In this document: in pieces, positions 1 to 64,000 of the stretch | How the letters are laid out: every line of letters starts with the position of its first letter | Position numbering within the stretch: the first letter of the stretch is position 1 | DNA from: Verrucomicrobiota bacterium | GTDB lineage: Bacteria > Verrucomicrobiota > Verrucomicrobiia > Limisphaerales > JBBRPK01 | Length of the DNA stretch: 64,000 nt | Reading direction: 5' to 3' | NCBI GenBank assembly: GCA_038228235.1 | Contig: JBBRPK010000008.1 | Coordinates: 3,027 to 67,026 of the forward strand | Notes under the pieces: generated by a model | What the model saw: the letters and a program-made list of their open reading frames with translations, nothing else | Database searches by the model: none | What the model was told of the DNA's origin: nothing | Position numbers and translations under genes: made by a program

Positions 1-383
1 CAAGCACGAGCGAAACCGCCAATGAGTTCCGTAAAGACCCGCGGCTCCAGTTTGCCAGTGCCAATATAATCGAGGAAAAAAAGCGGCTCAGCGCCAAGCA
101 CTGCGATATCATCGACACAATGGTTGACGAGATCCTGGCCAATGGTGTCATGGCGGTCCATGGCAAAGGCCAGCTTGAGCTTGGTCCCCACACCATCGAC
201 GCTGGAGACGAGCACCGGTTGCCGATATTTCCTGACGTCCAACGCAAAGAGGCCGCCGAAGCCCCCCACTTTGCCCATCACCTCGCGGCGATGGGTGGAA
301 GCGAGCAGTTGTGGCAAGGTTGCCTTGACACGGTTGCCCAGATCAATATCCACTCCCGCGCGGGCATAGGCTTTTTGTTTCAT
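1..383 (-). CDS. purM: Phosphoribosylformylglycinamidine cyclo-ligase (AIR synthase), 5' part; runs off window start
   Basis: Manual minus-strand translation from ATG at 383: MKQKAYARAGVDIDLGNRVK...GKVGGFGGLFAL...PVLVSSVDGVGTKLKLAFAMDRHDTIGQDLVNHCVDDIAVLGAEPLFFLDY. YxxAGVD, GGFGGLF, DGVGTK and AEPLFFLDY are PurM motifs. Not in the ORF track; overlaps the MFS stop codon by 4 bp (ATGA). Confidence 0.96.
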   Translation of the reverse strand, partial: MKQKAYARAGVDIDLGNRVKATLPQLLASTHRREVMGKVGGFGGLFALDVRKYRQPVLVSSVDGVGTKLKLAFAMDRHDTIGQDLVNHCVDDIAVLGAEPLFFLDYIGTGKLEPRVFTELIGGFARA

Positions 384-1696
384 TCCGGCAGAGCCTTGTC
401 CTTAGTTTCGGGGGCGAACCAGATCAGGACCATTCCCAAAATATAAACGAGGGTGATCACGGCGCCTGCTTTGGCGAAGCTGCCGTTGTAAAAACTCATC
501 AGTTGGCCCTGGCCCAGCGCGCCGCCGGCGGCAAACAACCGCCCGGAATTGTAGCAGACCCCCTGCCCTGTTGCCCTGATGCGGGTAGGAAATAATTCCG
601 GCAGGTAAAGTGGAAGCCAGCCGTAAAAGGCCGCCGTCACGCTCCCAACCAAACCGACCAACACGAGAAACAAAACTCCGAAATGATCCACGGCGCGAAA
701 TAAAATCCCGCAGAACCCGAGGGACAACACGCAAAGTCCAAAATAAGTTGTCCTTCGCCCCAACCCCAATCCCACCCATGCTCCTAGCAAACAGCCCGCG
801 ACTGCGCCGAGGCCCGAGACAATTTGAGTAAGGGCCTTCGCGCGGGGCAAGGTCCCGCCGGTAAGTTGGTCGGCCCATGCTGGAAGCCATTGCACCGATC
901 CCCAAGTGCCAATAAGCGCCACCGAAGCGAAGGCGATCGCCAAAAGCGTATTCTTGAGCCATGCCGGACTGAAGATTTCTTTGAGCGGATGGACCATGCC
1001 GCGCTTGACGGCGGCTTTCCAGGGTTCCGATTCAGGAACAAAGAATTGGATGAAGAAAGCAAGCACGGCGGGGGCCGCGCCTGCCAACATGACCCAACGC
1101 CAGGAGCTTTGCGTGACCTTCCAATAAAGTCCCAGAACCGCGATCAAAGCGAAACCAACATTGGCAGCGGCCCCAATGATGCCAGCCAGGAGGGGCCGTT
1201 TGCTGCGAGGCCACGATTCCATCACCAGTGCCACGCCGAGTGACCATTCCCCGCCCATGCCAAAGGCCGCCACGAATCGAAGCGCCCCGAGCTGCCAGGG
1301 TTGCTTTACGAAATAGCACAGGCCGCTAAAGACCGAGTAAGTCAGAATGCTCAGCATCATGGCTCGAACCCTGCCGATGCGGTCGCCCAGCCAGCCAAAG
1401 GTCAATCCCCCGAAGGCAGCTCCGACTAGAAAAAGGGCCACTATCCTAGCCATCCAAAACCCGACAAATTGATCGGCAGCCATGCCAGTGTGGGCGGGCA
1501 TTAAATCAAGCAAGGCCGGACGCGCGACCAGCGGAAAAATCCCCATCTCCAACCCATCAAACATCCAGCCCAGGAAGGCAGCCACCAATACCATCCACTG
1601 CCCCTGGTTAATGCCAAGGCCCTTGGCTGCGAATACTTTCGCAGTTGCGGCTGGGTTCGAGGTTTGCTGAACAATATTCTGCGCCACCAGGCACAC
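380..1696 (-). CDS. MFS transporter (about 12 TM; sialate/sugar/organic-acid transporter-like)
   Basis: 438-aa ORF with FLGWMFDGLE, motif A GWLGDRIGRVRAM, GMGGEWSLG...ESWP and PELFPTRIRATGQG. Exact start uncertain. Confidence 0.9.
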   Translation of the reverse strand: MCLVAQNIVQQTSNPAATAKVFAAKGLGINQGQWMVLVAAFLGWMFDGLEMGIFPLVARPALLDLMPAHTGMAADQFVGFWMARIVALFLVGAAFGGLTFGWLGDRIGRVRAMMLSILTYSVFSGLCYFVKQPWQLGALRFVAAFGMGGEWSLGVALVMESWPRSKRPLLAGIIGAAANVGFALIAVLGLYWKVTQSSWRWVMLAGAAPAVLAFFIQFFVPESEPWKAAVKRGMVHPLKEIFSPAWLKNTLLAIAFASVALIGTWGSVQWLPAWADQLTGGTLPRAKALTQIVSGLGAVAGCLLGAWVGLGLGRRTTYFGLCVLSLGFCGILFRAVDHFGVLFLVLVGLVGSVTAAFYGWLPLYLPELFPTRIRATGQGVCYNSGRLFAAGGALGQGQLMSFYNGSFAKAGAVITLVYILGMVLIWFAPETKDKALPE

Positions 1697-1773
1697 CCTT
1701 GGGCATCCAAGGCTGGGTGGTCAAGGCTGTTGTTTTCAGCAATTCATTATGGCGGTGTCTCGGTATCACGCTA

Positions 1774-1839
1774 GGAAGGACGAGTTCCACGAGTCGCTAT
1801 TTGCCCAATAGATCAGAGACTCGTGGAACTCGTCCTTCC
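1774..1839. repeat. Perfect 22-bp inverted repeat (REP/REPIN-like hairpin)
   Basis: GGAAGGACGAGTTCCACGAGTC (1774-1795) and its exact reverse complement GACTCGTGGAACTCGTCCTTCC (1818-1839) around a 22-nt spacer. The repeat is certain; the REP label is inference. Confidence 0.8.
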
Positions 1840-2483
1840 GACCCAGCAGGGTTCGAATCACGGTGTTGTTTCCTGAACCAATCGATTGGGCGCGAGCGCG
1901 AGAGGACCGTGGTTTTTTTCGGAGTGCGCCCGTCCTCGGGCGCAGAGACGGCGAACCTGAGGAAGGTCGGCTGGAAAAACTCAACTTGTTTGGGTATGCA
2001 GCCGTTGCTGCAACGGAGGAAGAGGCGCACGTCGCCGCCCTTTTGAGCCTGCATCGAAGAAAAAAACGGGCCAGTGCCTGAGGCCCTCGCGCCGAAAGGG
2101 CGCTAACGGCTGGACAGCGTATCAGGTAGAGCGCAGGCCAACACCGCGGTAGCTATCTTAACCGGTAGTGCCGAACTGAGGCTGATCGTGTATTACCCGC
2201 ACATCACTTTCCACAACTTGGACATGCCGGCACTGGCCACGTAAATTCAAAGAGCATTCACTACGCTTCGTTCTGTGGAGAGTGATTATGCATAAATCTC
2301 AATGGGTGAATATCAGGGCTGATTCCCTCCCCCGGCTCAGTAAATCTACGATGAATCCTTACCGGGAAAGTACGGATGACCCCGGGGTCTCGTTGCAAGG
2401 GGAGAGCGGGCTAACGCTGCACCCACCTTCCCAAAAACAGTGGCAAGTGGACACTACGCCTGATCTTTCGAGTCGTTAGGGAA

Positions 2484-2499
2484 CGTGGAACTCGTTCTT
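2484..2499. repeat. Partial third copy of the REP-like unit
   Basis: CGTGGAACTCGTTCTT matches CGTGGAACTCGTCCTT of the 1818-1839 arm at 15/16 positions. Confidence 0.55.
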
Positions 2500-2588
2500 G
2501 CGACCAGAGGGCACGGCCACCCCAGAAGCCTGGGTTGACGGCTGCAAACAGATTTGTGAGGCTATGGCCATCATCAAGTATCTCGCGC

Positions 2589-3500
2589 ATGGAACTTAAA
2601 AAAGCTATCATTACCGCCGCCGGCCAAAGCCAAAGAACTCTCCCCTTGCAATCGTTGGTCGATCGCGATGGCGTCACGAAAACTGCGCTTGCCATCATTA
2701 TCGAAGAGATTCTGCAAGCCGGCCTGGAGGAAATTTGCGTGGTGGTTTGGCCCGGCGATCAAGCGGCATATGCCAGTGCGGCTGGCGCGCACGGCAACCG
2801 CCTGAGATTTGTCGAGCAGACCGCTCCCTTGGGTTATGGCCACGCGGTGTATTGCGCACGGCATTTCGCGGAAGGCCAGGCATTTTTGTTGCTGGTCGGC
2901 GATCACCTTTACGTGAGCGGCAGCCAAAAGCGGTGCGCCCAACAACTGGTGGAAATTGCCGCCGGCGAGAACTGCGCTGTCTCAGCCGTCCAGGCGACGC
3001 ATGAAAGCAAGCTTCCCTATTATGGAGCGATCGGAGGCCGATTGGTTCCGGGAAAGCAGCGGCTGTATGAGGTCCAAGACGTTTTGGAAAAGCCGACCCC
3101 CACCGAAGCCGAACAGAGACTCATTGTGCCCGGTTTGCGCGCCGGTCATTATCTCTGTTTCTTCGGCATGCATGTTCTCACGCCCACGTTAATGGACATT
3201 CTAGGGGAGGAAGTAGAACATCCTTCGCCCCTATCCAGCCAACCAGCAGGCATGTCGGGGCCTAAACCGCCGAAGGAGCTTGAAACGTTCCGGCAAAAGC
3301 ATGGAATTCATCTCACCACTGCCCTGGCGAAGTTGGCGGCGCGCGAGCGTTATCTCACGAGCGAGCTTCACGGCCGGCGTTACGATATTGGCGTGAAGTA
3401 CGGTCTGCTTACGGCCCAGCTTGCCCTCGCTCTCGATGGGAAGAATCGCGATGAGGTGCTGAGCCTCCTGGTCGAGTTGCTGGCTAACAAGGTGCGCTAA
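2589..3500 (+). CDS. galU: UTP--glucose-1-phosphate uridylyltransferase-like nucleotidyltransferase
   Basis: [16 protein letters not shown]..., [29 protein letters not shown]. Start taken at ATG 2589 (track ORF begins at 2535). Confidence 0.8.
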
Positions 3501-3634
3501 CAGCCTGCGTCCGTTTGGTGTTAACGCTTTAGCGTGTCTGAAGGAGCCTGACAGCCCGGAAGGCTGGATACCAACCGCGGACAACCTTGGCCAGCTCCAA
3601 CCGATTTAAAAAAGGAGCTAGTCCGATATCCCTA

Positions 3635-4981
3635 CTATGCCAGCTTCCAAGGATCGCGGTAGATGACGTCCAGCCAGGCCTTATCGCCCGTCCCGTCAAC
3701 GAACTGGAACTTCTTCGGGTCCCACTTCATCTTTTGCCCGTGATAATAGGCCAGGTTGACTAGATGACAAACGATGACGGTGTGGGCGCCCGTTTCAACG
3801 TCACAGATAGGCTTGCCGCGACTGCGAACGCACGAGAGCCAATCACCCTGATGATCGTTGCTTTTATAGAGACGCTTGGCATCGCCGGCGAGAAATTCCG
3901 TGGCGATCGCTTCGCATTGAGCCTGTGAATCGGCTTTCTGTTCAGAACCCAGCCAAAATTGAAACTTGCCCCGGTTGACGTTTATCTTCCCCTCGGTGCC
4001 ATAAAACCAGATCCCATCGCCCGCTTTGGGGTCGTGATCGGTGGGACTATGGAGGACCTCCGTGCCATTGGCGTAAGTGTAGCGCGCGCCATTTTTGGCA
4101 TCCGGTTTGTCGGCGGGGAAAATCTCCACCGGCCCACTCTCATCCATACCCAGGCCCCATTGAGCGATATCGAAATGATGGGCCCCCCAATCGGTGATCA
4201 TCCCGCCGCCGTATTCACGATAATTGCGCCAATTCGGAAAGTGTTTGTGGACCCCACGGGGGCTGAGCTCGGAATGGTAAGGCCGCAAAGGCGCGGGGCC
4301 GAGCCACATATTCCAATCCAACCCCGGCTCCTCTGCCTCGCCCGGCAAGTCGCAAGGCACTCCCGGCCCTCCCACAAAAACCTCGACTGATTTAACCTTG
4401 CCGATTCGGCCATTCCGAACCAGTTCGCAGGCTGTCCGAAATTCCTTGGAAGATCGTTGCATGCTGCCCGTCTGGAAGACCCGCTTGTTCTTGCGGACCG
4501 CGTCCACTAGCGCGCGGGCCTGGTGAATTGATTCCGTGAGAGGCTTCTCACAATAAATGTCTTTGCCGCCACGAGCGGCAGCGATGGCCACCAGGGCGTG
4601 CCAATGGTCCGGGGTCGCGATTACTACCGCATCGATGTCCTTGCGCTCCAAGAGTTCTCGAAAATCTTTGTAGGCTGCGCAGCCAGTGTAGGCGCCGGCA
4701 GGGTTTTGTTTAGCATAGAAACCTTCAACAATTTTCTGGGCATTCTCGCGCCGGGTCGTATCCACATCGCAAACCGCGACGGTCTGCGTTTCTTTTTTGT
4801 TGAGAAACCCACCCATCAGGCCACGCCCCTGCGTTCCGACACCGATAAAGCCCAGATTGAGGCGATCGCTTGGTTTAGTTTCGGCCGCCCAGATGTTCGA
4901 AGGAAGCAGGAATGGCGCGCCGACGCCGAGCACGACCGTCGATTTAAGAAACGTGCGGCGATTGGAAAGCTTTGTATTCAT
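3635..4981 (-). CDS. Tat-exported Gfo/Idh/MocA-family oxidoreductase
   Basis: SNRRTFLK twin-arginine leader, GFIGVGTQG Rossmann motif, IATPDHWH, CEKP, DWGAHHFD. Start taken at ATG 4981 (MNTKLSNRR). Confidence 0.92.
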   Translation of the reverse strand: MNTKLSNRRTFLKSTVVLGVGAPFLLPSNIWAAETKPSDRLNLGFIGVGTQGRGLMGGFLNKKETQTVAVCDVDTTRRENAQKIVEGFYAKQNPAGAYTGCAAYKDFRELLERKDIDAVVIATPDHWHALVAIAAARGGKDIYCEKPLTESIHQARALVDAVRKNKRVFQTGSMQRSSKEFRTACELVRNGRIGKVKSVEVFVGGPGVPCDLPGEAEEPGLDWNMWLGPAPLRPYHSELSPRGVHKHFPNWRNYREYGGGMITDWGAHHFDIAQWGLGMDESGPVEIFPADKPDAKNGARYTYANGTEVLHSPTDHDPKAGDGIWFYGTEGKINVNRGKFQFWLGSEQKADSQAQCEAIATEFLAGDAKRLYKSNDHQGDWLSCVRSRGKPICDVETGAHTVIVCHLVNLAYYHGQKMKWDPKKFQFVDGTGDKAWLDVIYRDPWKLA

Positions 4982-5119
4982 GGGGATAGTTATCCCCCTT
5001 TCCTTGAACCCGGCAAGCTCTAAGAAGCGCAAAAGTACGACCCCAGAAGAAAACACTGGACAGAGAGGTGCAGAGCGGCGGACAGCCCGGTTTATGGGAG
5101 ATTCTCATTCAGTCGCTTT

Positions 5120-5896
5120 CTACCCATAGCGCCCTTCAATGTACTCGGCGGTCTTGGGATTCCTGGGAGCGAGAAACAAATCTTCGGTCCGGCTGTGTTC
5201 CATGATTTCCCCCATCAGCATGAAGATGCATTCATCGCTGGCGCGGCGGGCCTGGGCCATATTATGGGTCACAATCACGATGGTATAGCGGCCCTTAAGT
5301 GTTAGCATCAGCTCTTCGATGGCCCGCGTCGCCTCCACGTCGAGGGCGGAGCACGGTTCATCCATCAGAATGACTTCAGGTTTAAGCGGGAGGAGCCGAG
5401 CGATGCAGAGCTTTTGCTGCTGCTCGAGTTGGAGGGTGGTGGCTTTTACATCGAGGCGATCCTTCAGATCGTTCCAGAGGCCCACTTCGCTCAACGCTCG
5501 CTCCACGATCTCGTCGGTGCGGGCTTTGTTCAACGCACTGCGCTCGTTGTGAATGCGCATGCCAAAGACGACATTCTCATAAACTGAGATCGGCAACGGG
5601 TTGGGCCGCTGGAACACCATTCCCACGGATTTCCGCAACTCGATCAGGGAGATGTCCGGTTCGTAAATGTTTTGGCCAAGGATTTTGATTTCGCCCGTAG
5701 TGGTGACATAGCCATAACGTTCGTTTACCCGGTTAAAGCAGCGCAGAAGGGTTGTCTTGCCGCAACCCGATGGACCAATCAAGGAAGTGATCAGGCCATG
5801 TTTCAAATTCACGCTCACGTTGATCAGGGCCTGGAATTCGGCGTACCAAAGGCAAACCTGCCGGGTGGTGATGCAATACTCGATGGGATCGCTCAT
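5120..5896 (-). CDS. pstB: Phosphate ABC transporter ATP-binding subunit (copy 1; degenerate ABC signature)
   Basis: Walker A GPSGCGKTT, Q-loop GMVFQRPNP, Walker B ILMDEPCSALD, H-loop IVTHN; the signature reads LQLEQQQK instead of LSGGQQQR. Last gene of the pst operon. Confidence 0.92.
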   Translation of the reverse strand: MSDPIEYCITTRQVCLWYAEFQALINVSVNLKHGLITSLIGPSGCGKTTLLRCFNRVNERYGYVTTTGEIKILGQNIYEPDISLIELRKSVGMVFQRPNPLPISVYENVVFGMRIHNERSALNKARTDEIVERALSEVGLWNDLKDRLDVKATTLQLEQQQKLCIARLLPLKPEVILMDEPCSALDVEATRAIEELMLTLKGRYTIVIVTHNMAQARRASDECIFMLMGEIMEHSRTEDLFLAPRNPKTAEYIEGRYG

Positions 5897-6738
5897 CCGA
5901 AGATTCCGTTTACGTAATCGTAGGTCCGCTTGTCCCTGGGCGTTTCGCTGAAGGCGACCTCCGTCGAGCTGAGTTCAACGATCTCACCGCGCCAGAGGAA
6001 AAGCGTCTGATCGGCCAGACGGCGGGCCTGCTGCACGAGGTTCGTGACCAGAATGATGGTCATGGTTTTGCGCAATTTTTTCAGCACATCTTCGATGCGC
6101 ATGGTGGTGACGGGGTCGATGGCGATGCTGAATTCATCGAGGCACAAAATCTCCGGGGAGAGAGAAAGCGCGCGGGCAAGGGTGAGGCGTTGCTGCTGGC
6201 CGCCGGAAAGGCGCGTGCCCAGCATGCCAAGCCGGTCTTTCACCTCATCCCAGAGAACTGCTTGTCGCAGGCAGCGTTCCACCGTTTCATCAAGCTCCGC
6301 CCTGGCAGTGGTGCCCATGCGGCGCGGAGCGTAAGCCACGTTCTCGTAAATGGTCAGCGGGAGACCCACTGGAAGCGGAAAGACCATACCGATGTGGCGG
6401 CGCAGTTCATTCGGGTTGCGAATATCAGCGACACTTTCGCCGTTGATCAACACGTCCCCCGTGAAACGCGCGCCTCCGACGAAATCGAGGGTCCGGTTAA
6501 TGGTCTTGAGCAGGGTAGTTTTGCCAGAGTTCGCTGGCCCAATCACGCCAAGCACGCTGTTGCGTTCGACGGTAAAGCTGATGTTGCGCAAGACCTGCTT
6601 GGAACCATAGAAAGCGGAGAGATTGCGAAATTCGATGTGTGGCTGAGATCCCAATCCAGCCTGGCGGCTGGCGACGGTCTGGCTCGGTTCTGCGCCCTTA
6701 ACTTGGCGGCTCAGAGATTCATCGGAGGGGGAGATCAT
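5893..6738 (-). CDS. pstB: Phosphate ABC transporter ATP-binding subunit (copy 2; degenerate Walker A, Q-loop and H-loop)
   Basis: GPANSGKTT, GMVFPLP, intact LSGGQQQRL, LCLDEF, LVTNLVQ. Start taken at ATG 6738; ATGA overlap with the next pstB. Confidence 0.9.
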   Translation of the reverse strand: MISPSDESLSRQVKGAEPSQTVASRQAGLGSQPHIEFRNLSAFYGSKQVLRNISFTVERNSVLGVIGPANSGKTTLLKTINRTLDFVGGARFTGDVLINGESVADIRNPNELRRHIGMVFPLPVGLPLTIYENVAYAPRRMGTTARAELDETVERCLRQAVLWDEVKDRLGMLGTRLSGGQQQRLTLARALSLSPEILCLDEFSIAIDPVTTMRIEDVLKKLRKTMTIILVTNLVQQARRLADQTLFLWRGEIVELSSTEVAFSETPRDKRTYDYVNGIFG

Positions 6739-6742
6739 GGGG

Positions 6743-7732
6743 TCACCAGCGTTTATGGCCTCGCAACCAGACCCGCAACGCGATGGCGAAGCTATTAACA
6801 AAGAGGATGAGCGCGATCAGAACAGCGGCGCTGCCATACTTCATCACATCGGGCATCTGAGAAATTTGGTTGCAGATGATGTTCAAATGCATCGACATCG
6901 CCATGAACGGTTCGCCAGGATTGTAAGGAAAAATTTTCTCCCATCCTTCATCGGCCACATATTTGAAAAAGGTGGCTCCGGTGAAAAGAATGGGCGCGGT
7001 TTCGCCGGCGGCGCGAGAGACGACGAGGATGACGCCTGTGAGAATGCCCCCGAGGGAATTCGGCAAAACGATGGTCCGAATGGTCTGCCAGCGCGTCGCG
7101 CCGAGGTTCCAGCAAGCCTCACGAAAGGCTTGGGGCACGCCCCCCAGCGCTTCACGGGCGCTGGTGATAATGACGGGCAAGTTCATGACCGCAATAGTGA
7201 GGGAGGCAGTCAAGAGGCCCGCCTGCCAGTTCGACTCTCGGACATTGGGATCGCCAATGACACGATTGATGGTGGGCAGCATCGTCAGGACAAACGCTCC
7301 CAACCCGAACAACCCGTGCACAATGCTGGGGACGCCAGCGAGGCTGGTGACCGCGATGCTTATGGTGCGGTTGAGCCAGCCTTCGCGCGCGTATTCGTTG
7401 AGGTAGATGGCGGCCAGAATCCCCACGGGCGCCACGAACAGGAGCGAGCCGATGACCAAATAAAACGTGCCCACGAGCGGCGCCCACAAACCGCCCTCCT
7501 TCCCTTTGTTCAAGGGATTGTCCCACAAATAATGGAGCGAAAAAACGGGCAACGCCTTGATGAAAATATCCAAGAGAATCGCCACCAGCGGGAGCACGAG
7601 AACAGCGCAGAAGCTGAACATGATCCATTTGTTGCGAATGGCGCGGCGCGACTTCCGGCGCTCGAATTCGCTCGGCGCAAAGGGATTTACTACCACGGAA
7701 GTGGAAGCGGGGAGTGCGAGTTCGGCATTCAT
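6743..7732 (-). CDS. pstA: Phosphate ABC transporter permease PstA
   Basis: AAIYLNEYA, LAGVPSIVHGLFGL, REALGGVP...EACWNLGATRWQTIR (EAA motif), RAAGETAPIL. Start taken at ATG 7732. Confidence 0.93.
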   Translation of the reverse strand: MNAELALPASTSVVVNPFAPSEFERRKSRRAIRNKWIMFSFCAVLVLPLVAILLDIFIKALPVFSLHYLWDNPLNKGKEGGLWAPLVGTFYLVIGSLLFVAPVGILAAIYLNEYAREGWLNRTISIAVTSLAGVPSIVHGLFGLGAFVLTMLPTINRVIGDPNVRESNWQAGLLTASLTIAVMNLPVIITSAREALGGVPQAFREACWNLGATRWQTIRTIVLPNSLGGILTGVILVVSRAAGETAPILFTGATFFKYVADEGWEKIFPYNPGEPFMAMSMHLNIICNQISQMPDVMKYGSAAVLIALILFVNSFAIALRVWLRGHKRW

Positions 7733-7751
7733 TCGAGACTCTGTCTTCCGG

Positions 7752-8771
7752 TCACACCTTGTTCGCTTTTTTGACTCCTTTGACGATGAGATCGGACGCA
7801 ACGTTGATGCTGCAGGTGATCACGAAAAGGACGATCCCGAGAATGAAGAGCACGCGATAATGGTCGCTGCCATGTACAGTTTCTCCCATCTCCGCCGCCA
7901 GCGTGGCCGTCATGGTGCGCACCGGATCCGTGAACACAGTCGGGATGCGGTTATTGCTTCCCGTTGCCAGGAGGACGGCCATCGTTTCACCCACTGCCCT
8001 TCCCATCCCAAGCATGCAAGCCGCCAGCAGGCCGTTGCGGGCGGCTGGAAAAAGCACGCGGGTCACTGTTTCCCAAGGATTCGCGCCCAGAGCGAGGGCC
8101 GCTTCCCGAAAAGAATCGGGCACCGCGCGTAGCGCGTCTTCGGAGAGCGAGACAATCACCGGAACGCTCATCAACGCAAGGATGATTCCGCCGGTGAGCA
8201 TATTTGTGCCCTGGGCCGCCCCCGTCGCGGAGCTGGCCAGATGCAAAGTGACCATGGCTTGTCCCCACCAACTGCCGGGTGTGGCGGTGAAGATGGATTT
8301 GACAATCGGTCCCAACACCATCAGGCCGATGAAGCCCCAGACGATGGAGGGGATAGCGGCGAGAAGTTCGATGACGACCTTAAGCGTCTCCTTCACCTTG
8401 CCGTGCGCGAACTCTGAGACGTAAATAGCAGCTCCAAGGCCGACGGGGACGGCAATGATAAGCGCGATAAAGGTAGTGGTGAAGGTGCCGATGATTAGGG
8501 CGAGCGCGCCAAAACTGGGCGGGTTTCCGGGCGCAGGGTTAGGAATCCACCGGGGGCTCCCGAAGAAATGGAGCCAGTCCAACCGTGGCATCATGGGAGC
8601 CCCTTCCTTGAAGATAAAAAGGAAGATGGCGATGATGGCGATGATACTGCTCCAGCCGCAAAGCCGAATCAACCACTCGATGGGTTTCTCGAGCAGGTCG
8701 AGAAGTTGAAACTTCTTTTTTGCTCCGGTGGAAGCAGCTTGTGCCATTGGTTCAGATGCTTTTGCCGGCAC
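7752..8771 (-). CDS. pstC: Phosphate ABC transporter permease PstC
   Basis: GLGAAIYVSE, IELLAAIPSIVWG, EDALRAVPDSFREAALALGA, GRAVGETMAV. Confidence 0.93.
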   Translation of the reverse strand: MPAKASEPMAQAASTGAKKKFQLLDLLEKPIEWLIRLCGWSSIIAIIAIFLFIFKEGAPMMPRLDWLHFFGSPRWIPNPAPGNPPSFGALALIIGTFTTTFIALIIAVPVGLGAAIYVSEFAHGKVKETLKVVIELLAAIPSIVWGFIGLMVLGPIVKSIFTATPGSWWGQAMVTLHLASSATGAAQGTNMLTGGIILALMSVPVIVSLSEDALRAVPDSFREAALALGANPWETVTRVLFPAARNGLLAACMLGMGRAVGETMAVLLATGSNNRIPTVFTDPVRTMTATLAAEMGETVHGSDHYRVLFILGIVLFVITCSINVASDLIVKGVKKANKV

Positions 8772-8790
8772 TCAATTCAATGCCGCGGTC

Positions 8791-9681
8791 TCAATGCAGT
8801 GGAACAAAGCCTTCCTTTTCGACGATTTTTTGTCCCGCGGGCGAGAGAATCCACTCAATGTAAGCCTTTACTTCGCCGGTTGGCTCGCCGGCAGTGTAGA
8901 GGTAAAGCTTGCGCGCGATGGGGTATTTCCCATTGCGGGCCACGTCGATGCCTGGCTCGATGCCCGGTTCGCCTTTTTTGTTTGAGACCTTTAGCCAATT
9001 CACGCTCGGCGTTTTGTAGCCCATCCCGCTGTAACCCAAGCCAGTTGCGGTCTTCGCAACGTTCTCGACCACTTCTGAGGAACCGTTCATCTCGCTAATG
9101 CCACCGCGGAACTCGCGCTGCTTGCCATCCTTCTTGCCGCAGACGTGCTCACGGAAATAATCGTAAGTGCCCGAGTTGTTCTGACGGCCAAACAGCGCGA
9201 TCTTGCCATGCATGGCCGGATTGACTTGCTCCCAGTCTGTAATCGCGCCGCCCTCGGCCCAGATCTCGCGCAGTTCTCCGATTGAGATTTCCTTAGTCGG
9301 GTTGGAAGGGTTTGCATAGACGGCGAGCGCGTCGTAAGCGGTGGCGAACTCCTGGGCCTCTTTTCCTGTAATCTCCTTAACCTTGGCGCGCTCCTCGGCC
9401 TTAATGTCGCGCGAAGCATTGCAAATGTCCGTCTGATTATTCTGCAAAGCAGCAAAGCCGGTGCCGGAGCCGCCCCCGTTGACGTTCACACGGACGTTCG
9501 GTTTCACCTTCTGATAGGCCTCCGACCAGGCCTGAGCCAGTTGAACCATCGTGTCGGAGCCCTTGACCCGGATTTCGACGATTTTTTTTCGATCAGCCGC
9601 ACAAGCGCGCTGCCAGAGACCAGCGGATATGATAGCAACGACACAGACCGCCAAAACGGCTCTCATTCGTGAATTATTCAT
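8791..9681 (-). CDS. pstS: Phosphate ABC transporter substrate-binding protein PstS
   Basis: Signal peptide, then KGSDTM, NGGGSGTG, DICNASR, GRQNNSGTYDYF, YPIARKLY. Start taken at ATG 9681 (overlaps the phoU stop). Confidence 0.92.
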   Translation of the reverse strand: MNNSRMRAVLAVCVVAIISAGLWQRACAADRKKIVEIRVKGSDTMVQLAQAWSEAYQKVKPNVRVNVNGGGSGTGFAALQNNQTDICNASRDIKAEERAKVKEITGKEAQEFATAYDALAVYANPSNPTKEISIGELREIWAEGGAITDWEQVNPAMHGKIALFGRQNNSGTYDYFREHVCGKKDGKQREFRGGISEMNGSSEVVENVAKTATGLGYSGMGYKTPSVNWLKVSNKKGEPGIEPGIDVARNGKYPIARKLYLYTAGEPTGEVKAYIEWILSPAGQKIVEKEGFVPLH

Positions 9682-10792
9682 AAGTTTTCTTTTCGGCATT
9701 TTGTTCTCCCAGGATCGCCTGGGAGAGATCCCGGATATGGGTATTGATGTATTGGAACGTGGCTTCGTACGCCGCCCGAACTTCTTGAGGCGAACCCTCC
9801 ACGAAGGAGGGATCTTTCACATTCCAGTCGAGACCTACCGTCTTGGTTGGCGGGGGCGGGAAAACTCTTTGCGCCTCGTGCGCCAGGGCCACAACCACCT
9901 GGTAATGATCGAGGTTCGGGATCTGGCTGACGGACTTTGATTTGTGATGCGAAATATCAATCCCCCGATCGGCCAGAAACTCCGCAGTCAGAGGATCGAT
10001 GGGATGAGGGTCTATGCCAGCGCTGCTGAATACGAATTCCGGCCGTCCCAGCGAGTTCGCAATCCCTTCTGCCATCTGGCTCCGGCAGGCGTTCCGAATA
10101 TCGACAAAGAGGACCCGCAGCACCTCGGTGCCTTTATGTTTGGCATACTCGCCGGTGCACATGTAAAGCACCTCTTCACAAATGTTTTTCGCCTGGTCCG
10201 AAACCCGTTCGAAGCGCCGGGCAATGGTCAGCAGAGGGGTGAGGGCTTCCAAGGGAATTTTGCCGAGCTGATATTGCTGCATCAAAGCGGCATTGATGCC
10301 ATTGCGCAGGAGATCAACTTCTTCTTCGATGGCCATGGTGCTCCGGGCCAACTCCGGCTTTTGATCGACGAATGCCTGCACGGCTTGCTGGAGCATCGGA
10401 ATGGAGAGGTTGGCAATGGCGGCGAATTTTTCGTACGAAGGCTGGGGTTCCAGAGAACTAATCTTCAAGACCTGCCGGGCGATGCTTTCAGCATAATCGC
10501 CGATTCGTTCCAACTCTAAATTAATCTTGATCGTGGCATAGACAAACCTCAAATGCCCGCCGGCTGGCTGCTGGCGCACCAAAAATTCCAGGCAAAGCCG
10601 ATCCAACTCCTTTTCCAACTCATCGATATACTGATCTCGCAAAATGATCGAGTAAGCCAACTGCCGGTTTCGCTCTACCAGCGCCTGCAGACTGCTTTTG
10701 AGAGCGCGTTCCGCCAGTCCCGCCATCTCCAGGACCTTTTTGCGGATGAGCTTTACATCGCGTTGCAGGGATTCTTCAAAATGCGACAACAT
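9674..10792 (-). CDS. phoU: PhoU fused to a C-terminal ArsC/LMW-PTP-like domain
   Basis: N-terminal ~220 aa are PhoU (DQYIDELE, LERIGDYAESIA, FERVSDQAKNICE); C-terminal ~150 aa read VLFVDIRNACRSQMAEG...SAGIDP...SKS...WNVKDP. Confidence 0.92.
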   Translation of the reverse strand: MLSHFEESLQRDVKLIRKKVLEMAGLAERALKSSLQALVERNRQLAYSIILRDQYIDELEKELDRLCLEFLVRQQPAGGHLRFVYATIKINLELERIGDYAESIARQVLKISSLEPQPSYEKFAAIANLSIPMLQQAVQAFVDQKPELARSTMAIEEEVDLLRNGINAALMQQYQLGKIPLEALTPLLTIARRFERVSDQAKNICEEVLYMCTGEYAKHKGTEVLRVLFVDIRNACRSQMAEGIANSLGRPEFVFSSAGIDPHPIDPLTAEFLADRGIDISHHKSKSVSQIPNLDHYQVVVALAHEAQRVFPPPPTKTVGLDWNVKDPSFVEGSPQEVRAAYEATFQYINTHIRDLSQAILGEQNAEKKTYE

Positions 10793-10819
10793 AATCGTGT
10801 CTAAGTTCTACTCGCGGCG

Positions 10820-10847
10820 TGTTACGAATAGGTGTCGACTCTGTTAC
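10820..10847 (-). promoter_or_regulatory. Possible Pho-box-like direct repeat upstream of phoU-pst
   Basis: Minus strand GTAACA-N5-GACACC-N5-GTAACA (11-bp register, outer copies identical), 28-55 bp upstream of the phoU start. Middle copy is poor. Confidence 0.3.
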
Positions 10848-11110
10848 TTCCAGGTGAAGAACCCCGGAATTGCGCTGGACAGGCGAATTGCAAGACCCAC
10901 AAGATCGACGCATGGTATGGGTCGAGTCGGAAGCGGAATAAATTCCGCGCTCCCGAGCCGAGGCGGTTTATGGCTTCCAAAAGATTCAAAGAAATGGAGC
11001 AATTCTCATTAGGCATCACATCGGCCTCGTTTTTCTTTGTCCCTCTACTCCAGGGCCCACCCCAGTTCTCATCTTGAGGTCGCTTCCCGATACTGCCATT
11101 CTCCGAAGGA

Positions 11111-11926
11111 ATGAACCGTATCGTGGAACGCTTTTCCCGGCTTCGCAAAGAAGGACGGAAGGGTTTTGTCGTTTACATTGGGGCCGGGGATCCGAGCCTC
11201 GAAGCCACGCGCCAGCTTGCTCTGGCCTTCGATGCCCTTGGTGTGGATGTGCTCGAGTTGGGCGTCCCATTTAGCGACCCGTTGGCGGATGGACTCGTCA
11301 ACCAATTGGCCGCCCAGCGCGGTCTCGAATCCGGCACGACCCCGCCTAAGGTCCTGGAAACCGTCCAGGCAATTCGTGAAGACACGCCAATTCCAGTCGT
11401 GCTCTACATTTACTACAACTTGATCCATCACTACGGATTGGAGAATTTCATTCAGGATGCGGCTCGGTCCGGCGTGGATGGCTTGCTGGTTCTTGATCTG
11501 CCCCCGGAAGAATCGGCCAATTATGAGTCCTTGATGCGGGAGGCGGGGCTGTGCGTCATTTACCTCATCGCTCCCACCACTCCCGACGAGAGGATCGAGA
11601 TGATCGTCAAGCGTGCCACCGGATTTATCTACTACGTCTCGCGGGAAGGAGTGACTGGCATGCAGGAAAAGGTCTCTGAAACCATCACGCAGATGACGGC
11701 AAAAATCCGTGCCCATACGGACCTTCCCATCGCCGTCGGTTTTGGCATTTCGAATCCGGAGCAAGCGCGTGCCGTCGCGGCGAACTCCGAAGCCATCGTG
11801 GTCGGAAGCGCCATCGTCAACCAAATCGCGCGCTACGGAAAAAGCGCCGATTTAGTACAGCGCGTCACAGAATTTGTGAAACCACTGGTGCTGGCAATTG
11901 AGGCGAGCAAGTCACACTTTCCTTAA
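11111..11926 (+). CDS. trpA: Tryptophan synthase alpha chain
   Basis: YIGAGDP, LELGVPFSDPLADGLVNQLA, YYVSREGVTG, VGFGIS, IVVGSAIV. Confidence 0.97.
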   Translation: MNRIVERFSRLRKEGRKGFVVYIGAGDPSLEATRQLALAFDALGVDVLELGVPFSDPLADGLVNQLAAQRGLESGTTPPKVLETVQAIREDTPIPVVLYIYYNLIHHYGLENFIQDAARSGVDGLLVLDLPPEESANYESLMREAGLCVIYLIAPTTPDERIEMIVKRATGFIYYVSREGVTGMQEKVSETITQMTAKIRAHTDLPIAVGFGISNPEQARAVAANSEAIVVGSAIVNQIARYGKSADLVQRVTEFVKPLVLAIEASKSHFP

Positions 11927-11948
11927 ACCTCTGAGTTTTACCCCCAGC

Positions 11949-12036
11949 AACTCGCCGTGGTTGACTGATCGATTTGGCGGCTCCTCCGGTCTCATCGATA
12001 CGCCTGCTTCGGCGGCGTTTCTGGCGACTGCGAGTT
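11949..12036 (+). other. Putative structured RNA element or terminator between trpA and manC
   Basis: AACTCGC/GCGAGTT closing stem, an ATCGAT/ATCGAT inner stem, and an ACGCC-t-GC(TTCG)GC-GGCGT cUUCGg hairpin. No family recognised. Confidence 0.3.
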
Positions 12037-12221
12037 CACTGTCGACGTTTTAAAGGTTTTGCCCACATGTGGGGCTTGCCTCCCAAAAATGTCCTATCCC
12101 AGGTTACTCTTCCTCTTTGACGAGGGCCTCAATTTGCTTACATTGATCACCATATATGAAGATGGAAATTTGTTTCAGACTGACAATTGGTAGGGAAATC
12201 GCTGTGGCAACGATTTGAAGA

Positions 12222-13352
12222 ATGAAAACTAAATCTGATATCAACAACCGTTTTGTCATCATCATGGCGGGGGGTAGGGGTGAGCGGTTCTGGCCCGTGA
12301 GCCGCCAGGCCACGCCCAAGCAACTCATTACACTGCTGGGCAATCGTTCTTTCCTGCAACAAGCGGTGGACCGGGTGCTTCCGATCGTGCCGCTCAAGAA
12401 CATCCTAATTATTACCAACGAGATGCAGGCGCCCCAAGTGCGCCGGCAACTGCCAAAATTGCCCAGAGAAAATGTGGTGGCCGAGCCGGTCGGGCGCGAC
12501 ACTTGTGCGGCGGTCACGCTTGGCGCCGCCCTGGTTGGCGCGCGTTCCACCACGGGAGTGATGGCGGTCCTTCCCGCTGACCACGTCATCCCCGAAGAGA
12601 AGAAATTTCAACAGGTCCTCTCGGATTCCTTCGATTTGGCCAGTCGCGGCCAGGTCATTGTGACGATTGGGATTAAGCCCACCGAGCCGAATACCGGCTA
12701 TGGCTATATTCACGTTGGGGACCCGCTTCCGCCGCCCCACGGCTTGAAGCCCTACAAAACCACCTTTTTCAAAGCCGAACGGTTTGTCGAAAAACCGCAC
12801 TACGAAAAGGCGGTGGAATACCTTAACAGCGGACACTACCGATGGAACGCGGGCATGTTTATTTGGTCTTTTGTCACCGTAACGCAGGGCTTGGAGAAAC
12901 ATCAGCCGGAGATGGCCGGCGCTTGCCAGCGATGGTTTAAAGCCGCAACCTCGCCCGCCAAACTAAGCAAAGTTTTGGCCAAGGAATATCCTGAGATTAA
13001 AAAAATCTCCATCGATTTCGCGCTCATGGAGCATGCCCAAAACGTGGTCGTGGCCGACGGATCCTTTGAGTGGGATGATCTCGGCTCCTGGACGGCTCTG
13101 GCCCGCCACATAAAGCCTGACGCGGATGGGAATTGCGCAGTGGCGGATTTCATCCACGTAGATGCAGCACGGAACGTGGTCTATGATGCGCGGGTTAAAA
13201 ACCGCACCCCGATCGCAATCGTGGGGCTGCGCGATTCCATTATCGTCCAGACCGATGATGCCACGCTCGTGGCCCACAAAAGCCAGGCCCAGAAAGTAAA
13301 AGAACTGGTGGCCAAGCTGGCCGCGACCAAACAGTACAAAAAGCTGGTTTGA
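12222..13352 (+). CDS. manC: Mannose-1-phosphate guanylyltransferase (GMP domain only)
   Basis: [60 protein letters not shown]. Confidence 0.95.
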
Positions 13353-14440
13353 AGCACATTATTATGGGATTCCGCCCGACACAAGACTTGCGGGTCAAAG
13401 CCACGGTCCGGCTCTTGACTCCGCGCGCTTTAAAGGCGGAGGCCCCCATGACGGGAGTGGCGAATGAGACCGTGGTGAGTTCACGTGAATTGATCACACG
13501 GATTTTGCAACGGCATGACCCGCGCTTTTTGGTGGTGGCCGGCCCTTGTTCAATTCACGATCCGAAAGGCGCTCTTGAATACGCCGCTAAGCTCAATGCA
13601 CTCCGGAAAGAATTAGGCGATCACCTCTGTGTTATCATGCGGGTCTATTTCGAAAAGCCCCGCACCACCATTGGGTGGAAAGGATTAATTAACGATCCGC
13701 ATCTGGACGGCAGCGACGACATCGAAGGCGGTTTGAAAATTGCCCGCAACCTGCTGCTGGAGATCACGAGCATGGGGTTGCCGGCCGCTACCGAGTTCCT
13801 GGACCCTGTCATTCCGCAGTACCTCGCGGACTTGATCAGTTGGGCCGCCATTGGGGCGCGCACAACGGAATCCCAAACCCATCGTGCCATGGCAAGCGGA
13901 CTCTCCATGCCGGTGGGATTTAAGAATGGCACCGACGGGAGTCTGCAAATCGCTCTTGATGCTATGCATGCTTCTGGGGCGTCCCACAGTTTTCTGGGCA
14001 TCGATCAGGACGGCGTTACCAGCATTATCCGCACCACGGGCAATCCGGTGGGCCATGTGGTTTTGCGTGGTGGACGCCTCCAGCCGAATTACGATCCGGA
14101 AAGCCTGCGCAACGCTGAAACCCAATTGACCCACGGGGGGTTGCCGCCAGTGCTGATGGTGGATTGCAGTCATGCCAACTCTGGCAAACAACACGCCCGC
14201 CAGGAAGATGTTTGGAGCAGCTTAATCGAGCAGCGTGCCGCAGGAAACCGTGCGCTAATCGGAACGATGGTGGAGAGCTATCTAGAGGAGGGCAGCCAGC
14301 CCTTTCCAAAAACCTCGGATGAACTGCATTACGGAATCTCGATCACAGATGCCTGCCTGGGCTGGGAGGCGACAGAGCGCATGCTGCGGCGCGGCCATGC
14401 TATGCTGGCGAAGACCGCCTTTTCTGCTGAGCATATATGA
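13349..14440 (+). CDS. aroF: 3-deoxy-7-phosphoheptulonate (DAHP) synthase, class I-alpha (aroF/aroG/aroH not distinguishable)
   Basis: [48 protein letters not shown]. Start is TTG 13349 or ATG 13364. Confidence 0.95.
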
Positions 14441-15102
14441 CGACAACGAATCTGGGATCCTTGCGCGTTTTCAGCACGCCAACAGTGGCCAATGCCATTG
14501 AACTTTTTGAGATCCGGCCACGTAACCAGGGATTCATGTCACCGGAGATTTGCTGCCTTTTTCCAGATCTGGGTGTCATGACCGGCTACGCCGTGACGGG
14601 GCGCTTCGCCGCCGCCGAGCCCGCCACGCATCCTGGCTCGCGCTACGAGTCCTGGAAAAAAATTCTGGAAACCCCCGAGCCCCGCGTGGTCGTTTTGCAG
14701 GACATGGACCAACCGCCAGGTGTGGGGGCATTTTTTGGTGAGGTCATGGCCAATATTCACAAGCGGCTGGGATGTGTCGGGGTGGTGACCAATGGGCATG
14801 TGCGGGATCTGGACGAGGTGCGCGCTCTTGGGTTTCATTTCTTTGCTGGCGGAGTTTGTGTCTCTCATGCTTATGTGCATCTGCTCGATTCTGGTGTTCC
14901 CGTTAACGTAGGTGGGATGACTGTTCGTTCGGGCGACTTGATCCACGCCGACAAACACGGAGTTCTGGTGGTTCCCAAAGAAATCGTGAGCGAGCTTCCC
15001 GCGGCCGCCGCGCGCGTAGCTGAACGCGAGCAGCGGATAATCGCTCATTGCCAGTCCTCAAGTTTTTCGTTGGAAGAATTGAAGAGACTTCTCGAATCGT
15101 GA
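14437..15102 (+). CDS. RraA-like / HMG-CHA aldolase family protein
   Basis: [42 protein letters not shown]; ATGA overlap with DAHP synthase. Confidence 0.85.
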
Positions 15103-15130
15103 CACGCCGGCCAATATCCAGGCTATACCC

Positions 15131-15715
15131 ATGAGCGAGACCGAGTGGGAAGGCCGGTATGAAACCGGCGACATGCCTTGGGAAAAGGGTGAACCCTCCC
15201 CAGGTTTGGTGGATTTTTTGGCGGCTCATCCAGAGCTCACGCGGGGCACAGTGGGCGTGCCGGGGTGCGGCACCGGGCATGATGTGCGCGCTTGGGCCAG
15301 GTCCGGTTTTCAGGCCTTCGGCTTCGACGTCGCGCCCTCTGCCATTCGTATTTCAGAGGAGAAGACGGCCAGTCTCGGTTCGAGCGCTCAATTTTTCCGA
15401 GCTGACTTTCTCTTCGATAAACCGCCCCAACCTTTCGATTGGCTGTTTGAACACACCCTGTTTTGCGCCATCGACCCCGGGCGCCGCGAAGATTACGTCC
15501 AGGCCGTTCTCCGTTGGATCAAGAACGAGGGCCAATTTCTCGCCGTCCATTATCTGATTCCCGATAAGGATGGTCCTCCCTTCGGCACCACGCGGGAAGA
15601 AGTTCTGAAGAGATTTTCACCACACTTTAAGTTGCTTCAAGAATGGGTGCCGCGCTCGTATCCGAACCGCACTGGATTGGAGTTGATGCTGTGGTGGCAG
15701 AAGAAGGATGACTGA
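15131..15715 (+). CDS. Thiopurine S-methyltransferase-like SAM-dependent methyltransferase
   Basis: WEGRYETGDMPWEKG, VPGCGTGHD, FEHTLFCAIDP, GPPFG. Confidence 0.9.
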   Translation: MSETEWEGRYETGDMPWEKGEPSPGLVDFLAAHPELTRGTVGVPGCGTGHDVRAWARSGFQAFGFDVAPSAIRISEEKTASLGSSAQFFRADFLFDKPPQPFDWLFEHTLFCAIDPGRREDYVQAVLRWIKNEGQFLAVHYLIPDKDGPPFGTTREEVLKRFSPHFKLLQEWVPRSYPNRTGLELMLWWQKKDD

Positions 15716-15726
15716 AGACCGAGGAC

Positions 15727-15786
15727 GGCGGATAGAAGGCCGAAGGCGGAAGACGGAAATCCGTCCTCCGCCTCCTGTCCTCCGCC
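15727..15786. terminator. GC-rich hairpin between convergent genes, built of degenerate heptamers
   Basis: GGCGGAAGACGGA-aa-TCCGTCCTCCGCC inner stem (one mismatch) plus an outer GGCGGA/TCCGCC pair, between the methyltransferase stop and the recF stop. No U-tract. Confidence 0.45.
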
Positions 15787-15793
15787 GCTTGCA

Positions 15794-16879
15794 TCATTCC
15801 TTTGGCATTCTCAAGAGAGCTCCGCCCTGCACTTCCCAACGCTGCAAGTCGCGCCCCAATTCCCTCGGCCAGTTCTCCTCTGTAGCGGTCATGAAAACCT
15901 GGCCGCGCGCCTGATGCGCTCGCTCTAACAGAGGCAAAAATCCGATGCGCCGCTTCACATCCAGCTCGCCCATCACATCATCAATCAGCAAAATCGGCGG
16001 CGAACCATGAAGGGCCGTCAAATATTCGGCCTGTGTCAGCTTGAGAGCGATGGCAATGGTTCGCTTTTGGCCCTCGCTTCCGAACTGGGCTGCGGAATGA
16101 TCGCCTAACATAAGCTGCAATTCATCGCGATGCGGACCGATGAGGGTCGAACGATAGGCCCGCTCGCGAGGCCGTGACTGCGCCAGTTCCACCGTGAAAT
16201 CCTTCTTGATGCTGGGCAGGTATTCCAACCGCAATTCTTCGGCGTCGTTGGAAATGTTGCGATAAGCCAGCCGAGCGATAGGCGAAAGGCCAGGGACCAA
16301 TCCAGAGCGCAGGCGAGTCAGTTCCTCGCCCAGCCTGATAACCTCGAAAGAAAAGCTTTCCAATGCGGCTTCATCGACATGCGAATGCTTTAAAAGCGCG
16401 TTGCGAGAGCGGAGGGCCTGGGCGTAGCGCTGCAACAACGGCAAATAAGCAGGCTGTGTTTGCGAGAGCAGCAAATCCAGAAATCTCCGCCGGCTCCGTC
16501 CGGTGCCCTTGATCAACTGCAGGTCTTCTGTGCAGAATATGACCGTCCGCAAGACCCCCAGATAGTCCGTCAACTTCCGAACCGGCTGGCCGTCGAGACT
16601 GAGGTTCCGCTCGCGCAAGGACCAGTACATTTTGATGTCATGCTCACCTCGCCCCACTACTTTCCCGCCGGTGAAATAACCTTTCTGCCCGTGGCGAATC
16701 ATGTGCGAGCCGCCGACGCCTCGGAAGGAGCGCAGGGTGGCCATGAGGTAAATGGCCTCCAGAATGTTAGTCTTCCCCTGGGCATTCCCGCCCAGCAGGA
16801 GATGAAAGCCAGGCGCAAAGTCAGTGTCCAGCCTCGCATAATTGCGGAAATCACGAAGGCGGAGATGAGCCAAATGCAC
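15794..16879 (-). CDS. recF: DNA replication and repair protein RecF
   Basis: LRDFRNY, GGNAQGKTNILEAI, RRRFLD, GPHRDEL, GSEGQKRT, LLIDDVMGELD. Confidence 0.97.
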   Translation of the reverse strand: MHLAHLRLRDFRNYARLDTDFAPGFHLLLGGNAQGKTNILEAIYLMATLRSFRGVGGSHMIRHGQKGYFTGGKVVGRGEHDIKMYWSLRERNLSLDGQPVRKLTDYLGVLRTVIFCTEDLQLIKGTGRSRRRFLDLLLSQTQPAYLPLLQRYAQALRSRNALLKHSHVDEAALESFSFEVIRLGEELTRLRSGLVPGLSPIARLAYRNISNDAEELRLEYLPSIKKDFTVELAQSRPRERAYRSTLIGPHRDELQLMLGDHSAAQFGSEGQKRTIAIALKLTQAEYLTALHGSPPILLIDDVMGELDVKRRIGFLPLLERAHQARGQVFMTATEENWPRELGRDLQRWEVQGGALLRMPKE

Positions 16880-16993
16880 ATGGAAACATGCAGGCGCGGG
16901 TCACTCTCCGCAAGTCTGAGACTGAAAATCTGACCTCAAAGGATCTCGATTATCGCAAATGATACATTGGTGCAGATAGCCTGTTCGCGGAGA

Positions 16994-18184
16994 TCACGTC
17001 TGTGCTGCGATTTTTGATGGAACTCCCCAACTTCGGGCCTCGGCAAAATTGGCTTGAGGAAGCCAGAGGTGGAAGGTGGTTTGGTCTGGCTGCGCGGATT
17101 CCAGGGAGATGGCTCCAGAGCTTTCCTCCGCGAAAACTCTGGCGGAATGGCGCGCTAGATCAGGCGGCTCGATAGAGGTCTCCGGGGAAGCGTCGGGATA
17201 AAATGTCGCATTGGCGCGTTTGGCCGTCGAACCAGTCCCGACGGTGCTCACACTCAGACCGATCACAGGACAGCGGGGGAAGATTCCTTGAAGTTGAGTC
17301 AACACCGGCGGCGCGTCGTAACGCGAGGACTGGAAGTGGAGTTTGCCATGTCCCGGGATAGTATTCACGGCGCTTAAGGCCAGGCTCAGAAGGACCCGCC
17401 GGAATTCCACCCCATCAACATACACCGGGAGCGGCTCCGCCCCGAGTTTGGAACTCGAACTGAGCTCGATACGTTTGCAAACCACTTTGCCCAGGATTTC
17501 CAAGGTCTCGGTGACGATCGCATTCACGTCTTGATAATCGCAACTGCCGGTTTTTGCCTGGGAAAGGCGAGTGATGCGGAGAATGAGTTGGCTGGCCTCC
17601 TGGGCCTTCTGCTTGATCACGGAAAGGCTTTCATGGAACTCATGCTCCATACTGAGTTGCGCCAGGCATGCTTCGCTCATGGACAAAATGCCAGTGAGCA
17701 CATTGTTGAAATCATGCGCCAAGCCGGGGGTGAGATCGGCCAGCGTTTCCTTCCAAGCCGCCAGCAGCAACCTCCGTTCGGCGAGGGTCTGGCGGGTGAC
17801 ATCCACCCAAAAGCCTTCGTAACCAAAAACCGTCCCGCTTTTATCGAGAAGCGCGCGGCGGGATTCGGAAACATAGGACACCTGACCCGTGTTTGGATGG
17901 CAAACGCGGTAGTCGTGAGATACCCATTGCCCGGATTGTTGACAAAGCTCGATTTGTTTTTGGAGCATGACAACATCGGCGGGATGGACGATGGCCCAAA
18001 ATTGCTCCGGGGTAAAGCGCATGGGTTTCGAGGTGGCCTCCATCAATTTTTCCATCTCGGGAGCGGCCCATTCAAAACTCAAGTCGGCGCGCTGTTTAAA
18101 GAAAAGACCAGGCCAGGATTGGCACGGGTGAGTTGCGTTGGAGTTCGGGGTCGCTGTCGGGTGGTTTTTGGGCGGTCGCTTCAT
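16994..18184 (-). CDS. Cytoplasmic PAS + HisKA protein with a degenerate HATPase domain (pseudo-kinase or phosphotransferase-like)
   Basis: PAS segment (VHPADVVML...HDYRV...GYEGFWVDVT), H-box LAHDFNNVLTGI; the catalytic domain has SLALSA for the N-box, STVGTG for G1 and no GxGLGL. Confidence 0.8.
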   Translation of the reverse strand: MKRPPKNHPTATPNSNATHPCQSWPGLFFKQRADLSFEWAAPEMEKLMEATSKPMRFTPEQFWAIVHPADVVMLQKQIELCQQSGQWVSHDYRVCHPNTGQVSYVSESRRALLDKSGTVFGYEGFWVDVTRQTLAERRLLLAAWKETLADLTPGLAHDFNNVLTGILSMSEACLAQLSMEHEFHESLSVIKQKAQEASQLILRITRLSQAKTGSCDYQDVNAIVTETLEILGKVVCKRIELSSSSKLGAEPLPVYVDGVEFRRVLLSLALSAVNTIPGHGKLHFQSSRYDAPPVLTQLQGIFPRCPVIGLSVSTVGTGSTAKRANATFYPDASPETSIEPPDLARHSARVFAEESSGAISLESAQPDQTTFHLWLPQANFAEARSWGVPSKIAAQT

Positions 18185-18410
18185 GCACTTAAACCAAGGC
18201 CACTAATGTGGGGAACCGCCGGGGATGTGCAAGCAATTGTTACCGAAAAACGCGAGCTGATTTTCCACTCCGAGATTTGTCCCTGTCTGCTGCTAGAATA
18301 AAATTGCGGCTGTTCCGATTAGTCTGGACGAAGAGCAGAGCAGTTTCTACACTCGGACTCAGACGCAATGAAGACCCTCAGTAAAACCTAACAGGAACCG
18401 GGAACCAACT

Positions 18411-18737
18411 ATGAAATCTTGTCCGTACTGCGGAGCCCAGAATGAGGATTCCGCCACGCGATGTAAAGAATGTGGGACGGAGTTTGTAGTCCCGGACAAG
18501 GTTGACCCGCACCTGACGGACCCAGCGGAGGCGCTGGTGGTAGTGGCGTCTTTCGTGGATGCAGCCGAAGCGAGTTTGCTGAAAAACCGGCTGGAATTGG
18601 AAGGCATCGCGGCCTGTATCCCCGAAGAACTCGATCCAAATCCATTTGGCAATTTTGCGCCTATGGCCCATGTGACCGTCCGGGTGGCCGCAAAAGATTA
18701 CGAAGCGGCGAAAGAAATCGTTGCCAGCAATACTTAA
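18411..18737 (+). CDS. Zinc-ribbon + DUF2007-like small protein
   Basis: CPYCGAQN...CKECG ribbon, then EASLLKNRLELEGIAACI...VRVAAKDYEAAKEI. Confidence 0.8.
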   Translation: MKSCPYCGAQNEDSATRCKECGTEFVVPDKVDPHLTDPAEALVVVASFVDAAEASLLKNRLELEGIAACIPEELDPNPFGNFAPMAHVTVRVAAKDYEAAKEIVASNT

Positions 18738-18767
18738 GCCAGGGGCTAGGATCGACTTCGTCCGTTT

Positions 18768-20852
18768 TTACCAAATTTTGGCGCGAAGACCGGGTGCCCG
18801 CCACATCGGCGCGCCCTCTTTGATGCTGAACGCATCATAAAATTCAGTCACGTTCATATGAGGGCCGATGGCGCGGAACTGACCGGGAGAATGTGGATCC
18901 ACGGTGATGCGCCGACGCAGCTCGGCCTCGCGCCAGTTGGTCCTCCAGAGCTGTGTAAGTGAGAGGAAGAATCGCTGCTCCGGGGTAAACCCATCGATCT
19001 TCTTCCGTTGAGAAGGATCTTTGGCGAGAGCGCGCTGAAGCGCTTCAAAGGCAATGCTGGTTCCTCCCAGGTCAGCCAGATTCTCGCCAAGAGTCAGCTT
19101 TCCATTTACTTTAAGGCCCGGCAAAGCTTCAAAGTCGCCGTACTGATCGACAATTTTTTGCGCTCGCGCCTCGAACTCCTTTGCGTCCTTCTCGGTCCAC
19201 CAGTGGTTGAGGTTGCCCTCAGCGTCATATTGCCGGCCTTTGTCGTCATAACCGTGGGTGATCTCGTGCCCAATGACCACCCCGATGGCGCCGTAGTTGA
19301 CTGCATCGTCCGCCTCCAAGTCGAAAAAGGGCGGCTGAAGAATGCCCGCCGGGAAAACGATCTCATTCTGGAGCGGGTTAAAGTAGGCATTGACCGTCTG
19401 CGGGGTCATGTGCCACTCGGTCTTATCCACCGGCTTGCCCACCCGGGCGATCTCACGTCGCGTCTCGAACATGGCCGCGCGCTGGATATTGCCGAGAAAA
19501 TCGCCGCCGCGGATGGCGATCTTGGAATAGTCGCGGAACTTCTCAGGATGGCCAACCTTCTGAGTGAACCGGTCAAATTTGGCCAAGGCTTTGGAGCGAG
19601 TGGCGTCCGACATCCAATCGACTTGTTTGAGCCGGTCCCGGAACACCACGCGCAGGTTGCCGATCAGTTCATTCATGCGCTGGCGGGCCGCAGCGGGGAA
19701 ATATTTTTGCACGTAAAGCTGACCGAGCGCCTCGCCAATGCTCCCGTCAATGACATGGGCGGCGCGTTGCCAGCGAGGCTCTGGTTCAGGTTGACCGCGG
19801 AGCTTTGTGCTGTGGAACGTAAAACTCTCCGCCTCGGGCGCATGAGCCAGGAAGGGGGCTGTGGCGGTCACCAGATGCCAGCGCAGGTAAACCTTCCAAT
19901 CGGTTAAGGGCCGCTCCCGCACCATTTTATCAACCGCCGCGAAAAACTCCGGTTGCCCCACAATGACCGCCGGCAAATCCTCCAGCCCGCTGGCAGCGAA
20001 ATAACTGGGCCAGGATGCCTCGGGATTCTTCGCCACGAAATCGGGCGCCTTAAACTTGTTGTAGTTGGCGTTAGGGTCGCGAAGTTCGACACGCGTGCGG
20101 CTGGCTTTGGCCAACTCGGTTTCGATGTTGAGCACCAGCGCAGCATGGGCAGAAGCCTCCTCGGGCTTCTCACCCAACATGGCCAGCATTTTGATGATGT
20201 GTTCGCGATAGTCCGAGCGTTGTTTGCTAAAATCATCCTTGAGATAGTAATCGCGATCAGGAAGCCCCAACCCGCCCTGGGACAACCCGAAGGCGTAAAA
20301 GCTGCTATTCTTGGCGTCGGGTGATACTGCGGAACTGAAAAGCCCACTGATGCCGCGGGTATGGAAATCCGCCAATAACTCGAAAACACCTTGGGTGGAG
20401 CGTAGCTGGTCAATTCGCTTCAAATCACGCGAGATAGGTTTGAAGCCAAGCTTCTCCAACCGGTTTGTATCCATGGCGGAAACGAAAAAATCACCCACTT
20501 GGCGCCGGGGTGAGCGGGCGGGGGCCGAGTTATCCGCGGCCGCCGTTTCCAGGATGTCGCGAATTAGTTGCCAGTTGCGTTCCTGGAGTTCCTCGAAGCC
20601 GCTCCACCGAGACTTGTCGGCTGGGACGGGATTGTTTTTGAGCCAATTGCCCGCAGCAAAGTGATAGAAATCCGCGGCCGGATCGACTGAGCGGTCCATA
20701 TTCTGGACAGAGAATCGAGGCGCTTTTGGGAGCGCGTCCGCAGCGTAGAGGCGTTCGGAAAAAATGACCGCAATACTGCCTGATGCCAGACAAATCAGAA
20801 CGGAATTGAATTTATTCACAAACAATATTAAACCGAAACGCACCCCCGGCAC
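18768..20852 (-). CDS. pepO: M13 (neprilysin/PepO-like) zinc metallopeptidase, probably exported
   Basis: TPQTVNAY, VFPAGILQPPFF, NYGAIGVVIGHEITHGYDDKG, GENLADLGG, DPHSP. Exact start uncertain. Confidence 0.92.
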   Translation of the reverse strand: MPGVRFGLILFVNKFNSVLICLASGSIAVIFSERLYAADALPKAPRFSVQNMDRSVDPAADFYHFAAGNWLKNNPVPADKSRWSGFEELQERNWQLIRDILETAAADNSAPARSPRRQVGDFFVSAMDTNRLEKLGFKPISRDLKRIDQLRSTQGVFELLADFHTRGISGLFSSAVSPDAKNSSFYAFGLSQGGLGLPDRDYYLKDDFSKQRSDYREHIIKMLAMLGEKPEEASAHAALVLNIETELAKASRTRVELRDPNANYNKFKAPDFVAKNPEASWPSYFAASGLEDLPAVIVGQPEFFAAVDKMVRERPLTDWKVYLRWHLVTATAPFLAHAPEAESFTFHSTKLRGQPEPEPRWQRAAHVIDGSIGEALGQLYVQKYFPAAARQRMNELIGNLRVVFRDRLKQVDWMSDATRSKALAKFDRFTQKVGHPEKFRDYSKIAIRGGDFLGNIQRAAMFETRREIARVGKPVDKTEWHMTPQTVNAYFNPLQNEIVFPAGILQPPFFDLEADDAVNYGAIGVVIGHEITHGYDDKGRQYDAEGNLNHWWTEKDAKEFEARAQKIVDQYGDFEALPGLKVNGKLTLGENLADLGGTSIAFEALQRALAKDPSQRKKIDGFTPEQRFFLSLTQLWRTNWREAELRRRITVDPHSPGQFRAIGPHMNVTEFYDAFSIKEGAPMWRAPGLRAKIW

Positions 20853-20993
20853 AAGATTTGAGGCGCAGCATTCCTATGATGCCACAGAACGGAATGCCAC
20901 AAAAAGGGCACACCGCCTCGTAGCGATTTTGGAACAATTGCAGGCCGGGTGGCCGCGCCCGGCGCCATTCCGAGCCCTCCAGAAATTGCACCG

Positions 20994-23195
20994 CTATGGC
21001 GACTCGGACCGGAATGCCAAGATGCTTAGGGGGGGCAGGCTGAAAAGAGCAGAGTGGGGCTGGTTATGAACTTTGTAATCCTCGCTCTGGACGCCCCCAA
21101 GATTTCCCAAGTTACTCCCGCCATAAATCGCTGAGTCGCTGTTCATAACCTCGCGCCAGAAACCCGCCGCCGGCAGCCCGATGCGATACTCATGGCGGGG
21201 CACCGGCGTGAGATTGAGGACGATGAGAATGCGGCTGGTCAATTCCTTATTTTGCCGAACAAAGGAAAGGATGCTATTCTCATGGTCCGAACAATCGAGC
21301 CAAAAGAAACCCTCCATATCATAATCGCCCTCCCAAAGACCGGGGTGGGCCCGATAGCAAGTATTCAGGTCCTCCACGAAGCGTTGCAGGCCGCGGTGAT
21401 AAGGGCCCTGCTCGAGCAGTCCCCAATCCAGTTGAGCGTTGGAGTTCCATTCCTGGCGCTGGCCAATTTCGCCACCCATAAAGAGCAATTGCTTGCCCGG
21501 AAAAAACCATTGATAGCCAAGCAGGGCGCGCAGGCTGGCGAACTGTTGCCAATCGTCTCCAGGCATCCGACCGAGCAGAGAGCCTTTGCCATGCACGACT
21601 TCATCGTGCGAGAGCGGCAAAACAAAGTTCTCGTGGTGGTGATAGAGCATGGCAAACGTGAGATCGTTCTGATGGTATTTTCGGTAAACGGAGTCCCGGC
21701 CAAAATATCCCAACGTGTCGTGCATCCATCCCATGTTCCATTTGAGCGTGAAGCCGAGCCCGCCAAGATAAGGGGGCCGGGTGACTAGAGGCCAAGAGGT
21801 GGATTCCTCGGCAATCGTAATCACCCCTGGGTGTTCGGTGTGCGTCAGGTGATTGAAATGGCGAAGGAATTCCACTGCTTCGAGGTTTTCCCGCCCGCCG
21901 AACTGGTTGGGAATCCATTCGCCTTCCTTGCGGGAATAATCGAGATAAAGCATGGAAGCAACGGCATCGACGCGCAAACCATCGATATGAAAGCGCTCGC
22001 ACCAGAAGAGAGCGTTAGCCGCCAAAAAGTTCCGGACCTCGTGGCGCCCATAGTTAAAGATGAGGGTGCCCCAGTCCTGGTGCGCTCCCTTGCGAGGGTC
22101 TTCATGTTCATAGAGAGAGGTGCCATCGAAGCGAGCGAGCGCCCAATCGTCACGCGGAAAATGCGCCGGCACCCAGTCCATCAAGACCCCGATCCCTGCC
22201 TCGTGCAGGGCATTTACCAGATATTGGAAATCATCCGGTGTTCCATAACGGCTAGTTGGCGAGTAGAAGCCGGTGACCTGGTAACCCCATGAGGGATAAA
22301 AAGCATGCTCCGAAAGGGGCAAAAACTGCACATGGGTAAAGCCCATTTGGTGAATATAATCGACCAGAGGTCCAGCCAACTCCCGGTAGCTGAAAGATTC
22401 AGCGACTGACTTCTTGCGCCACGACCCCGGATGCACTTCGTAAATGCTCATGGGCGAGCGAAAAGGATTTTGTTCCTGCCGCTTCTTCAGCCACGCGTCG
22501 TCACTCCAGCCAAACTTGCGATTGTTCCAAATAATCGAGGCGTTTTTTGGCGCCGATTCGAAAAAGAAACCATAGGGGTCCGTTTTGAGAACGATGGCTC
22601 CGTGGACATCTTTGATCTCATATTTATAGAGCGTCCCCTCCCCTACCCCAGGCAGAAATAATTCCCAAATCCCCGAGGACCCTAACAGGCGCAAGGGATG
22701 ATAGCGGCCATCCCATCCGTTGAAGTCTCCGACCACACTGACGCGCTGCGCATTGGGCGCCCAAACCGCGAAACTGGTTCCCGGCACGCCATCAATGACT
22801 CGGAGTTGGGCGCCCAGTTTATCGTAAATCCGCCGCTCGTTTCCCTGAGCGAAGAGATAGACGTCCGTCTCACCGAGCGTAGGCAAAAAGGAGTAGGCGT
22901 CGCGTGTGCGCCGGACCCGGCCCTGGTGATCGGTAATGACTAGATCATACGCGTAAACGCGACTGGCCTTAGCGCTTAGGGCCTCGAAGAGACCGCTCTT
23001 GTGCAGACGTTCGAGTTTGATGGCGGGTTTATCTTTCTCCTGAGTAGGAACCGCCTCCACCGAAGCGGCGTCTGAGAGCAAAGCGCGCACAACGACGCCC
23101 TTGGGATCACTCATGGGATGCATACCGAGCAACTGATGGGGATTGCGGTTGGTTGCCTGGATCAAACTCTCCATCTCATCACCGGTCAAAATCAT
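20994..23195 (-). CDS. glgB: 1,4-alpha-glucan branching enzyme GlgB
   Basis: FAVWAPNA, YEVHPGSW, WGYQVTG, DWVPAHFP, DGLRVDAVASMLYLDYSR, IAEEST, LSHDEVVHGK. Confidence 0.98.
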   Translation of the reverse strand: MILTGDEMESLIQATNRNPHQLLGMHPMSDPKGVVVRALLSDAASVEAVPTQEKDKPAIKLERLHKSGLFEALSAKASRVYAYDLVITDHQGRVRRTRDAYSFLPTLGETDVYLFAQGNERRIYDKLGAQLRVIDGVPGTSFAVWAPNAQRVSVVGDFNGWDGRYHPLRLLGSSGIWELFLPGVGEGTLYKYEIKDVHGAIVLKTDPYGFFFESAPKNASIIWNNRKFGWSDDAWLKKRQEQNPFRSPMSIYEVHPGSWRKKSVAESFSYRELAGPLVDYIHQMGFTHVQFLPLSEHAFYPSWGYQVTGFYSPTSRYGTPDDFQYLVNALHEAGIGVLMDWVPAHFPRDDWALARFDGTSLYEHEDPRKGAHQDWGTLIFNYGRHEVRNFLAANALFWCERFHIDGLRVDAVASMLYLDYSRKEGEWIPNQFGGRENLEAVEFLRHFNHLTHTEHPGVITIAEESTSWPLVTRPPYLGGLGFTLKWNMGWMHDTLGYFGRDSVYRKYHQNDLTFAMLYHHHENFVLPLSHDEVVHGKGSLLGRMPGDDWQQFASLRALLGYQWFFPGKQLLFMGGEIGQRQEWNSNAQLDWGLLEQGPYHRGLQRFVEDLNTCYRAHPGLWEGDYDMEGFFWLDCSDHENSILSFVRQNKELTSRILIVLNLTPVPRHEYRIGLPAAGFWREVMNSDSAIYGGSNLGNLGGVQSEDYKVHNQPHSALFSLPPLSILAFRSESP

Positions 23196-23544
23196 AGCGG
23201 GAGCATTCTGGCAGAGCGTGAAGGAGTTACAACGCTAAAGGGTAAAATCGATACACAGTGCGAGCCTGCCCTGGTTTCCGTGATTTTGGATTCTTCGTTT
23301 CCTTTGTTTGCCCCATTACTAATTCCGACTGGCGGAAGTTTTGCGGTCTGGCCCGATTCGCGGCCCAATGAAAAAAGAAAAATCCTGGAAGGCTCGGATA
23401 GCCTCGGATTACCTCGGATTACCTCGGTTGCGACATAAAGTCGTCATAGTCCTTACTTAAAATGTGGACACCGCCAGCCCTCGCCCGGTCGGAACCGGGC
23501 TGACCTCACCGCAAGCCGGGTCCGGGGGAGCAGGATTGGGAGGA

Positions 23545-23575
23545 CCGAAAAAGCCAAGGCGAGTGGGCTTTTCGG
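23545..23575. terminator. Possible intrinsic terminator downstream of coaE and the giant-gene operon
   Basis: CCGAAAAAGCC...GGCTTTTCGG inverted repeat about 75-105 bp past the coaE stop; the minus-strand 3' arm ends in a T-run. Confidence 0.4.
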
Positions 23576-23649
23576 GTGTTTTTGTGGTTATCGCCGGATC
23601 GCGGTCGCGTCCTTCTGTGCGCTGGCGTCGGTGGCCGATGGCCAGCGGT

Positions 23650-24249
23650 TCACAGTTGTCCACCCTTCAAAGCGGTGAGAAAGCGGTCGATTTGATCCTC
23701 ATGGACACTCACCTCGCCTTCGGTCCAAATGAGGCAGTTTGCCAGCGCCATCTTTTTTTCAACGGGCCACTGGGCTTGGATGCGCTGCTCGATTTGTTCG
23801 CGACTCCAACCGCGCGCTAACAGGCGCTGATGCTGAGTGGCTGCGGAACAGGCGACGCAGAGAATGGTGTCGAATGAGGCGGCCGCATTGGTTTCGAACA
23901 GAAGCGGGATGACCACCACGCCGCTCGGCTGTCGTTCGGCCCGCCACAGTTCGACCTGCGCAAGCCAGCGCTCGCGGATGCGTGGATGAACGATGGCCTC
24001 AAGTTGCTGACGGCGCGCGGCGTCAGAGAAAACCAGGCGGGCCAGTTCATCGCGGCGCAGCCGATTATCAAGGCTCAGGACCTCGGGACCGAAGACACGC
24101 CGGATTTCCTCCCAGGCCTGTTCTCCCGGCTCCACCACTTCACGGGCGAGCACGTCGGTGTCGATTACCGGCAAACCTCGATTTTCCAGGAAATTGGCTG
24201 CGGTTGTTTTGCCCATGCCGACGCCACCGGTGAGGCCGAGGAGGTTCAT
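23650..24249 (-). CDS. coaE: Dephospho-CoA kinase
   Basis: GLTGGVGMGKTT, IDTDVLAREVV, LEAIVHPRIRE, VIPLLFE. Confidence 0.96.
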   Translation of the reverse strand: MNLLGLTGGVGMGKTTAANFLENRGLPVIDTDVLAREVVEPGEQAWEEIRRVFGPEVLSLDNRLRRDELARLVFSDAARRQQLEAIVHPRIRERWLAQVELWRAERQPSGVVVIPLLFETNAAASFDTILCVACSAATQHQRLLARGWSREQIEQRIQAQWPVEKKMALANCLIWTEGEVSVHEDQIDRFLTALKGGQL

Positions 24250-24261
24250 CGAGCACTCAAA

Positions 24262-27200
24262 CTACGGACGGCGCACTCGATAAAACCGGCGCCCATAGCT
24301 GGCGGAGTTGGAGTCCTGAAAATCCTGAGATACACCGCTCAGAGTGTTGGTGGCAATCGGGGTCCAGCCGCTTGTAATATCGGCGGAGGCTTCGATGATA
24401 AAAATGTCTCCGACCTCGCCCTGCAGGGTAAACTGGAAGCGCCGGAGGTCTAATTTTACTGGTCCGCTCAAATGAGCTGGCAATGGGTTGATCCTGTCCA
24501 CAGTCGTGATTTTTAAGGCCCAGCCATCAGCGATTTGACCCAAGTCGCCCAAAGTGTCATCGACCACAAATAACGACCATTTACCATTTGGATCGCTCCC
24601 ATTGAAAACGGACAGGGTCGAACCGTACGGCCCGGTGGGAGCCGGGGGCGGGAATAAGTCGCCTGCTCCGTAGTTCGTGGGTTTGTAGGTTCCCGAGAAA
24701 ATTTGCGCAGAATCCGGCAGAGCGGTGGTCGCTGCATCATCGAAAGTGAGCGTCACATTGTTGATGCTGTTGCCCCCGCCGGTATCCGACATAATAAGAC
24801 TCGCCTGCCCGTTCGGTCCCACCAACAGGGCGTCGATGTCGTCAGGGTAAGCGTGGCTGAGGTTGCTGAGGGTCACCGTCACTTTACTGACCGCGCCTGC
24901 GAGGTTCGAGACGAGGATGGAGGATGGGTAAGGACTAGCGCGGCCATTGTCCGGGATGGAAACCAGTTGTCCGTTCGCGAGTGTGGCAACTGCTCCGAGG
25001 ATGAAAGTGAAGCTGGCAGAACCAAGACTATTGGCTCCATCCTGAAGATCTAAAGTCGCAGTGATAGTCCCACCATGGGGGCCTTGGGCTGTAAAGCTAA
25101 AGGACTGCATCACCGCCGGGCCATTGGCCATGAGGATGCCATAATTTTGGGGGCCGCTAACCTGGGTAACACCTGCGTTCGTCCGCAACGTGGCGAGCAG
25201 GGCGGTGGTGTTGGCGATGCCAATGTTCTTTAACCCAAAGCTTACTGTCACGGTCTCACCCGGATCAATTCCACCGGTGAAAGGGCCGCTCTCGGCGAGC
25301 AAGATCCGGCCGGCAGGGACGATAATCAGGTCAGGGTTGTTAACCACAGTGACGAGAGCAGCCGCGTTGTTCGTGGAAATGAGATCGGCGGGTTGTGTGG
25401 CGCTTACCGTCGCCCTATTGGTCACTGGGCCGACAACCGGGGGAATAACCACGATGGTGATGCTCGCCTGCGTAAACCTGGGAAGGGCGCCCAACGAGCA
25501 AGCAACAATGCCGTTGGCCTGACTGCAACTTCCCTGGCTCGAAGTGGCGGAAACGAAAGTCACTCCGCCCGGCAAGGTATCGCTGAGGTTAATTCCGAAG
25601 GCTGAGTTTGGCCCTTTATTGGTGACGATAATAGTATAAGCGAGGCTCTTGCCAATCGTGGCGGGATCTGGCGAAGCCGAAAGCCAGACGGCGAGATCCG
25701 ACGCGGGGCTCACGGTGGTGACAACAGTGGCGGTGCTATTGATCGGATTCCGATCCGTCTCGTTGGCCGAAACCGTGGCCACATTGGTGATTGGGCCAGA
25801 AAAGGATGGGGCTACGATGACGGTGACCGCGGCCCAACCCTGGTTGGTCAGCGTTCCCAATGCGAAAATAACCTGGCCACCGAGAACCGTGGAAGCACCC
25901 CCTTGACTGTTGGTGGCTGCCACTAAAGTTGTACTGGCCGGGAGGAAATTCGTCAGCGTCACGCCGGTGGCCGTTTTGGGTCCGAGATTCGTGACTGTGA
26001 TTGTGTAGGTCAGGTTGCTTCCCACCAGGACGGGATTAGGAGCTGCCCTGGCGGTCACGGCCAGGTCGGCAGTAGGGTTGACCGGATCCACGGTGCTGAT
26101 CGTAAGTCCCCAGCCGCCGACGATGCGACCGATATCCCCTGCAGTGTCATCTATCACGTACAAAGACCAAATTCCATTCGGGCCACTGGCGCTAAAGACA
26201 GATAAGGTGGTTCCGGAGGCATTGGGGGGCGACGGGGGCGGGAAGATGTCCGGGCTTCCGTCGAAGTTGCTCGGTTTGTAGATGCCAGAAACTATCGGAG
26301 TCGAGCTTGGCAGCGAGCGTGAAGCCGCGTCGTCAAAGGTTAGATTTACGTTATTCATGCCATACCCCGCGCCGGCGTCAGACATTAACATGACACTGCG
26401 TCCCGTCGGTCCCACCAGCAAAATATCCACATCACTGGGGGAAGTATGGTTCACATTACTCAGAGTGACGCTGATTTTGTCAATCAACCCGCTCAGGCCA
26501 GAGACAGAAATGGAAGAAGGATAAGGAGACGCCGGAGCATTATCGAAAATTGTGATCCCCCCTAAATTGAGGAAGGAGGCGACCCCTCCCAACCCATAAT
26601 TGAATCTCACTAGGCCCAGGTTTTTGGCGCCGTCCTGGAGTTGCAGGGTGATTGAAAGGACATCGCCGTTCGTGCCATTGGCGGCAAAAGTAAATTGGCG
26701 CCCTACGGACGCACCGCCCGCCGGCACAGCCCCATAGACCTGCGGGCCACTAGGGTTGACGACTCCGCCAGTGCTGAGCAGTGTTGCCACCAGATTCGAA
26801 GTAGTCAGGGAACCGATGTTCTGGAGGAACAGGTTTAGAGTCACGGTTTCACCGGGATCGATGCCGCCGTTGGGAGGATCAATGCTCTCGGAGAGCAGCG
26901 AGGCTTCCGCTGGAACAATGACCGCGATGGGGGGGAAAACTTCCGAGATGACGATGGAACTATTGTTAGCGGAGACAGCGTCGGTAGCGCTTGACGAAAC
27001 AGTAGCGACGTTGGTGATCAAGCCGGTAATGTGCGGTCTGACCACAATTCTGATACTGGCGCTTTCCCCATTGCCCAAGATTCCCAAGCTGCAATTGACA
27101 TAGCCTCCGGAGGAGCTGCAACTGCCCCTGCTGGTGGTGGAGGAAACGAAGCTGGAGCCGGCGGGAAGAATGTCAGTGAGCAAAACGTTGCGAGCGGCGT

Positions 27201-30200
27201 TGGGGCCTCGGTTGGTGACCGTTATGGAATATGTAAGATTGCTCTCCACCAGAATTATAGCTGGAGAAGCGCTGCTATTAACGGCCAAATCCGTGGAACA
27301 ATCGCCACCCCCGTCCGTGCAGATTGTTGGAGAGATATTTAGAGACCAGCACTCGATCGTGCCTTGGCCTACTGGAAAGCCATCCGAGACATGCAACCGC
27401 CAGGTGCCGTTCACTCGACTGCCGCTCTTGCCCGTAAACGCAGCCAGTGGCTGCTCCGGTCGAAAAGCGCCGACAAAGGGCGCACGCCCATTGTTTACGG
27501 GGAGGCTCGCCTTATCATCGAAGGTAGTCCGTTGAGAATCGGGGCTGCAGCTAACGCCAAAATCCGGTCCGAAACCCTCCAAACTGGCCAGGCTGACGCG
27601 GGTGCCGTCCGGACCGATCAGAACAAGTCGCAGAACGAACGTCAATGGGTGAGTGATATGGAGTGAGACAGTAACCTTCGAAATACCAGTGTCCAAACCG
27701 GAAACCGTGATCGGAGAATCTACGCCGGCTGGGTTGCCTTGGGGAATTAGAATTGGAGTCCCATTGTCAAACCGAACCGATGGGCCGACCAGCCCCGTCG
27801 GGAGACGAAACTTAGTAAGGCGAGTGTCCTGGTCGGACTGGATGCGAAGCACAAAGTTGATGGGCGTGCCACAGATAAAATCTGGCGTTGTATAAAACTT
27901 AAAAGGAGCTCTGTTTGTGGCCGTTCCACCCCTGGGAATGTTTGGATAGGCCGACGCGCCCTGAGAAATAAGGACTCCCGGCGTGGTTGTTGAGATGGTG
28001 GCGGAGATGCCGGTAGCGGCAATGCGCGTGTTGTTAACCAGAACCACATTTAATTCATTGCACTCATTCGGATCCACGACACCATTCCCGTTTCCAGTGA
28101 AGGGATCGAGAGCGGGGGTGCTTTTCACAGCGAGACCTGGCAAGTCAAACGCCTCCTCCACTCCGGCGGTTGTGTAACTGCCCGGTGATGTCGCGCTGCC
28201 TCCCATACCCCGTTTAGCAAAGGCGCTCCAGAGTTCATTGAAATTGGCCCCGCCCGTGTTGACCAAATCTGCCTGAATTATTGCGTCGCGCGCCTCGAGG
28301 AAAGTGGGGTTGGCCGGGCCGAGCTTCATCCCATCCGTGACCAATTGCAGCATCAGCTGATTACCGGTCGCATATCCAAACTTATTGATGAGGCCAGCGC
28401 GAGCTTCCCAGAGGGTGACGCACCAGATTTCTCCTTGGTTGTGGACCTCATTCGCGCCACCAGGATCGAATGGACTGAACAGCGGGCTTAAAGGCGCTCC
28501 GGTATGGGGATCGGCCTGGCTGGGGTCAATATCCTTAAAGGTCAGGGGATTGGTCGAAAGATTAGTTGTATAAGGGTAACGTCGAATCCCATAATAATAA
28601 TTCTGTTGAAAATTCGGGATAAAATCGAAAGTGATATAGCCGCCCATAGCATAGTTGGCTCCCACGTTATCACCGGGCGCGCTGAGCAAGCTTAGGGCGT
28701 AAAAGTCAGACCAACCTTCTCCCATACCCCCTGTTTGAAGCTCGCTGATTCCAACGCCTCCACCGACCAACCGGCCGCTTGTGCCGTGTGTTGCTTCGTG
28801 GAGCATTACTTCGGCATCGAAATCTCCATCTCTATTGGGAGTAGGCCCGTCAAAAACATACATTTGGATGCGACCGGGATTTCCGTCCCGAGCGGGAGTA
28901 AAGTTCGCGTTGTTAAGACCACTCCCATCCTGGGAGTCAGCCTGAATCGCATCATTGCCAAGCCCGCCCCTCCCAAAATTGTTGTTTTGGTAGTTGCCTG
29001 AGGCCTCAGTGAAACCAAGCTCGTAAAGTTTGTCATGATACCAATTTACCCAATAGAAAAGCTGCACCACGGCGGCCTCTCCGGAGTTAGTGGGCGATTG
29101 ATTCAGGTTAATCGGAAAGTCAAAGACTCGATTGGGGTTGCCCTGGGGTCTGGGCAGATCCGGCAAATCATCCGCATTTCGGTCCAAATGGGCATCCACG
29201 TTGTTGCCACGGGTTTCATTATCGGGATCATCGATCCAGCCATTGGGTGAGGCGTTGGTGTTGACAGCATTTGTCACCACGAGAACGCGAGGCACGAGGG
29301 CGGGCTGAGTCGGGCCAGGAGCGGGGAGTCCAGGTGAGAGGGGCGCAGGACTGTCGCTGGTCCAAACATTGTAGGTCGCGTTGGTGATATAGACGGTTAG
29401 TTGACGGCGCAGCAGAGCCTCGCCAGTCTCGGCATCGACGATGACGAGGAAGGTTTCGCCCCGTGCATGGCTTGTAAGCGTTACCTGCCAGCAGAGGCGC
29501 AGCGCAGCGCGGTTCAAAGGGAGCCAGGACAATTCAGCCCGAGTCTCGCCATTAAGCACGGAGAGAGCGTTAAAACGTTGCACCATGCCGGGTCCTTCCG
29601 GTGCAGCATTCACGGGCCGGAGTTGATCGAAGGTCAGCGCATGGTTGATGGCCTCAGCCGAGTAAACTACCGCTTGTTGAGCTGAAACGCCCGGCGCAAT
29701 TTGCAAGGCGGCGCGGTTTGGTGTTCCCGCATTCGCGGCCTGCACAACATCCGGTAAGAACTGCGTAGTGAGGTTTACCAATTGGCCTTTCCTGGTGATA
29801 TTGGCGATTAAAACGGCTCCATAAACAGAAATACCGTCCAATTGCTGTTCCCAAACGACCGTCCGCATCCCGTTATGTGGAGTGGCATAGTCTCTCGTGA
29901 GCGCCGCCGAGTCCAGAACCTCCGCACCGTGTCCGAACAGAGCAGAATGTTCGTTAAGAAACGCCCTAATAATCCTGTGGGGATCGTTGGCGGGAAAAGC
30001 CAGCAACGTCTCCGGTGAAATTCCATTTCCCTGGCCATTCGGTCCGCTCAAAAAATCATACGTCGAGCCGATAAATTTAGGCGCGCCCGTGAGCGGATCA
30101 ACCGCAACCTTAAATCCTGGGATCCGATCTTTGAGGCGGGCGGCCGCAACGGCGCTTTCGCCAGCCAACGCGCTTATGTTCGGCAACCCATCAAGACGTC

Positions 30201-30333
30201 TGTCGAAGTTGAGAAGAGGAGGCAATTCCGATGCCTTAAACGCCTGCAAAAGTTGGGGGAAACCTAGCCCGAGTACGACCGAGATTAGAATCAAAAACCG
30301 TTTCATATCAATGATCGAGCAGACAAATCTCAC
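24262..30333 (-). CDS. Giant exported M36 (fungalysin-like) metallopeptidase with P-domains, DUF11 repeats and an RFYR C-terminal domain (P5)
   Basis: Signal peptide (likely start ATG 30306, MKRFLILIS), FTP-type propeptide, HEATH...EGWSD, VHNQGEIW, three proprotein-convertase P-domain-like units, three DUF11 units (DLAV...LTYTITVTNxGP); ends RRFYRVRRP. Confidence 0.88.
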   Translation of the reverse strand: MRFVCSIIDMKRFLILISVVLGLGFPQLLQAFKASELPPLLNFDRRLDGLPNISALAGESAVAAARLKDRIPGFKVAVDPLTGAPKFIGSTYDFLSGPNGQGNGISPETLLAFPANDPHRIIRAFLNEHSALFGHGAEVLDSAALTRDYATPHNGMRTVVWEQQLDGISVYGAVLIANITRKGQLVNLTTQFLPDVVQAANAGTPNRAALQIAPGVSAQQAVVYSAEAINHALTFDQLRPVNAAPEGPGMVQRFNALSVLNGETRAELSWLPLNRAALRLCWQVTLTSHARGETFLVIVDAETGEALLRRQLTVYITNATYNVWTSDSPAPLSPGLPAPGPTQPALVPRVLVVTNAVNTNASPNGWIDDPDNETRGNNVDAHLDRNADDLPDLPRPQGNPNRVFDFPINLNQSPTNSGEAAVVQLFYWVNWYHDKLYELGFTEASGNYQNNNFGRGGLGNDAIQADSQDGSGLNNANFTPARDGNPGRIQMYVFDGPTPNRDGDFDAEVMLHEATHGTSGRLVGGGVGISELQTGGMGEGWSDFYALSLLSAPGDNVGANYAMGGYITFDFIPNFQQNYYYGIRRYPYTTNLSTNPLTFKDIDPSQADPHTGAPLSPLFSPFDPGGANEVHNQGEIWCVTLWEARAGLINKFGYATGNQLMLQLVTDGMKLGPANPTFLEARDAIIQADLVNTGGANFNELWSAFAKRGMGGSATSPGSYTTAGVEEAFDLPGLAVKSTPALDPFTGNGNGVVDPNECNELNVVLVNNTRIAATGISATISTTTPGVLISQGASAYPNIPRGGTATNRAPFKFYTTPDFICGTPINFVLRIQSDQDTRLTKFRLPTGLVGPSVRFDNGTPILIPQGNPAGVDSPITVSGLDTGISKVTVSLHITHPLTFVLRLVLIGPDGTRVSLASLEGFGPDFGVSCSPDSQRTTFDDKASLPVNNGRAPFVGAFRPEQPLAAFTGKSGSRVNGTWRLHVSDGFPVGQGTIECWSLNISPTICTDGGGDCSTDLAVNSSASPAIILVESNLTYSITVTNRGPNAARNVLLTDILPAGSSFVSSTTSRGSCSSSGGYVNCSLGILGNGESASIRIVVRPHITGLITNVATVSSSATDAVSANNSSIVISEVFPPIAVIVPAEASLLSESIDPPNGGIDPGETVTLNLFLQNIGSLTTSNLVATLLSTGGVVNPSGPQVYGAVPAGGASVGRQFTFAANGTNGDVLSITLQLQDGAKNLGLVRFNYGLGGVASFLNLGGITIFDNAPASPYPSSISVSGLSGLIDKISVTLSNVNHTSPSDVDILLVGPTGRSVMLMSDAGAGYGMNNVNLTFDDAASRSLPSSTPIVSGIYKPSNFDGSPDIFPPPSPPNASGTTLSVFSASGPNGIWSLYVIDDTAGDIGRIVGGWGLTISTVDPVNPTADLAVTARAAPNPVLVGSNLTYTITVTNLGPKTATGVTLTNFLPASTTLVAATNSQGGASTVLGGQVIFALGTLTNQGWAAVTVIVAPSFSGPITNVATVSANETDRNPINSTATVVTTVSPASDLAVWLSASPDPATIGKSLAYTIIVTNKGPNSAFGINLSDTLPGGVTFVSATSSQGSCSQANGIVACSLGALPRFTQASITIVVIPPVVGPVTNRATVSATQPADLISTNNAAALVTVVNNPDLIIVPAGRILLAESGPFTGGIDPGETVTVSFGLKNIGIANTTALLATLRTNAGVTQVSGPQNYGILMANGPAVMQSFSFTAQGPHGGTITATLDLQDGANSLGSASFTFILGAVATLANGQLVSIPDNGRASPYPSSILVSNLAGAVSKVTVTLSNLSHAYPDDIDALLVGPNGQASLIMSDTGGGNSINNVTLTFDDAATTALPDSAQIFSGTYKPTNYGAGDLFPPPAPTGPYGSTLSVFNGSDPNGKWSLFVVDDTLGDLGQIADGWALKITTVDRINPLPAHLSGPVKLDLRRFQFTLQGEVGDIFIIEASADITSGWTPIATNTLSGVSQDFQDSNSASYGRRFYRVRRP

Positions 30334-33300
30334 GGCTCCCGCAAGCGATAGAAGCGGGCACGGTTCGTGGGGTCGATGGTAAGGTTAAGTTGGGAGCCAT
30401 TCAGACTTTGAAAATCCGTGACCGGAACCCAATTGGGAGGTGAAAAAGTGTCGGTTGCTTCAATCTGAAAATTGTAATTGGTCACGGCCGCAGGCCACGA
30501 CATGACCAGTTTATTGTCCTTCCGCGCGACGACGAGGCTTGGCAGCGGGAGGACCGTCGTTTTCATCGAGGCGAAATTGTTATTTGGATTCAGGTCGAGT
30601 TGGTCACCCGTCACCGTTGCCGTATCTAGAATGGAACCGGAGGCAGTGGTTCGGACGGAAATGATCGCGGCTGTGCCAGCGCCGCTGGCGAGAGTGCCAA
30701 CATTGCAAGTGACCACCTGGCCGTTGACCGCGCAGTTGCCCGAGCAGCTAATGAACGTGATGCTGGCCGGCAGGACATTGGTCAGAAACACACCCGTCGC
30801 TGTCGCCGGACCGTTATTGGTCACAGCGACCGTATAACGAAGGATCTGATTAACAATGGTGGGATTGGGCGTGCTCACGATGCTGACTGAGAGATCGGCG
30901 GCGGCGGCTCCGGAACTCGTTGTCTCAAGGGTTAGACTCCAACCCCCGGCGATGAAGCCCACATCCTGTGCCTGGTCATCCACCACGAACAAGGACCATA
31001 CCCCGTTTGGACTGGCCCCGTTGGCCAGATCCGCAAGCCGTCTCACATACGGGGGAGCCGGGGCTGGTGGATTGAAGGAATCCGGTCCGACCGGGGACGG
31101 TTGGTAAGTCCCAGAGACGATGACGTCGGTAGCTGTCAATCTGCTGGCTGCAGCGTCGTCAAAGGTCAAATTGACGCTGCTGATGGGATTATTGAACCCT
31201 CCGACATCAGACATCACGATCACACTCTTGGACTGAGGGCCGCTCAGCAGCATGTCAATGTCCGGTGGATAGGTGTGGCTCAAGTTGTAAAGGCTCATCG
31301 TGACGTTGGTCAATATTCCTGGGACATTGGAAACGACGATACTGGAAGGATAAGGCGTTGCGGGCGCGAAGTCATTGATGGTGATGGCGGCATTGTTAAC
31401 AAAGGTGAATCGAGAGCGTCCCAGAGTGAAATTGAACGTGACGACACCCAAATCAAGACCCTTGCCCACGTCGCGCAACTGGAGGCTGACCACCACGGTC
31501 CCGCCGTTGGCGCCAAGGGCCTTAAAGCTGAACGGTCGCGAGACGGTAGCGCCACCACCAAGGACTGCGCCGAAGAATTGGGGCCCACTGGGGTTGCTCA
31601 CGCCGCCGCTAGCCAAGAGCGTGGCCCTCAGATTGATGGTATCGATGTTGCCGATGTTCCGCAGGCCAAAATTGATGGTAACATCTTCGTTAGGATCCAA
31701 ATTGCCATTAGGAATGCTTTCAAAGATGAAAGCGGAACCGGCCGCAACGATCGTGCTGCTGTCATTGTCCACAATCGTCAACACTGCGGTGTTGGGAGCG
31801 CCAAGGGTGACGAAATTCGTCGGGCTTGGATTGAAAAGAGCCAGATTAACCGTGACGTTCCCTTCAATGACGAGATCGTCGATCAAAGGCACGAGGATTG
31901 TTTGGCTCGATACCCCTGGCGGGAAGATCAGCACCCCGCTGACTGGTCGGTAATTGACCCCGGCTCGAGCCGTGCCATCGCTGCTGGCATAGCCGACGGA
32001 AAAGGTATTGATGGTGTTACCAATACGATTGACGGTGATGATGGCATTCGTGCCCCCTTCACTCACGGTGTAAGCAGGCGAACTGAAGCTCAGGCTCGCG
32101 TCCTTATCCAGGATGGTAAGGGTCGCATTGGTTGGAGCGATGAGCGTGGCGCCCCCTGTCACATCGAACAGGTTCAAAGAAACCACCTTGTCCCCCTGGG
32201 CCCGTGGGTCATTGAGGATGGGAATGCTAAAAAACTGAACGGTATCAAAAACTGAGAAGAACAGTCTGCCGGTAACCGGAGTGTAGTTGGTGCCCGCCAC
32301 GGCTGTGCCGTTGGTGGCGGAATAGGCGACGGTAACTACGTTCGTTCCAGGCTGACCTCCCCGGATGACCGTGATGATCACATTGGTCTGATTCTCAAGG
32401 ACGAAGTAATTGGTGGCACTGAAACTAAGCGTATCCTCATCGTCAATAATGGTTAAAACCGCGGTGCTCTGAAGGCCCAGGGAGGTGCCATTCGTTGGAT
32501 TGAGCAGGCTCAGATTAACGGTTTGATTGCCTTCGCCCATGTTTTCATCGATGATCGGGACGCTGAAGCTGTTGCTGGTCTGGCCATCGGCAAAGACCAG
32601 CGTGCCGCTCGTAAAAACGTATTTGATCCCGGCCTGGGCGGTGCCATCACTCGTCGCATAATTGACCGAAACCACGCCGTTAGTGATACCAGTGCGCAGA
32701 ACAGGAATCACGATAGCACCCGCTTTTTCACTGACGGAGTAAGCCGGCGCGCTAAAATTGAAACTCACGTCATCATCGATGATGGTCAAGGTGGCTTGGT
32801 TCGTTGCGCCCAAAGCGGCTTCTCCCACCGGATTGCTCAAGATCAAGAGCAGCGAGGTGTCGGGTTGACCAATGTTATCATTTATAAGCGGGACAGCGAA
32901 GCTTGCGCTCGACTGGCCAGCGGTAAAGAGCAATGTGCCATTGGTGGCGACATAATTGACTCCCGCGATCGCGGTCAGATTGCTCGTGGTAAAATCAACC
33001 GAGACCGGTCTCCCCCCGCCGCCGCTGCGAACGACAGTAATAATGACGTTAGTAGCGCTTTCGCTCGCTGAATAAAAAGCGGATGAGAAATTAAAGAATG
33101 AGGTATCTTCCAGAATATTGAGGATAGCGGCAGCTTGTCCCGGCCCCAGAATAGCGCCAGTGGGATTCGAGAGGGTGAGCAGCACGGTTTGCGGGCCTTC
33201 GAGCACAAAGTCGTCGAAGATCGGCACGGAGAATGACTTCGTGATCTCGCCGCTAGCGAAAACAAGAATTCCATTCGTGCTCCCATAATCCAAACCGGCC

Positions 33301-36300
33301 TGGGCGGTCAAGTCACTGGTGGTAAACTGCACCGAAGCGGAGCCGGAGCTGCCAGGGGCGCGGCTGACAGTGATGAGGGCACTGGCGCCTTGCTCGCTGA
33401 CAGTAAAGTTGGGACTGGTAAAACCGAGGGACCCGGGGCTGAAATCATCATCCACAATGGTCAGAGTTGCAGCAGCCAGCCCCAACACGGCGGTCCCCGC
33501 TGGCTGGCTCAAGGTCAGATTCACCGTCTGATTGCCCTCCACGTTGGTCTCATTAATGATGGGCACGCTGAAGGTTCGAAGCGTTTGTCCGTTAGTGAAT
33601 ATAAGGGTCCCATTCACGGAGATGTATTTAATTCCGTTAATGGCTGTTCCATCGCTGGTCGCATAATTGACCGTCGCCGTGCCCAGGCTGCCGCCCAGAC
33701 GTTGCACGGCGATAATGGCGTTGCCAGCGTTCTCGCTCACGCTGTAAGAGCTGACTGCAAAGCCCAAGACGCTGTCGTTATCAAGTATGGACAGGGTGGC
33801 GACGCCGGGAGTTCCCACGATGGGCGGGTTTTGGAACGGGTTGGAAAGATTTTTCGGATTCGAGAGCGTGAGATGAACGGTTCGGTCCACATTGGTAGCT
33901 GAATCATCGAAGACAGTGACAGTGAAGGTCTTGAGGGTTTCGCCGGGTTGAAAGGTCAATGTCCCATTCGTTTGGGCATAATGAGTACCAGCGATGGCGG
34001 TGCCATCACTGGTCGAAAAGTCCACGGAAACGACGTTGGAGCTGCCAATCGCGCGCAAAACGGTAATGGAGATTTTGGTTCCATTCTCGGGCACAGTGTA
34101 GTTGGGGGAACTGAATACGAATGACCCGCTGCCGACATTCTCCCCTCCGTTCAGCCGGGCGATATAATTCCGCGGGGCGCCGTCGAATGCGGTAAAAGCG
34201 CCCCCGATAACAATCTTGCGGTCCTGCTGGATGGCAATGGCGGAAATATAGTTATTGGCCCCATTCCCGAAATTGATCGTTGTATCAATAGAGCCGTCCG
34301 TATTGAGCCGGGTAATACGGTTGCGAGGCGCGCCGTTAAAGGAAGTAAATCCACCCCCCACGAGAATCTTACCGTCTGTTTGCAGAGCCACGACGCTGAC
34401 AAACTCATTGGCGCCCGAGCCAGGGTTGAAGCTGCTATCAAAGGCGCCATCCTGGTTCAGACGGGCTACGCGGCCAACCGCGATACCATTAAATTGAGTG
34501 AACAACCCGCCGATGACGGCTCGACCATCATTCTGCAACGCAATGGAGTTGACCGTGCTATCCGCGCCAGCGCCGGGATCAAAAGTGGTATCGACACTGC
34601 CATCTTCGTTTAACCGAGCGATTCGACTGCGCGGTATCCCATTGATGGTCTGGAAATCGCCAGCGATCAGAATTTTGCCATTATTCTGGACGACAATCGC
34701 CCGGACGCCGCCATCCGGTCCGGGATTGGCGTGGAAAGTCGCATCTACCTGCCCAATCGCATCCAACCTCGCGATAAAGTAGCTATTGCTACCGTTCACC
34801 GAATTGAATAGCCCGCCTACGATAACCTTGCCATCGCTCTGAAATGCCAACGCATACACCGAGTTATCCGCTCCGGAAACGCCTCGTAAAAAGTTCGACC
34901 CCGCCGAACCGTCCACCAGCAGGCCCGCCAGGTAGCTCAACGGGCCTCCCCCGAAAGCAGTAAACAAACCTCCGATGAGCGGTTCTCCGCCGGTCTTTAC
35001 AGCAATTGTTTGCACGGTACTGTTCACGTTAGTGGTGGGATCAAACGTGGTATCCACGCCCCCATTGGGGAGCAGACGAACGATGTGTTTTCTAACCAAA
35101 TTATTAAAAAGCGTAAAATCGCCGCCCGCAAAAATTTTGTTATTATTGGTTTGGATGACGACGCTATAGATTTGGTCGTTGGCGCCCAACGTATTGAAGC
35201 TGGCATCTATGGAACCCGCAGGGGCGCTATTCTCCACAATGGTCAGGAGGGCGGAGACGATTTGGTTATTGGTGGAAGCGCCAATGGGGTTGGAGAGACC
35301 TAAATTCAAGGTCTTATTCACATCAATGGATGCGTTGTCGATAAGCGGCACCGTAAACACCTTGTTCGTCTCCCCAGGGCCGAAACTGAGCACGTTGGTT
35401 GTCCCCAAGTAATTCACGCCGTTTAGAGCCGTGCCATCGGTTGTGAAGTAAGTAATCGAGACCGTCCCCGTGCTGCCGAAATTGCGCGTGACCGTGATGA
35501 CGGCATTGGTCGCATCCTCTGAAACGACATAGTTGGCGGAACTAAAGCCAAGGAAACCGGGACCCGTATCATCGTCTAGAATGGTCAAAGTCGCGATTGG
35601 CCGAGGTCCAAGGGTGGCGCCCCCAGTTGGGTTAGTGAGAACAAGACTCAGAACCGTGGTGCCTTCCACGAGTGTATCATTAACCAATGAGACCGTGAAA
35701 GTTTTGGGGGTTGTTTCGCCATTGGTCCAGGAGAGGCTTCCGAAAGCGGGTTGATAGTTGGTTCCAGCCGACGCCGTGCCATCCCTGGTTAGGTATTGCA
35801 CGCTGACATCCCCTTCACTCCCCAAAGTTCGTGTAACCGTAATGGTCGCAATCAGGTTGCTTTCGTTCACCGTATAATTGGTGGCGCTGAAATTGAGATT
35901 TCCGTTGATCAGATTGTTATCAATGATCGTCAGGGTAGCGGTGTTGATGATGCCCAGGGTTGCGCCCCCGCTGGGCGCAGTCAAAGTCAGGATGACGGTT
36001 TCATTGGTCTCCTGGAGGTGGTCGGGAGTGATCGGAATGTTAAAGCTCTTGGACGTTTCGCCATCGCTAAAGGACAAGATGCCGAAGGCGCCGGTGTAAT
36101 CCTGCCCGGCAGTGGCTGTCCCGTCGATGGTCGAATAGGACACGGAAACGATCCCAGAAATGCCATTGGTCCGAGTGACCGTAATTGTAATGTTAGTGTC
36201 ATACTCATTGACAGTGTAAACGGGGGAACTGAAATCGAATTCTCCCCCCGCAAAGTCATTTTCGACAATCGTCAAAGTCGCCGCTGCCAGGCTCAAGGAA

Positions 36301-39300
36301 CCTCCTCGGGTTACGTTAGTCAGGGAGAGCATCACCGTTTTATTTCCCTCCACGGACGGGTCGATCAAGATCGGAACTTGAAAGTTCTTAAACGATTCGC
36401 CAGGGGCAAAGGTGAGGGTGGCGCGCACAGGCAGGTAATCCACCCCGGCGGTGGCAGTGCCATCCAAAGTCTGGTAGTCAACCGAGACGGAGCTGTTGGT
36501 CGAGCCTGTTTTAACGACGGTGATAAAGGCGTTGGACCCAATCACGTTCTCACTAACGCTAAAAGTAGGCGTGAGAAAGCTAATCACACTGTCGTCGCTG
36601 ACAATGGTCAACGTGGCGGTGGGCTGCGGGCCCAGCGCTGCGCCACTAGTAGGATTGCTCAAGCTTAAGTCCACGGTTTCAGGGTCCTCCACAAGAGTGT
36701 CATCAATGATTGGGACGATAAAGGTCCGCCGAACCTCACCTTCGGGAAAACTCAGCGTGCCCACCGTGTTGGAAAAATCCAAACCTGCGGTCGCCGTAAT
36801 GCCCGTGGTCGCATAGTCGATTGTGACGTCTCCGCTGGTTCCCCCATTGCGACGGACGGTAATCTGGGCCGCGCCAGCAGGTTCATCGACCGTGAAGAAT
36901 GGAGAACTGAACTCCAGATTCCCGGCCCCCGCTAATGACCCACCATAGAGGCGGGCCACATGGTGCTCAGGTTGATCGTTGAAGGTCGTGAAGCCTCCCC
37001 CGATGACGATTTTCCTGTCCGGCTGGATCAACACCGCCGCAATAAAACTGTTGGCGCCACTCCCGAAGTTGATGGTCGGATCGGTTTGCCCATTTTGATT
37101 CAGGCGGGTAATCCGGCTACGATAAACACCGTTAAAAGTAGCGAAGTCCCCACCCACCAATATCTTCCCATCCTCTTGCACGGCAGCAGCGAAAACGGTG
37201 TTGTCCGCCCCCGAACCTCCCGGCATGAACCCGGCATCAAGAGATCCATCCGCATTTAACCTGGCAAAGTAATTTCGATTCGTGCCATTGACCATGGTGA
37301 ATGAGCCGCCAATCAGGATCTTTCCGTCGGGCTGGAGGGCAATAGTCCTAACACTGGCATTGATTCCAGCGCCCGGATAAAAAGTCAGATCCAGAGAGCC
37401 ATCGGAATTCAAACGAGCGATGCGCGGGCGGCTCACGTTGCTGACCGTCAGGAAATCACCGCCGAGGAGCACCTTCCCGTCGGGTTGGACCGCGAGCGCA
37501 TAGACAATACCATTCGGGCCCAGGCCCGGGTTGAAGAAGGTGTTTAAGCTGCCATTCGTGTTCAGCAGGGCGAGATTGGGCCGGGGCACTCCGTTGAAAG
37601 TTGTGAAGGAGCCGCCGATCAAGACCTTATTGTCAGGAAGCAGGGCGACTGCAAAAACAGGGTTATCCGCCCCAGCTCCTGGATTGAAAGAACCGTCCAG
37701 CGTCCCATCGGGATTCAACCGGGCAATCGCGCTCCGGTTAGTGCTGTTGATTTTGGTGAATAATCCGCCCACGATGATTTTGCCATCACTCTGAAGCGCC
37801 AATGCGCGAACCGGACGGTTGGGTCCTTCGCCGGCATTGAATACGGAATCCAAGGCCCCATTCGCTTGCAAGCGCGCCAGGCGATGCCTGGTCGCATGAT
37901 TAAATGCGATAAAGTCCCCTCCGATGATCAGTTCCCCGTCTGTCTGAAGAGCCAGAGCGAAGATGGCGTCGTCGGCCCCATTGATCGTATTAAAAGTGGT
38001 ATCGAGGGAGCCAGCCGGAGTGTTGGAGGACTCATCGTCGATGATTGTCAAAGTAGATTGGCCCGGAGTTCCAAGACTCACATTCACCGCGTTGGTCAGG
38101 ACGAGGATGACGGTCTGGTTTCCCTGGCTCAGAGAATTGTCAATGAGACCAACGGCGATGGTTTTGCTGGTTTCGCCGGGAAGAAACGTGAGGGTACCGT
38201 TGGTCGCAGAGTAATTCACTCCATTTACCGCCGTCCCGTCCAGGATCAAGTAATCAACCGATCCCGAGCCAGCAATGCCGCCCGACCGGACGACCGTAAT
38301 GTTGACATTGGTGCCGTTTTCGTTCCCCTCATAGTTTGCTTGGCTGAAAGCCACGGTTCCATAAGCATCGTTGTCCTGGATGTTCAAAATGGCGGTGGCT
38401 CGTCCACCGATGGCGCCGTTGGTGGAGGCGTTGAAGAGCCGAAGGTTGACCGTGAGCAGTCCCTCCACCAAATTGTCGTCGATCAGCGGGACATTGAAGA
38501 TTTTTGGAGTCGTCTCGCCACTGGCCCAAACCAAAGTGTTAGTCACCGCCACAAAGTTGACCCCGGCGAGCGCCGTCCCGTTGGTTGCAGCCACTTTTAC
38601 GGAGATGGCCCCGCGGTTGCCACCAGTTCTGGTGACGACAATCCTGGCAATACCGGCTCCCTCGTTGGTCGAATAACTTGGCGCGCTAAAATTTAACCGT
38701 CCGGCAGAGAAGTCATCATCAATGATGGTAGCGGTGGTAGAAATCGTTGACCCAGCCGTCCCTCCGGGAATCTTGGCTCCGCCGGTGGCATTGGTCAGAA
38801 CGACCAGGAACGTCTCATCAAATTCAACGATGTTGTCGTTGATGAGCTTGATCAGGATGGTTTGGTTGGTCACTCCGGTCCCGAAGCTGAGAGTCCCTGA
38901 CTTGGCAATGTAGCGGAGGCCGGCTTGGGCAGTCCCATCGCGCGTGAAATAATCGACTGTGACCGGCCCGTTGTTACCATTGGTGCGGATGACCGTCACG
39001 ATAAGATTGGTGGCGTTTTCGTTGGTCGCATAGCCAGCCGCGCTAAAGGTGAACACACCACGATTGACGTTGTCATCCACCACCGTAACCGGCGCAAAGG
39101 AATGGCCTCTGGCGCCCCCGAGTGGAATGAATTCTCCGCCCAGGGTAATTTCGCCCTCCGGATTGAACAAACCCAGATTAAAGATCTCGTTGCCCTCCAG
39201 GAGGGTATCGTTCATGATGGGAATCGCGAAGTAGGTAAAGCCAACATATCCCACGCTTCTGGGGGCAACGTAAGCCCATTCCGGCCAAACCTTGGTGCTC

Positions 39301-42300
39301 TTCGTAAAACTAAAATCGGCGTTCGCCTCGGCCACCAGATTGCTGGTTGCGAGGTCAGCCTTCACGGTGCCTAAACGGCCATCAAGACGTTGCAGGGTGA
39401 CGGATAGGAGAGGATTGTTGTTGTCTATGCTGTAGGCCGGGAAGGCGAACTCCACATTGCCGGGGCCCGGGGTAGAACCGCCGATCAGGCGCGCCACATT
39501 GTAGCGGGCGCGCTTATCCTGGCGAGTCCAAACAGGAGTAGGCCGGGAGTTATTTCCGTTAATGTCGATCGAGAAATTGCCGCCCAGATTGGTAAAAGAG
39601 CCTCCAATCAGGACATAATCCTGCCTTGTCAACGTCGTATTGATGAAGATGTTGGTGGTATTGTTCGTCACGACCTGGGTGACGGTGATGTTCGTGTTAA
39701 AACTGGCGTAGGTTACGACCGCGTTGACAAAATTGGGGGGCTGAAAATAAAAGGGATTGATCAAGCCGGCGAACTGATTGTAGGCGGTATCCAGGAAACT
39801 GGTGTCCAGGAGGCCGTTGGCCAACAATCGCGCCAATCCCAAACGCCGGGTCTGATTATAGCTGGTGAAAACGCCGCCGATGAGGGCCTTCCCGTCCGGC
39901 TGCAACGAGACACTGAAAATCGTATTGTTAGCGCCGTCCCCCGGATCGTATGTGACATCCAGCTTCCCGTCGCTGTTCAGGCGCGCGATGGAGTTCCGGA
40001 GGTGGAAATCAATGATGTTGAAGGCCCCAGCAATGAGCAACCGTCCATCTGCCTGGATGGCGACTGAACGCACGGAGTTATCGGCGCCGCCACCGGGATC
40101 AAAGTCGGTATCCAATGATCCATGATCGGTCAGCCGGGCAACGCCGCCCCGATAGGTACCATCGAAATTGATGAAGTCTCCGCCGATGAAAATCTTCCGG
40201 TCTTTGGCCACCGGAAGAATGCTGGCGGTATAGGACCAGAGCGTGCCAGGGATGCCGTTGCCTTCATTCATGATGACGGTGACGACTGTCCCCGTCCCCG
40301 GCCCATAAGGGATGTTAATCTGTCCGATACCATTAGTAAACAGATCGAAAAGCCTGACGCCGTCATAATAAATCCGAATGTCATCGGGGACTTGCAAGAA
40401 ATCGTAGCTCACCGTGATGACACCCTGGTTGGCGCCAGTTTCAATCGCATTATTATCCTGCAATTCGGTGCCGGAAGCTTGTCGGGGGGAGAAGATGGTC
40501 TGAGGGGTGTCTCGAACCACGACTGACCAGACCGTGCCATCGGCCCCGGCGCCGGGATCAAAATTCAAGTCGAGGCTGCCATCTTCATTGAGGCGGACCA
40601 CCCCATTGCGATCGATTCCGTTAAACTGAGTAAATTCTCCTGCGATCAGGATTTTGCCGTCATTCTGGACAGCCAGGGATCGGACAGGCCCGTCTGCTCC
40701 AACGCCCGGCTGGAAGGTGGCATCGAGGCTGCCGTCGCTATTCAAGCGGGCAATCCCGTTGCGCTGCTCCCCATTATAGGAAGTAAATCCGCCTCCGATG
40801 AGGATTTTATCCAAGTTAGCCGCATTGGTGGTATAAGTGGGGTAAACAGCGACGGCGCTCACGAATCCATCGGCGCCAGTGCCCGGATTAAAGGTCGCAT
40901 CCAGGGCGCCATTGACATGCAGCCGGGCCACACGGTTGCGCGGCGTCGAGTTATAGGCGGTGAAGTCGCCTCCAAGGATTGTCTTTAAATCTGCCTGCAC
41001 CGCCACCGCATTGACGACATTATTGGCCCCGGGGGTGTAGTTAAAAGGAGGCGAGGTGGACGCTATCAGGTCTGGATTCCATTCCCGGTCTAACGCTCCT
41101 GACGGTTGATCGTTACACAGAATGGTCGCGGTGGAGAAATTCTGAGGGCCGACTCCAGGCTGGCCATTTAGCCTATATATCTCGACCAGGATATCTTCAT
41201 TAAATTCCACGGCTGAATTGTTGTTAATTGTCAGAGTCAAAAGCGCGCGCGTCTGGCCCTGCCCAAAATTCAAAATGGTATCAACCGGAACATAATCAGC
41301 CTCGTTGAGAATATTGGACGAGCCGTCGGTATAAACAGGATTAGGGAAGATGGTGGTGGTATCGTCAGCGTAATCAGACCCTGCCATCATCGGCGACCAG
41401 AAAGGAGGCGTACCCCATAAATAATGCGGAACCGAACTGGCTGGGGGGGTCCTGATCCCGACGGAAACTGGACCACCTGGCGGATAAATAACCTCAATCG
41501 TCACCGTCCCGCTTCCAAAAATGGAGCCACCGAACCAGGTAAACTCATCCGCACGGTAGTTGGCCCTCTCGATGTCGAACAAGGGAAGGTTGTTGATCGC
41601 GACTATGGATGCCGTGGCATTGGTCACGAGCCCCAAAGTAGGGACAATGAATCCAGGATTGTTCAATTCTTCCTCGGGAGCCGGACGGGGATTAAACAAC
41701 AAGACATTAAAGAATTTGCTGTTAAAAAAATTGGTAAAACTATTCGTGCCAAAAAACCCGCCCTGCACGATTGGCACTACGAAGTTTGTGCTCGTCTGGA
41801 AGTCATCAAAAATCAGGGTATTGGTGACTGGCAAATAATCGATGCCGGCCAGCGCTGTGCCGTCGCTGGTGCTGTAATCAACCAGGACACGGCCCGTGCG
41901 GCCCTGCTTCCGGTTTACTGTAACCAGAACTCCTCGGATGTTTCGTAGGTTGACGGCGGCGCCAACGTTGCCGAAAGGCGCCGGGAAGCTCTCGTTTTCC
42001 GTTACTCGGTAATTTACGGCGCTAAACTCGAATTGCCCGGCCGTGCTCACGATAGGCGAGTTTTCGTCATCGACAATGGTGACGACGGCATTGCTAATGC
42101 CGATCGTGGCCCCTCCTGTGGGGTTTGACAGATTTACGGTGAAGGTTTTGTCCCCTGTAAGGTTTGCATTATCCAAGATTTGGACAGTAAAGGTCTTATT
42201 GGTTTCACCCACGTCAAAAGAGAGAGTGCCGTTGCTGGCGATGTAATCCGGACCGGCAAGGGCCGTGCCGTCTGCTGTTGCGTAGTCAACGGTCACCGGG

Positions 42301-42998
42301 TTGGCGGCGCCGCCGCTGTACACGACCGTGATGAGGATGAATCCCGGAGTGTTCTCGTTCACTCGATAGGCGGTCGAAGAAAACTGGAATTGGTTTGTGG
42401 CGGGAGTAGGCGGTGGCGGAGCATTGGTCGGGGAATTCCAGCTCAGCACGTAGTTTCCAAAAGCGCCATCCCATCCATCAATCGCGATGTAGTAGTCGGT
42501 CCCCGCATTTGCTGAAAAAACGATGCGGCTTTGGAGGGCAAAAAATGGGGAAAAAATGTCATCGTCAGAGGCCAATTGGACCAAGTTGCCAAGACTGGTG
42601 CCACTATAGGCGGCCAGGACGGTGTCAAAAGAACTCCCCAGCGTATCGAAAGTGGCAAGACCGCTATTGGGAGCTGTCCACCGAAACCAGACGGAATGGC
42701 CGCCAAAGGAAAAGGGATCATGCGAGGGTTCATTCGGCTCCAGCGTCGCGCCTACCGTGCTCCCAGAGGTTGAACCCACGGATCCCGCGATAACTCGCGC
42801 ATTAGAAAAATTATCGTTAGTGGGTTGGGCCAGGACTGGCATGGCGGCTACGGAGGCTAGTAGAGCCAATAGGAGCGGGAAGATGGAGGATGGAGGATGG
42901 AGGATGGAGCATAAAGTTTGGAAGCGAAGCACGCTCCTGGCCGCAACCTGATTCCAAATATCCAACGCTTTATGACCGCGATTTCGATACTCTTGCAT
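30330..42998 (-). CDS. Giant exported Calx-beta / delta-60 repeat protein, 4222 aa (P4)
   Basis: Hydrophobic leader, NDNF...SVWFRW beta-sandwich head, about 19 Calx-beta-like units, three clusters of delta-60 repeats (LQxDGKILIGGxFT...ARLNxDGSLDxxF), then Ig-like, P-domain and DUF11 units; ends ARFYRLREP. 12.7-kb stop-free frame. Confidence 0.9.
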   Translation of the reverse strand: MQEYRNRGHKALDIWNQVAARSVLRFQTLCSILHPPSSIFPLLLALLASVAAMPVLAQPTNDNFSNARVIAGSVGSTSGSTVGATLEPNEPSHDPFSFGGHSVWFRWTAPNSGLATFDTLGSSFDTVLAAYSGTSLGNLVQLASDDDIFSPFFALQSRIVFSANAGTDYYIAIDGWDGAFGNYVLSWNSPTNAPPPPTPATNQFQFSSTAYRVNENTPGFILITVVYSGGAANPVTVDYATADGTALAGPDYIASNGTLSFDVGETNKTFTVQILDNANLTGDKTFTVNLSNPTGGATIGISNAVVTIVDDENSPIVSTAGQFEFSAVNYRVTENESFPAPFGNVGAAVNLRNIRGVLVTVNRKQGRTGRVLVDYSTSDGTALAGIDYLPVTNTLIFDDFQTSTNFVVPIVQGGFFGTNSFTNFFNSKFFNVLLFNPRPAPEEELNNPGFIVPTLGLVTNATASIVAINNLPLFDIERANYRADEFTWFGGSIFGSGTVTIEVIYPPGGPVSVGIRTPPASSVPHYLWGTPPFWSPMMAGSDYADDTTTIFPNPVYTDGSSNILNEADYVPVDTILNFGQGQTRALLTLTINNNSAVEFNEDILVEIYRLNGQPGVGPQNFSTATILCNDQPSGALDREWNPDLIASTSPPFNYTPGANNVVNAVAVQADLKTILGGDFTAYNSTPRNRVARLHVNGALDATFNPGTGADGFVSAVAVYPTYTTNAANLDKILIGGGFTSYNGEQRNGIARLNSDGSLDATFQPGVGADGPVRSLAVQNDGKILIAGEFTQFNGIDRNGVVRLNEDGSLDLNFDPGAGADGTVWSVVVRDTPQTIFSPRQASGTELQDNNAIETGANQGVITVSYDFLQVPDDIRIYYDGVRLFDLFTNGIGQINIPYGPGTGTVVTVIMNEGNGIPGTLWSYTASILPVAKDRKIFIGGDFINFDGTYRGGVARLTDHGSLDTDFDPGGGADNSVRSVAIQADGRLLIAGAFNIIDFHLRNSIARLNSDGKLDVTYDPGDGANNTIFSVSLQPDGKALIGGVFTSYNQTRRLGLARLLANGLLDTSFLDTAYNQFAGLINPFYFQPPNFVNAVVTYASFNTNITVTQVVTNNTTNIFINTTLTRQDYVLIGGSFTNLGGNFSIDINGNNSRPTPVWTRQDKRARYNVARLIGGSTPGPGNVEFAFPAYSIDNNNPLLSVTLQRLDGRLGTVKADLATSNLVAEANADFSFTKSTKVWPEWAYVAPRSVGYVGFTYFAIPIMNDTLLEGNEIFNLGLFNPEGEITLGGEFIPLGGARGHSFAPVTVVDDNVNRGVFTFSAAGYATNENATNLIVTVIRTNGNNGPVTVDYFTRDGTAQAGLRYIAKSGTLSFGTGVTNQTILIKLINDNIVEFDETFLVVLTNATGGAKIPGGTAGSTISTTATIIDDDFSAGRLNFSAPSYSTNEGAGIARIVVTRTGGNRGAISVKVAATNGTALAGVNFVAVTNTLVWASGETTPKIFNVPLIDDNLVEGLLTVNLRLFNASTNGAIGGRATAILNIQDNDAYGTVAFSQANYEGNENGTNVNITVVRSGGIAGSGSVDYLILDGTAVNGVNYSATNGTLTFLPGETSKTIAVGLIDNSLSQGNQTVILVLTNAVNVSLGTPGQSTLTIIDDESSNTPAGSLDTTFNTINGADDAIFALALQTDGELIIGGDFIAFNHATRHRLARLQANGALDSVFNAGEGPNRPVRALALQSDGKIIVGGLFTKINSTNRSAIARLNPDGTLDGSFNPGAGADNPVFAVALLPDNKVLIGGSFTTFNGVPRPNLALLNTNGSLNTFFNPGLGPNGIVYALAVQPDGKVLLGGDFLTVSNVSRPRIARLNSDGSLDLTFYPGAGINASVRTIALQPDGKILIGGSFTMVNGTNRNYFARLNADGSLDAGFMPGGSGADNTVFAAAVQEDGKILVGGDFATFNGVYRSRITRLNQNGQTDPTINFGSGANSFIAAVLIQPDRKIVIGGGFTTFNDQPEHHVARLYGGSLAGAGNLEFSSPFFTVDEPAGAAQITVRRNGGTSGDVTIDYATTGITATAGLDFSNTVGTLSFPEGEVRRTFIVPIIDDTLVEDPETVDLSLSNPTSGAALGPQPTATLTIVSDDSVISFLTPTFSVSENVIGSNAFITVVKTGSTNSSVSVDYQTLDGTATAGVDYLPVRATLTFAPGESFKNFQVPILIDPSVEGNKTVMLSLTNVTRGGSLSLAAATLTIVENDFAGGEFDFSSPVYTVNEYDTNITITVTRTNGISGIVSVSYSTIDGTATAGQDYTGAFGILSFSDGETSKSFNIPITPDHLQETNETVILTLTAPSGGATLGIINTATLTIIDNNLINGNLNFSATNYTVNESNLIATITVTRTLGSEGDVSVQYLTRDGTASAGTNYQPAFGSLSWTNGETTPKTFTVSLVNDTLVEGTTVLSLVLTNPTGGATLGPRPIATLTILDDDTGPGFLGFSSANYVVSEDATNAVITVTRNFGSTGTVSITYFTTDGTALNGVNYLGTTNVLSFGPGETNKVFTVPLIDNASIDVNKTLNLGLSNPIGASTNNQIVSALLTIVENSAPAGSIDASFNTLGANDQIYSVVIQTNNNKIFAGGDFTLFNNLVRKHIVRLLPNGGVDTTFDPTTNVNSTVQTIAVKTGGEPLIGGLFTAFGGGPLSYLAGLLVDGSAGSNFLRGVSGADNSVYALAFQSDGKVIVGGLFNSVNGSNSYFIARLDAIGQVDATFHANPGPDGGVRAIVVQNNGKILIAGDFQTINGIPRSRIARLNEDGSVDTTFDPGAGADSTVNSIALQNDGRAVIGGLFTQFNGIAVGRVARLNQDGAFDSSFNPGSGANEFVSVVALQTDGKILVGGGFTSFNGAPRNRITRLNTDGSIDTTINFGNGANNYISAIAIQQDRKIVIGGAFTAFDGAPRNYIARLNGGENVGSGSFVFSSPNYTVPENGTKISITVLRAIGSSNVVSVDFSTSDGTAIAGTHYAQTNGTLTFQPGETLKTFTVTVFDDSATNVDRTVHLTLSNPKNLSNPFQNPPIVGTPGVATLSILDNDSVLGFAVSSYSVSENAGNAIIAVQRLGGSLGTATVNYATSDGTAINGIKYISVNGTLIFTNGQTLRTFSVPIINETNVEGNQTVNLTLSQPAGTAVLGLAAATLTIVDDDFSPGSLGFTSPNFTVSEQGASALITVSRAPGSSGSASVQFTTSDLTAQAGLDYGSTNGILVFASGEITKSFSVPIFDDFVLEGPQTVLLTLSNPTGAILGPGQAAAILNILEDTSFFNFSSAFYSASESATNVIITVVRSGGGGRPVSVDFTTSNLTAIAGVNYVATNGTLLFTAGQSSASFAVPLINDNIGQPDTSLLLILSNPVGEAALGATNQATLTIIDDDVSFNFSAPAYSVSEKAGAIVIPVLRTGITNGVVSVNYATSDGTAQAGIKYVFTSGTLVFADGQTSNSFSVPIIDENMGEGNQTVNLSLLNPTNGTSLGLQSTAVLTIIDDEDTLSFSATNYFVLENQTNVIITVIRGGQPGTNVVTVAYSATNGTAVAGTNYTPVTGRLFFSVFDTVQFFSIPILNDPRAQGDKVVSLNLFDVTGGATLIAPTNATLTILDKDASLSFSSPAYTVSEGGTNAIITVNRIGNTINTFSVGYASSDGTARAGVNYRPVSGVLIFPPGVSSQTILVPLIDDLVIEGNVTVNLALFNPSPTNFVTLGAPNTAVLTIVDNDSSTIVAAGSAFIFESIPNGNLDPNEDVTINFGLRNIGNIDTINLRATLLASGGVSNPSGPQFFGAVLGGGATVSRPFSFKALGANGGTVVVSLQLRDVGKGLDLGVVTFNFTLGRSRFTFVNNAAITINDFAPATPYPSSIVVSNVPGILTNVTMSLYNLSHTYPPDIDMLLSGPQSKSVIVMSDVGGFNNPISSVNLTFDDAAASRLTATDVIVSGTYQPSPVGPDSFNPPAPAPPYVRRLADLANGASPNGVWSLFVVDDQAQDVGFIAGGWSLTLETTSSGAAAADLSVSIVSTPNPTIVNQILRYTVAVTNNGPATATGVFLTNVLPASITFISCSGNCAVNGQVVTCNVGTLASGAGTAAIISVRTTASGSILDTATVTGDQLDLNPNNNFASMKTTVLPLPSLVVARKDNKLVMSWPAAVTNYNFQIEATDTFSPPNWVPVTDFQSLNGSQLNLTIDPTNRARFYRLREP
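42883..42909. repeat. Heptamer tandem repeat (ATGGAGG x3.9) in the P4 leader region
   Basis: ATGGAGG ATGGAGG ATGGAGG ATGGAG read directly; encodes SILHPPSSI on the coding strand. Confidence 0.85.
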
Positions 42999-43060
42999 AT
43001 TAACTTTTACTTAGGTGCTGCTCTGTTGTTCATCATCAATCATCATCCTGCGCTGCCACA

Positions 43061-46000
43061 TCAGGGGACCACCTGCCGAACACGATAAAACCTCTGGCCG
43101 AACGGGGGCGCATTGGTGTCGGTGAAGCTGATTGAGCTCCCCAGGGCCATGTTGGTCCGCAAAGGAATCCAGGCGCCATTCCCCAAGGTGGTACTCGCCT
43201 CCAAGGCATAGCGGCAACCAGCCTGGCTGCTGGAGAATAAACTAAATTGTCCGCCCTGATACCCCATCCACGTCCGGGTCCGTAGGGCTGGCTTGTCGCC
43301 ATTCAGCCGGGCGATGCCGCGGCGAGGCGCGCCGCTGACGAGGGTGAAGCCACCCCCAATCATAATCTTCCCATCGCAGGCAAGGGCAATCGAATAAACC
43401 GTCCCATTGGCGCCGGTGCCGGGGTCGAAGGAAGTATCGAGCGAGCCATCCGCATTGAGCCGGGCAATATGATTCCGGTTAGTGCCATTCACGCGAGTAA
43501 AATCACCACCTAAAAGAATCTTCCCGTCTGTCTGCAGGGCCAGGCCATAAACGGAAGCATTGGCTCCGATTTTGGCGGCAAAATTTGTGTCGAGAGAACC
43601 GTCCGTATTCAGCCGGGCGATATTAGTTCGATGCAAACCTCCAATATTGGTAAAGCTGCCTCCGATCAGAACTTTGCCATCCAGTTGCACTTCGACGGCA
43701 AAGACGGTGCCGTTCAAGTCCGGAGGCATGAAACTATCGTCGAGCGTGCCGTCCGCCTGGAGTAGAACCACATGACTGCGGCTGACCTCATCCACAGTTG
43801 TAAACTCTCCCCCTACAATCAGTTTGCCATTGGCGTGCGCCGCTAAAGAATGCACCGCGCCATTTAAGCCTGCCCCGGCGAAGAAGGTCACATCACTCGA
43901 ACCATCGGCCCGCAAACGGGTAACTCCCGGGATGGGCAAACTGAAACCGCCTCCCACGATGACCTTCTCATTGCTGCGCGGCAGCACTGAAAAAACGGCC
44001 GCATTCAATGCGTTGGGTTGATTGAAGAAGGGATCCAGTCCGCCGTTGGGTAAAAATTGGGCAACGTGGTTGCGATTCAGTCCGTTAACTGAGCTGAACA
44101 CCCCTCCAACGATGACTTTGCCGGATTCATTCACGCCGACAGAGGAGACAAATCCATTGGGTCCGGCCAAAGGATTAAAAGTCAGATCCACTGTCCCATT
44201 CGTTGCCAGACGCGCCACAAAGCTCCTGGTGAGTCCGTTGACATTGGTAAAGGCACCCCCGATTATAATCTTCCCATCCGGCTGAGTCGCCACCGAATGG
44301 ACCAGATTATCCGGCCCTGCGCCCGGATCGAAAGCCGAATCCAAGCTGCCTGGACCAACCTCATTGTCGATGATAAGAACCGATACTGAGGATGGTCCCG
44401 TGATGACGGCGCCGCCGGTAGGATTAGAAATTGTCACCCGGAAACTGTCCGCTCCCTCGACTAAATGGTCGTCGAGAATGGGAATAAGGATCGTTTGGTT
44501 GGTTTGCCCCTGCGCAAACGTGATGATGCCACTCCGAGGGGTATAATCCAAGCCTGGAATGGCGGTGCCGCCGCCCGTCGCAAATCGGACGGAGACGATT
44601 CCCAGGCTGCCGCCATTGCGCAGAAGAGTAATGGCGGCATTGGAGGCATTCTCCAACACGCTGTAGGCGGGAGCACTGAAAGAAATGGCCCCAGGGCCGA
44701 AATCATCATCCACGATGGTCAAAGTGGCCGTCGGGGAATCGATGAAGGTGGCGGTGTTAGGATTGCTCACGGCATTGCTCAGCACCAGAAATACAGTTTG
44801 GTTGCCCTCAGAATTGGTTTCGTTAATGATGCGAACCGTGGCAATTTTCAAAACCTCTCCCGGACGAAAGATCACGGTGCTGTTAGTGGGGATGTATTTC
44901 AGGTAGGGCGCGGCCGTGCCGCCGAGGATCGTGCTAAAACTGGCTGACACGGTATTGTTGGTGGCGAAACTCCGTCGGAAGGTGATGGTGGCGTTGCGGC
45001 TGCCGTCATTTTCATTGACGCTGAAAGCCTCGGAGGTAAAGCCAATGGCGCTCTCGTCATTCCGAATGAGCAACGTGGCAATAGGTTGCGGTCCGATGGC
45101 GGCGCCGCCGGTAAAGCCGCTCAGGGTCAGGTTCAGGAAGCGATCGTCGTTCGTGACCGAGTTATCAATAATGGGAACGACGAAGCTTTGGATTGTTTCA
45201 CCGGTGGGAAAACTCAAGGTGCCACTCGCGGCCACATAATCCTGGCCGTTTAGGGCGGTGCCGTCGCTGGTGGCAAAATCCACGCCCACCAAACCGGTCG
45301 TGCCACCCAGACGCCGCACATTGATAATTGCATTGGTCCCGCTTTCGCTCACCTCGAACTCGCCACGGGTGAAGCTCAGACTCCCTTGTCCGGCAATCGA
45401 GCCGCCATAAATGCGCGCGATGTGGTTATGTGTTTGTTCGTCGTATTTGGTGAATCCGCCACCAATGACGAGCTTGCGGTCGGGCTGGATAACCAAGGCG
45501 CTAACGAAGGCATCGGCGCCGGCGCCGAAATTGATGGTGCCATCCGTCGTGCCATCGGGAAGCAGACGTGTGAGGCGGCCGCGGGTGACCCCGTTGAAAT
45601 GGGCGAAGTCCCCCGCCACGATTAATTTGCCATCAACCTGGGCGGCCACCGAATAAACAATGTTGTCGGCGCCGGCCAGCCCCTGCATGAATTGAGTGTC
45701 TAAACTGCCATCCTGATTCAGGCGCGCCAGGTAGTTTTGGCTAACGCCATTGACCGCAGTAAAGGAGCCTCCCACCACAAATTTGCCGTCCGGCTGGACA
45801 AGAATGGTCTTCACCCCTGCGTCCATGCCTGCTCCGAGATTGTTGAAGGCAGGGTCCACCGAACCATTCGGGTTCAATCGGGCGAGGTGATTGAAGGGCA
45901 ACCCGTTGATTTGTGTAAATTCTCCACCGATGAGTATTTTACCATCGCTTTGGAGGGCAATGGCATAGACGACGTCGTTAGCGCCGGAACCGGCGTTGAA

Positions 46001-49000
46001 GCTTAAGTCCACAGAACCATTGGTGTTCAACCGCACGATGCCGGGATGGGTGGCGCTGTTAAATTTACTGAAGGCGCCGCCCACCAGGATTTTATCATCA
46101 GGTTGGAGAAGCAGAGCAAACACTGGATTGTCCGCACCCGACCCGGGATTGAAGGAGGCGTCCAGGGAGCCATCCACCGCCAAGCGAGCGATGAAGTTGC
46201 GATTGGTATTGGCAACCTGCGTAAAAAACCCGCCAATCATCAGCCGGCCATCGCTCTGCACAGCGGTGGTACGAATCGAGCCGTTGGCCGCGCTTCCTGG
46301 ATCGAAAGTCGGATCCAACAGTCCATTTCCGAGCAAGCGCGCCAGACGATTTCGAACCACGTGATTGATCGTGGTAAAGTCTCCCGCTATCACTAAACGG
46401 CCGTCCGTCAGACTATTGGTCTTTTGCAGGCTAATGGAATAGACCGGGCCATCCACCAACGGATCGCGGAAGGTGACATCCGCCGTTCCGGCTGGCTCAT
46501 TGAAAGACTCATTGTCGATAATCGTGAGGGTAACCCGGTTAGGCACGCCGAGGGACACGTTGCTGGGATTACTCAAACTCAAATCAACGGTCTTGTTCCC
46601 GTCGGCAATCGTGTCGTCCGGGATCACGAGGTCAATAGACTTGCTGATTTCCCCGGGCTGGAAGGTCACAACTCCGTTAGTGGCCACGAAATCCAAGCCG
46701 GGAACAGCAGTGTTAGGCGTGGCTGCGAAATTCACCGAGCCGACCCCGGCAATTCCTCCCCGACGCACTATAGTAATGGTGATGAAGCCGGCGTTTTCAT
46801 CAGCCTGATAGAATGGCTGGCTAAATGAGATAGCGCCGTAAGAATCAGAATCTTGAATAATCAGGGTCGCGTTGGTTCGGGCGCCGAGCAAGCCCGGGTT
46901 GGAAACGCCCCCGACCCTGGGAGCCAACAGCCTTAAGTTGACGGTTTCCGGCCCTTCCACGATTCCGTCTTGCACGAGCGGGACCCGGAATGTTTTGGGA
47001 ACGCTGTTGCCGTCATTCCAACTAAGGACTCCGCTAGTGCTGGCGTAATCGGAAGGAGTTATGGCCGTGCCATCAGAGGTTTGGAATTGCACTGACACCA
47101 GGCCGACACTGCCACCGGAACGGGTGACAGTAATCGTTGCAAAACCATCGCTTTCGCTATTCGTATCATAGACGGGGGCGCTGAAGTTGATTCGACCCGG
47201 AGGAAAGTCGTTGTCCACAATCGTCAGTGTTGCGGTCGCTATCGAGTTCGGCGCCCCCCCCGGTAACTTAGCCCCCCCGGTGGCATTCGTTAGGACCAGC
47301 CCAATGTTCTCGTCAAACTCCACCGCGGTGTCGTCGATGATGGGGACAGTAAATGACCGGGTGGTTTGGCCCGAAAGGAAGGTAAGTTTTCCACGAACGG
47401 GAGTGTAGTCCACCCCGGCAGTCGCGATAGGAGAAGTGGAGGAATCGCGGGTCAGATAATCGACCGAGACCTGTCCCACCGAACCATTGGTGCGGGTGAC
47501 CGTGATTATGGCTTGGCCAGCATTTTCATTGGTGGCGTATTGCAAAGCGCTGAAGTTAAAGATGCCGTGGTTCACATCGCTGTCGGCAATCGTCAAGGTG
47601 GCGAAGGATCGGCCTCCATACGCTCCGCCCAGCGGAATCATTTCCCCTCCCAGAGTAAGGCTGCCACCGGGCTTGGTAAACCTCAGATCCACCGTTTTGT
47701 CACCGGCCTGCTGATGGTCATTGAGGATGGGCAACTGAATATATTGTGGGGAAATCAGCCCGACGCTTTCGGGAGCGAAATTGGTGGGAAAACCCGAGAA
47801 CAAATTGGTCATGTAAAAAGCCTCTGGCCAAACGGCTGGCACATTGTTGGAGCGATAATCCAAACCAGCGGTGGCCAGGTGGTTGCTGGGAGAAAAGACG
47901 GCGCTCAACGTCCCCAAACGACCATCGATCCGATCTACTTTAATGAACGCGGTCCCGGCGTTTTCATCGACGAAATAGTTCGAGGTATCGAAGATGGCAT
48001 TTCCAGGACCGGGAGTCGCGCCTCCCAGCAGGCGGGCGATGTTGTTGCGGGTGCGTTTATCGGCCCGCGTAAAGACGGTATGGCTGTTAGGCGTTGGAGC
48101 ATTGGTGGAGGCGTTGCCTCCCACCGTAGTGAAGGAGCCTCCAATAATTACCCCTCCATCCGCTTGCAAGGCGATGGAATTGACGAAATTCGGAGGCTGG
48201 AAGCTGAAATCATTAACTAAGCCGGCGAATTGGTTATAGGCGGTATCCAGGAACGTGGTGTCAAGCGAACCATCACCGCGCAACCGCGCCAAACCAATCC
48301 GGCGAGTGTCATTGTAACTCGTGAAAGGTCCGCCGATCAGCGACTTGCCGTCCGGCTGCAAGGTCAATGAAAAGACCGCGCCATTGGGACCCGTGCCCGG
48401 GTCAAAGCTGAGGTCCAAGGCGCCATCCGGGGAAAGCCGAGCCATGCGCGCGCGAGGAAAAGCGTCGAGTTTGGTGAAGTCCCCCGCGATCAAGACACCT
48501 CGATCGGGCTGGACCGCCACCGTATAGACAACTCCATCCGCGCCGGCCCCGGGATCAAACGTCAAGTCCGCCGAGCCATCTCCATTAAGCCTCGCGATTC
48601 CGCCGCGGAAAAAGCCGGTCAAGTTGAGGAAATCTCCGGCCACTAAGATCTTTTCTCCGCCGAAACCATCCGGTTGCAAGGCCAGGGCGAAGACGATTCC
48701 ATCCACGCCATCGCCAGCATCGAAGAGCAGATCGACAGATCCATCAGGGTTGAGCCGAGCGAAACCGGAGCGAGCCATATCGTTAAAGAACGTAAAATCG
48801 CCGGCAACTACTATGCCTCCGTCAGCCTGCAAGACCATCGCTCGCACGGAACCATTGGCCCCATTGCCCGGGTTGAAAGTGGGATCGAGTGAGCCATCTG
48901 GAAGCAACCGAGCGATGCCGTTCCGCGGCACGCCGTTATAGGAGGTAAATCCACCGGCGATTAAGATTTTGCCCGCATTCGTGCTGCTCGCGGGATAGAT

Positions 49001-52000
49001 CACAATCGAGGAGACAAACGCATCTGCGCCGCTCCCGGCTCGGAAGGTCGTGTCCACCGAACCATCCACGTTCATCCGCCCGATATGGCTGTAGAACTGG
49101 CTGTTAATGTGGCCGAAATCTCCGCCGAGCACCGTCTTGCCATCGTCCTGAACGGCCACGGCGCTGACGACGCCATCCGCGCCGGGGAGGGTATTGAACG
49201 CTGGGAAAGTATGGCTGGCATTGTCGGGATTCCACTCTCTATCCAATGCCCCGGCAGGGGGATCGTCGTACAAAATGGTGACGGTCGTGAAAGGGTTCAG
49301 CCCTACAAAATTCGGACTGGCTGGAGGAATGAGGCTGATGAGAAAGTCTTCATTGAATTCCACCGTATTATCGTTGGTGATGACGACCGTGACGGTGGTG
49401 CGGCATTGACCCTGCCCGAAAGAGGCATTGACCCGCGTGGGCAAATAATCGGAGTAATTGGTGATCGTAGTGAGAGCGGGATCCGTAAAAATTGAATTGG
49501 GCCAAACCTGATTTTGGCTAAAGGGCACCGCTGGATTCTGTAGCTCGAAGGCCTCTGCCTGGTCTGACCCGGCATTGAGGGTCACCTTCACACTCGGATC
49601 GGGATTACGGTTTGATAACGGATACGGCGCGACATTGTAAACGTAATTCCCTCCCAGGCTGCTGACCTCGACCCCGATGTTCCCGGGTCCGCCATTGGGG
49701 AAGAGGGTTATGTCAATATCAAGCGTCTTGAGACCGCCATTGGTGCCGGCGGTCGAATATTCGTCGGTTCGATAATTGACTCGCTCGATATTGAACCAGC
49801 TTGAAAGCATGGTGGCAGTGGGGCTTGCCAGGAATCCGAAATTGATGGGTAGAATCACCAGGCCCGATTCGCTTCCGTTGCCCAGCTTGGGGTGAAGCAA
49901 GCCAGGGTTTTGGGCTTCTTCCTCGGGCGCGGGGCGGGGATTGCTCAATACCACTCGAACCCAAACCGGGGGAATAATCCCGGAAAACGAACTAAAGAAT
50001 GAGAGGGAGGAGGATGCCACCGGCACGATAAAGTTCGCGCTCATTTGATAATCGTCAAAAACCAAAGTGCCATTGGTAGGGTAATAATCCTGCGAGGGAA
50101 TGGCGCTGCCGCTAGGCTCGGTGGAAAAATCCACCAGCACTTTCCCGGTGCTGCCGTTAGTTCGCACCACCGTAATGATGGCGCCCAATGCGTTCCGATT
50201 CGGCAATACCACCGAGGCGGTCGTGAAACCGCAGAAGGGGCTGGGAATCGTTTCATTCTCCGTAACGATGTAAGGGATGCCGTAGTTCAAGTAGGTGCTG
50301 AAAACAAACTCTCCGGCGATGTTGGGCTGGTTCAAGGTTTCATCGTCGATAATGGTCACGACGGCATTGCTCAAGCAGCCCAGAATCGCGCCCCCCAGCG
50401 GGTTGGATAGAGTCAGGTTGATGGTCTTGTTGGGATTCGGGACGGCGTTATCGTAAATGCGGAACGAGAAATTCGTGGAAGTCTGGCCTGCTCCAAATAC
50501 CAAAGTGCCCTGAGCCGGCTCGTAGTCGGTTCCGGCCAAGGCTGTGCCATCGCTCGTTGAGTAATCTACCGAGCCTGGGTTCCCACCGGTGTTGCCCACC
50601 GTGACGGTCACAAAACCGGGCGTCGCTTCATTCACGGTGTAAGCGCTGGCAGAGAACGAAATTTGGTTTGCATTCGCGCCCACTACATCGATGCGTCCCC
50701 ACCATGTGGCCCATCGCCCCGTATCTGTGAAAAAATTGGTTCCAAAAACATTGGTTGCCGGCCGCGCGGCGTATTCCTGCAAGGTCCACATGTCGATGTC
50801 GTTTACCGGATCCACCACCGTGCTGCTATAATCGCCCCATCGATTATCGAACGTGCCAAAGGTTTTGAAGTAAGGGCCTTCCCCTGCCTTCAACAGCACT
50901 TCCGATTGCAGGGTGTTGGTAACATCCGTGCCGAGGCGAAACGAATAGTAGGCGCTGGCATATTGGAAAGGGGAAAACTTGTTATACCCAAGCATCACGT
51001 CACTGCACCGATTGACCGCGATGCTGGGATAGCCATAAAAAGCCGCGCCGGCGGGATCTTCAAGCCGCCCGTGCTGTTGAACATCTCCCTCCGGACTTAA
51101 TTGCCACCACTGGACGGCGGAGTGGTAAGGCACAGTCGAGGTGAATAAGTCAACTGGCTCGAAAATTGTATGAGTGGTCCAGAGAGACCCGTTGCGATAA
51201 ACGACATTCTGGATGCGCGTATCGTCCACATCAATCCCAAAGAAATTCCCGAGTTGGGGTCCGGAGCCGGTAAAGTTAAAAAATATGTCGCTCGGCAACC
51301 AGGCATTGGTTAATGGCGTAAAGGCGTGAGCCAAATCCAGCACCTCCGACCCGACCGGCCCGGTGATGGCGCTGATTTGCAGCCGGCTAACAGCGGTCGG
51401 AAGCCCTCCTGTGAAGAGGGGTGTCAGAAGGGCACCTATCAGGTCGTCCACTTGGACCAGATACATGGTTGAGAGCTCGTTATCATATGTGACAGCAGGA
51501 ACCATGGTAAAGCCTTTGAGGCTGGTATCCTGGAAAAGGGTGAATGCGCCGTCTCCCTTCGCATACAGGTTGGTCTTGCTAAAGACATACATGTTCGCGC
51601 CAAAATAGGGGTGAATGAACTGGTCGAGCAGGCCAATGGCGAACATATTCACGGTCACCACAATCCAGTCCTTGTTGAACCCCACCGTATCGTAATCCGC
51701 CCAGGCCAAGTTGCCCGGATCGGCATCGACGCGGTAAAGATTCCAATTACCCAGAGGATCGCTGCTTTGCGAAACGCCCAGAAGCACTGAAGATTGATCG
51801 GTGAAGCTGCCGCTGGCCGCCGAAAAAATCCACCGGTCGTTAAACGGATCGTAAACGACGTGCGGATCAAAAACCCCTGGCCCAGTCACAGCCAGCCAGA
51901 AAGAGTCGAGCGTGACGGTCGATAAAATGTTTCCAGTTCGATCCTGAACCCGCACGTTGTTGTTGTGGACGCTCATGACATGGTTGGGTCCCACTGCGCC

Positions 52001-52513
52001 TCCCACATCCGGTGGAATAAACCTGTTGTCATCATCCTGCGCTTGAAAACTTGTCGCCGGAGAGGGCGAAAGAGCCGCCAATGGAGCCGCAGGCGATGGC
52101 GAAGCGGCGGCCTTCGGCCCAGCGCTTTTGGGGCTAGAAGGACTACCGCTGATAGCTTGGGGCGCCAGGCTTTGCGCGGCCTGAACGTTTTGCGTTTGGG
52201 CGATTAGATAGGCCCGAGGCATGGGAGCGCCTAAGGCCCTCACTGGCCGATTCGTCCAGGCGAGATTGTGCTGCCTCTCCAACAGAGACATGCCTTGCAT
52301 ATTGATAACCGCGCGGCCGGAGACCGCGCCACGCTGGCCTTCGACAGGCTGCGCCTGGGCGGCCAAAGAAGTCCAGAGCGCCAGCACTGCCAGCAGAAGG
52401 GGCCATCTGAAGCCCAACGCTCTGGTTGGTTTCATTTTATCCTCAAATGAAGGGCGGGAGGCGACGGCCTCGAAACTGGGTCGCCCAGGCCTTTCTTGAA
52501 TAATGCTCATCAT
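43061..52513 (-). CDS. Giant exported protein with a PPD...RWGDY head, Calx-beta and delta-60 repeats, about 3.1k aa (P3)
   Basis: Likely start ATG 52435 (GAGG upstream; MKPTRALGFRWPLLLAVLALW...AQA), head IPPDVGGAVGPNH...RWGDYSS, about 10 Calx-beta-like units, three delta-60 clusters; ends QRFYRVRQVVP. Confidence 0.9.
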   Translation of the reverse strand: MMSIIQERPGRPSFEAVASRPSFEDKMKPTRALGFRWPLLLAVLALWTSLAAQAQPVEGQRGAVSGRAVINMQGMSLLERQHNLAWTNRPVRALGAPMPRAYLIAQTQNVQAAQSLAPQAISGSPSSPKSAGPKAAASPSPAAPLAALSPSPATSFQAQDDDNRFIPPDVGGAVGPNHVMSVHNNNVRVQDRTGNILSTVTLDSFWLAVTGPGVFDPHVVYDPFNDRWIFSAASGSFTDQSSVLLGVSQSSDPLGNWNLYRVDADPGNLAWADYDTVGFNKDWIVVTVNMFAIGLLDQFIHPYFGANMYVFSKTNLYAKGDGAFTLFQDTSLKGFTMVPAVTYDNELSTMYLVQVDDLIGALLTPLFTGGLPTAVSRLQISAITGPVGSEVLDLAHAFTPLTNAWLPSDIFFNFTGSGPQLGNFFGIDVDDTRIQNVVYRNGSLWTTHTIFEPVDLFTSTVPYHSAVQWWQLSPEGDVQQHGRLEDPAGAAFYGYPSIAVNRCSDVMLGYNKFSPFQYASAYYSFRLGTDVTNTLQSEVLLKAGEGPYFKTFGTFDNRWGDYSSTVVDPVNDIDMWTLQEYAARPATNVFGTNFFTDTGRWATWWGRIDVVGANANQISFSASAYTVNEATPGFVTVTVGNTGGNPGSVDYSTSDGTALAGTDYEPAQGTLVFGAGQTSTNFSFRIYDNAVPNPNKTINLTLSNPLGGAILGCLSNAVVTIIDDETLNQPNIAGEFVFSTYLNYGIPYIVTENETIPSPFCGFTTASVVLPNRNALGAIITVVRTNGSTGKVLVDFSTEPSGSAIPSQDYYPTNGTLVFDDYQMSANFIVPVASSSLSFFSSFSGIIPPVWVRVVLSNPRPAPEEEAQNPGLLHPKLGNGSESGLVILPINFGFLASPTATMLSSWFNIERVNYRTDEYSTAGTNGGLKTLDIDITLFPNGGPGNIGVEVSSLGGNYVYNVAPYPLSNRNPDPSVKVTLNAGSDQAEAFELQNPAVPFSQNQVWPNSIFTDPALTTITNYSDYLPTRVNASFGQGQCRTTVTVVITNDNTVEFNEDFLISLIPPASPNFVGLNPFTTVTILYDDPPAGALDREWNPDNASHTFPAFNTLPGADGVVSAVAVQDDGKTVLGGDFGHINSQFYSHIGRMNVDGSVDTTFRAGSGADAFVSSIVIYPASSTNAGKILIAGGFTSYNGVPRNGIARLLPDGSLDPTFNPGNGANGSVRAMVLQADGGIVVAGDFTFFNDMARSGFARLNPDGSVDLLFDAGDGVDGIVFALALQPDGFGGEKILVAGDFLNLTGFFRGGIARLNGDGSADLTFDPGAGADGVVYTVAVQPDRGVLIAGDFTKLDAFPRARMARLSPDGALDLSFDPGTGPNGAVFSLTLQPDGKSLIGGPFTSYNDTRRIGLARLRGDGSLDTTFLDTAYNQFAGLVNDFSFQPPNFVNSIALQADGGVIIGGSFTTVGGNASTNAPTPNSHTVFTRADKRTRNNIARLLGGATPGPGNAIFDTSNYFVDENAGTAFIKVDRIDGRLGTLSAVFSPSNHLATAGLDYRSNNVPAVWPEAFYMTNLFSGFPTNFAPESVGLISPQYIQLPILNDHQQAGDKTVDLRFTKPGGSLTLGGEMIPLGGAYGGRSFATLTIADSDVNHGIFNFSALQYATNENAGQAIITVTRTNGSVGQVSVDYLTRDSSTSPIATAGVDYTPVRGKLTFLSGQTTRSFTVPIIDDTAVEFDENIGLVLTNATGGAKLPGGAPNSIATATLTIVDNDFPPGRINFSAPVYDTNSESDGFATITVTRSGGSVGLVSVQFQTSDGTAITPSDYASTSGVLSWNDGNSVPKTFRVPLVQDGIVEGPETVNLRLLAPRVGGVSNPGLLGARTNATLIIQDSDSYGAISFSQPFYQADENAGFITITIVRRGGIAGVGSVNFAATPNTAVPGLDFVATNGVVTFQPGEISKSIDLVIPDDTIADGNKTVDLSLSNPSNVSLGVPNRVTLTIIDNESFNEPAGTADVTFRDPLVDGPVYSISLQKTNSLTDGRLVIAGDFTTINHVVRNRLARLLGNGLLDPTFDPGSAANGSIRTTAVQSDGRLMIGGFFTQVANTNRNFIARLAVDGSLDASFNPGSGADNPVFALLLQPDDKILVGGAFSKFNSATHPGIVRLNTNGSVDLSFNAGSGANDVVYAIALQSDGKILIGGEFTQINGLPFNHLARLNPNGSVDPAFNNLGAGMDAGVKTILVQPDGKFVVGGSFTAVNGVSQNYLARLNQDGSLDTQFMQGLAGADNIVYSVAAQVDGKLIVAGDFAHFNGVTRGRLTRLLPDGTTDGTINFGAGADAFVSALVIQPDRKLVIGGGFTKYDEQTHNHIARIYGGSIAGQGSLSFTRGEFEVSESGTNAIINVRRLGGTTGLVGVDFATSDGTALNGQDYVAASGTLSFPTGETIQSFVVPIIDNSVTNDDRFLNLTLSGFTGGAAIGPQPIATLLIRNDESAIGFTSEAFSVNENDGSRNATITFRRSFATNNTVSASFSTILGGTAAPYLKYIPTNSTVIFRPGEVLKIATVRIINETNSEGNQTVFLVLSNAVSNPNTATFIDSPTATLTIVDDDFGPGAISFSAPAYSVLENASNAAITLLRNGGSLGIVSVRFATGGGTAIPGLDYTPRSGIITFAQGQTNQTILIPILDDHLVEGADSFRVTISNPTGGAVITGPSSVSVLIIDNEVGPGSLDSAFDPGAGPDNLVHSVATQPDGKIIIGGAFTNVNGLTRSFVARLATNGTVDLTFNPLAGPNGFVSSVGVNESGKVIVGGVFSSVNGLNRNHVAQFLPNGGLDPFFNQPNALNAAVFSVLPRSNEKVIVGGGFSLPIPGVTRLRADGSSDVTFFAGAGLNGAVHSLAAHANGKLIVGGEFTTVDEVSRSHVVLLQADGTLDDSFMPPDLNGTVFAVEVQLDGKVLIGGSFTNIGGLHRTNIARLNTDGSLDTNFAAKIGANASVYGLALQTDGKILLGGDFTRVNGTNRNHIARLNADGSLDTSFDPGTGANGTVYSIALACDGKIMIGGGFTLVSGAPRRGIARLNGDKPALRTRTWMGYQGGQFSLFSSSQAGCRYALEASTTLGNGAWIPLRTNMALGSSISFTDTNAPPFGQRFYRVRQVVP

Positions 52514-52579
52514 ATTTTTCTAATTTTTTCCGTGGCCTGCGATACCCTCAGGCCTTTCCGCAAAAACTTGCGGCCCTCA

Positions 52580-55500
52580 TCACAACTCGCGCGCCCGATA
52601 AAAGCGCTTGGCTCCTGGATTAGGCGCTGGATCGCTCAGGACCAACGTCGGACCGCTCGCGGTATTGGTGCGAATCGGAACCCAGTTAATCAAGTCCTGG
52701 CTGGCCTCGAGAACGTAAACCGAGCCATTTTGACTTCTGAGCGTCATTTGCACCGGGTTTCCCGGAGAAAGAGCTATCGAGAGGAAAGCTGGGTCCAGAT
52801 CATCTGATTTGATTCGCGCTACTCCGTTTCTGGTGAGGCCATTCACCAGATTGAAGGCGCCACCAATAAGAAGGTTGCTATCAGGCAGAACGATCACCGC
52901 AAAGACCGTGTTATTTGGTCCCGTGCCAGGATCGAAGGCAGTGTCAACCGACCCGTTCTGGCGCAACCGGACCAATCGGTTGCGGTTGACGTTATTGAAT
53001 GTGGTGAAACTCCCGCCCACGATGATTTTGCCACTGGGCAACACCGCCACCGCGAACACGGCGGCATTAGCCCCGCTACCCGGATCAAACGTGGCATCCA
53101 GGGACCCGTCTGCATTCAAGCGGGCGAGCCCCACACGGTTGGTGTTGCTGGTCGTATAAAAATCGCCCCCGATGACGATTTTGCCATCCGACTGCAAGGC
53201 CATGGCATACACCGAGCCATTGGTTAGCGCCGTCGTAACAAAATCCGAATCAACACTTCCATTCGCGTTCAATCGGGCCACGCGGGTGCAGGGGAATCCA
53301 TTCACCGACCCGAAGGCGCCCCCCAAGAGGATTTGTCCATTGGTTTGGATAAGGGCGCAATGGACTGGACCATCGAATCCGTTGCCCGGATTGAAGCTGA
53401 AATCGATGCTCCCCGCCGGTAACAACTCGGTGATGTCATGGGCCGGCACACTGAATCCACCCCCAGCCAGGACCCGGCCATCGGCCTGAAGGGCCACCAC
53501 ATTAACAGAGGCATTAAACCCAGCCACCTGATTGAATGATGGGTCCGGCGCTCCATTGGCCAGCAAGCGTCCCAAACGGTTGTAGCCTGTCCCATTGATA
53601 GTGGTAAATGCGCCTCCCAACACGGCTCTGCCATCCGGCAGCGAAGCCACCGAGGCCACCGAAGCATCCGCGCCTGTGCCAGGATCAAAAGTCAGATCGA
53701 GAGCACCGTTGGCATTTAAGCGGGCAACGTAATTGCGCGGCACATTATCGAAGCTGGTAAATCCGCCTCCTGCCAAAATCCGCCCGTCCCGCTGCAAGGC
53801 CAGAGACCTCACGAAATTATTCGCTCCCGCCCCTGTAGCAAAACCAGGCTCCACCCCTCCGGGACCAGGTTCATTGTCGATAATAACCAGGACCGAACTG
53901 GCCAGGCCAAGTTGAACGTCTCCGCTCGGATTGGAGAGCATGAGGTTCACCGTCTCCGGCCCTTCGGTAATCGAATCATCGATAATGGGGACTAACACCG
54001 TTTGATTAGACTGCCCATCAGCAAAGTTCACCACGTTGGTGATACCAAGATAATCGGCCCCGGCCATGGCCGTGCCATCCGTGGTTGAGAAGGTGACCGA
54101 CACGGCTCCTATAAGCGGCCCTTGTCGAGTGAGAGTGATGATGGCGTTCGAACCTCCCTCGTTGACAAAGTAATTGGTTGAGCTAAATCGAATCGATTTC
54201 TCATTGTCCACGATGGTCAACACGGCCGCCGAGATCCCGCTCAAATCAACCCCTCCTGGAGCATTGGTAAGGAATAAAAAGATCGTCTCGTTATCTTCAA
54301 TCAGCGTGTCATCGATAATCTTCACGTTGAAAGTCCTGGTGAGATCTCCACTGCCAAAGTTCAACACCCCATTCGTTGGGATATAATCGGCAAACGGAGT
54401 AGTCGTTCCATTGGTGGTGGAGAAGGAGATGCTGAAGGCCCGATTCGTGTTGCCCGAGCGCACCACGGTAATGGTGGCGGCGCCTGCTCCTTCGGAAACC
54501 GAATAGCTCGCGGCGCTAAAGCTCACACTCGTGAGATCCGACCGCTCGTCTCCATGTATCCGGGCGAGATGGTTCCGAGGCAGGCCCTCCACCTGGGTGA
54601 AATCTCCCCCGATCACTACCGCGCTATCGGGCTGCACTAAAATTGCTCGCACGGAATCATTGGCGCCGGCGCCCACGTTAAATATGTTATCCAGAAAACC
54701 ACTCGGGGTCAGGCGGGCAAAGCGATTGCGGCTCGCGCCATTGAAACTCGTAAAATCTCCGCCCAAAAGAATTTTCCCGCTGGAGTGCACCGCAACGGAG
54801 TTGACCGGAGCATCCGGGCCCGTGCCAGGGCTGAAATCCGGATCCAAGGCCCCGGTGGAAAGCAAGCGCGCCAAATAATTTGCATTGGTCCCATTGAATT
54901 GTGTGAACCTGCCGCCGATGACCACCCTGCCATCGGACTGGAGGGCTAATGAAGCCACGATCCCGTTGGGTCCTTTACCAGTGTTAAACGTCGCGTCCAG
55001 CGTCCCGTTCGTATTCAACCGCCCAATCGAGGGGCTGACTGACGCGCCGATACCGGTGAAGGCGCCTCCCAGCACAATCCTGCCATCGGCCTGGACGCCC
55101 AAGGTATAGACTGAGCCAGCAACCGCCGGAGAAAACGCCGCATCAAGAGAGCCGTCGGGGTTCAGTCGCGCCAGATGGCTGCGTGGCTGCGTAAAGTCCC
55201 CGCCAACCAGGATCTGGCCGTTTGCCTGAACGGCCAGGGCCCGGACTAAGCCGTTAGGCGCTGCCGCAGGGGCAAAACTCAGGTCAAGATTTCCATCGGC
55301 ATTGAGCCGCGCCAGATTCGCGCGGTTGGTACTGTCCACCCTGCTAAAGGAACCACCGACCAGTATCTTGGTGTCCGCTTGCATGGCCACGGCATCAACT
55401 GTGCCGTCGATGCCAGCCCCGGGATTGAAGCTTGGGTCCAGGTTGCCGTTGGGCTGAAGCCGGGCAATGCGATTGAAGCTGATTCCGTCCACCGTTGTGA

Positions 55501-58500
55501 AGTCGCCGCCAAAAACGATGCTTAGATCGGCTTGGAGCGCCAACGCCAAAACCCGGTCGTTCGGTCCGGTCCCCGGATTGAATTGGTGATCCACGTTGCC
55601 GGGCGTTTCGTCGTCGATGATGGTGACGACGGCATTGGACGGAGTTCCAAGAGTGGTCGAGCCCAGGAAAGCAATTGGAGGCGGAGGCCCCTTGGGATTG
55701 TTCAAAACGACACTGAATGTTTTGTTTCCTCCTCCCTGCGTGTTGTCAATGATCGGAACGAGAATCGTCTGAGAGGTATCCCCAATCTGGAGTTGCAAGT
55801 TGCCGCTGCCATTGGTCGCCAGGAGAAATTGGTCGCCTCGGAAAAACAGCGTGCCCGAGGCGGCTAGGAAATCAGGGCCGTTGGGTCCGGTGCCGATAGC
55901 CGTGCCATCCACGGTGTGGTAATCGACCGAGACCGGGTTGATGGTCCCGCCCACTCGTTGCACCACCAGCGTGACGAAACCTGCGTACTCCTCAACACTG
56001 TAGGTGGGGGAACTGAATTGCAGGGCGCATTCGTCATCCACAATGGTTAGCGTGGCCGAATTGCTGCCACCGAGGGGACTGCCCGCGATGGCATTTGTTA
56101 AGTGAAGGAGCACGGTTTCATTCCCTTCGAGGAGGGCGTCGTCGATGATCGGAATGAGGACGGTTTTGTTGGCGTCGCCAGGGAGGAAGATCAAATTGTT
56201 AGTCACCCCCCGGTAATCAAGGGCGTTGGTAGCGGAGCCGTCGGTGGTCCAGAACGTAACGGTATTGGTGGCGTTCGTGAGGCCAATCCGGTTAATGTTG
56301 ACGACGGCGTTAGCGCCATTTTCATTGACGCGAAAATTGTTGGTGGCAAAGACAAAGGCGGTGTCATCGTCCAGGATGAAAAGAGTGGCTGTCTTCTGAC
56401 CGCCGAGCGGCACTCCGCCGGTGGGATTCGTCAGAACCAGGCTGATCGTCCGCGTCGGCTGCACGAGGCTGTTGTTAATAATCTGGATTGAAAACGTCTG
56501 GAGAATCTCGCCGGGATTGAAAGTAAGCCTTCCATTGGTGGCGCTGTAATCAACGCCCTTGGTGGCAGTTCCGTCGTTCACCAGGTAATCAACCGTCACA
56601 AGTCGATTAGTGTCCCCGGAACGCTGCACGCCTATCAACGCAGTGCCATCGCCCTCGTTAACCTGGTAATTGGCCATGCTAAATTGGATCGTTCCATCGT
56701 TGTCCACAATAATGATTGTGTCCCGGCCATTTCCGATGCTGAAACCAGGCCCATCGAGCAGAGTCACAGTGACCGTCTCTGCCAGTTCCTCGGTAGGGTC
56801 GTCGTTTGGCACCACGGTGATGGTGGCGGCGTTGGTGCCGGCGGGAATGGTCACGGAGTTGCCGAAGGGAACATAGTCGCTGCCGCTGGCGGCCGTTCCG
56901 CTGACGCCGAAATTTACCGTGAGCGGCTTGCTCGTGCTGCCGCTGCGAGTGACGGTGAAGACGCCCGGGCGCGTCCCTTCCTCATACGCCAACGGCGTGG
57001 TTGCCTGGATGTCCACGACTGCGGCACCGATATCGATGATGGTAAAGGTATGGCTGCGATAATCTCCTACATAACAATTTGTGGGCGCTTCGGTGATGTT
57101 AGTCGAAATTATGGTCATGTTGGTGGTATAATTGGTAATATACCCCACATGAGTAAAAAGAGTGACGGTAAAGCTCTTGTTGCCCGTGATGGCGTCATCG
57201 TTGAGGAGCGGGATAGTGATGAATTGGACGCTGTTCTCGATTTGGTGGAACTGAGGAGGGGGATTCGGCTGTGTATAGTGAAAAAAGCTTAACGTGCCGG
57301 TCCCGGTGAAGCTGTAATTTACCCCTTGAATGGCGCTGCCACCCGTGACGACCTTGTAATCGATCAGCGCCGGCGATTTGGTATTGGTCGGATTCGCGCT
57401 GATTCTCACTGCCAACTGAGCAGCCCCGATGTCCTCGCGCCCACTCGAATGACTGAGAAGGAACCCAACTGCCGGCAGCTCCAAGGGATCGTCGTTACCG
57501 ATAACCACGATGGCCGAGCTTGGGCTCCCGACGGAGTATCCGGACCCGGGCGCAAGCTGCACGATAACCGTGTCGTCGAGGCTGATATCGCCGTATTCAT
57601 TAAAAGGGTCGCCGATGGGTAAAACAGGAATAGTGGCGCTAACCGAGCCAACCGGGATGGTCACGCTTCTACCCACGGAGGAATAGTCGGCCCCCTCGAT
57701 CGCAGAGCCGCCGACCTCAAAATTCACTAATAGACCAGTGTTAGTGGCGCCAGTCCGACTGACGGTGAACAGGGCCGGAGTCCCGGCTCCTTCAACCACC
57801 GTGGCGCCGCCGCTGATAGTAACGACTGGCAGTTGATCGAGAATGGTCACGGTCGCCTTGTTGTTCAGGCTGCTGATGTTATAAGTAGTGCTGGGGGAAA
57901 GCAGGAGCGTGACAGTGGAGGGAGCGGGATTGGCGCGGTTAATGGGCCTGATGCTAATGGTGGTAGTAATCTGGCCCGCTGGAATGATCGTGGAGCCACT
58001 CAAAACTTGATAATCGACTCCACTGACGGCGGTTCCCGTGACCAGATAATTCACCAGCAAATCCTGGGTGAGATCCCCTTCCCGCTCGAGGGTCACCGTC
58101 CCATTGCCGCCGGTTTTGACAGCCGAGGAATCGGTGGAGTAGATACTGATCAGTGGCAGATTATCATTGACGAGGATAATTTCAGTCCTGGCTCCGCCGA
58201 TGCTATAGAGGGGACTGGCTCCAATCGTAACATCCACCGTTTGATCTCCCTCCACGAACAAATCAAGGATGCCCACGATGGGCAAGTTGACCGCTCGCTG
58301 CCCAGCCGGGATTATGATCGAGCCGGATAGTTTCTGATAATCCACGCCATTGCTGGCTGTGCCGCTCAAGCTGTAGTTGACCACCAGGTTGGACTCCACC
58401 GAGCCGCCAAACCGGACAAACGTGACCGTAGCGCTGTCGTAAACGGTTTCAATCGAGTCGGTGTCGAGTGTAAAAACTGCGACCGTCGGCTTGTCCGGCG

Positions 58501-61500
58501 GATCATTATCAAAAATGGTCACGGCCGCTTCGGCGGTTGCGAGGACATAAGTCGGATAAGTCTGGAACCAGGTCAATTGGTTGCTTGGACCGGAAGGCAG
58601 GAGTTCCCAGCCAGGGATGCTCACCTGGTTGGTGATAGAAACAAAGAAGGTGTTAGTCACGACCACGTTGGTATTCATGGCATTGGTGCTGACGATATTG
58701 GTCAACATGGTGGAAATCCGAAAATCATTGGTTTGCAGGAGCAAGGTCACTTCCACTGTTTTCGGCCCAGTCCCGCTGCTGTCCTCGATGGCTACCACAT
58801 TGAGATTGGTGGAGGAGCTGCCCGCCCTTATGGTAAAGCTCCCGAAGTCGTTGGTCGCCACCACGGTATTCGTGATCACGACCGAGCCATTGGTCGTGAA
58901 AGTGATGTTGGTGGTAATGGATCCCAGAGGTTGATAGTCAATTCCCTGGACGGCTGTGCCACTCAGCGCGAAACGGACTGGCAAGTCCTGGTTGGTATCG
59001 CCTGCGCGAGTGATCTTGAATTTGCCGATGGGTCCCCCCTCAAAAGCATTGGCCTGGCGCTGGATGATGAGGCTGGTCAACGGAGTGGCGATGTGATCCA
59101 GGTTGAGCGCATCTGCCGAATCCAGCACGGTCGGATCGGCAAAAGTGCTCGGGTCGGTGCGATAGCCATAAATAAAAGCCCGATTGGTATAAGTGCCGGG
59201 AGGAATGTTGCCAATGGTATAATAGCCCTGACTGTCGGTGTAACTGTAGCGATAAGTGCCATTGGTCGGCGGCGGGGGGGGCTTGTAAGGATCAGGCGGA
59301 ACGTAGGGCGGGAGCGAACCGCAATTGTGGACGCGGGCGCCCTGGATGGGATTGCCATTGAGATCCGTAACTTGTCCGCTCATGGTGAAGGTAGTTGGGT
59401 TTCCCACCACCACCACCACGTAGGCGCTGGCCACTCCGCCCTTCATGTCGGACGCTTCGCAGCGGACGACATACTGTCCGTCGTTGAAGAAAGTCTTGAT
59501 GTTGACACGAGAATTCGTGCCAAAAGTTTGATCGCTAAAATCCCAGTAATACGCCAGCGCATCACCATTTGGATCGTCTGCCGTGGCCGTGAACGTCACG
59601 GTCGTGCCGTTGGTGACGGTTAATTCACTTGCGCTCAACGTCAGGACCGGAGGAACGTTGGTGGGAAATGGTCCAATTTGAACGACCACATCAATCCATT
59701 TTTCACCGGGTGTAGCGCCCCCCTTGGCTACGGGCGTCAGATACAGGGCCTCCGGTGGATCGGCATAAGTGCGCCCAACCACCACCGCGGCGTCATTTTT
59801 CCCCGCCGTAGTGCCGGGCGTTGTGTCCAGCAGTTGAACGCTGCCGGCCGTGCCCGGCCAGTTCTCCCAGGTCAATTCGATGCCACTGGAGAGCCACGGA
59901 TTGTTCGGAAAACCCTGACGATAGCTGGCCCAATAGGTCCGCTCAAAATCTTTCCTGATTCGCAACGCGTAGAGCCGTCCGGCAGTGATGCTGGGCGTAT
60001 CGAAGGCATAGACGCGGTTGGTTTCACTCTGGGTAATGACTCGGGTAAATTGGTCCGGAAGCCAATTGAGCAGGTATTTGGCAGCAGCGCTAAAATGGCC
60101 GCCTCCGCTGCCCATCACGTCATATATGTCGCCATACTCTTCATCCGGCGGGTTCTTGCCAGCAGGCGCGTCGCGGGTCGGGGCATTGATGTCGTCGTGC
60201 CCAACCAAACTGTCCTGATCAAAAGGATAGGGAGGGAGGGGTGGAGCGGGCTGGACAGGCAAAGGCCGGTTGCCCCGGGTGTCCCAAAAATTCGCATGGG
60301 CCAATCCAAAGTTATGCCCCAACTCGTGCGAGATGGCGCCGCCGCCCCCAACGACTAATCCATCGGAGCGCCCACCAAACGTAACACCAGCAATCGAGGT
60401 AAATAACACGTAACGGAAATCATAAAACGAGATGTCATATCCTAGCGACGTCGCCAAGGTTTCCGCGTCCCCCAGCAGCGCAAAATCCAGGAATTCCCCA
60501 TAATAAATCTTTTTCTCCGGCAGCCTCAAAAAAGGAGTGACGGTGGTGTCGAAAGAAGCGGTGTCGTAGGAACCCTCCACGAAAAACCGGTTGTTCGATT
60601 CACCCAACGCATAGATGGCATCGATCGATGAAGGCGGTCTGGGATCGTCCGCAAACAACACCGGCATAAGCAAAAGTCGTTTTCGACCCTGGGAGCGGCT
60701 TTGACCTGAGATAGGTAACGTGCTTCCAGAGGCAGCGCTCACCGCCGCCTGGACGGAATTCGCGGCGGAGCTGGCTTGCAGAGGCGAAGCCGCCGACAGC
60801 GGCGCACTCGCGGCACTCCTGGTCCGGCTGGTGGGCACGTGCGGAGCCAGCCTCGACTCAGCTTCGCTGAGTTGCTTATTTAAAGCCGCGGCCTCTGAAG
60901 GTCGGCAAAGATGAATGATTTTCCCTCCCAGTTCGGCCAGGGTTGGTTTGCTATCCAACGCGGGTTTTTCCCCGCAAACTCCGCAAGCCGGCTGGAGCTT
61001 GCTATGTTGCGCCGCCAGGACATCGGATGCCTCCTCTGGTTCGAGAAGGCGGAGCGGGTCGGCTGAGACGGCCAGGTATTTGTCAACGGCTACGCCGTGG
61101 ATAGAGATGCCGGACTGAGATCTCTGTTGCAGCCGGCGGCCATACACAAAGGCCTCATATTTCCGATGGTTGATGGCCACTCGGCGAAAGTCAGGAGGCA
61201 CCTCACTCTCACGGCCGGGCAGCGGCGTGCAGGAGATGAGGGAGAAATCGCCGCGACCGCTGACGCGCTCTTCGAGTAATTCCTTGATCGTGGCGGGCAA
61301 TCGCTTGCGCACTCCGTAGGACACGGCTAATTCAAGGGCGCGTTGGGGATCGCTTTGGATGACCTGGGCCAGCTCTTTCCTCCGGGCTTGAGCAAGATGC
61401 TCGCCCTCGCGCAGCAGATCGGCTCTGGCTGTTTCCGAAGGCGCGCCAAGATAATCGGCTGCCCAGGAATCAAAGGCCAGGAATGAATTGGTTGGTGTCG

Positions 61501-61723
61501 GCGCGTTAGCGCTCGTGTGGGCTGGATCGCCAACCGGCGCAGCCAGCATTGTTTGCTGGGTCAACAAAGGAACATTCTGCCGGCCCACAGAAGCCAGCTC
61601 GACAGTCTGCGAAGCTGTTTTTTGGACGGGATGGCTGCGCCAGAAAAATACCAACCCCAACAGCAGCGCGAATGCAGCGAGGCTGATCAACGGCCGGCGT
61701 AATTTTCTCATTTGTAATTGCAA
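52580..61723 (-). CDS. Giant M11 (gametolysin-like) metzincin with PKD/Ig, Calx-beta and delta-60 repeats, 3047 aa (P2)
   Basis: N-terminal hydrophobic anchor or signal, long prodomain, HELGHNFGLAH plus Met-turn YDVMG, Ig/PKD unit, carboxypeptidase-regulatory-like unit, many Calx-beta-like units, two delta-60 clusters; ends KRFYRAREL. Confidence 0.88.
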   Translation of the reverse strand: MQLQMRKLRRPLISLAAFALLLGLVFFWRSHPVQKTASQTVELASVGRQNVPLLTQQTMLAAPVGDPAHTSANAPTPTNSFLAFDSWAADYLGAPSETARADLLREGEHLAQARRKELAQVIQSDPQRALELAVSYGVRKRLPATIKELLEERVSGRGDFSLISCTPLPGRESEVPPDFRRVAINHRKYEAFVYGRRLQQRSQSGISIHGVAVDKYLAVSADPLRLLEPEEASDVLAAQHSKLQPACGVCGEKPALDSKPTLAELGGKIIHLCRPSEAAALNKQLSEAESRLAPHVPTSRTRSAASAPLSAASPLQASSAANSVQAAVSAASGSTLPISGQSRSQGRKRLLLMPVLFADDPRPPSSIDAIYALGESNNRFFVEGSYDTASFDTTVTPFLRLPEKKIYYGEFLDFALLGDAETLATSLGYDISFYDFRYVLFTSIAGVTFGGRSDGLVVGGGGAISHELGHNFGLAHANFWDTRGNRPLPVQPAPPLPPYPFDQDSLVGHDDINAPTRDAPAGKNPPDEEYGDIYDVMGSGGGHFSAAAKYLLNWLPDQFTRVITQSETNRVYAFDTPSITAGRLYALRIRKDFERTYWASYRQGFPNNPWLSSGIELTWENWPGTAGSVQLLDTTPGTTAGKNDAAVVVGRTYADPPEALYLTPVAKGGATPGEKWIDVVVQIGPFPTNVPPVLTLSASELTVTNGTTVTFTATADDPNGDALAYYWDFSDQTFGTNSRVNIKTFFNDGQYVVRCEASDMKGGVASAYVVVVVGNPTTFTMSGQVTDLNGNPIQGARVHNCGSLPPYVPPDPYKPPPPPTNGTYRYSYTDSQGYYTIGNIPPGTYTNRAFIYGYRTDPSTFADPTVLDSADALNLDHIATPLTSLIIQRQANAFEGGPIGKFKITRAGDTNQDLPVRFALSGTAVQGIDYQPLGSITTNITFTTNGSVVITNTVVATNDFGSFTIRAGSSSTNLNVVAIEDSSGTGPKTVEVTLLLQTNDFRISTMLTNIVSTNAMNTNVVVTNTFFVSITNQVSIPGWELLPSGPSNQLTWFQTYPTYVLATAEAAVTIFDNDPPDKPTVAVFTLDTDSIETVYDSATVTFVRFGGSVESNLVVNYSLSGTASNGVDYQKLSGSIIIPAGQRAVNLPIVGILDLFVEGDQTVDVTIGASPLYSIGGARTEIILVNDNLPLISIYSTDSSAVKTGGNGTVTLEREGDLTQDLLVNYLVTGTAVSGVDYQVLSGSTIIPAGQITTTISIRPINRANPAPSTVTLLLSPSTTYNISSLNNKATVTILDQLPVVTISGGATVVEGAGTPALFTVSRTGATNTGLLVNFEVGGSAIEGADYSSVGRSVTIPVGSVSATIPVLPIGDPFNEYGDISLDDTVIVQLAPGSGYSVGSPSSAIVVIGNDDPLELPAVGFLLSHSSGREDIGAAQLAVRISANPTNTKSPALIDYKVVTGGSAIQGVNYSFTGTGTLSFFHYTQPNPPPQFHQIENSVQFITIPLLNDDAITGNKSFTVTLFTHVGYITNYTTNMTIISTNITEAPTNCYVGDYRSHTFTIIDIGAAVVDIQATTPLAYEEGTRPGVFTVTRSGSTSKPLTVNFGVSGTAASGSDYVPFGNSVTIPAGTNAATITVVPNDDPTEELAETVTVTLLDGPGFSIGNGRDTIIIVDNDGTIQFSMANYQVNEGDGTALIGVQRSGDTNRLVTVDYLVNDGTATKGVDYSATNGRLTFNPGEILQTFSIQIINNSLVQPTRTISLVLTNPTGGVPLGGQKTATLFILDDDTAFVFATNNFRVNENGANAVVNINRIGLTNATNTVTFWTTDGSATNALDYRGVTNNLIFLPGDANKTVLIPIIDDALLEGNETVLLHLTNAIAGSPLGGSNSATLTIVDDECALQFSSPTYSVEEYAGFVTLVVQRVGGTINPVSVDYHTVDGTAIGTGPNGPDFLAASGTLFFRGDQFLLATNGSGNLQLQIGDTSQTILVPIIDNTQGGGNKTFSVVLNNPKGPPPPIAFLGSTTLGTPSNAVVTIIDDETPGNVDHQFNPGTGPNDRVLALALQADLSIVFGGDFTTVDGISFNRIARLQPNGNLDPSFNPGAGIDGTVDAVAMQADTKILVGGSFSRVDSTNRANLARLNADGNLDLSFAPAAAPNGLVRALAVQANGQILVGGDFTQPRSHLARLNPDGSLDAAFSPAVAGSVYTLGVQADGRIVLGGAFTGIGASVSPSIGRLNTNGTLDATFNTGKGPNGIVASLALQSDGRVVIGGRFTQFNGTNANYLARLLSTGALDPDFSPGTGPDAPVNSVAVHSSGKILLGGDFTSFNGASRNRFARLTPSGFLDNIFNVGAGANDSVRAILVQPDSAVVIGGDFTQVEGLPRNHLARIHGDERSDLTSVSFSAASYSVSEGAGAATITVVRSGNTNRAFSISFSTTNGTTTPFADYIPTNGVLNFGSGDLTRTFNVKIIDDTLIEDNETIFLFLTNAPGGVDLSGISAAVLTIVDNEKSIRFSSTNYFVNEGGSNAIITLTRQGPLIGAVSVTFSTTDGTAMAGADYLGITNVVNFADGQSNQTVLVPIIDDSITEGPETVNLMLSNPSGDVQLGLASSVLVIIDNEPGPGGVEPGFATGAGANNFVRSLALQRDGRILAGGGFTSFDNVPRNYVARLNANGALDLTFDPGTGADASVASVASLPDGRAVLGGAFTTINGTGYNRLGRLLANGAPDPSFNQVAGFNASVNVVALQADGRVLAGGGFSVPAHDITELLPAGSIDFSFNPGNGFDGPVHCALIQTNGQILLGGAFGSVNGFPCTRVARLNANGSVDSDFVTTALTNGSVYAMALQSDGKIVIGGDFYTTSNTNRVGLARLNADGSLDATFDPGSGANAAVFAVAVLPSGKIIVGGSFTTFNNVNRNRLVRLRQNGSVDTAFDPGTGPNNTVFAVIVLPDSNLLIGGAFNLVNGLTRNGVARIKSDDLDPAFLSIALSPGNPVQMTLRSQNGSVYVLEASQDLINWVPIRTNTASGPTLVLSDPAPNPGAKRFYRAREL

Positions 61724-61740
61724 AGCTTGTTTCTCAGTGA

Positions 61741-63999
61741 TTACGGGTTCACACGTACCCGGTAAAATCTCTTTCCCGCCGCCGGTGAACTATCGAGCGC
61801 CTTCAAGGTACCGTTGGTGGGGCCGTTGATAATGTTGGTTAAAACCTGCCAATTATTGGCGGCTGGGCCGGAGACGTATTCGACCCGACTAGTGGATTGC
61901 GCCTTGGCGCGCCAGGAAAGCTGAACCTGATAGCCTTTTGTCATCGTGATTTGCAATCCCGTGCTATTTGGCTCCGGAAGGGGAGTGGGATCGTCGGCAT
62001 TGACGATGCCATCGCCGTCCGAATCCAAATCTCTGCTCGTTACCAAAGCGGTATTGAAAGTAAAAGTTCGGCCATCCGGATAAGTAATGTTGGTGGAACT
62101 GAGGGGGCCGGTGAAACCGCTGATCCAATGCAATCGTCCGCCCGTGCTGTTATCAAGTTTGAGCGGGTTGAGATTGGAATTGGCGAAATAAATGGTGATA
62201 TCCGGGCTGATGTCCAAAGCCAAATTGAAATTCGTAGCATAGTTGAGCAATTCGAGATAATCCACATAAAGGGCCCTGCCCGTTTGGCCCGAGGGCGCGC
62301 CAAAGTGGAACAGGGAATTAGTGGCTCCATTTAAAGTCAATTTTCCAAGCGCCAGATTATTGTTGTATCCAGCGACTGTCGGCCCCCGGTCCTCCGCAGC
62401 CCACGTATGGAAGGAGTCCTGCCCGAAACCAGAGGCCACGGAGGTGAGATAAGTGGCTAACAAATCGCTGGTGCGTGGCAGCGTCAGCATTTGAAACCCG
62501 GCGGTCCCCAGCCAGTGATTGATGCCGCTCTGCCCCGAATCGACCAAACTGTTTGTGACTGAGAAAATCAAGCTCCCGTGCTGAATTATCCCTGCCTGGA
62601 GGAAGGAATTGGAAACCACTAGATCCCTGGCGAAAATCTGCACATCCGAGTTGCCCTCCAGCACCGCGCCATAGGAATTAGTGATGCTGATAAAGTTGGT
62701 CACAAAGCCAAAAGGTGGGAACGGATTGAAGGTGACGATCGGCGTGGGGTCGTTAAAAATTACCAGGGGCGGCCCCATCATGCTGGCGGTGAGCGCGTCC
62801 AATCGCAAGAGTCCGGCATTGGCGATGATGGACCCGCTATTCTCAAAATTAAGAGTGCGAATGAAGTGAGCGGCGGCCGTATTGGTGCCCCGGTTGATAT
62901 AATTGTCATAAGGGAAAGGACGGTCGGTGCCCGCTTTGGCGAGTTGGAGAATATTGATGATTCCTTCGTTGGTGAAATCAACCACTCCCAGAAAATTGGT
63001 CGCGCCCCAACTTGCGCCCAAGGGCAAGGAAAGCCCTCCCTTGATGTCCAGCCCATGCGCTTCAGCCAAAAACGACTTTCCGATGTTAAGCTTGTCACAA
63101 ATGATTAGGTTGGCCGCATGAGCGGCAAACTCGTTCACTACCACTGGTTGCACGTTTGTGAACCTGGCATCGACGATCAGCACATGGAAAAAAAACTCAT
63201 TCGTCGGCGAGGAATTAGTCTCAAAATTCTTCCAAGTGGCTGACCAGGCGGCAATGTCGCCGGAAAGCCGGCGCACCGTTGCGGGGGCAAGATTGGAAAT
63301 AATCATTCGCGGCGCCAGCGTGGTGGCGTCAAAATTTACCCAGGGGGCATCGACTCTGGCCAATTGATTGCTGGTCAGATTCTTGGAGGCTTTGATGACG
63401 AGGGCCGATTCGGCCCGGATGCGGGTCTGCTCAAGATTGACTTCTTCTCCGATGACCTGGATGCGGCCGGGAAAGTTGGTTAGCGTGCCGCCATTGGTCA
63501 GGGCTGTGGAGGCCACAGTACCGATGCTGGCATCATAGGCGGCGTAGCGATTTGTCACGACATTAAACTGAAAAGAAGGTCTCCACAGCAGGGCTGGAGT
63601 GAAGATGGCGTTGGTCTGAAAGCCGAAAAAACCAAAGTTCGCCGGCGCGAGGTGACTGAGTTGGTAAGTGTTGGGACGCCGGCTGTTGCCGACGCCGTTC
63701 ACGGCAAGAAAGGCATTGGTAACCACGCCCAGCGCATCGGATAGATAAATGCTGTCAGTGGTAAAAACCTGATCAACGATGTCGAAATCAGTGCTATGGA
63801 AAGCGACCACGGGGATGCTGGCGCCGTTGTTGGCTTCACCAACAAAGTCGGGCAGAAATTGCACTTCGGTAGTCAAATTCGGATCGGGGTAATTGGTCGG
63901 GTAAAATACCACTTGGACCACGAAGTTGGTAGCCGAGCCGGGGAGTTGGTTGGTCAGGACTGCCGCCGTATAGTTGCTGGGATTGAAACCGAACGGCAA
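61741..63999 (-). CDS. C-terminal 752+ aa of a large exported protein of unknown function (P1); 5' end lies beyond the window
   Basis: Open frame to the window end; Asn/Thr-rich beta sequence with NxGxI repeats, DSDGDGIVNADD Ca-binding-like loop; ends KRFYRVRVNP. Confidence 0.85.
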   Translation of the reverse strand: MPFGFNPSNYTAAVLTNQLPGSATNFVVQVVFYPTNYPDPNLTTEVQFLPDFVGEANNGASIPVVAFHSTDFDIVDQVFTTDSIYLSDALGVVTNAFLAVNGVGNSRRPNTYQLSHLAPANFGFFGFQTNAIFTPALLWRPSFQFNVVTNRYAAYDASIGTVASTALTNGGTLTNFPGRIQVIGEEVNLEQTRIRAESALVIKASKNLTSNQLARVDAPWVNFDATTLAPRMIISNLAPATVRRLSGDIAAWSATWKNFETNSSPTNEFFFHVLIVDARFTNVQPVVVNEFAAHAANLIICDKLNIGKSFLAEAHGLDIKGGLSLPLGASWGATNFLGVVDFTNEGIINILQLAKAGTDRPFPYDNYINRGTNTAAAHFIRTLNFENSGSIIANAGLLRLDALTASMMGPPLVIFNDPTPIVTFNPFPPFGFVTNFISITNSYGAVLEGNSDVQIFARDLVVSNSFLQAGIIQHGSLIFSVTNSLVDSGQSGINHWLGTAGFQMLTLPRTSDLLATYLTSVASGFGQDSFHTWAAEDRGPTVAGYNNNLALGKLTLNGATNSLFHFGAPSGQTGRALYVDYLELLNYATNFNLALDISPDITIYFANSNLNPLKLDNSTGGRLHWISGFTGPLSSTNITYPDGRTFTFNTALVTSRDLDSDGDGIVNADDPTPLPEPNSTGLQITMTKGYQVQLSWRAKAQSTSRVEYVSGPAANNWQVLTNIINGPTNGTLKALDSSPAAGKRFYRVRVNP

Positions 64000-64000
64000 G

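Follow-up and report, generated by a model that had tools for sequence, protein, structure and literature searches.

The window analysed here, a stretch of 64,000 nucleotides from a Verrucomicrobiota genome, carries on its minus strand a phosphate-importer operon headed by an unusual phoU gene, which we call phoU-L. The genes and features of the locus are as follows.

10820..10858, minus strand: Pho-box-like array with an 11-bp period, TTCACC, GTAACA, GACACC, GTAACA (sequence)
9674..10792, minus strand: phoU-L, a single gene for 372 aa comprising PhoU and an ArsC-fold pseudo-enzyme domain (ORF, translation, Pfam, NCBIfam)
10148..10792, minus strand: PhoU part, residues 1-215, two three-helix repeats (TIGR02135, Foldseek)
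9677..10129, minus strand: ArsC/LMW-phosphatase-fold domain, residues 222-372, predicted to be catalytically dead (LMWPc, 2L17, 1JL3)
10079..10102, minus strand: degenerate P-loop D231-I-R-N-A-C-R237-S238, canonically C-X5-R-S (DNA read directly)
9863..9889, minus strand: lost redox pair positions, from A302 (Cys82 equivalent) to V310 (Cys89 equivalent) (alignments)
9809..9826, minus strand: retained acid (DP) loop W323-N-V-K-D327-P328 (translation, alignment)
8791..9699, minus strand: pstS (PBP_like_2), whose start overlaps the end of phoU-L, at ATG 9699 or at ATG 9681 within ATGAATAA
7752..8771, minus strand: pstC, permease (ORF, conserved gene order in 80 loci)
6743..7801, minus strand: pstA, permease (ORF, conserved gene order)
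5893..6801, minus strand: pstB1, degenerate ATPase subunit, true start probably ATG 6738 (motifs)
5120..5896, minus strand: pstB2, competent ATPase subunit (motifs)

The frame of phoU-L is free of stops across the whole of 9674..10792, and Pfam matched both domains on its 372-aa product, PF01895 (PhoU) in two stretches (126 bits) and PF01451 (LMWPc) over residues 227-356 (48.4 bits, cut-off 23.2), in agreement with the initial annotation, which had proposed a fusion of PhoU to an ArsC/LMW-PTP domain. The N-terminal part is an ordinary PhoU. It matched the full-length NCBIfam model phoU_full TIGR02135 above its curated cut-off (166.7 versus 130.25 bits), and in an AlphaFold2 model of the protein (mean pLDDT 94.8) it formed a six-helix bundle superimposing on A. 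aeolicus PhoU 1T72 with a TM score of 0.96 (Foldseek). Each repeat carries the E-R-x-x-D motif (E95..D99; R196..D199), of which E95, R96, D99 and R196 were invariant and D199 near-invariant across 87 fusions. Like the canonical PhoU of E. coli and the solved chains of A. aeolicus (1T72), P. aeruginosa (4Q25) and S. pneumoniae (2I0M), to which its TM scores range from 0.94 to 0.96, PhoU-L is thus full-length with two E-R-x-x-D repeats and is encoded in a pst operon. Unlike them, it bears a C-terminal ArsC-fold domain of 150 residues, is encoded by the first rather than the last gene of the operon, and comes with a pair of unequal PstB subunits; a second, plain PhoU is encoded elsewhere in the genome beside phoB-phoR.

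The C-terminal part aligned with B. subtilis ArsC 1JL3 with a TM score of 0.89 (rmsd 1.9 A, 135 columns; Foldseek), and across the ArsC structures of S. aureus pI258 (1LJL), B. subtilis (1JL3), Synechocystis (2L17) and D. indicus (8P5N) the same fold was recovered at TM 0.83-0.89. In sequence, the domain resembles thioredoxin-coupled ArsC with E values of 6e-15 to 1e-12, with 2L17 matched at E 5.8e-15. NCBIfam ArsC models scored 60-76 bits, under their cut-offs of 158-174; the model for thioredoxin-type ArsC, TIGR02691, has a cut-off of 174.3 and gave 73.4-75.9 bits. The domain shares with ArsC the P-loop Asn, Arg and Ser, the SAG motif and the DP loop, but differs in its attachment to PhoU and in three substitutions, Cys10 to Asp, Cys82 to Ala and Cys89 to Val.

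These substitutions were read from the DNA and from alignments with the ArsC chains 2L17 and 8P5N, the canonical ArsC of the same genome and fusions of the Cys type. Read from 10102 down to 10079, the P-loop codons are GAT ATT CGG AAC GCC TGC CGG AGC, that is D231, I, R, N234, A, C236, R237 and S238, and the initial annotation, which had placed the loop at 10081-10102, was right to within one base. D231 aligns on Cys10, as that annotation had claimed in reading the nucleophilic cysteine as replaced by aspartate. It had also reported the distal redox pair as absent, and A302 and V310 indeed occupy the positions of Cys82 and Cys89 within YQVVVALAHEAQRVFPP (residues 297-313). The acid loop WNVKDP (residues 323-328) supplies the general-acid Asp of the DP loop, D327-P328, and this residue, together with N234, R237 and S238 of the P-loop, is retained as had been described, a statement that holds for the clade of the window. 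Where low-molecular-weight phosphatases have a nucleophilic Cys in C-X5-R(S/T), PhoU-L has D-X5-R-S, and the ArsC triad of Cys10, Cys82 and Cys89 is missing. Because all three catalytic cysteines are gone, the domain, judged by its residues, cannot act as a thiol-based arsenate reductase or as a Cys-based phosphatase. Canonical versions of both kinds of enzyme, one ArsC and two LMW phosphatases, are encoded elsewhere in the same genome.

The same fusion, PF01895 plus PF01451, was found in all of the best 120 homologues, and relatives of PhoU-L are encoded by 304 species-level genomes from several phyla, in a survey that was queried with a single protein and in which distant members are under-sampled. 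The fusion extends through uncultured soil and freshwater Verrucomicrobiota to Fibrobacterota, Zhuqueibacterota/KSB1, Calditrichota and Acidobacteriota; in the window's own order it occurred in 46 of 150 sampled genomes. One of the carriers is Limisphaera sp. 4302-co. Truncated forms are rare, a sample of 300 genomes of the phylum having yielded one broken copy. An assembly artefact absent from relatives, which would have undone the initial proposal, does not fit this distribution, and we rejected both an artefact and a frameshift fusion given the unbroken frame, the same architecture in hundreds of independent assemblies and the confidently modelled linker. Mean pairwise identity was 0.49 for the ArsC-like domain and 0.58 for the PhoU part, which, with the confident model of the ArsC fold, suggests that the extra domain is under purifying selection. 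No description of a PhoU-LMWPc/ArsC fusion was found in the literature searched, most subscription journals being outside its reach. The fusion is therefore real, widespread and apparently undescribed.

We next consider the residue at the nucleophile position, a survey of which the initial annotation had proposed. Of 117 close homologues, 114 had Asp here, and so did 74 in a set of 81 species-level genomes that includes the window's own; Cys was found in none of the 81. Because Asp prevails in both sets, the substitution is no chance or sequencing event. Among 94 distant cluster representatives the position was acidic in 79 (D 74, E 5), with S in 5 and C in 4. On the tree of the 81 species D231 changed three times, while R237, kept in 51 of them, underwent at least 14 changes of state. 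The Arg was absent even from a relative with 79% identity (P0027) and was found in only 15 of the 94 distant representatives, where Leu was commonest; the acid Asp of the DP loop was present in 26 of these. The close homologues (n = 117) retained N234 in 116, R237 in 97, S238 in 114 and D327, with P328, in 116, and in the window's clade the whole pocket is kept (N234, R237, S238, S257, H296, D327, P328). In place of the canonical P-loop Gly stand bulky residues that vary (H, R, N); family-wide the P-loop is very variable and the core residues of the domain are near-invariant. By these comparisons, an acidic side chain is the most conserved and the single selected feature of the P-loop, and Arg is not selected across the family. 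The acid places a negative charge where an anion would need to sit.

The order phoU-L, pstS, pstC, pstA, pstB1, pstB2 was conserved in 80 of 80 loci, as far as the flanks reach. Upstream, the Pho-box-like repeats sit at -66, -55, -44 and -33 from the phoU-L ATG, and of 66 related promoters, 29 had GT[ACT]AC cores with 11/22-bp spacing at the corresponding position, compared with 0.3 in shuffles. The pattern GTMACA-N16-GTMACA occurred four times genome-wide, compared with none for a reversed-pattern control; the three matches other than that of phoU-L are spread over two sites, one of them upstream of a PiT/PhoU_div operon and the other upstream of a porin. All four matches were counted as lying beside phosphate-related genes. 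From its PhoB-type direct repeats of 11-bp period, the phoU-L operon is a predicted member of the Pho regulon. The stand-alone PhoU adjoins phoB-phoR on contig C81, where a Pho box upstream of this phoU was looked for and none was found.

The two ATPase subunits of the operon are unequal. PstB1 has a Walker A of GPANSGKT, P for the Q-loop Q and N for the H-loop H, with the signature LSGGQ intact, while in PstB2 the Walker A, Q, Walker B and H motifs are canonical and the signature is changed from LSGGQ to LQLEQ. This reciprocal degeneracy, with a PstB1 Walker A of GPA[QN]SGK[TS], was seen in all 60 sequences compared, and would leave a PstB1-PstB2 dimer with one working (consensus) and one dead (degenerate) ATP site. 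The motifs thus point to a heterodimer that would hydrolyse ATP at one site. Every one of the 46 genomes in the order sample that encode the fusion also has a PstB1-type gene. Two further genomes of the order (G348 and G418) have pstS, pstC, pstA, pstB1 and pstB2 without an adjacent phoU-L, so that the asymmetric motor has no strict need of phoU-L. In Enterococcus faecalis, of the Firmicutes, a pst operon likewise contains a tandem pair of pstB genes whose roles are not equivalent (PMC12096839). We rejected equivalence with this arrangement, as the Firmicutes copies keep all motifs and the present pair is reciprocally degenerate. The degeneracy more closely recalls heterodimeric ABC exporters with one degenerate site such as TM287/288 (PMC5216877; review PMC7756269). 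No description of a reciprocally degenerate PstB pair was found in the literature searched, which lay largely outside subscription journals.

Pairwise distances of the ArsC-like domain correlated with those of PstB2 (r 0.58, Mantel p < 0.0005) and less with those of PstB1 (0.29), PstS (0.23), PstC (0.10) and PstA (0.12), the bootstrap difference between the PstB2 and PstB1 correlations being 0.29 (0.15-0.39). We regard co-evolution of the domain with PstB2 as a lead, one that predicts contact between the two, since mirror-tree correlations are weak evidence and may stem from shared rate or composition effects. Docking of the ArsC-like domain (residues 218-372) with PstB1 and PstB2 gave a score of 0.00 against a mark of 0.32 and counts neither way.

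We consider it about an even bet (roughly 50%) that PhoU-L is a PhoU dedicated to its transporter, carrying a non-catalytic docking or allosteric module and heading a Pho-regulon operon that encodes an importer with an asymmetric motor. The operon would build a phosphate ABC importer whose functional Walker A, Q, Walker B and H motifs come from PstB2 and whose sole intact signature comes from PstB1. The C-terminal part of PhoU-L would have descended from a thioredoxin-type arsenate reductase, with all three cysteines lost in the lineage. To judge from the known P-loop geometry of the fold, the side chain of D231 would lie in the ring of P-loop backbone amides and fill the anion hole from within. 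An anion hole filled in this way would make the fold stable without a ligand, and this would in turn explain the repeated loss of Arg. The domain would dock on the ATPase and help PhoU to act on PstB1-PstB2, so that PhoU-L would brake import once cytoplasmic phosphate suffices; the stand-alone PhoU beside phoB-phoR would handle kinase signalling, the two PhoU proteins presumably sharing out the tasks in this way.

Against the docking-module reading count the two genomes with the asymmetric motor but no adjacent phoU-L, and the whole pocket retained in the window's clade, which resembles a working ligand site. The initial annotation had proposed a non-catalytic sensor of phosphate or arsenate. 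The absence of cysteine chemistry was borne out, but oxyanion sensing by the P-loop found no support as a general function, with Arg in 51 of 81 species and 15 of 94 distant representatives. A narrower form, in which the old active site serves, in lineages keeping Arg, Asn, Ser and DP, as a non-catalytic receptor for cytoplasmic phosphate, arsenate or a phosphorylated ligand and relays its state through PhoU to the transporter or PhoR, strikes us as rather unlikely. It draws on the conserved pocket of the clade, on a fold and P-loop modelled at high confidence and on the sensible placement of a PhoU sitting on the phosphate importer. D327 was moreover kept in 50 of 51 Arg-keeping and lost in 9 of 30 Arg-less sequences, which suggests a pocket kept or lost as a unit, but these are raw counts that ignore kinship, and an independent-pairs test of pocket residues versus Arg on the tree had 6 supported pairs only and no power. 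Against a receptor stand the frequent changes of the Arg, its loss in so close a relative as P0027 and its lack in 79 of the 94 distant representatives, and also the acidic nature of the selected residue, which should repel an oxyanion. That the ex-ArsC pocket of Arg-keeping lineages is a working cytoplasmic receptor that responds to phosphate or tells arsenate from phosphate, tethered by PhoU to a PstB1-PstB2 motor with one active site is a proposal we hold to be distinctly unlikely; if true, it would be the direct internal phosphate-sensing element long missing from Pst/PhoU/PhoR models.

The strong selection of an acid at the nucleophile position could also be read as catalytic, with Asp231 in place of Cys giving a slow phosphatase or a site that forms an acyl phosphate, aided by R237 and D327 and acting perhaps on PhoR, PhoB or a small phospho-metabolite. 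The Arg, Ser/Asn network and general-acid Asp are retained in the window's clade. A C215D mutant of PTP1B, which reportedly kept low activity, has been studied (Romsicki et al. 2003, J Biol Chem 278:29009, cited in PMC3172300). Most family members, however, lack the needed Arg and acid Asp, the canonical loop Gly is replaced by bulky residues, and no HAD- or receiver-type metal-binding motif lies beside the Asp, so that we judge such an enzyme highly improbable. HAD-like or receiver-like chemistry was considered in its own right as the Asp ends strand 1; because no DxDxT or acidic pair is conserved, it ranks as a low-probability rival. The decay of the catalytic residues and the variability of the P-loop would also suit a functionless remnant hitch-hiking on a fused essential regulator, but the domain is kept at full length in 304 species of several phyla, at an identity near that of the PhoU part, with a near-invariant core and hardly any truncation, and we see very little likelihood in this reading.

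How Pst and PhoU enable bacteria to sense phosphate has been asked for a long time, and to our knowledge no ligand-sensing element has been identified. The locus departs from the textbook system in three linked ways, a conserved ex-enzyme domain on PhoU, an ATPase dimer with one predicted live and one predicted dead site, and a regulator gene at the head of a Pho-box operon. As a natural experiment, it lends itself to deletion or mutation of the domain and to separating the two PhoU paralogues, as well as the two PstB subunits, from each other. Even as a mere docking module, the domain would apparently be, as far as the literature was searched, the first bacterial pseudo-phosphatase-fold domain in transporter regulation. 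Among eukaryotes, a Cys-phosphatase fold likewise serves in binding or regulation without catalysis in the D1 domain of PTPRU, a pseudophosphatase (PMC7320164), and in PRL/PTP4A, which binds the CNNM magnesium transport mediators and regulates a transport protein (PMC12192612). These, however, belong to other subfamilies of the fold and are not fused to their partners.

The rare relatives with an intact triad suggest that the domain may have originated as an arsenate reductase parked where arsenate enters. Three fusions of the Cys type, P0156 (NCBI label Deltaproteobacteria bacterium), P0237 and P0248, have the same two-domain architecture and, unlike PhoU-L, keep Cys10, Cys82, Cys89, Arg and DP. 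They have the appearance of active enzymes anchored to the importer, and plausibly represent the ancestral state. Operon context was read for P0156 and P0237, the contig of P0248 being only 1.9 kb. In both, the fusion gene is the last of a classical pst operon, behind a single pstB, whereas phoU-L heads its operon.

The gene phoU-L (window 9674-10792, minus strand) is an uninterrupted open reading frame of 372 residues in which, as the initial annotation had proposed, a PhoU protein is joined to a domain of the ArsC/LMW-phosphatase fold. Pfam detected two PhoU repeats (126 bits) and LMWPc at residues 227-356 (48.4 bits, cut-off 23.2). Residues 9-215 scored 166.7 bits against the NCBIfam model phoU_full, above its cut-off of 130.25, and the C-terminal part reached just 60-76 bits against the NCBIfam ArsC models (cut-offs 158-174). 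An AlphaFold2 model built from 87 sequences (mean pLDDT 94.8, pTM 0.75) comprised two parts, a helical PhoU (residues 4-213) and an alpha/beta domain with four strands (225-371), for which Foldseek matched PhoU structures (1T72 at TM 0.96) and ArsC (1JL3 at TM 0.89, rmsd 1.9 A), respectively. Where ArsC and LMW phosphatases carry C-x-x-N-x-x-R-S, the P-loop codons of phoU-L (10102 to 10079) read GAT ATT CGG AAC GCC TGC CGG AGC, that is, D-I-R-N-A-C-R-S. Alignment to solved ArsC chains, the genome's own canonical ArsC and Cys-type fusions placed D231 at Cys10, A302 at Cys82, V310 at Cys89 and D327-P328 in the acid loop, confirming both the replacement of the P-loop Cys by Asp and the loss of the distal redox Cys pair that had been read from the sequence. 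phoU-L is a member of the PhoU family, and because the defining cysteines were checked and are absent, it belongs neither to ArsC nor to the LMW phosphatases.

The fusion is neither an artefact nor a one-off. Both Pfam domains were present in all 120 best homologues of phoU-L (65-90% identical), and exhaustively searching the representatives of 50%-identity clusters yielded about 100 full-length fusions, with identity down to about 30%. A species-level genome collection contained 304 stretches encoding a relative of phoU-L residues 200-372; the best 80 of these were mostly labelled Limisphaerales/Pedosphaera (Verrucomicrobiota), with some Zhuqueibacterota/KSB1, Fibrobacterota, Calditrichaceae and Acidobacteriota. 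The fusion was encoded by 46 of the 150 genomes sampled from the window's order, compared with only about 5 of 300 in an even, phylum-wide sample. Several metagenome bins with this Verrucomicrobia-like operon (L028, L031, L036, L039, L058 and others) were labelled Bifidobacterium, Akkermansia muciniphila or Cytophagia, probably through mislabelling or mis-binning of the contigs. In the literature searched, we came across no description of a PhoU-ArsC/LMWPc fusion.

Among 117 close homologues, D231 was conserved in 114, C236 in 106, and the Asn, Arg, Ser and acid Asp that the initial annotation had listed as retained in 116 (N234), 97 (R237), 114 (S238) and 116 (D327). Surveying the nucleophile position in 81 species-level sequences, including that of the window, revealed Asp in 74, Gly in 4, Ser in 3 and Cys in none, and the Arg was kept in 51. 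On a tree built without the P-loop and DP-loop columns, the Arg position changed state at least 14 times, the Asp at the nucleophile position three times and the acid Asp six times. In 94 distant cluster representatives the nucleophile position held D (74), E (5), S (5), C (4) or G (3), the Arg position held Arg in 15 and most commonly Leu (39), and the acid Asp survived in 26. By these counts, the acidic side chain is better conserved across the family than any other active-site feature, and the Arg that clamps the anion is expendable.

Downstream of phoU-L on the minus strand follow pstS (its start and the phoU-L stop overlap), pstC, pstA and two ABC ATPase genes:

Window 5120-6801, minus strand: pstB pair encoding the paralogues PstB1 and PstB2, with reciprocal motif degeneracy.

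All 80 related loci shared this gene order up to the limits of their flanks, with phoB and phoR coming next in about ten. PstB1 has an intact LSGGQ together with Walker A GPANSGKT, P instead of Q in the Q-loop and N instead of H in the H-loop, whereas in PstB2 the Walker A, Q, Walker B and H motifs are all canonical and LQLEQ replaces LSGGQ; this reciprocity was conserved in 60 of 60 sequences compared. Since an ABC ATP site combines the Walker/Q/H motifs of one subunit with the signature of its partner, a PstB1-PstB2 dimer is predicted to contain one consensus, active site and one degenerate site. In the tandem pstB pair of Enterococcus faecalis, a different case, both copies keep all motifs (PMC12096839). 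No paper on reciprocally degenerate PstB pairs was found in the literature searched. A PstB1-type gene was present in all 46 fusion-bearing genomes of the order sample; two genomes (loci L105 and L106) carried pstS-pstC-pstA-pstB1-pstB2 with the asymmetric pair and no adjoining phoU-L, and one further locus was cut by a contig end. Loci L078 and L090 (about 660-5290) have both transporter types in tandem, with a classical pstS-pstC-pstA-pstB-phoU operon directly upstream of the phoU-L operon.

Three rare fusions, P0156 (labelled Deltaproteobacteria bacterium at NCBI), P0237 and P0248, keep Cys10, Cys82, Cys89, the Arg and DP, and resemble active arsenate reductases attached to PhoU. P0237 and P0156 are encoded by the last gene of classical operons, after a single pstB:

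L101/L102, 7001-8116: intact-triad PhoU-ArsC fusion, last in a classical pst operon.
L110, 2977-4077: intact-triad PhoU-ArsC fusion, last in a classical pst operon.

P0158 has the Cys without the Arg, and is the first gene of a two-ATPase operon; a distant, strongly degenerate member sits between pstS and pstC, again in a two-ATPase operon. We infer a plausible three-step history, in which an active arsenate reductase would have been tethered to PhoU at an importer admitting arsenate, its chemistry would then have been lost, and the domain would have been retained for another role in the lineage in which the asymmetric motor also arose.

We give about even odds (roughly 50%) to the ArsC-like domain serving a transporter-dedicated PhoU as a non-catalytic module, in which the Asp carboxylate would fill the P-loop anion hole. 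The nucleophile position holds D and, less often, E, S, G or N, all of which can cap or satisfy backbone amides; such an arrangement would explain why the Asp is conserved and loss of the Arg tolerated. For the Arg-keeping clade, where the pocket appears to be kept as a unit, the phosphate or arsenate sensor originally suggested is the next most likely reading, though an unlikely one. An enzyme relying on the Asp is less likely, as is a functionless remnant: fold-core positions (L228, F229, A241, A258, G259, L303, W323, L356) are near-invariant across all fusions, mean pairwise identity is 0.49 in the ArsC-like domain versus 0.58 in the PhoU part, and constraint acts on the entire domain.

In the even-odds reading, the non-catalytic module would aid the action of PhoU on the PstB1-PstB2 motor. 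Across 53 operons, pairwise distances of the ArsC-like domain and of the PhoU part correlated with those of PstB2 (r 0.58 and 0.65, respectively) more strongly than with those of PstB1, PstS, PstC and PstA (for the domain, r 0.29, 0.23, 0.10 and 0.12), which correlated among themselves (r 0.74-0.91). The bootstrap difference between PstB2 and PstB1 was 0.29 (0.15-0.39), hinting weakly and indirectly at a link between module and motor.

Upstream of the phoU-L ATG, we detected repeats that would look like a candidate Pho box, with similar repeats elsewhere in the genome:

Window 10820-10858, minus strand: Pho-box-like array TTCACC-N5-GTAACA-N5-GACACC-N5-GTAACA, 11-bp period.
Contig C267, 3252-3290 (L109): GT[AC]ACA four-box array upstream of the PiT operon.
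Contig C16, 47361-47388 (L108): GT[AC]ACA repeats upstream of the Porin_5 porin.

Of 66 related promoters, 29 had GT[ACT]AC cores with 11- or 22-bp spacing at this same position (-75 to -35), versus 0.3 in shuffles. GTMACA-N16-GTMACA matched four times in the 6.36-Mb genome (reversed-pattern control, zero) at three places, namely the phoU-L promoter, the Porin_5 porin and the PhoU_div + PHO4 (PiT) operon, whose four-box array accounts for two overlapping matches. A second, stand-alone PhoU (L001, contig C81:5055-8312) immediately precedes phoB and phoR and adjoins a malate-dehydrogenase-like gene; no Pho-box-like repeats were found upstream of this PhoU. The genome also encodes three canonical C-X5-R proteins, one a full ArsC. 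A canonical LMW phosphatase domain (CTGNICRS; L005, contig C75:12455-12877) may be fused to something else, as it sits inside a 724-aa open frame.

What the first reader, a model, noticed from the sequence alone, without database searches (positions are those of the whole stretch)
24262..63999. At least 39.7-kb operon-like array of five giant exported proteins combining adhesin modules with zinc proteases
Five co-oriented genes (752+, 3047, ~3150, 4222 and 2023 aa) are packed with gaps of 17, 66, 62 and -4 bp by ORF-track coordinates. They share one parts kit: Calx-beta, delta-60 propellers, DUF11, P-domains and one C-terminal domain. Two carry zinc-protease domains (M11, M36); two carry non-catalytic-looking heads. 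Seen: spacing, motifs, shared tail. Established: Calx-beta, delta-60 and DUF11 are extracellular Ca-binding or adhesion modules. Inference: a co-expressed cell-surface apparatus for binding and digesting protein substrates, biofilm matrix or prey/host surfaces. I know of no named system with this composition. This is the best candidate for an undescribed system in the window.
Basis: partly seen in the sequence, partly recalled or inferred. Interest (0 to 1): 0.85.

Follow-up and report, generated by a model that had tools for sequence, protein, structure and literature searches.

The report
Giant adhesin-protease gene cassette, Verrucomicrobia
The five huge genes are real and belong to a seven-gene set of exported calcium-binding stalk proteins tipped with proteases, a set that nearly all related soil Verrucomicrobia keep directly behind a pilus-type outer-membrane channel operon, but any working link between them rests on gene order alone.

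Summary
The five minus-strand ORFs, their spacing, the Calx-beta/delta-60/DUF11/P-domain kit, the M36 protease and the shared tail are confirmed. There are four corrections. (1) The contig continues: the "752+" gene is a complete 1011-aa protein, and two more co-oriented genes (gB 510 aa, gA 765 aa) lie upstream, giving seven genes over 44.4 kb. (2) "M11" is not supported. That head has an invariant HExxHxxGxxH motif but no family assignment. (3) The ~70-aa RFYR tail is not private to the array: 140 ORFs of this genome (8% of its DNA) end in it, and it occurs across the phylum. (4) The array is not an orphan. In 43 of 44 informative relatives (Limisphaerales/Pedosphaerales MAGs), gA-gB-g5 sit directly behind a PilM-Amuc_1100-like-x-PilQ secretin operon, the homologue of Akkermansia Amuc_1098-1102. 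They are followed by tail-bearing proteins with the same four head types. Here the secretin operon lies on another contig.

Best reading: an order-specific, conserved cassette of Sec-exported, tail-sorted stalk proteins that present proteases and binding heads. Co-transcription, localisation and any dependence on the secretin are untested. I found no description of it in the literature searched.

The parts
61741..64000 (-). g5. This is the 3' 2.26 kb of a complete 1011-aa gene, which runs to window-equivalent 64776 (= C8 67802). It has a signal peptide (MKQLLISAWLSLSSVLAASAAD), a ~900-aa body with no catalogue hit, a DxDxDG Ca-binding-type motif (61972-62034) and the tail (61744-61959). It is the conserved core member.
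   Evidence: It is single-copy in this genome and colinear with gB in 47 loci.
52580..61723 (-). g4, 3047 aa. Domains in order: N-terminal hydrophobic segment (61634-61711); ~310-aa pro-region; metzincin-motif head (59654-60700, with HELGHNFGLAH at 60296-60328 and DVMGSGG at 60101-60121); PKD (59408-59644); CarboxypepD_reg-like domain (59153-59386); Calx-beta x9 (55607-59077); delta-60 propeller (54497-55558); Calx x2; second propeller (52751-53818); tail (52583-52801).
43061..52513 (-). g3, 3150 aa. Domains in order: signal peptide (likely start at M27, 52352-52435); Ala/Pro/Ser-rich linker; uncatalogued ~450-aa head (50678-52036); three blocks of Calx-beta alternating with three delta-60 propellers (43247-50677); tail (43064-43291).
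   Evidence: Head paralogues lie on C59, C52 and C334.
30330..42998 (-). g2, 4222 aa. Domains in order: signal peptide; uncatalogued ~138-aa head module (42414-42827); 19 Calx-beta units in four blocks alternating with three delta-60 propellers (31761-42404); P-domain (30927-31310); DUF11 (30570-30896); tail (30333-30551).
   Evidence: Residues 202-2386 are colinear with g3 616-2741 at 44% identity.
24262..30333 (-). g1, 2023 aa. Domains in order: signal peptide (MKRFLILISVVLGLGFPQLLQA, 30238-30306); FTP propeptide motif (29767-29904); M36 fungalysin domain (28192-29280, with HEATH at 28786-28800 and EGWSD at 28705-28719); three P-domains and three DUF11 domains (24508-27681); tail (24265-24486).
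23650..24249 (-). coaE (dephospho-CoA kinase). It starts 12 nt after the g1 stop codon. It marks the downstream end of the array and may be read through from it.

Best explanation
The array is the distal part of a conserved cassette specific to one verrucomicrobial order (Limisphaerales in NCBI labels).

The cassette has a fixed three-gene core. gA is a repeat-rich exported protein with an Fn3-like region and the tail. gB is an exported 510-aa protein without the tail. g5 is a ~1000-aa exported protein with the tail. After the core come a variable number of tail-bearing proteins. Their N-terminal 'heads' come from four recurrent families: an M36 fungalysin, an unassigned metzincin-motif protease, a ~140-aa accessory module and a ~450-aa uncatalogued domain.

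In this lineage the spacer between head and tail has been inflated by Calx-beta sandwiches and delta-60 propellers into 2000-4200-aa proteins.

Proposed mechanism (inferred). Each protein is exported by Sec through its N-terminal signal peptide. The small C-terminal beta-sandwich tail, a proteome-wide tag in this phylum, directs it to or holds it at the cell surface. The Ca-binding repeat region forms a long stalk. The protease or binding head then sits at the far N-terminal end, where it binds and cuts extracellular protein substrates. The proteases are made as zymogens (FTP propeptide; ~310-aa pro-region).

In almost all relatives the cassette is read straight after a PilM-Amuc_1100-like-x-PilQ secretin operon. 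Here and in its closest relative it stands apart from that operon.
For: Shown:
- ORFs, spacing and domains.
- Intact catalytic motifs: HEATH and EGWSD in M36; HELGHNFGLAH and MGSGG invariant in the 7-sequence alignment of the metzincin head.
- N-terminal hydrophobic signal segments on all seven proteins, read from the translations.
- gB homologues occur in 38 of 41 genomes of the same order and in 0 of 200 genomes from other orders of the phylum.
- The gA-gB-g5 core is present in 47 of 80 related loci. Of 44 with enough upstream DNA, 43 have the secretin directly upstream. The first gene after g5 carries the g2-type head (17 loci), M36 plus g2-type head (6), the metzincin head (4), g3 plus g2 heads (3) or M36 alone (2).
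- gA, gB, g5 and the metzincin head are single-copy in this genome.
- The tail sits within 8 residues of the C-terminus in 140 of 149 carrier ORFs. Those 140 ORFs make up 8% of the genome.
- A random sample of 20 small tail-bearing proteins included phosphatases, phosphodiesterases, a putative glycosidase, a cyclophilin, cupredoxins and Ig/cadherin-type adhesins.
- The tail is predicted with confidence as a 6-strand beta-sandwich (pLDDT 89).
- The tail is found in 83 of 201 genomes of other orders in the phylum.
- NCBIfam already holds three M36 families defined by three different C-terminal sorting systems. Pairing M36 with a sorting tag is therefore a recurrent design.

Inferred: surface retention through the tail, the stalk geometry and the distal position of the heads.
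Against: - There is no expression or localisation data: no RNA run was found, and promoter and terminator scans do not exceed shuffled sequence.
- No machinery that reads the tail is known.
- The tail profile also matches internal tandem repeats in many proteins elsewhere (87,580 cluster representatives, some with up to 40 stretches). It may therefore be a generic Fn3-like module and not a sorting signal.
- In this genome and in its closest relative with a long contig, the cassette is not next to the secretin, so cis-linkage is dispensable.
- The functions of gA, gB and g5 are unknown. They have no Pfam, NCBIfam or PDB sequence hit, and the gB structure model was poor (pLDDT 55).
- Other runs of tail-bearing giants exist in this genome, for example four genes on C12. 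Clustering of such genes is therefore not unique to this locus.
Confidence: 0.55

Rival explanations
1. Secretin-dependent apparatus. gA, gB and g5 are order-specific accessory parts or dedicated cargo of the PilM-Amuc_1100-like-PilQ machine. That machine would act like a type II secretion system and carry the folded tail-bearing giants across the outer membrane.
For: The secretin lies directly upstream of gA in 43 of 44 informative relatives, co-oriented, with ORF-to-ORF distances from about -100 to about 1600 nt. The core genes are single-copy. [quoted passage not shown]
Against: The evidence is gene order only. The operon PilM-A1100-x-secretin is phylum-wide (176 of 201 genomes). In 20 loci from other orders it is followed neither by gA/gB/g5 nor by tail genes, apart from one incidental tail. 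The tail occurs on 140 proteins scattered over the genome. The cassette is unlinked from the secretin in this genome, in its closest relative and in L079. The genome also has at least 5 secretin-like ORFs and 13 T2SSE-family ATPases.
Confidence: 0.2
2. Released exoenzymes. The proteins are secreted into the medium or biofilm matrix and not anchored. On this view the tail and the Calx/delta-60 repeats are matrix-, glycan- or Ca-binding modules, and the cluster is a nutrient-scavenging protease regulon.
For: The tail has a generic Fn3/Ig-like fold with no specific structural match. The same profile hits internal tandem repeats in many proteins. Tail carriers include typical scavenging enzymes such as phosphatases and phosphodiesterases.
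Against: The tail is strictly at the extreme C-terminus in 140 of 149 carrier ORFs here. That is what a sorting or anchoring element would show, and it is not expected of a binding module. Stalks of 2000-4000 aa are typical of cell-attached adhesins.
Confidence: 0.2
3. No functional unit. The array is simply tandemly duplicated paralogues of giant surface proteins, kept together by their recent origin.
For: g2 and g3 are colinear at 44% identity over 2272 aa. g3 and g4 share 34% over 1651 aa. g1 and g2 share a 47%-identical C-terminal block. Other runs of tail-bearing giants exist on C12, C30 and C11.
Against: The heads, not the repeats, are what is conserved at this position across different families of the order, and the gA-gB-g5 core is unrelated in sequence to the giants.
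Confidence: 0.05

Closest known systems
Akkermansia muciniphila Amuc_1098-Amuc_1102 'pili-like' cluster (PilQ secretin, Amuc_1099, Amuc_1100, PilM/FtsA-like Amuc_1101; PMC4960237, PMC5332112)
   Same: This genome has a colinear operon on contig C76: a PilM_2-domain protein (7.7e-36), an Amuc_1100-family homologue (6e-19), a ~270-aa protein, and a secretin with an N-terminal TPR region (9e-33). In relatives the cassette starts directly after this secretin.
   Different: The Akkermansia cluster as described ends at the secretin. gB was absent from all 200 genomes sampled from other orders of the phylum. In 20 loci from other orders, no gA, gB or g5 followed the operon. In this genome the two parts are on different contigs.
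T9SS cargo proteins with a C-terminal sorting domain, including the T9SS-dependent M36 metallopeptidase (NF038113) and its myxosortase- and rhombosortase-dependent counterparts (NF038112, NF038111)
   Same: An M36 protease plus Ig-like spacer domains plus a small folded C-terminal beta-sandwich that many unrelated exoproteins of the same genome also carry. The head-to-anchor polarity is the same.
   Different: The tail matches no T9SS CTD, PEP-CTERM or other sorting model in Pfam or NCBIfam at E<=1. The M36 scores lie far below the equivalog cut-offs (357-359 bits against 885-1500). No sorting machinery has been identified. T9SS is, from established knowledge, a Bacteroidota/FCB system.
Giant Ca2+-dependent repeat adhesins (BapP of Pseudoalteromonas tunicata, LapA, SiiE; PMC12153261)
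   Same: Very long exported proteins built from Calx-beta or cadherin-like Ca-binding sandwiches, in BapP combined with a beta-propeller. They are predicted to act as extended surface stalks.
   Different: No RTX/T1SS C-terminal signal or N-terminal retention module was reported by Pfam. The polarity is the reverse of LapA: here the functional head is N-terminal and the putative anchor C-terminal. The heads include zinc proteases. Propellers alternate with Calx blocks up to three times.
Fungalysin (MEROPS/Pfam M36) zinc metalloproteases
   Same: A full-length catalytic domain (PF02128, positions 19-368 of 368) with the FTP propeptide motif, HExxH and EGWSD.
   Different: It is followed by 1300 aa of P-domains, DUF11 domains and the tail. 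It is encoded as the last gene of the cassette.

Membership tests
Peptidase M36 (fungalysin), PF02128 | Pfam score above the gathering cut-off over the whole catalytic domain | tested here: met
   g1 residues 352-714 score 369.3 bits against a cut-off of 23.3 and cover profile positions 19-368 of 368.
Peptidase M36 (fungalysin), PF02128 | Zinc-binding HExxH and the downstream E of the EGxSD motif | tested here: met
   HEATH at residue 512 and EGWSD at residue 539.
Sorting-system-dependent M36 equivalogs (NF038112 myxosortase, NF038113 T9SS, NF038111 rhombosortase) | Whole-protein score above the curated cut-off, which requires the matching C-terminal sorting signal | tested here: not met
   Scores were 359, 357 and 295 bits against cut-offs of 1500, 885 and 1700. 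Only the catalytic region aligns.
Peptidase M11 (gametolysin), PF05548 | Pfam score above the gathering cut-off | tested here: not met
   12.8 bits against a cut-off of 21, E=0.058, over 28 residues only. M66 (17.5 bits) and Reprolysin_3 score equally weakly.
Metzincin clan | HExxHxxGxxH zinc motif and a conserved Met-turn | tested here: inconclusive
   The motif HELGHNFGLAH and the M in DVMGSGG are invariant in the 7-sequence alignment of the g4 head and six relatives. The fold was not modelled, and the PDB profile search gives only motif-level hits at E>0.2.
Calx-beta (PF03160) and delta-60 repeat (TIGR02608 / PF17164) | Scores above the curated cut-offs, with multiple repeats | tested here: met
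   Calx-beta scores 1117, 464 and 407 bits in g2, g3 and g4. DUF5122 scores 652, 685 and 437 bits. TIGR02608 scores 259 bits against a cut-off of 76.5 in g4.
T9SS C-terminal sorting domain (TIGR04183 / PF18962) | Match of the tail to the CTD models | tested here: not met
   Tails scanned against Pfam (three tails) and NCBIfam (five tails) gave no CTD match at E<=1; the only Pfam hit was an unrelated one at E=0.1. A search for SprA_N in this genome found nothing, but the control genomes did not ring either, so that result is uninformative.
Type IV pilus / T2SS-type secretin operon (PilM_2 PF11104, Secretin PF00263) | PilM and secretin domains above cut-off in one operon | tested here: met
   On contig C76, PilM_2 scores 124 bits against a cut-off of 27 and Secretin scores 113.7 bits against 27.5. 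These genes are not in the window.
Amuc_1100 family (NF038287, equivalog) | Score above the curated cut-off of 180 bits | tested here: not met
   68.6 bits, E=6e-19, over model positions 1-214 of 326. This makes it a homologue, not an equivalog.
RTX / T1SS giant adhesins | RTX nonapeptide repeats and a C-terminal T1SS signal; an N-terminal retention module | tested here: not met
   No HemolysinCabind or related family appears in the Pfam lists for any of the five proteins. All have N-terminal Sec-type signal segments.

The most novel reading that the evidence does not exclude
In Limisphaerales, the PilM-Amuc_1100-like-PilQ machine together with gA, gB and g5 forms a previously undescribed secretin-based secretion or display apparatus. 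Its clients would be the FYR-tailed protease and adhesin proteins, with the folded C-terminal beta-sandwich as the recognition element. This would be a verrucomicrobial functional counterpart of T9SS CTD sorting, built on a type IV filament chassis.
Probability: 0.15. Interest if true: 0.85.

Novelty: new variant of a known kind. Interest (0 to 1): 0.55.

Why it matters
Verrucomicrobiota are abundant in soil and freshwater, and how they export and display their very large exoproteomes is unknown. Tail-bearing proteins make up 8% of this genome.

A conserved, order-wide cassette that pairs a pilus-type secretin operon with three unknown exported proteins and with tagged proteases and adhesins gives a concrete, genetically tractable place to start. 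Cultured relatives such as Pedosphaera exist.

The cassette also extends the Amuc_1098-1102 cluster, which is studied in Akkermansia for its effects on the host, to free-living relatives, where it has acquired extra genes.

If the tail proves to be a sorting signal, it would define a new protein-sorting system. If not, the locus still documents extreme modular inflation of protease-tipped stalk proteins.

Tried and rejected
- Pfam, NCBIfam and PDB sequence searches of the tail, gA, gB, g5 and the g2, g3 and g4 heads gave no family assignment.
- The AlphaFold model of gB was poor (pLDDT 55). Its top Foldseek hits were all MMP catalytic domains, but over only ~40 columns at E>=1, so this is recorded as a hint only.
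- The Foldseek search with the tail model returned only generic Fn3/Ig folds at E>=0.08.
- No RNA evidence could be found. Promoter and terminator scans did not exceed shuffles.
- The presence of the secretin across the phylum does not discriminate, because 176 of 201 genomes have it.
- The SprA_N search in this genome was uninformative because the controls were silent.
- A toxin or polymorphic-toxin reading was rejected: no toxin or immunity domains were found, and the gaps leave no room for small partner genes.
- A misassembly explanation for the missing secretin was rejected on the secretin side. Independent Logan contigs run from inside the secretin gene into the convergent downstream gene.
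- On the gA side the contig passes through high-copy REP-like repeats about 400 nt upstream of gA, where the Logan contigs break. That join is therefore unverified.
- Three literature searches found no description of this cassette.

Full report
**Observation.**
All five ORFs exist on the minus strand at the stated coordinates, with ORF-track gaps of 17, 66, 62 and -4 nt. Base composition is even across the window. The translations and family scans confirm most of the domain kit:
- Calx-beta in g2, g3 and g4.
- DUF5122/delta-60 propeller repeats in the same three proteins.
- DUF11 in g1 and g2.
- Three P-domains in g1.
- A full M36 fungalysin domain in g1 (369 bits), with the FTP propeptide motif, HEATH and EGWSD.
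- A PKD domain and a CarboxypepD_reg-like domain in g4.

A self-built repeat map shows that g2, g3 and g4 consist of blocks of Calx-beta sandwiches alternating with two or three propellers of 7-8 blades. The P-domain of g2 is seen only through its homology to g1.

The 'M11' call is not supported. The g4 head scores below threshold for M11, M66 and reprolysin alike. A profile of seven orthologous heads finds only motif-level metzincin hits in the PDB. The motif HELGHNFGLAH and a candidate Met-turn (DVMGSGG) are, however, invariant in that seven-sequence alignment. It is probably an active zinc protease of an unassigned metzincin-like family.

**Extension beyond the window.**
The window is C8:3027-67026 of a 6.36-Mb, 355-contig assembly. 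The contig continues for 11 kb.
- The '752+' gene is complete at 1011 aa, has a signal peptide and has no Pfam or NCBIfam hit.
- Two more co-oriented genes lie upstream of it. gB (510 aa) has a signal peptide, no tail and no catalogue hit. gA (765 aa) has a signal peptide, a repeat-rich N-terminal half, weak Fn3 and TSP3 hits and a tail ending SYYRVARVQ.

The array is therefore seven genes over 44.4 kb. Downstream, coaE starts 12 nt after the g1 stop codon and is followed by glgB and an M13 peptidase gene, which are housekeeping neighbours.

**The tail.**
An iterated profile search of all stop-to-stop ORFs of this genome finds about 149 carriers. In 140 of them the domain lies within 8 residues of the C-terminus. 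Of those 140, 51 are at least 1000 aa long and 28 at least 2000 aa. Together they make up 8% of the genome.
- A random sample of 20 small carriers holds purple acid phosphatases, phosphodiesterases, a GxGYxYP putative glycosidase, a cyclophilin, cupredoxins, a sulfatase-like protein and Ig/cadherin adhesins.
- The tail has no specific match in Pfam or NCBIfam; at E<=1 only one unrelated Pfam hit (E=0.1) appeared.
- It is predicted confidently (pLDDT 89) as a six-strand beta-sandwich with only generic Fn3/Ig structural neighbours.
- It matches 87,580 cluster representatives world-wide, in some of them as internal tandem repeats.

The shared tail is therefore a proteome-wide, phylum-wide C-terminal module and not a private mark of this array. 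Earlier notes of this scan on other genomes reached the same conclusion. I re-tested it here independently.

**Synteny.**
gB has homologues in 38 of 41 genomes of the same order, each from a different family. It has none in 200 genomes from other orders of the phylum.

Nine relatives were examined at about +-20 kb, and 80 loci were retrieved with a gB profile. All 80 appear to be Verrucomicrobiota MAGs, many labelled Limisphaerales or Pedosphaera and a few carrying other taxon labels that look like mislabels. They show one conserved order: PilM-like protein, Amuc_1100-like protein, a ~270-aa protein, a ~950-aa secretin with an N-terminal TPR region, then gA, gB and g5, then one to three tail-bearing proteins.
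- Of 47 loci with the gA-gB-g5 core, 44 have enough upstream DNA to judge, and 43 of those have the secretin directly upstream.
- In 34 loci the gene after g5 could be annotated. It carries the g2-type head (17), M36 plus g2-type head (6), the metzincin head (4), g3 plus g2 heads (3), M36 alone (2) or none of these heads (2). A metzincin-head gene often comes next.
- The other ~22 loci hold a stand-alone, tail-bearing paralogue of gB.

All four head types in this window are thus recurrent occupants of this position. In many relatives they sit on 1200-1550-aa proteins. The 2000-4200-aa sizes here and in the closest relatives come from Calx-beta/delta-60 inflation.

The giants are mosaic paralogues. 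g2 and g3 share 44% identity colinearly over 2272 aa. g3 and g4 share 34% over 1651 aa. g1 and g2 share a 47%-identical C-terminal block. In contrast, gA, gB, g5 and the metzincin head are single-copy in this genome.

**The secretin operon.**
In this genome the secretin operon lies on contig C76. It comprises a PilM_2-domain protein (7.7e-36), an Amuc_1100-family homologue (6e-19, below the equivalog cut-off), a 272-aa protein and a secretin (9e-33). It is the homologue of the Akkermansia muciniphila Amuc_1098-1102 'pili-like' cluster, whose PilQ is the dominant outer-membrane protein there (PMC4960237, PMC5332112).

Independent Logan contigs from two metagenomes run from inside the secretin gene into a convergent downstream gene. 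The absence of gA behind the secretin is therefore real for this organism.

On the gA side the contig crosses high-copy REP-like palindromes about 400 nt upstream of gA, where the independent contigs break. That join is unverified.

The closest relative with a long contig (gB 65% identical) has gA-gB-g5 followed by a 3668-aa metzincin-head giant, preceded by ABC-2 permease genes and not by a secretin. L079 also lacks a secretin directly upstream of gA.

Outside the order, the PilM-A1100-x-secretin operon is almost universal (176 of 201 genomes). It is followed neither by gA/gB/g5 nor by tail genes, apart from one incidental tail.

**Interpretation.**
What is shown:
- The cassette is real, conserved and specific to one order.
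- All seven members have Sec-type N-termini.
- Two heads are probably active zinc proteases, both with pro-regions.
- The stalks are made of Ca-binding repeats.
- The C-terminal domain is a general tag of exoproteins in this phylum.

What is inferred: the tail sorts or retains the proteins at the cell surface, the repeats form a rigid stalk, and the heads work at the far end on extracellular protein substrates. This polarity (head N-terminal, tag C-terminal) matches T9SS cargo and is the reverse of LapA-type RTX adhesins.

NCBIfam already recognises three M36 families tied to three different C-terminal sorting systems. The g1 protein looks like a fourth version of that design with an unmodelled tag.

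The more ambitious reading is that gA/gB/g5 and the secretin form a secretion or display machine for tailed cargo. It rests only on gene order. It is weakened by the natural uncoupling seen here, by the scattered distribution of tail genes and by the lack of such linkage in other orders. I give it 0.15-0.2.

**Not resolved.**
- Co-transcription: no RNA runs were found, and promoter and terminator scans are no better than shuffles.
- Localisation.
- The machinery that reads the tail.

**Literature.**
Three literature searches found no description of the cassette. BapP-type Calx-beta adhesins (PMC12153261) are the nearest described stalk proteins.

**Verdict.**
It is a new variant built from known kinds of parts. 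Its function as a single 'apparatus' remains a hypothesis.

Noticed in passing
C8 71900-72400 (window-equivalent 68900-69400; L151 2950-3400): The ~1.4-kb non-coding stretch upstream of gA holds REP-like palindromic repeats, for example ACCCAGCGTTGAAATYGAAACG twice and GTCCCGAAGGGAC...GTCCCTTCGGGAC. Logan contigs of both metagenomes break there, and word depth rises about 10-fold. It may hold the cassette's promoter, and it is the point where linkage to the rest of the contig is unverified.
   Followed up: partly
window 23650-24249 (-): coaE starts 12 nt after the stop codon of the 2023-aa M36 gene. An essential housekeeping gene may therefore be transcribed as the tail end of a 44-kb array, or from a promoter inside g1.
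   Followed up: no
gB, C8 67836-69365 (outside the window; L001): The residues just after the signal peptide (FSLLGPF) are invariant or nearly invariant across 25 homologues. Residues ~66-100 (EAYRWNVPVITYGFD plus a helix) resemble the first strand and helix of matrixin catalytic domains. Nearly all of the top 50 Foldseek hits were MMPs, but at E>=1. There is no HExxH motif, so this may be a degenerate metzincin-like domain.
   Followed up: partly
L075, L076, L082-L086, L088, L091-L093, L095, L099-L101, L103, L105, L109: A paralogous branch of the gB family carries the FYR tail and stands alone, away from any secretin/gA/g5 context.
   Followed up: no
gA residues ~379-502 (C8, outside the window): This genome's gA has a ~125-aa predicted helical insertion (LLFDDLKDVPSLLTKL...) that is missing from the two relatives checked for it, L153 and L079.
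   Followed up: no
G000 C12 9237-38928 (+); also C30 14831-29668 and C11 2163-16915: There are other runs of co-oriented tail-bearing giant genes. On C12 the stop-to-stop ORFs are ~3340, 1144, ~4890 and ~520 aa. Arrays of such genes therefore recur in this genome.
   Followed up: no
G000 C76 17558-20401 (-) and C230 3738-5369 (+): The PilQ-type secretin carries a long Gly/Ser/Gln low-complexity insert (GGSSSGGGGG...QQQQQQQQQQ) at which independent contigs break. A second secretin-like gene on C230 is interrupted by an in-frame TAG. The genome also has 13 T2SSE-family ATPase matches.
   Followed up: partly
L132, L134, L137-L140, L143, L144 (other orders of the phylum): Outside the order, the secretin is often followed by a co-oriented pair of ORFs of ~220-310 aa and ~680-730 aa, unrelated to gA. 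Other lineages may have their own post-secretin genes.
   Followed up: no
window 18768-20852 (-): An M13 (neprilysin-type) peptidase gene lies 3.4 kb downstream of the array, after coaE and glgB. It is a third zinc-protease family in the neighbourhood and is probably unrelated to the array.
   Followed up: no
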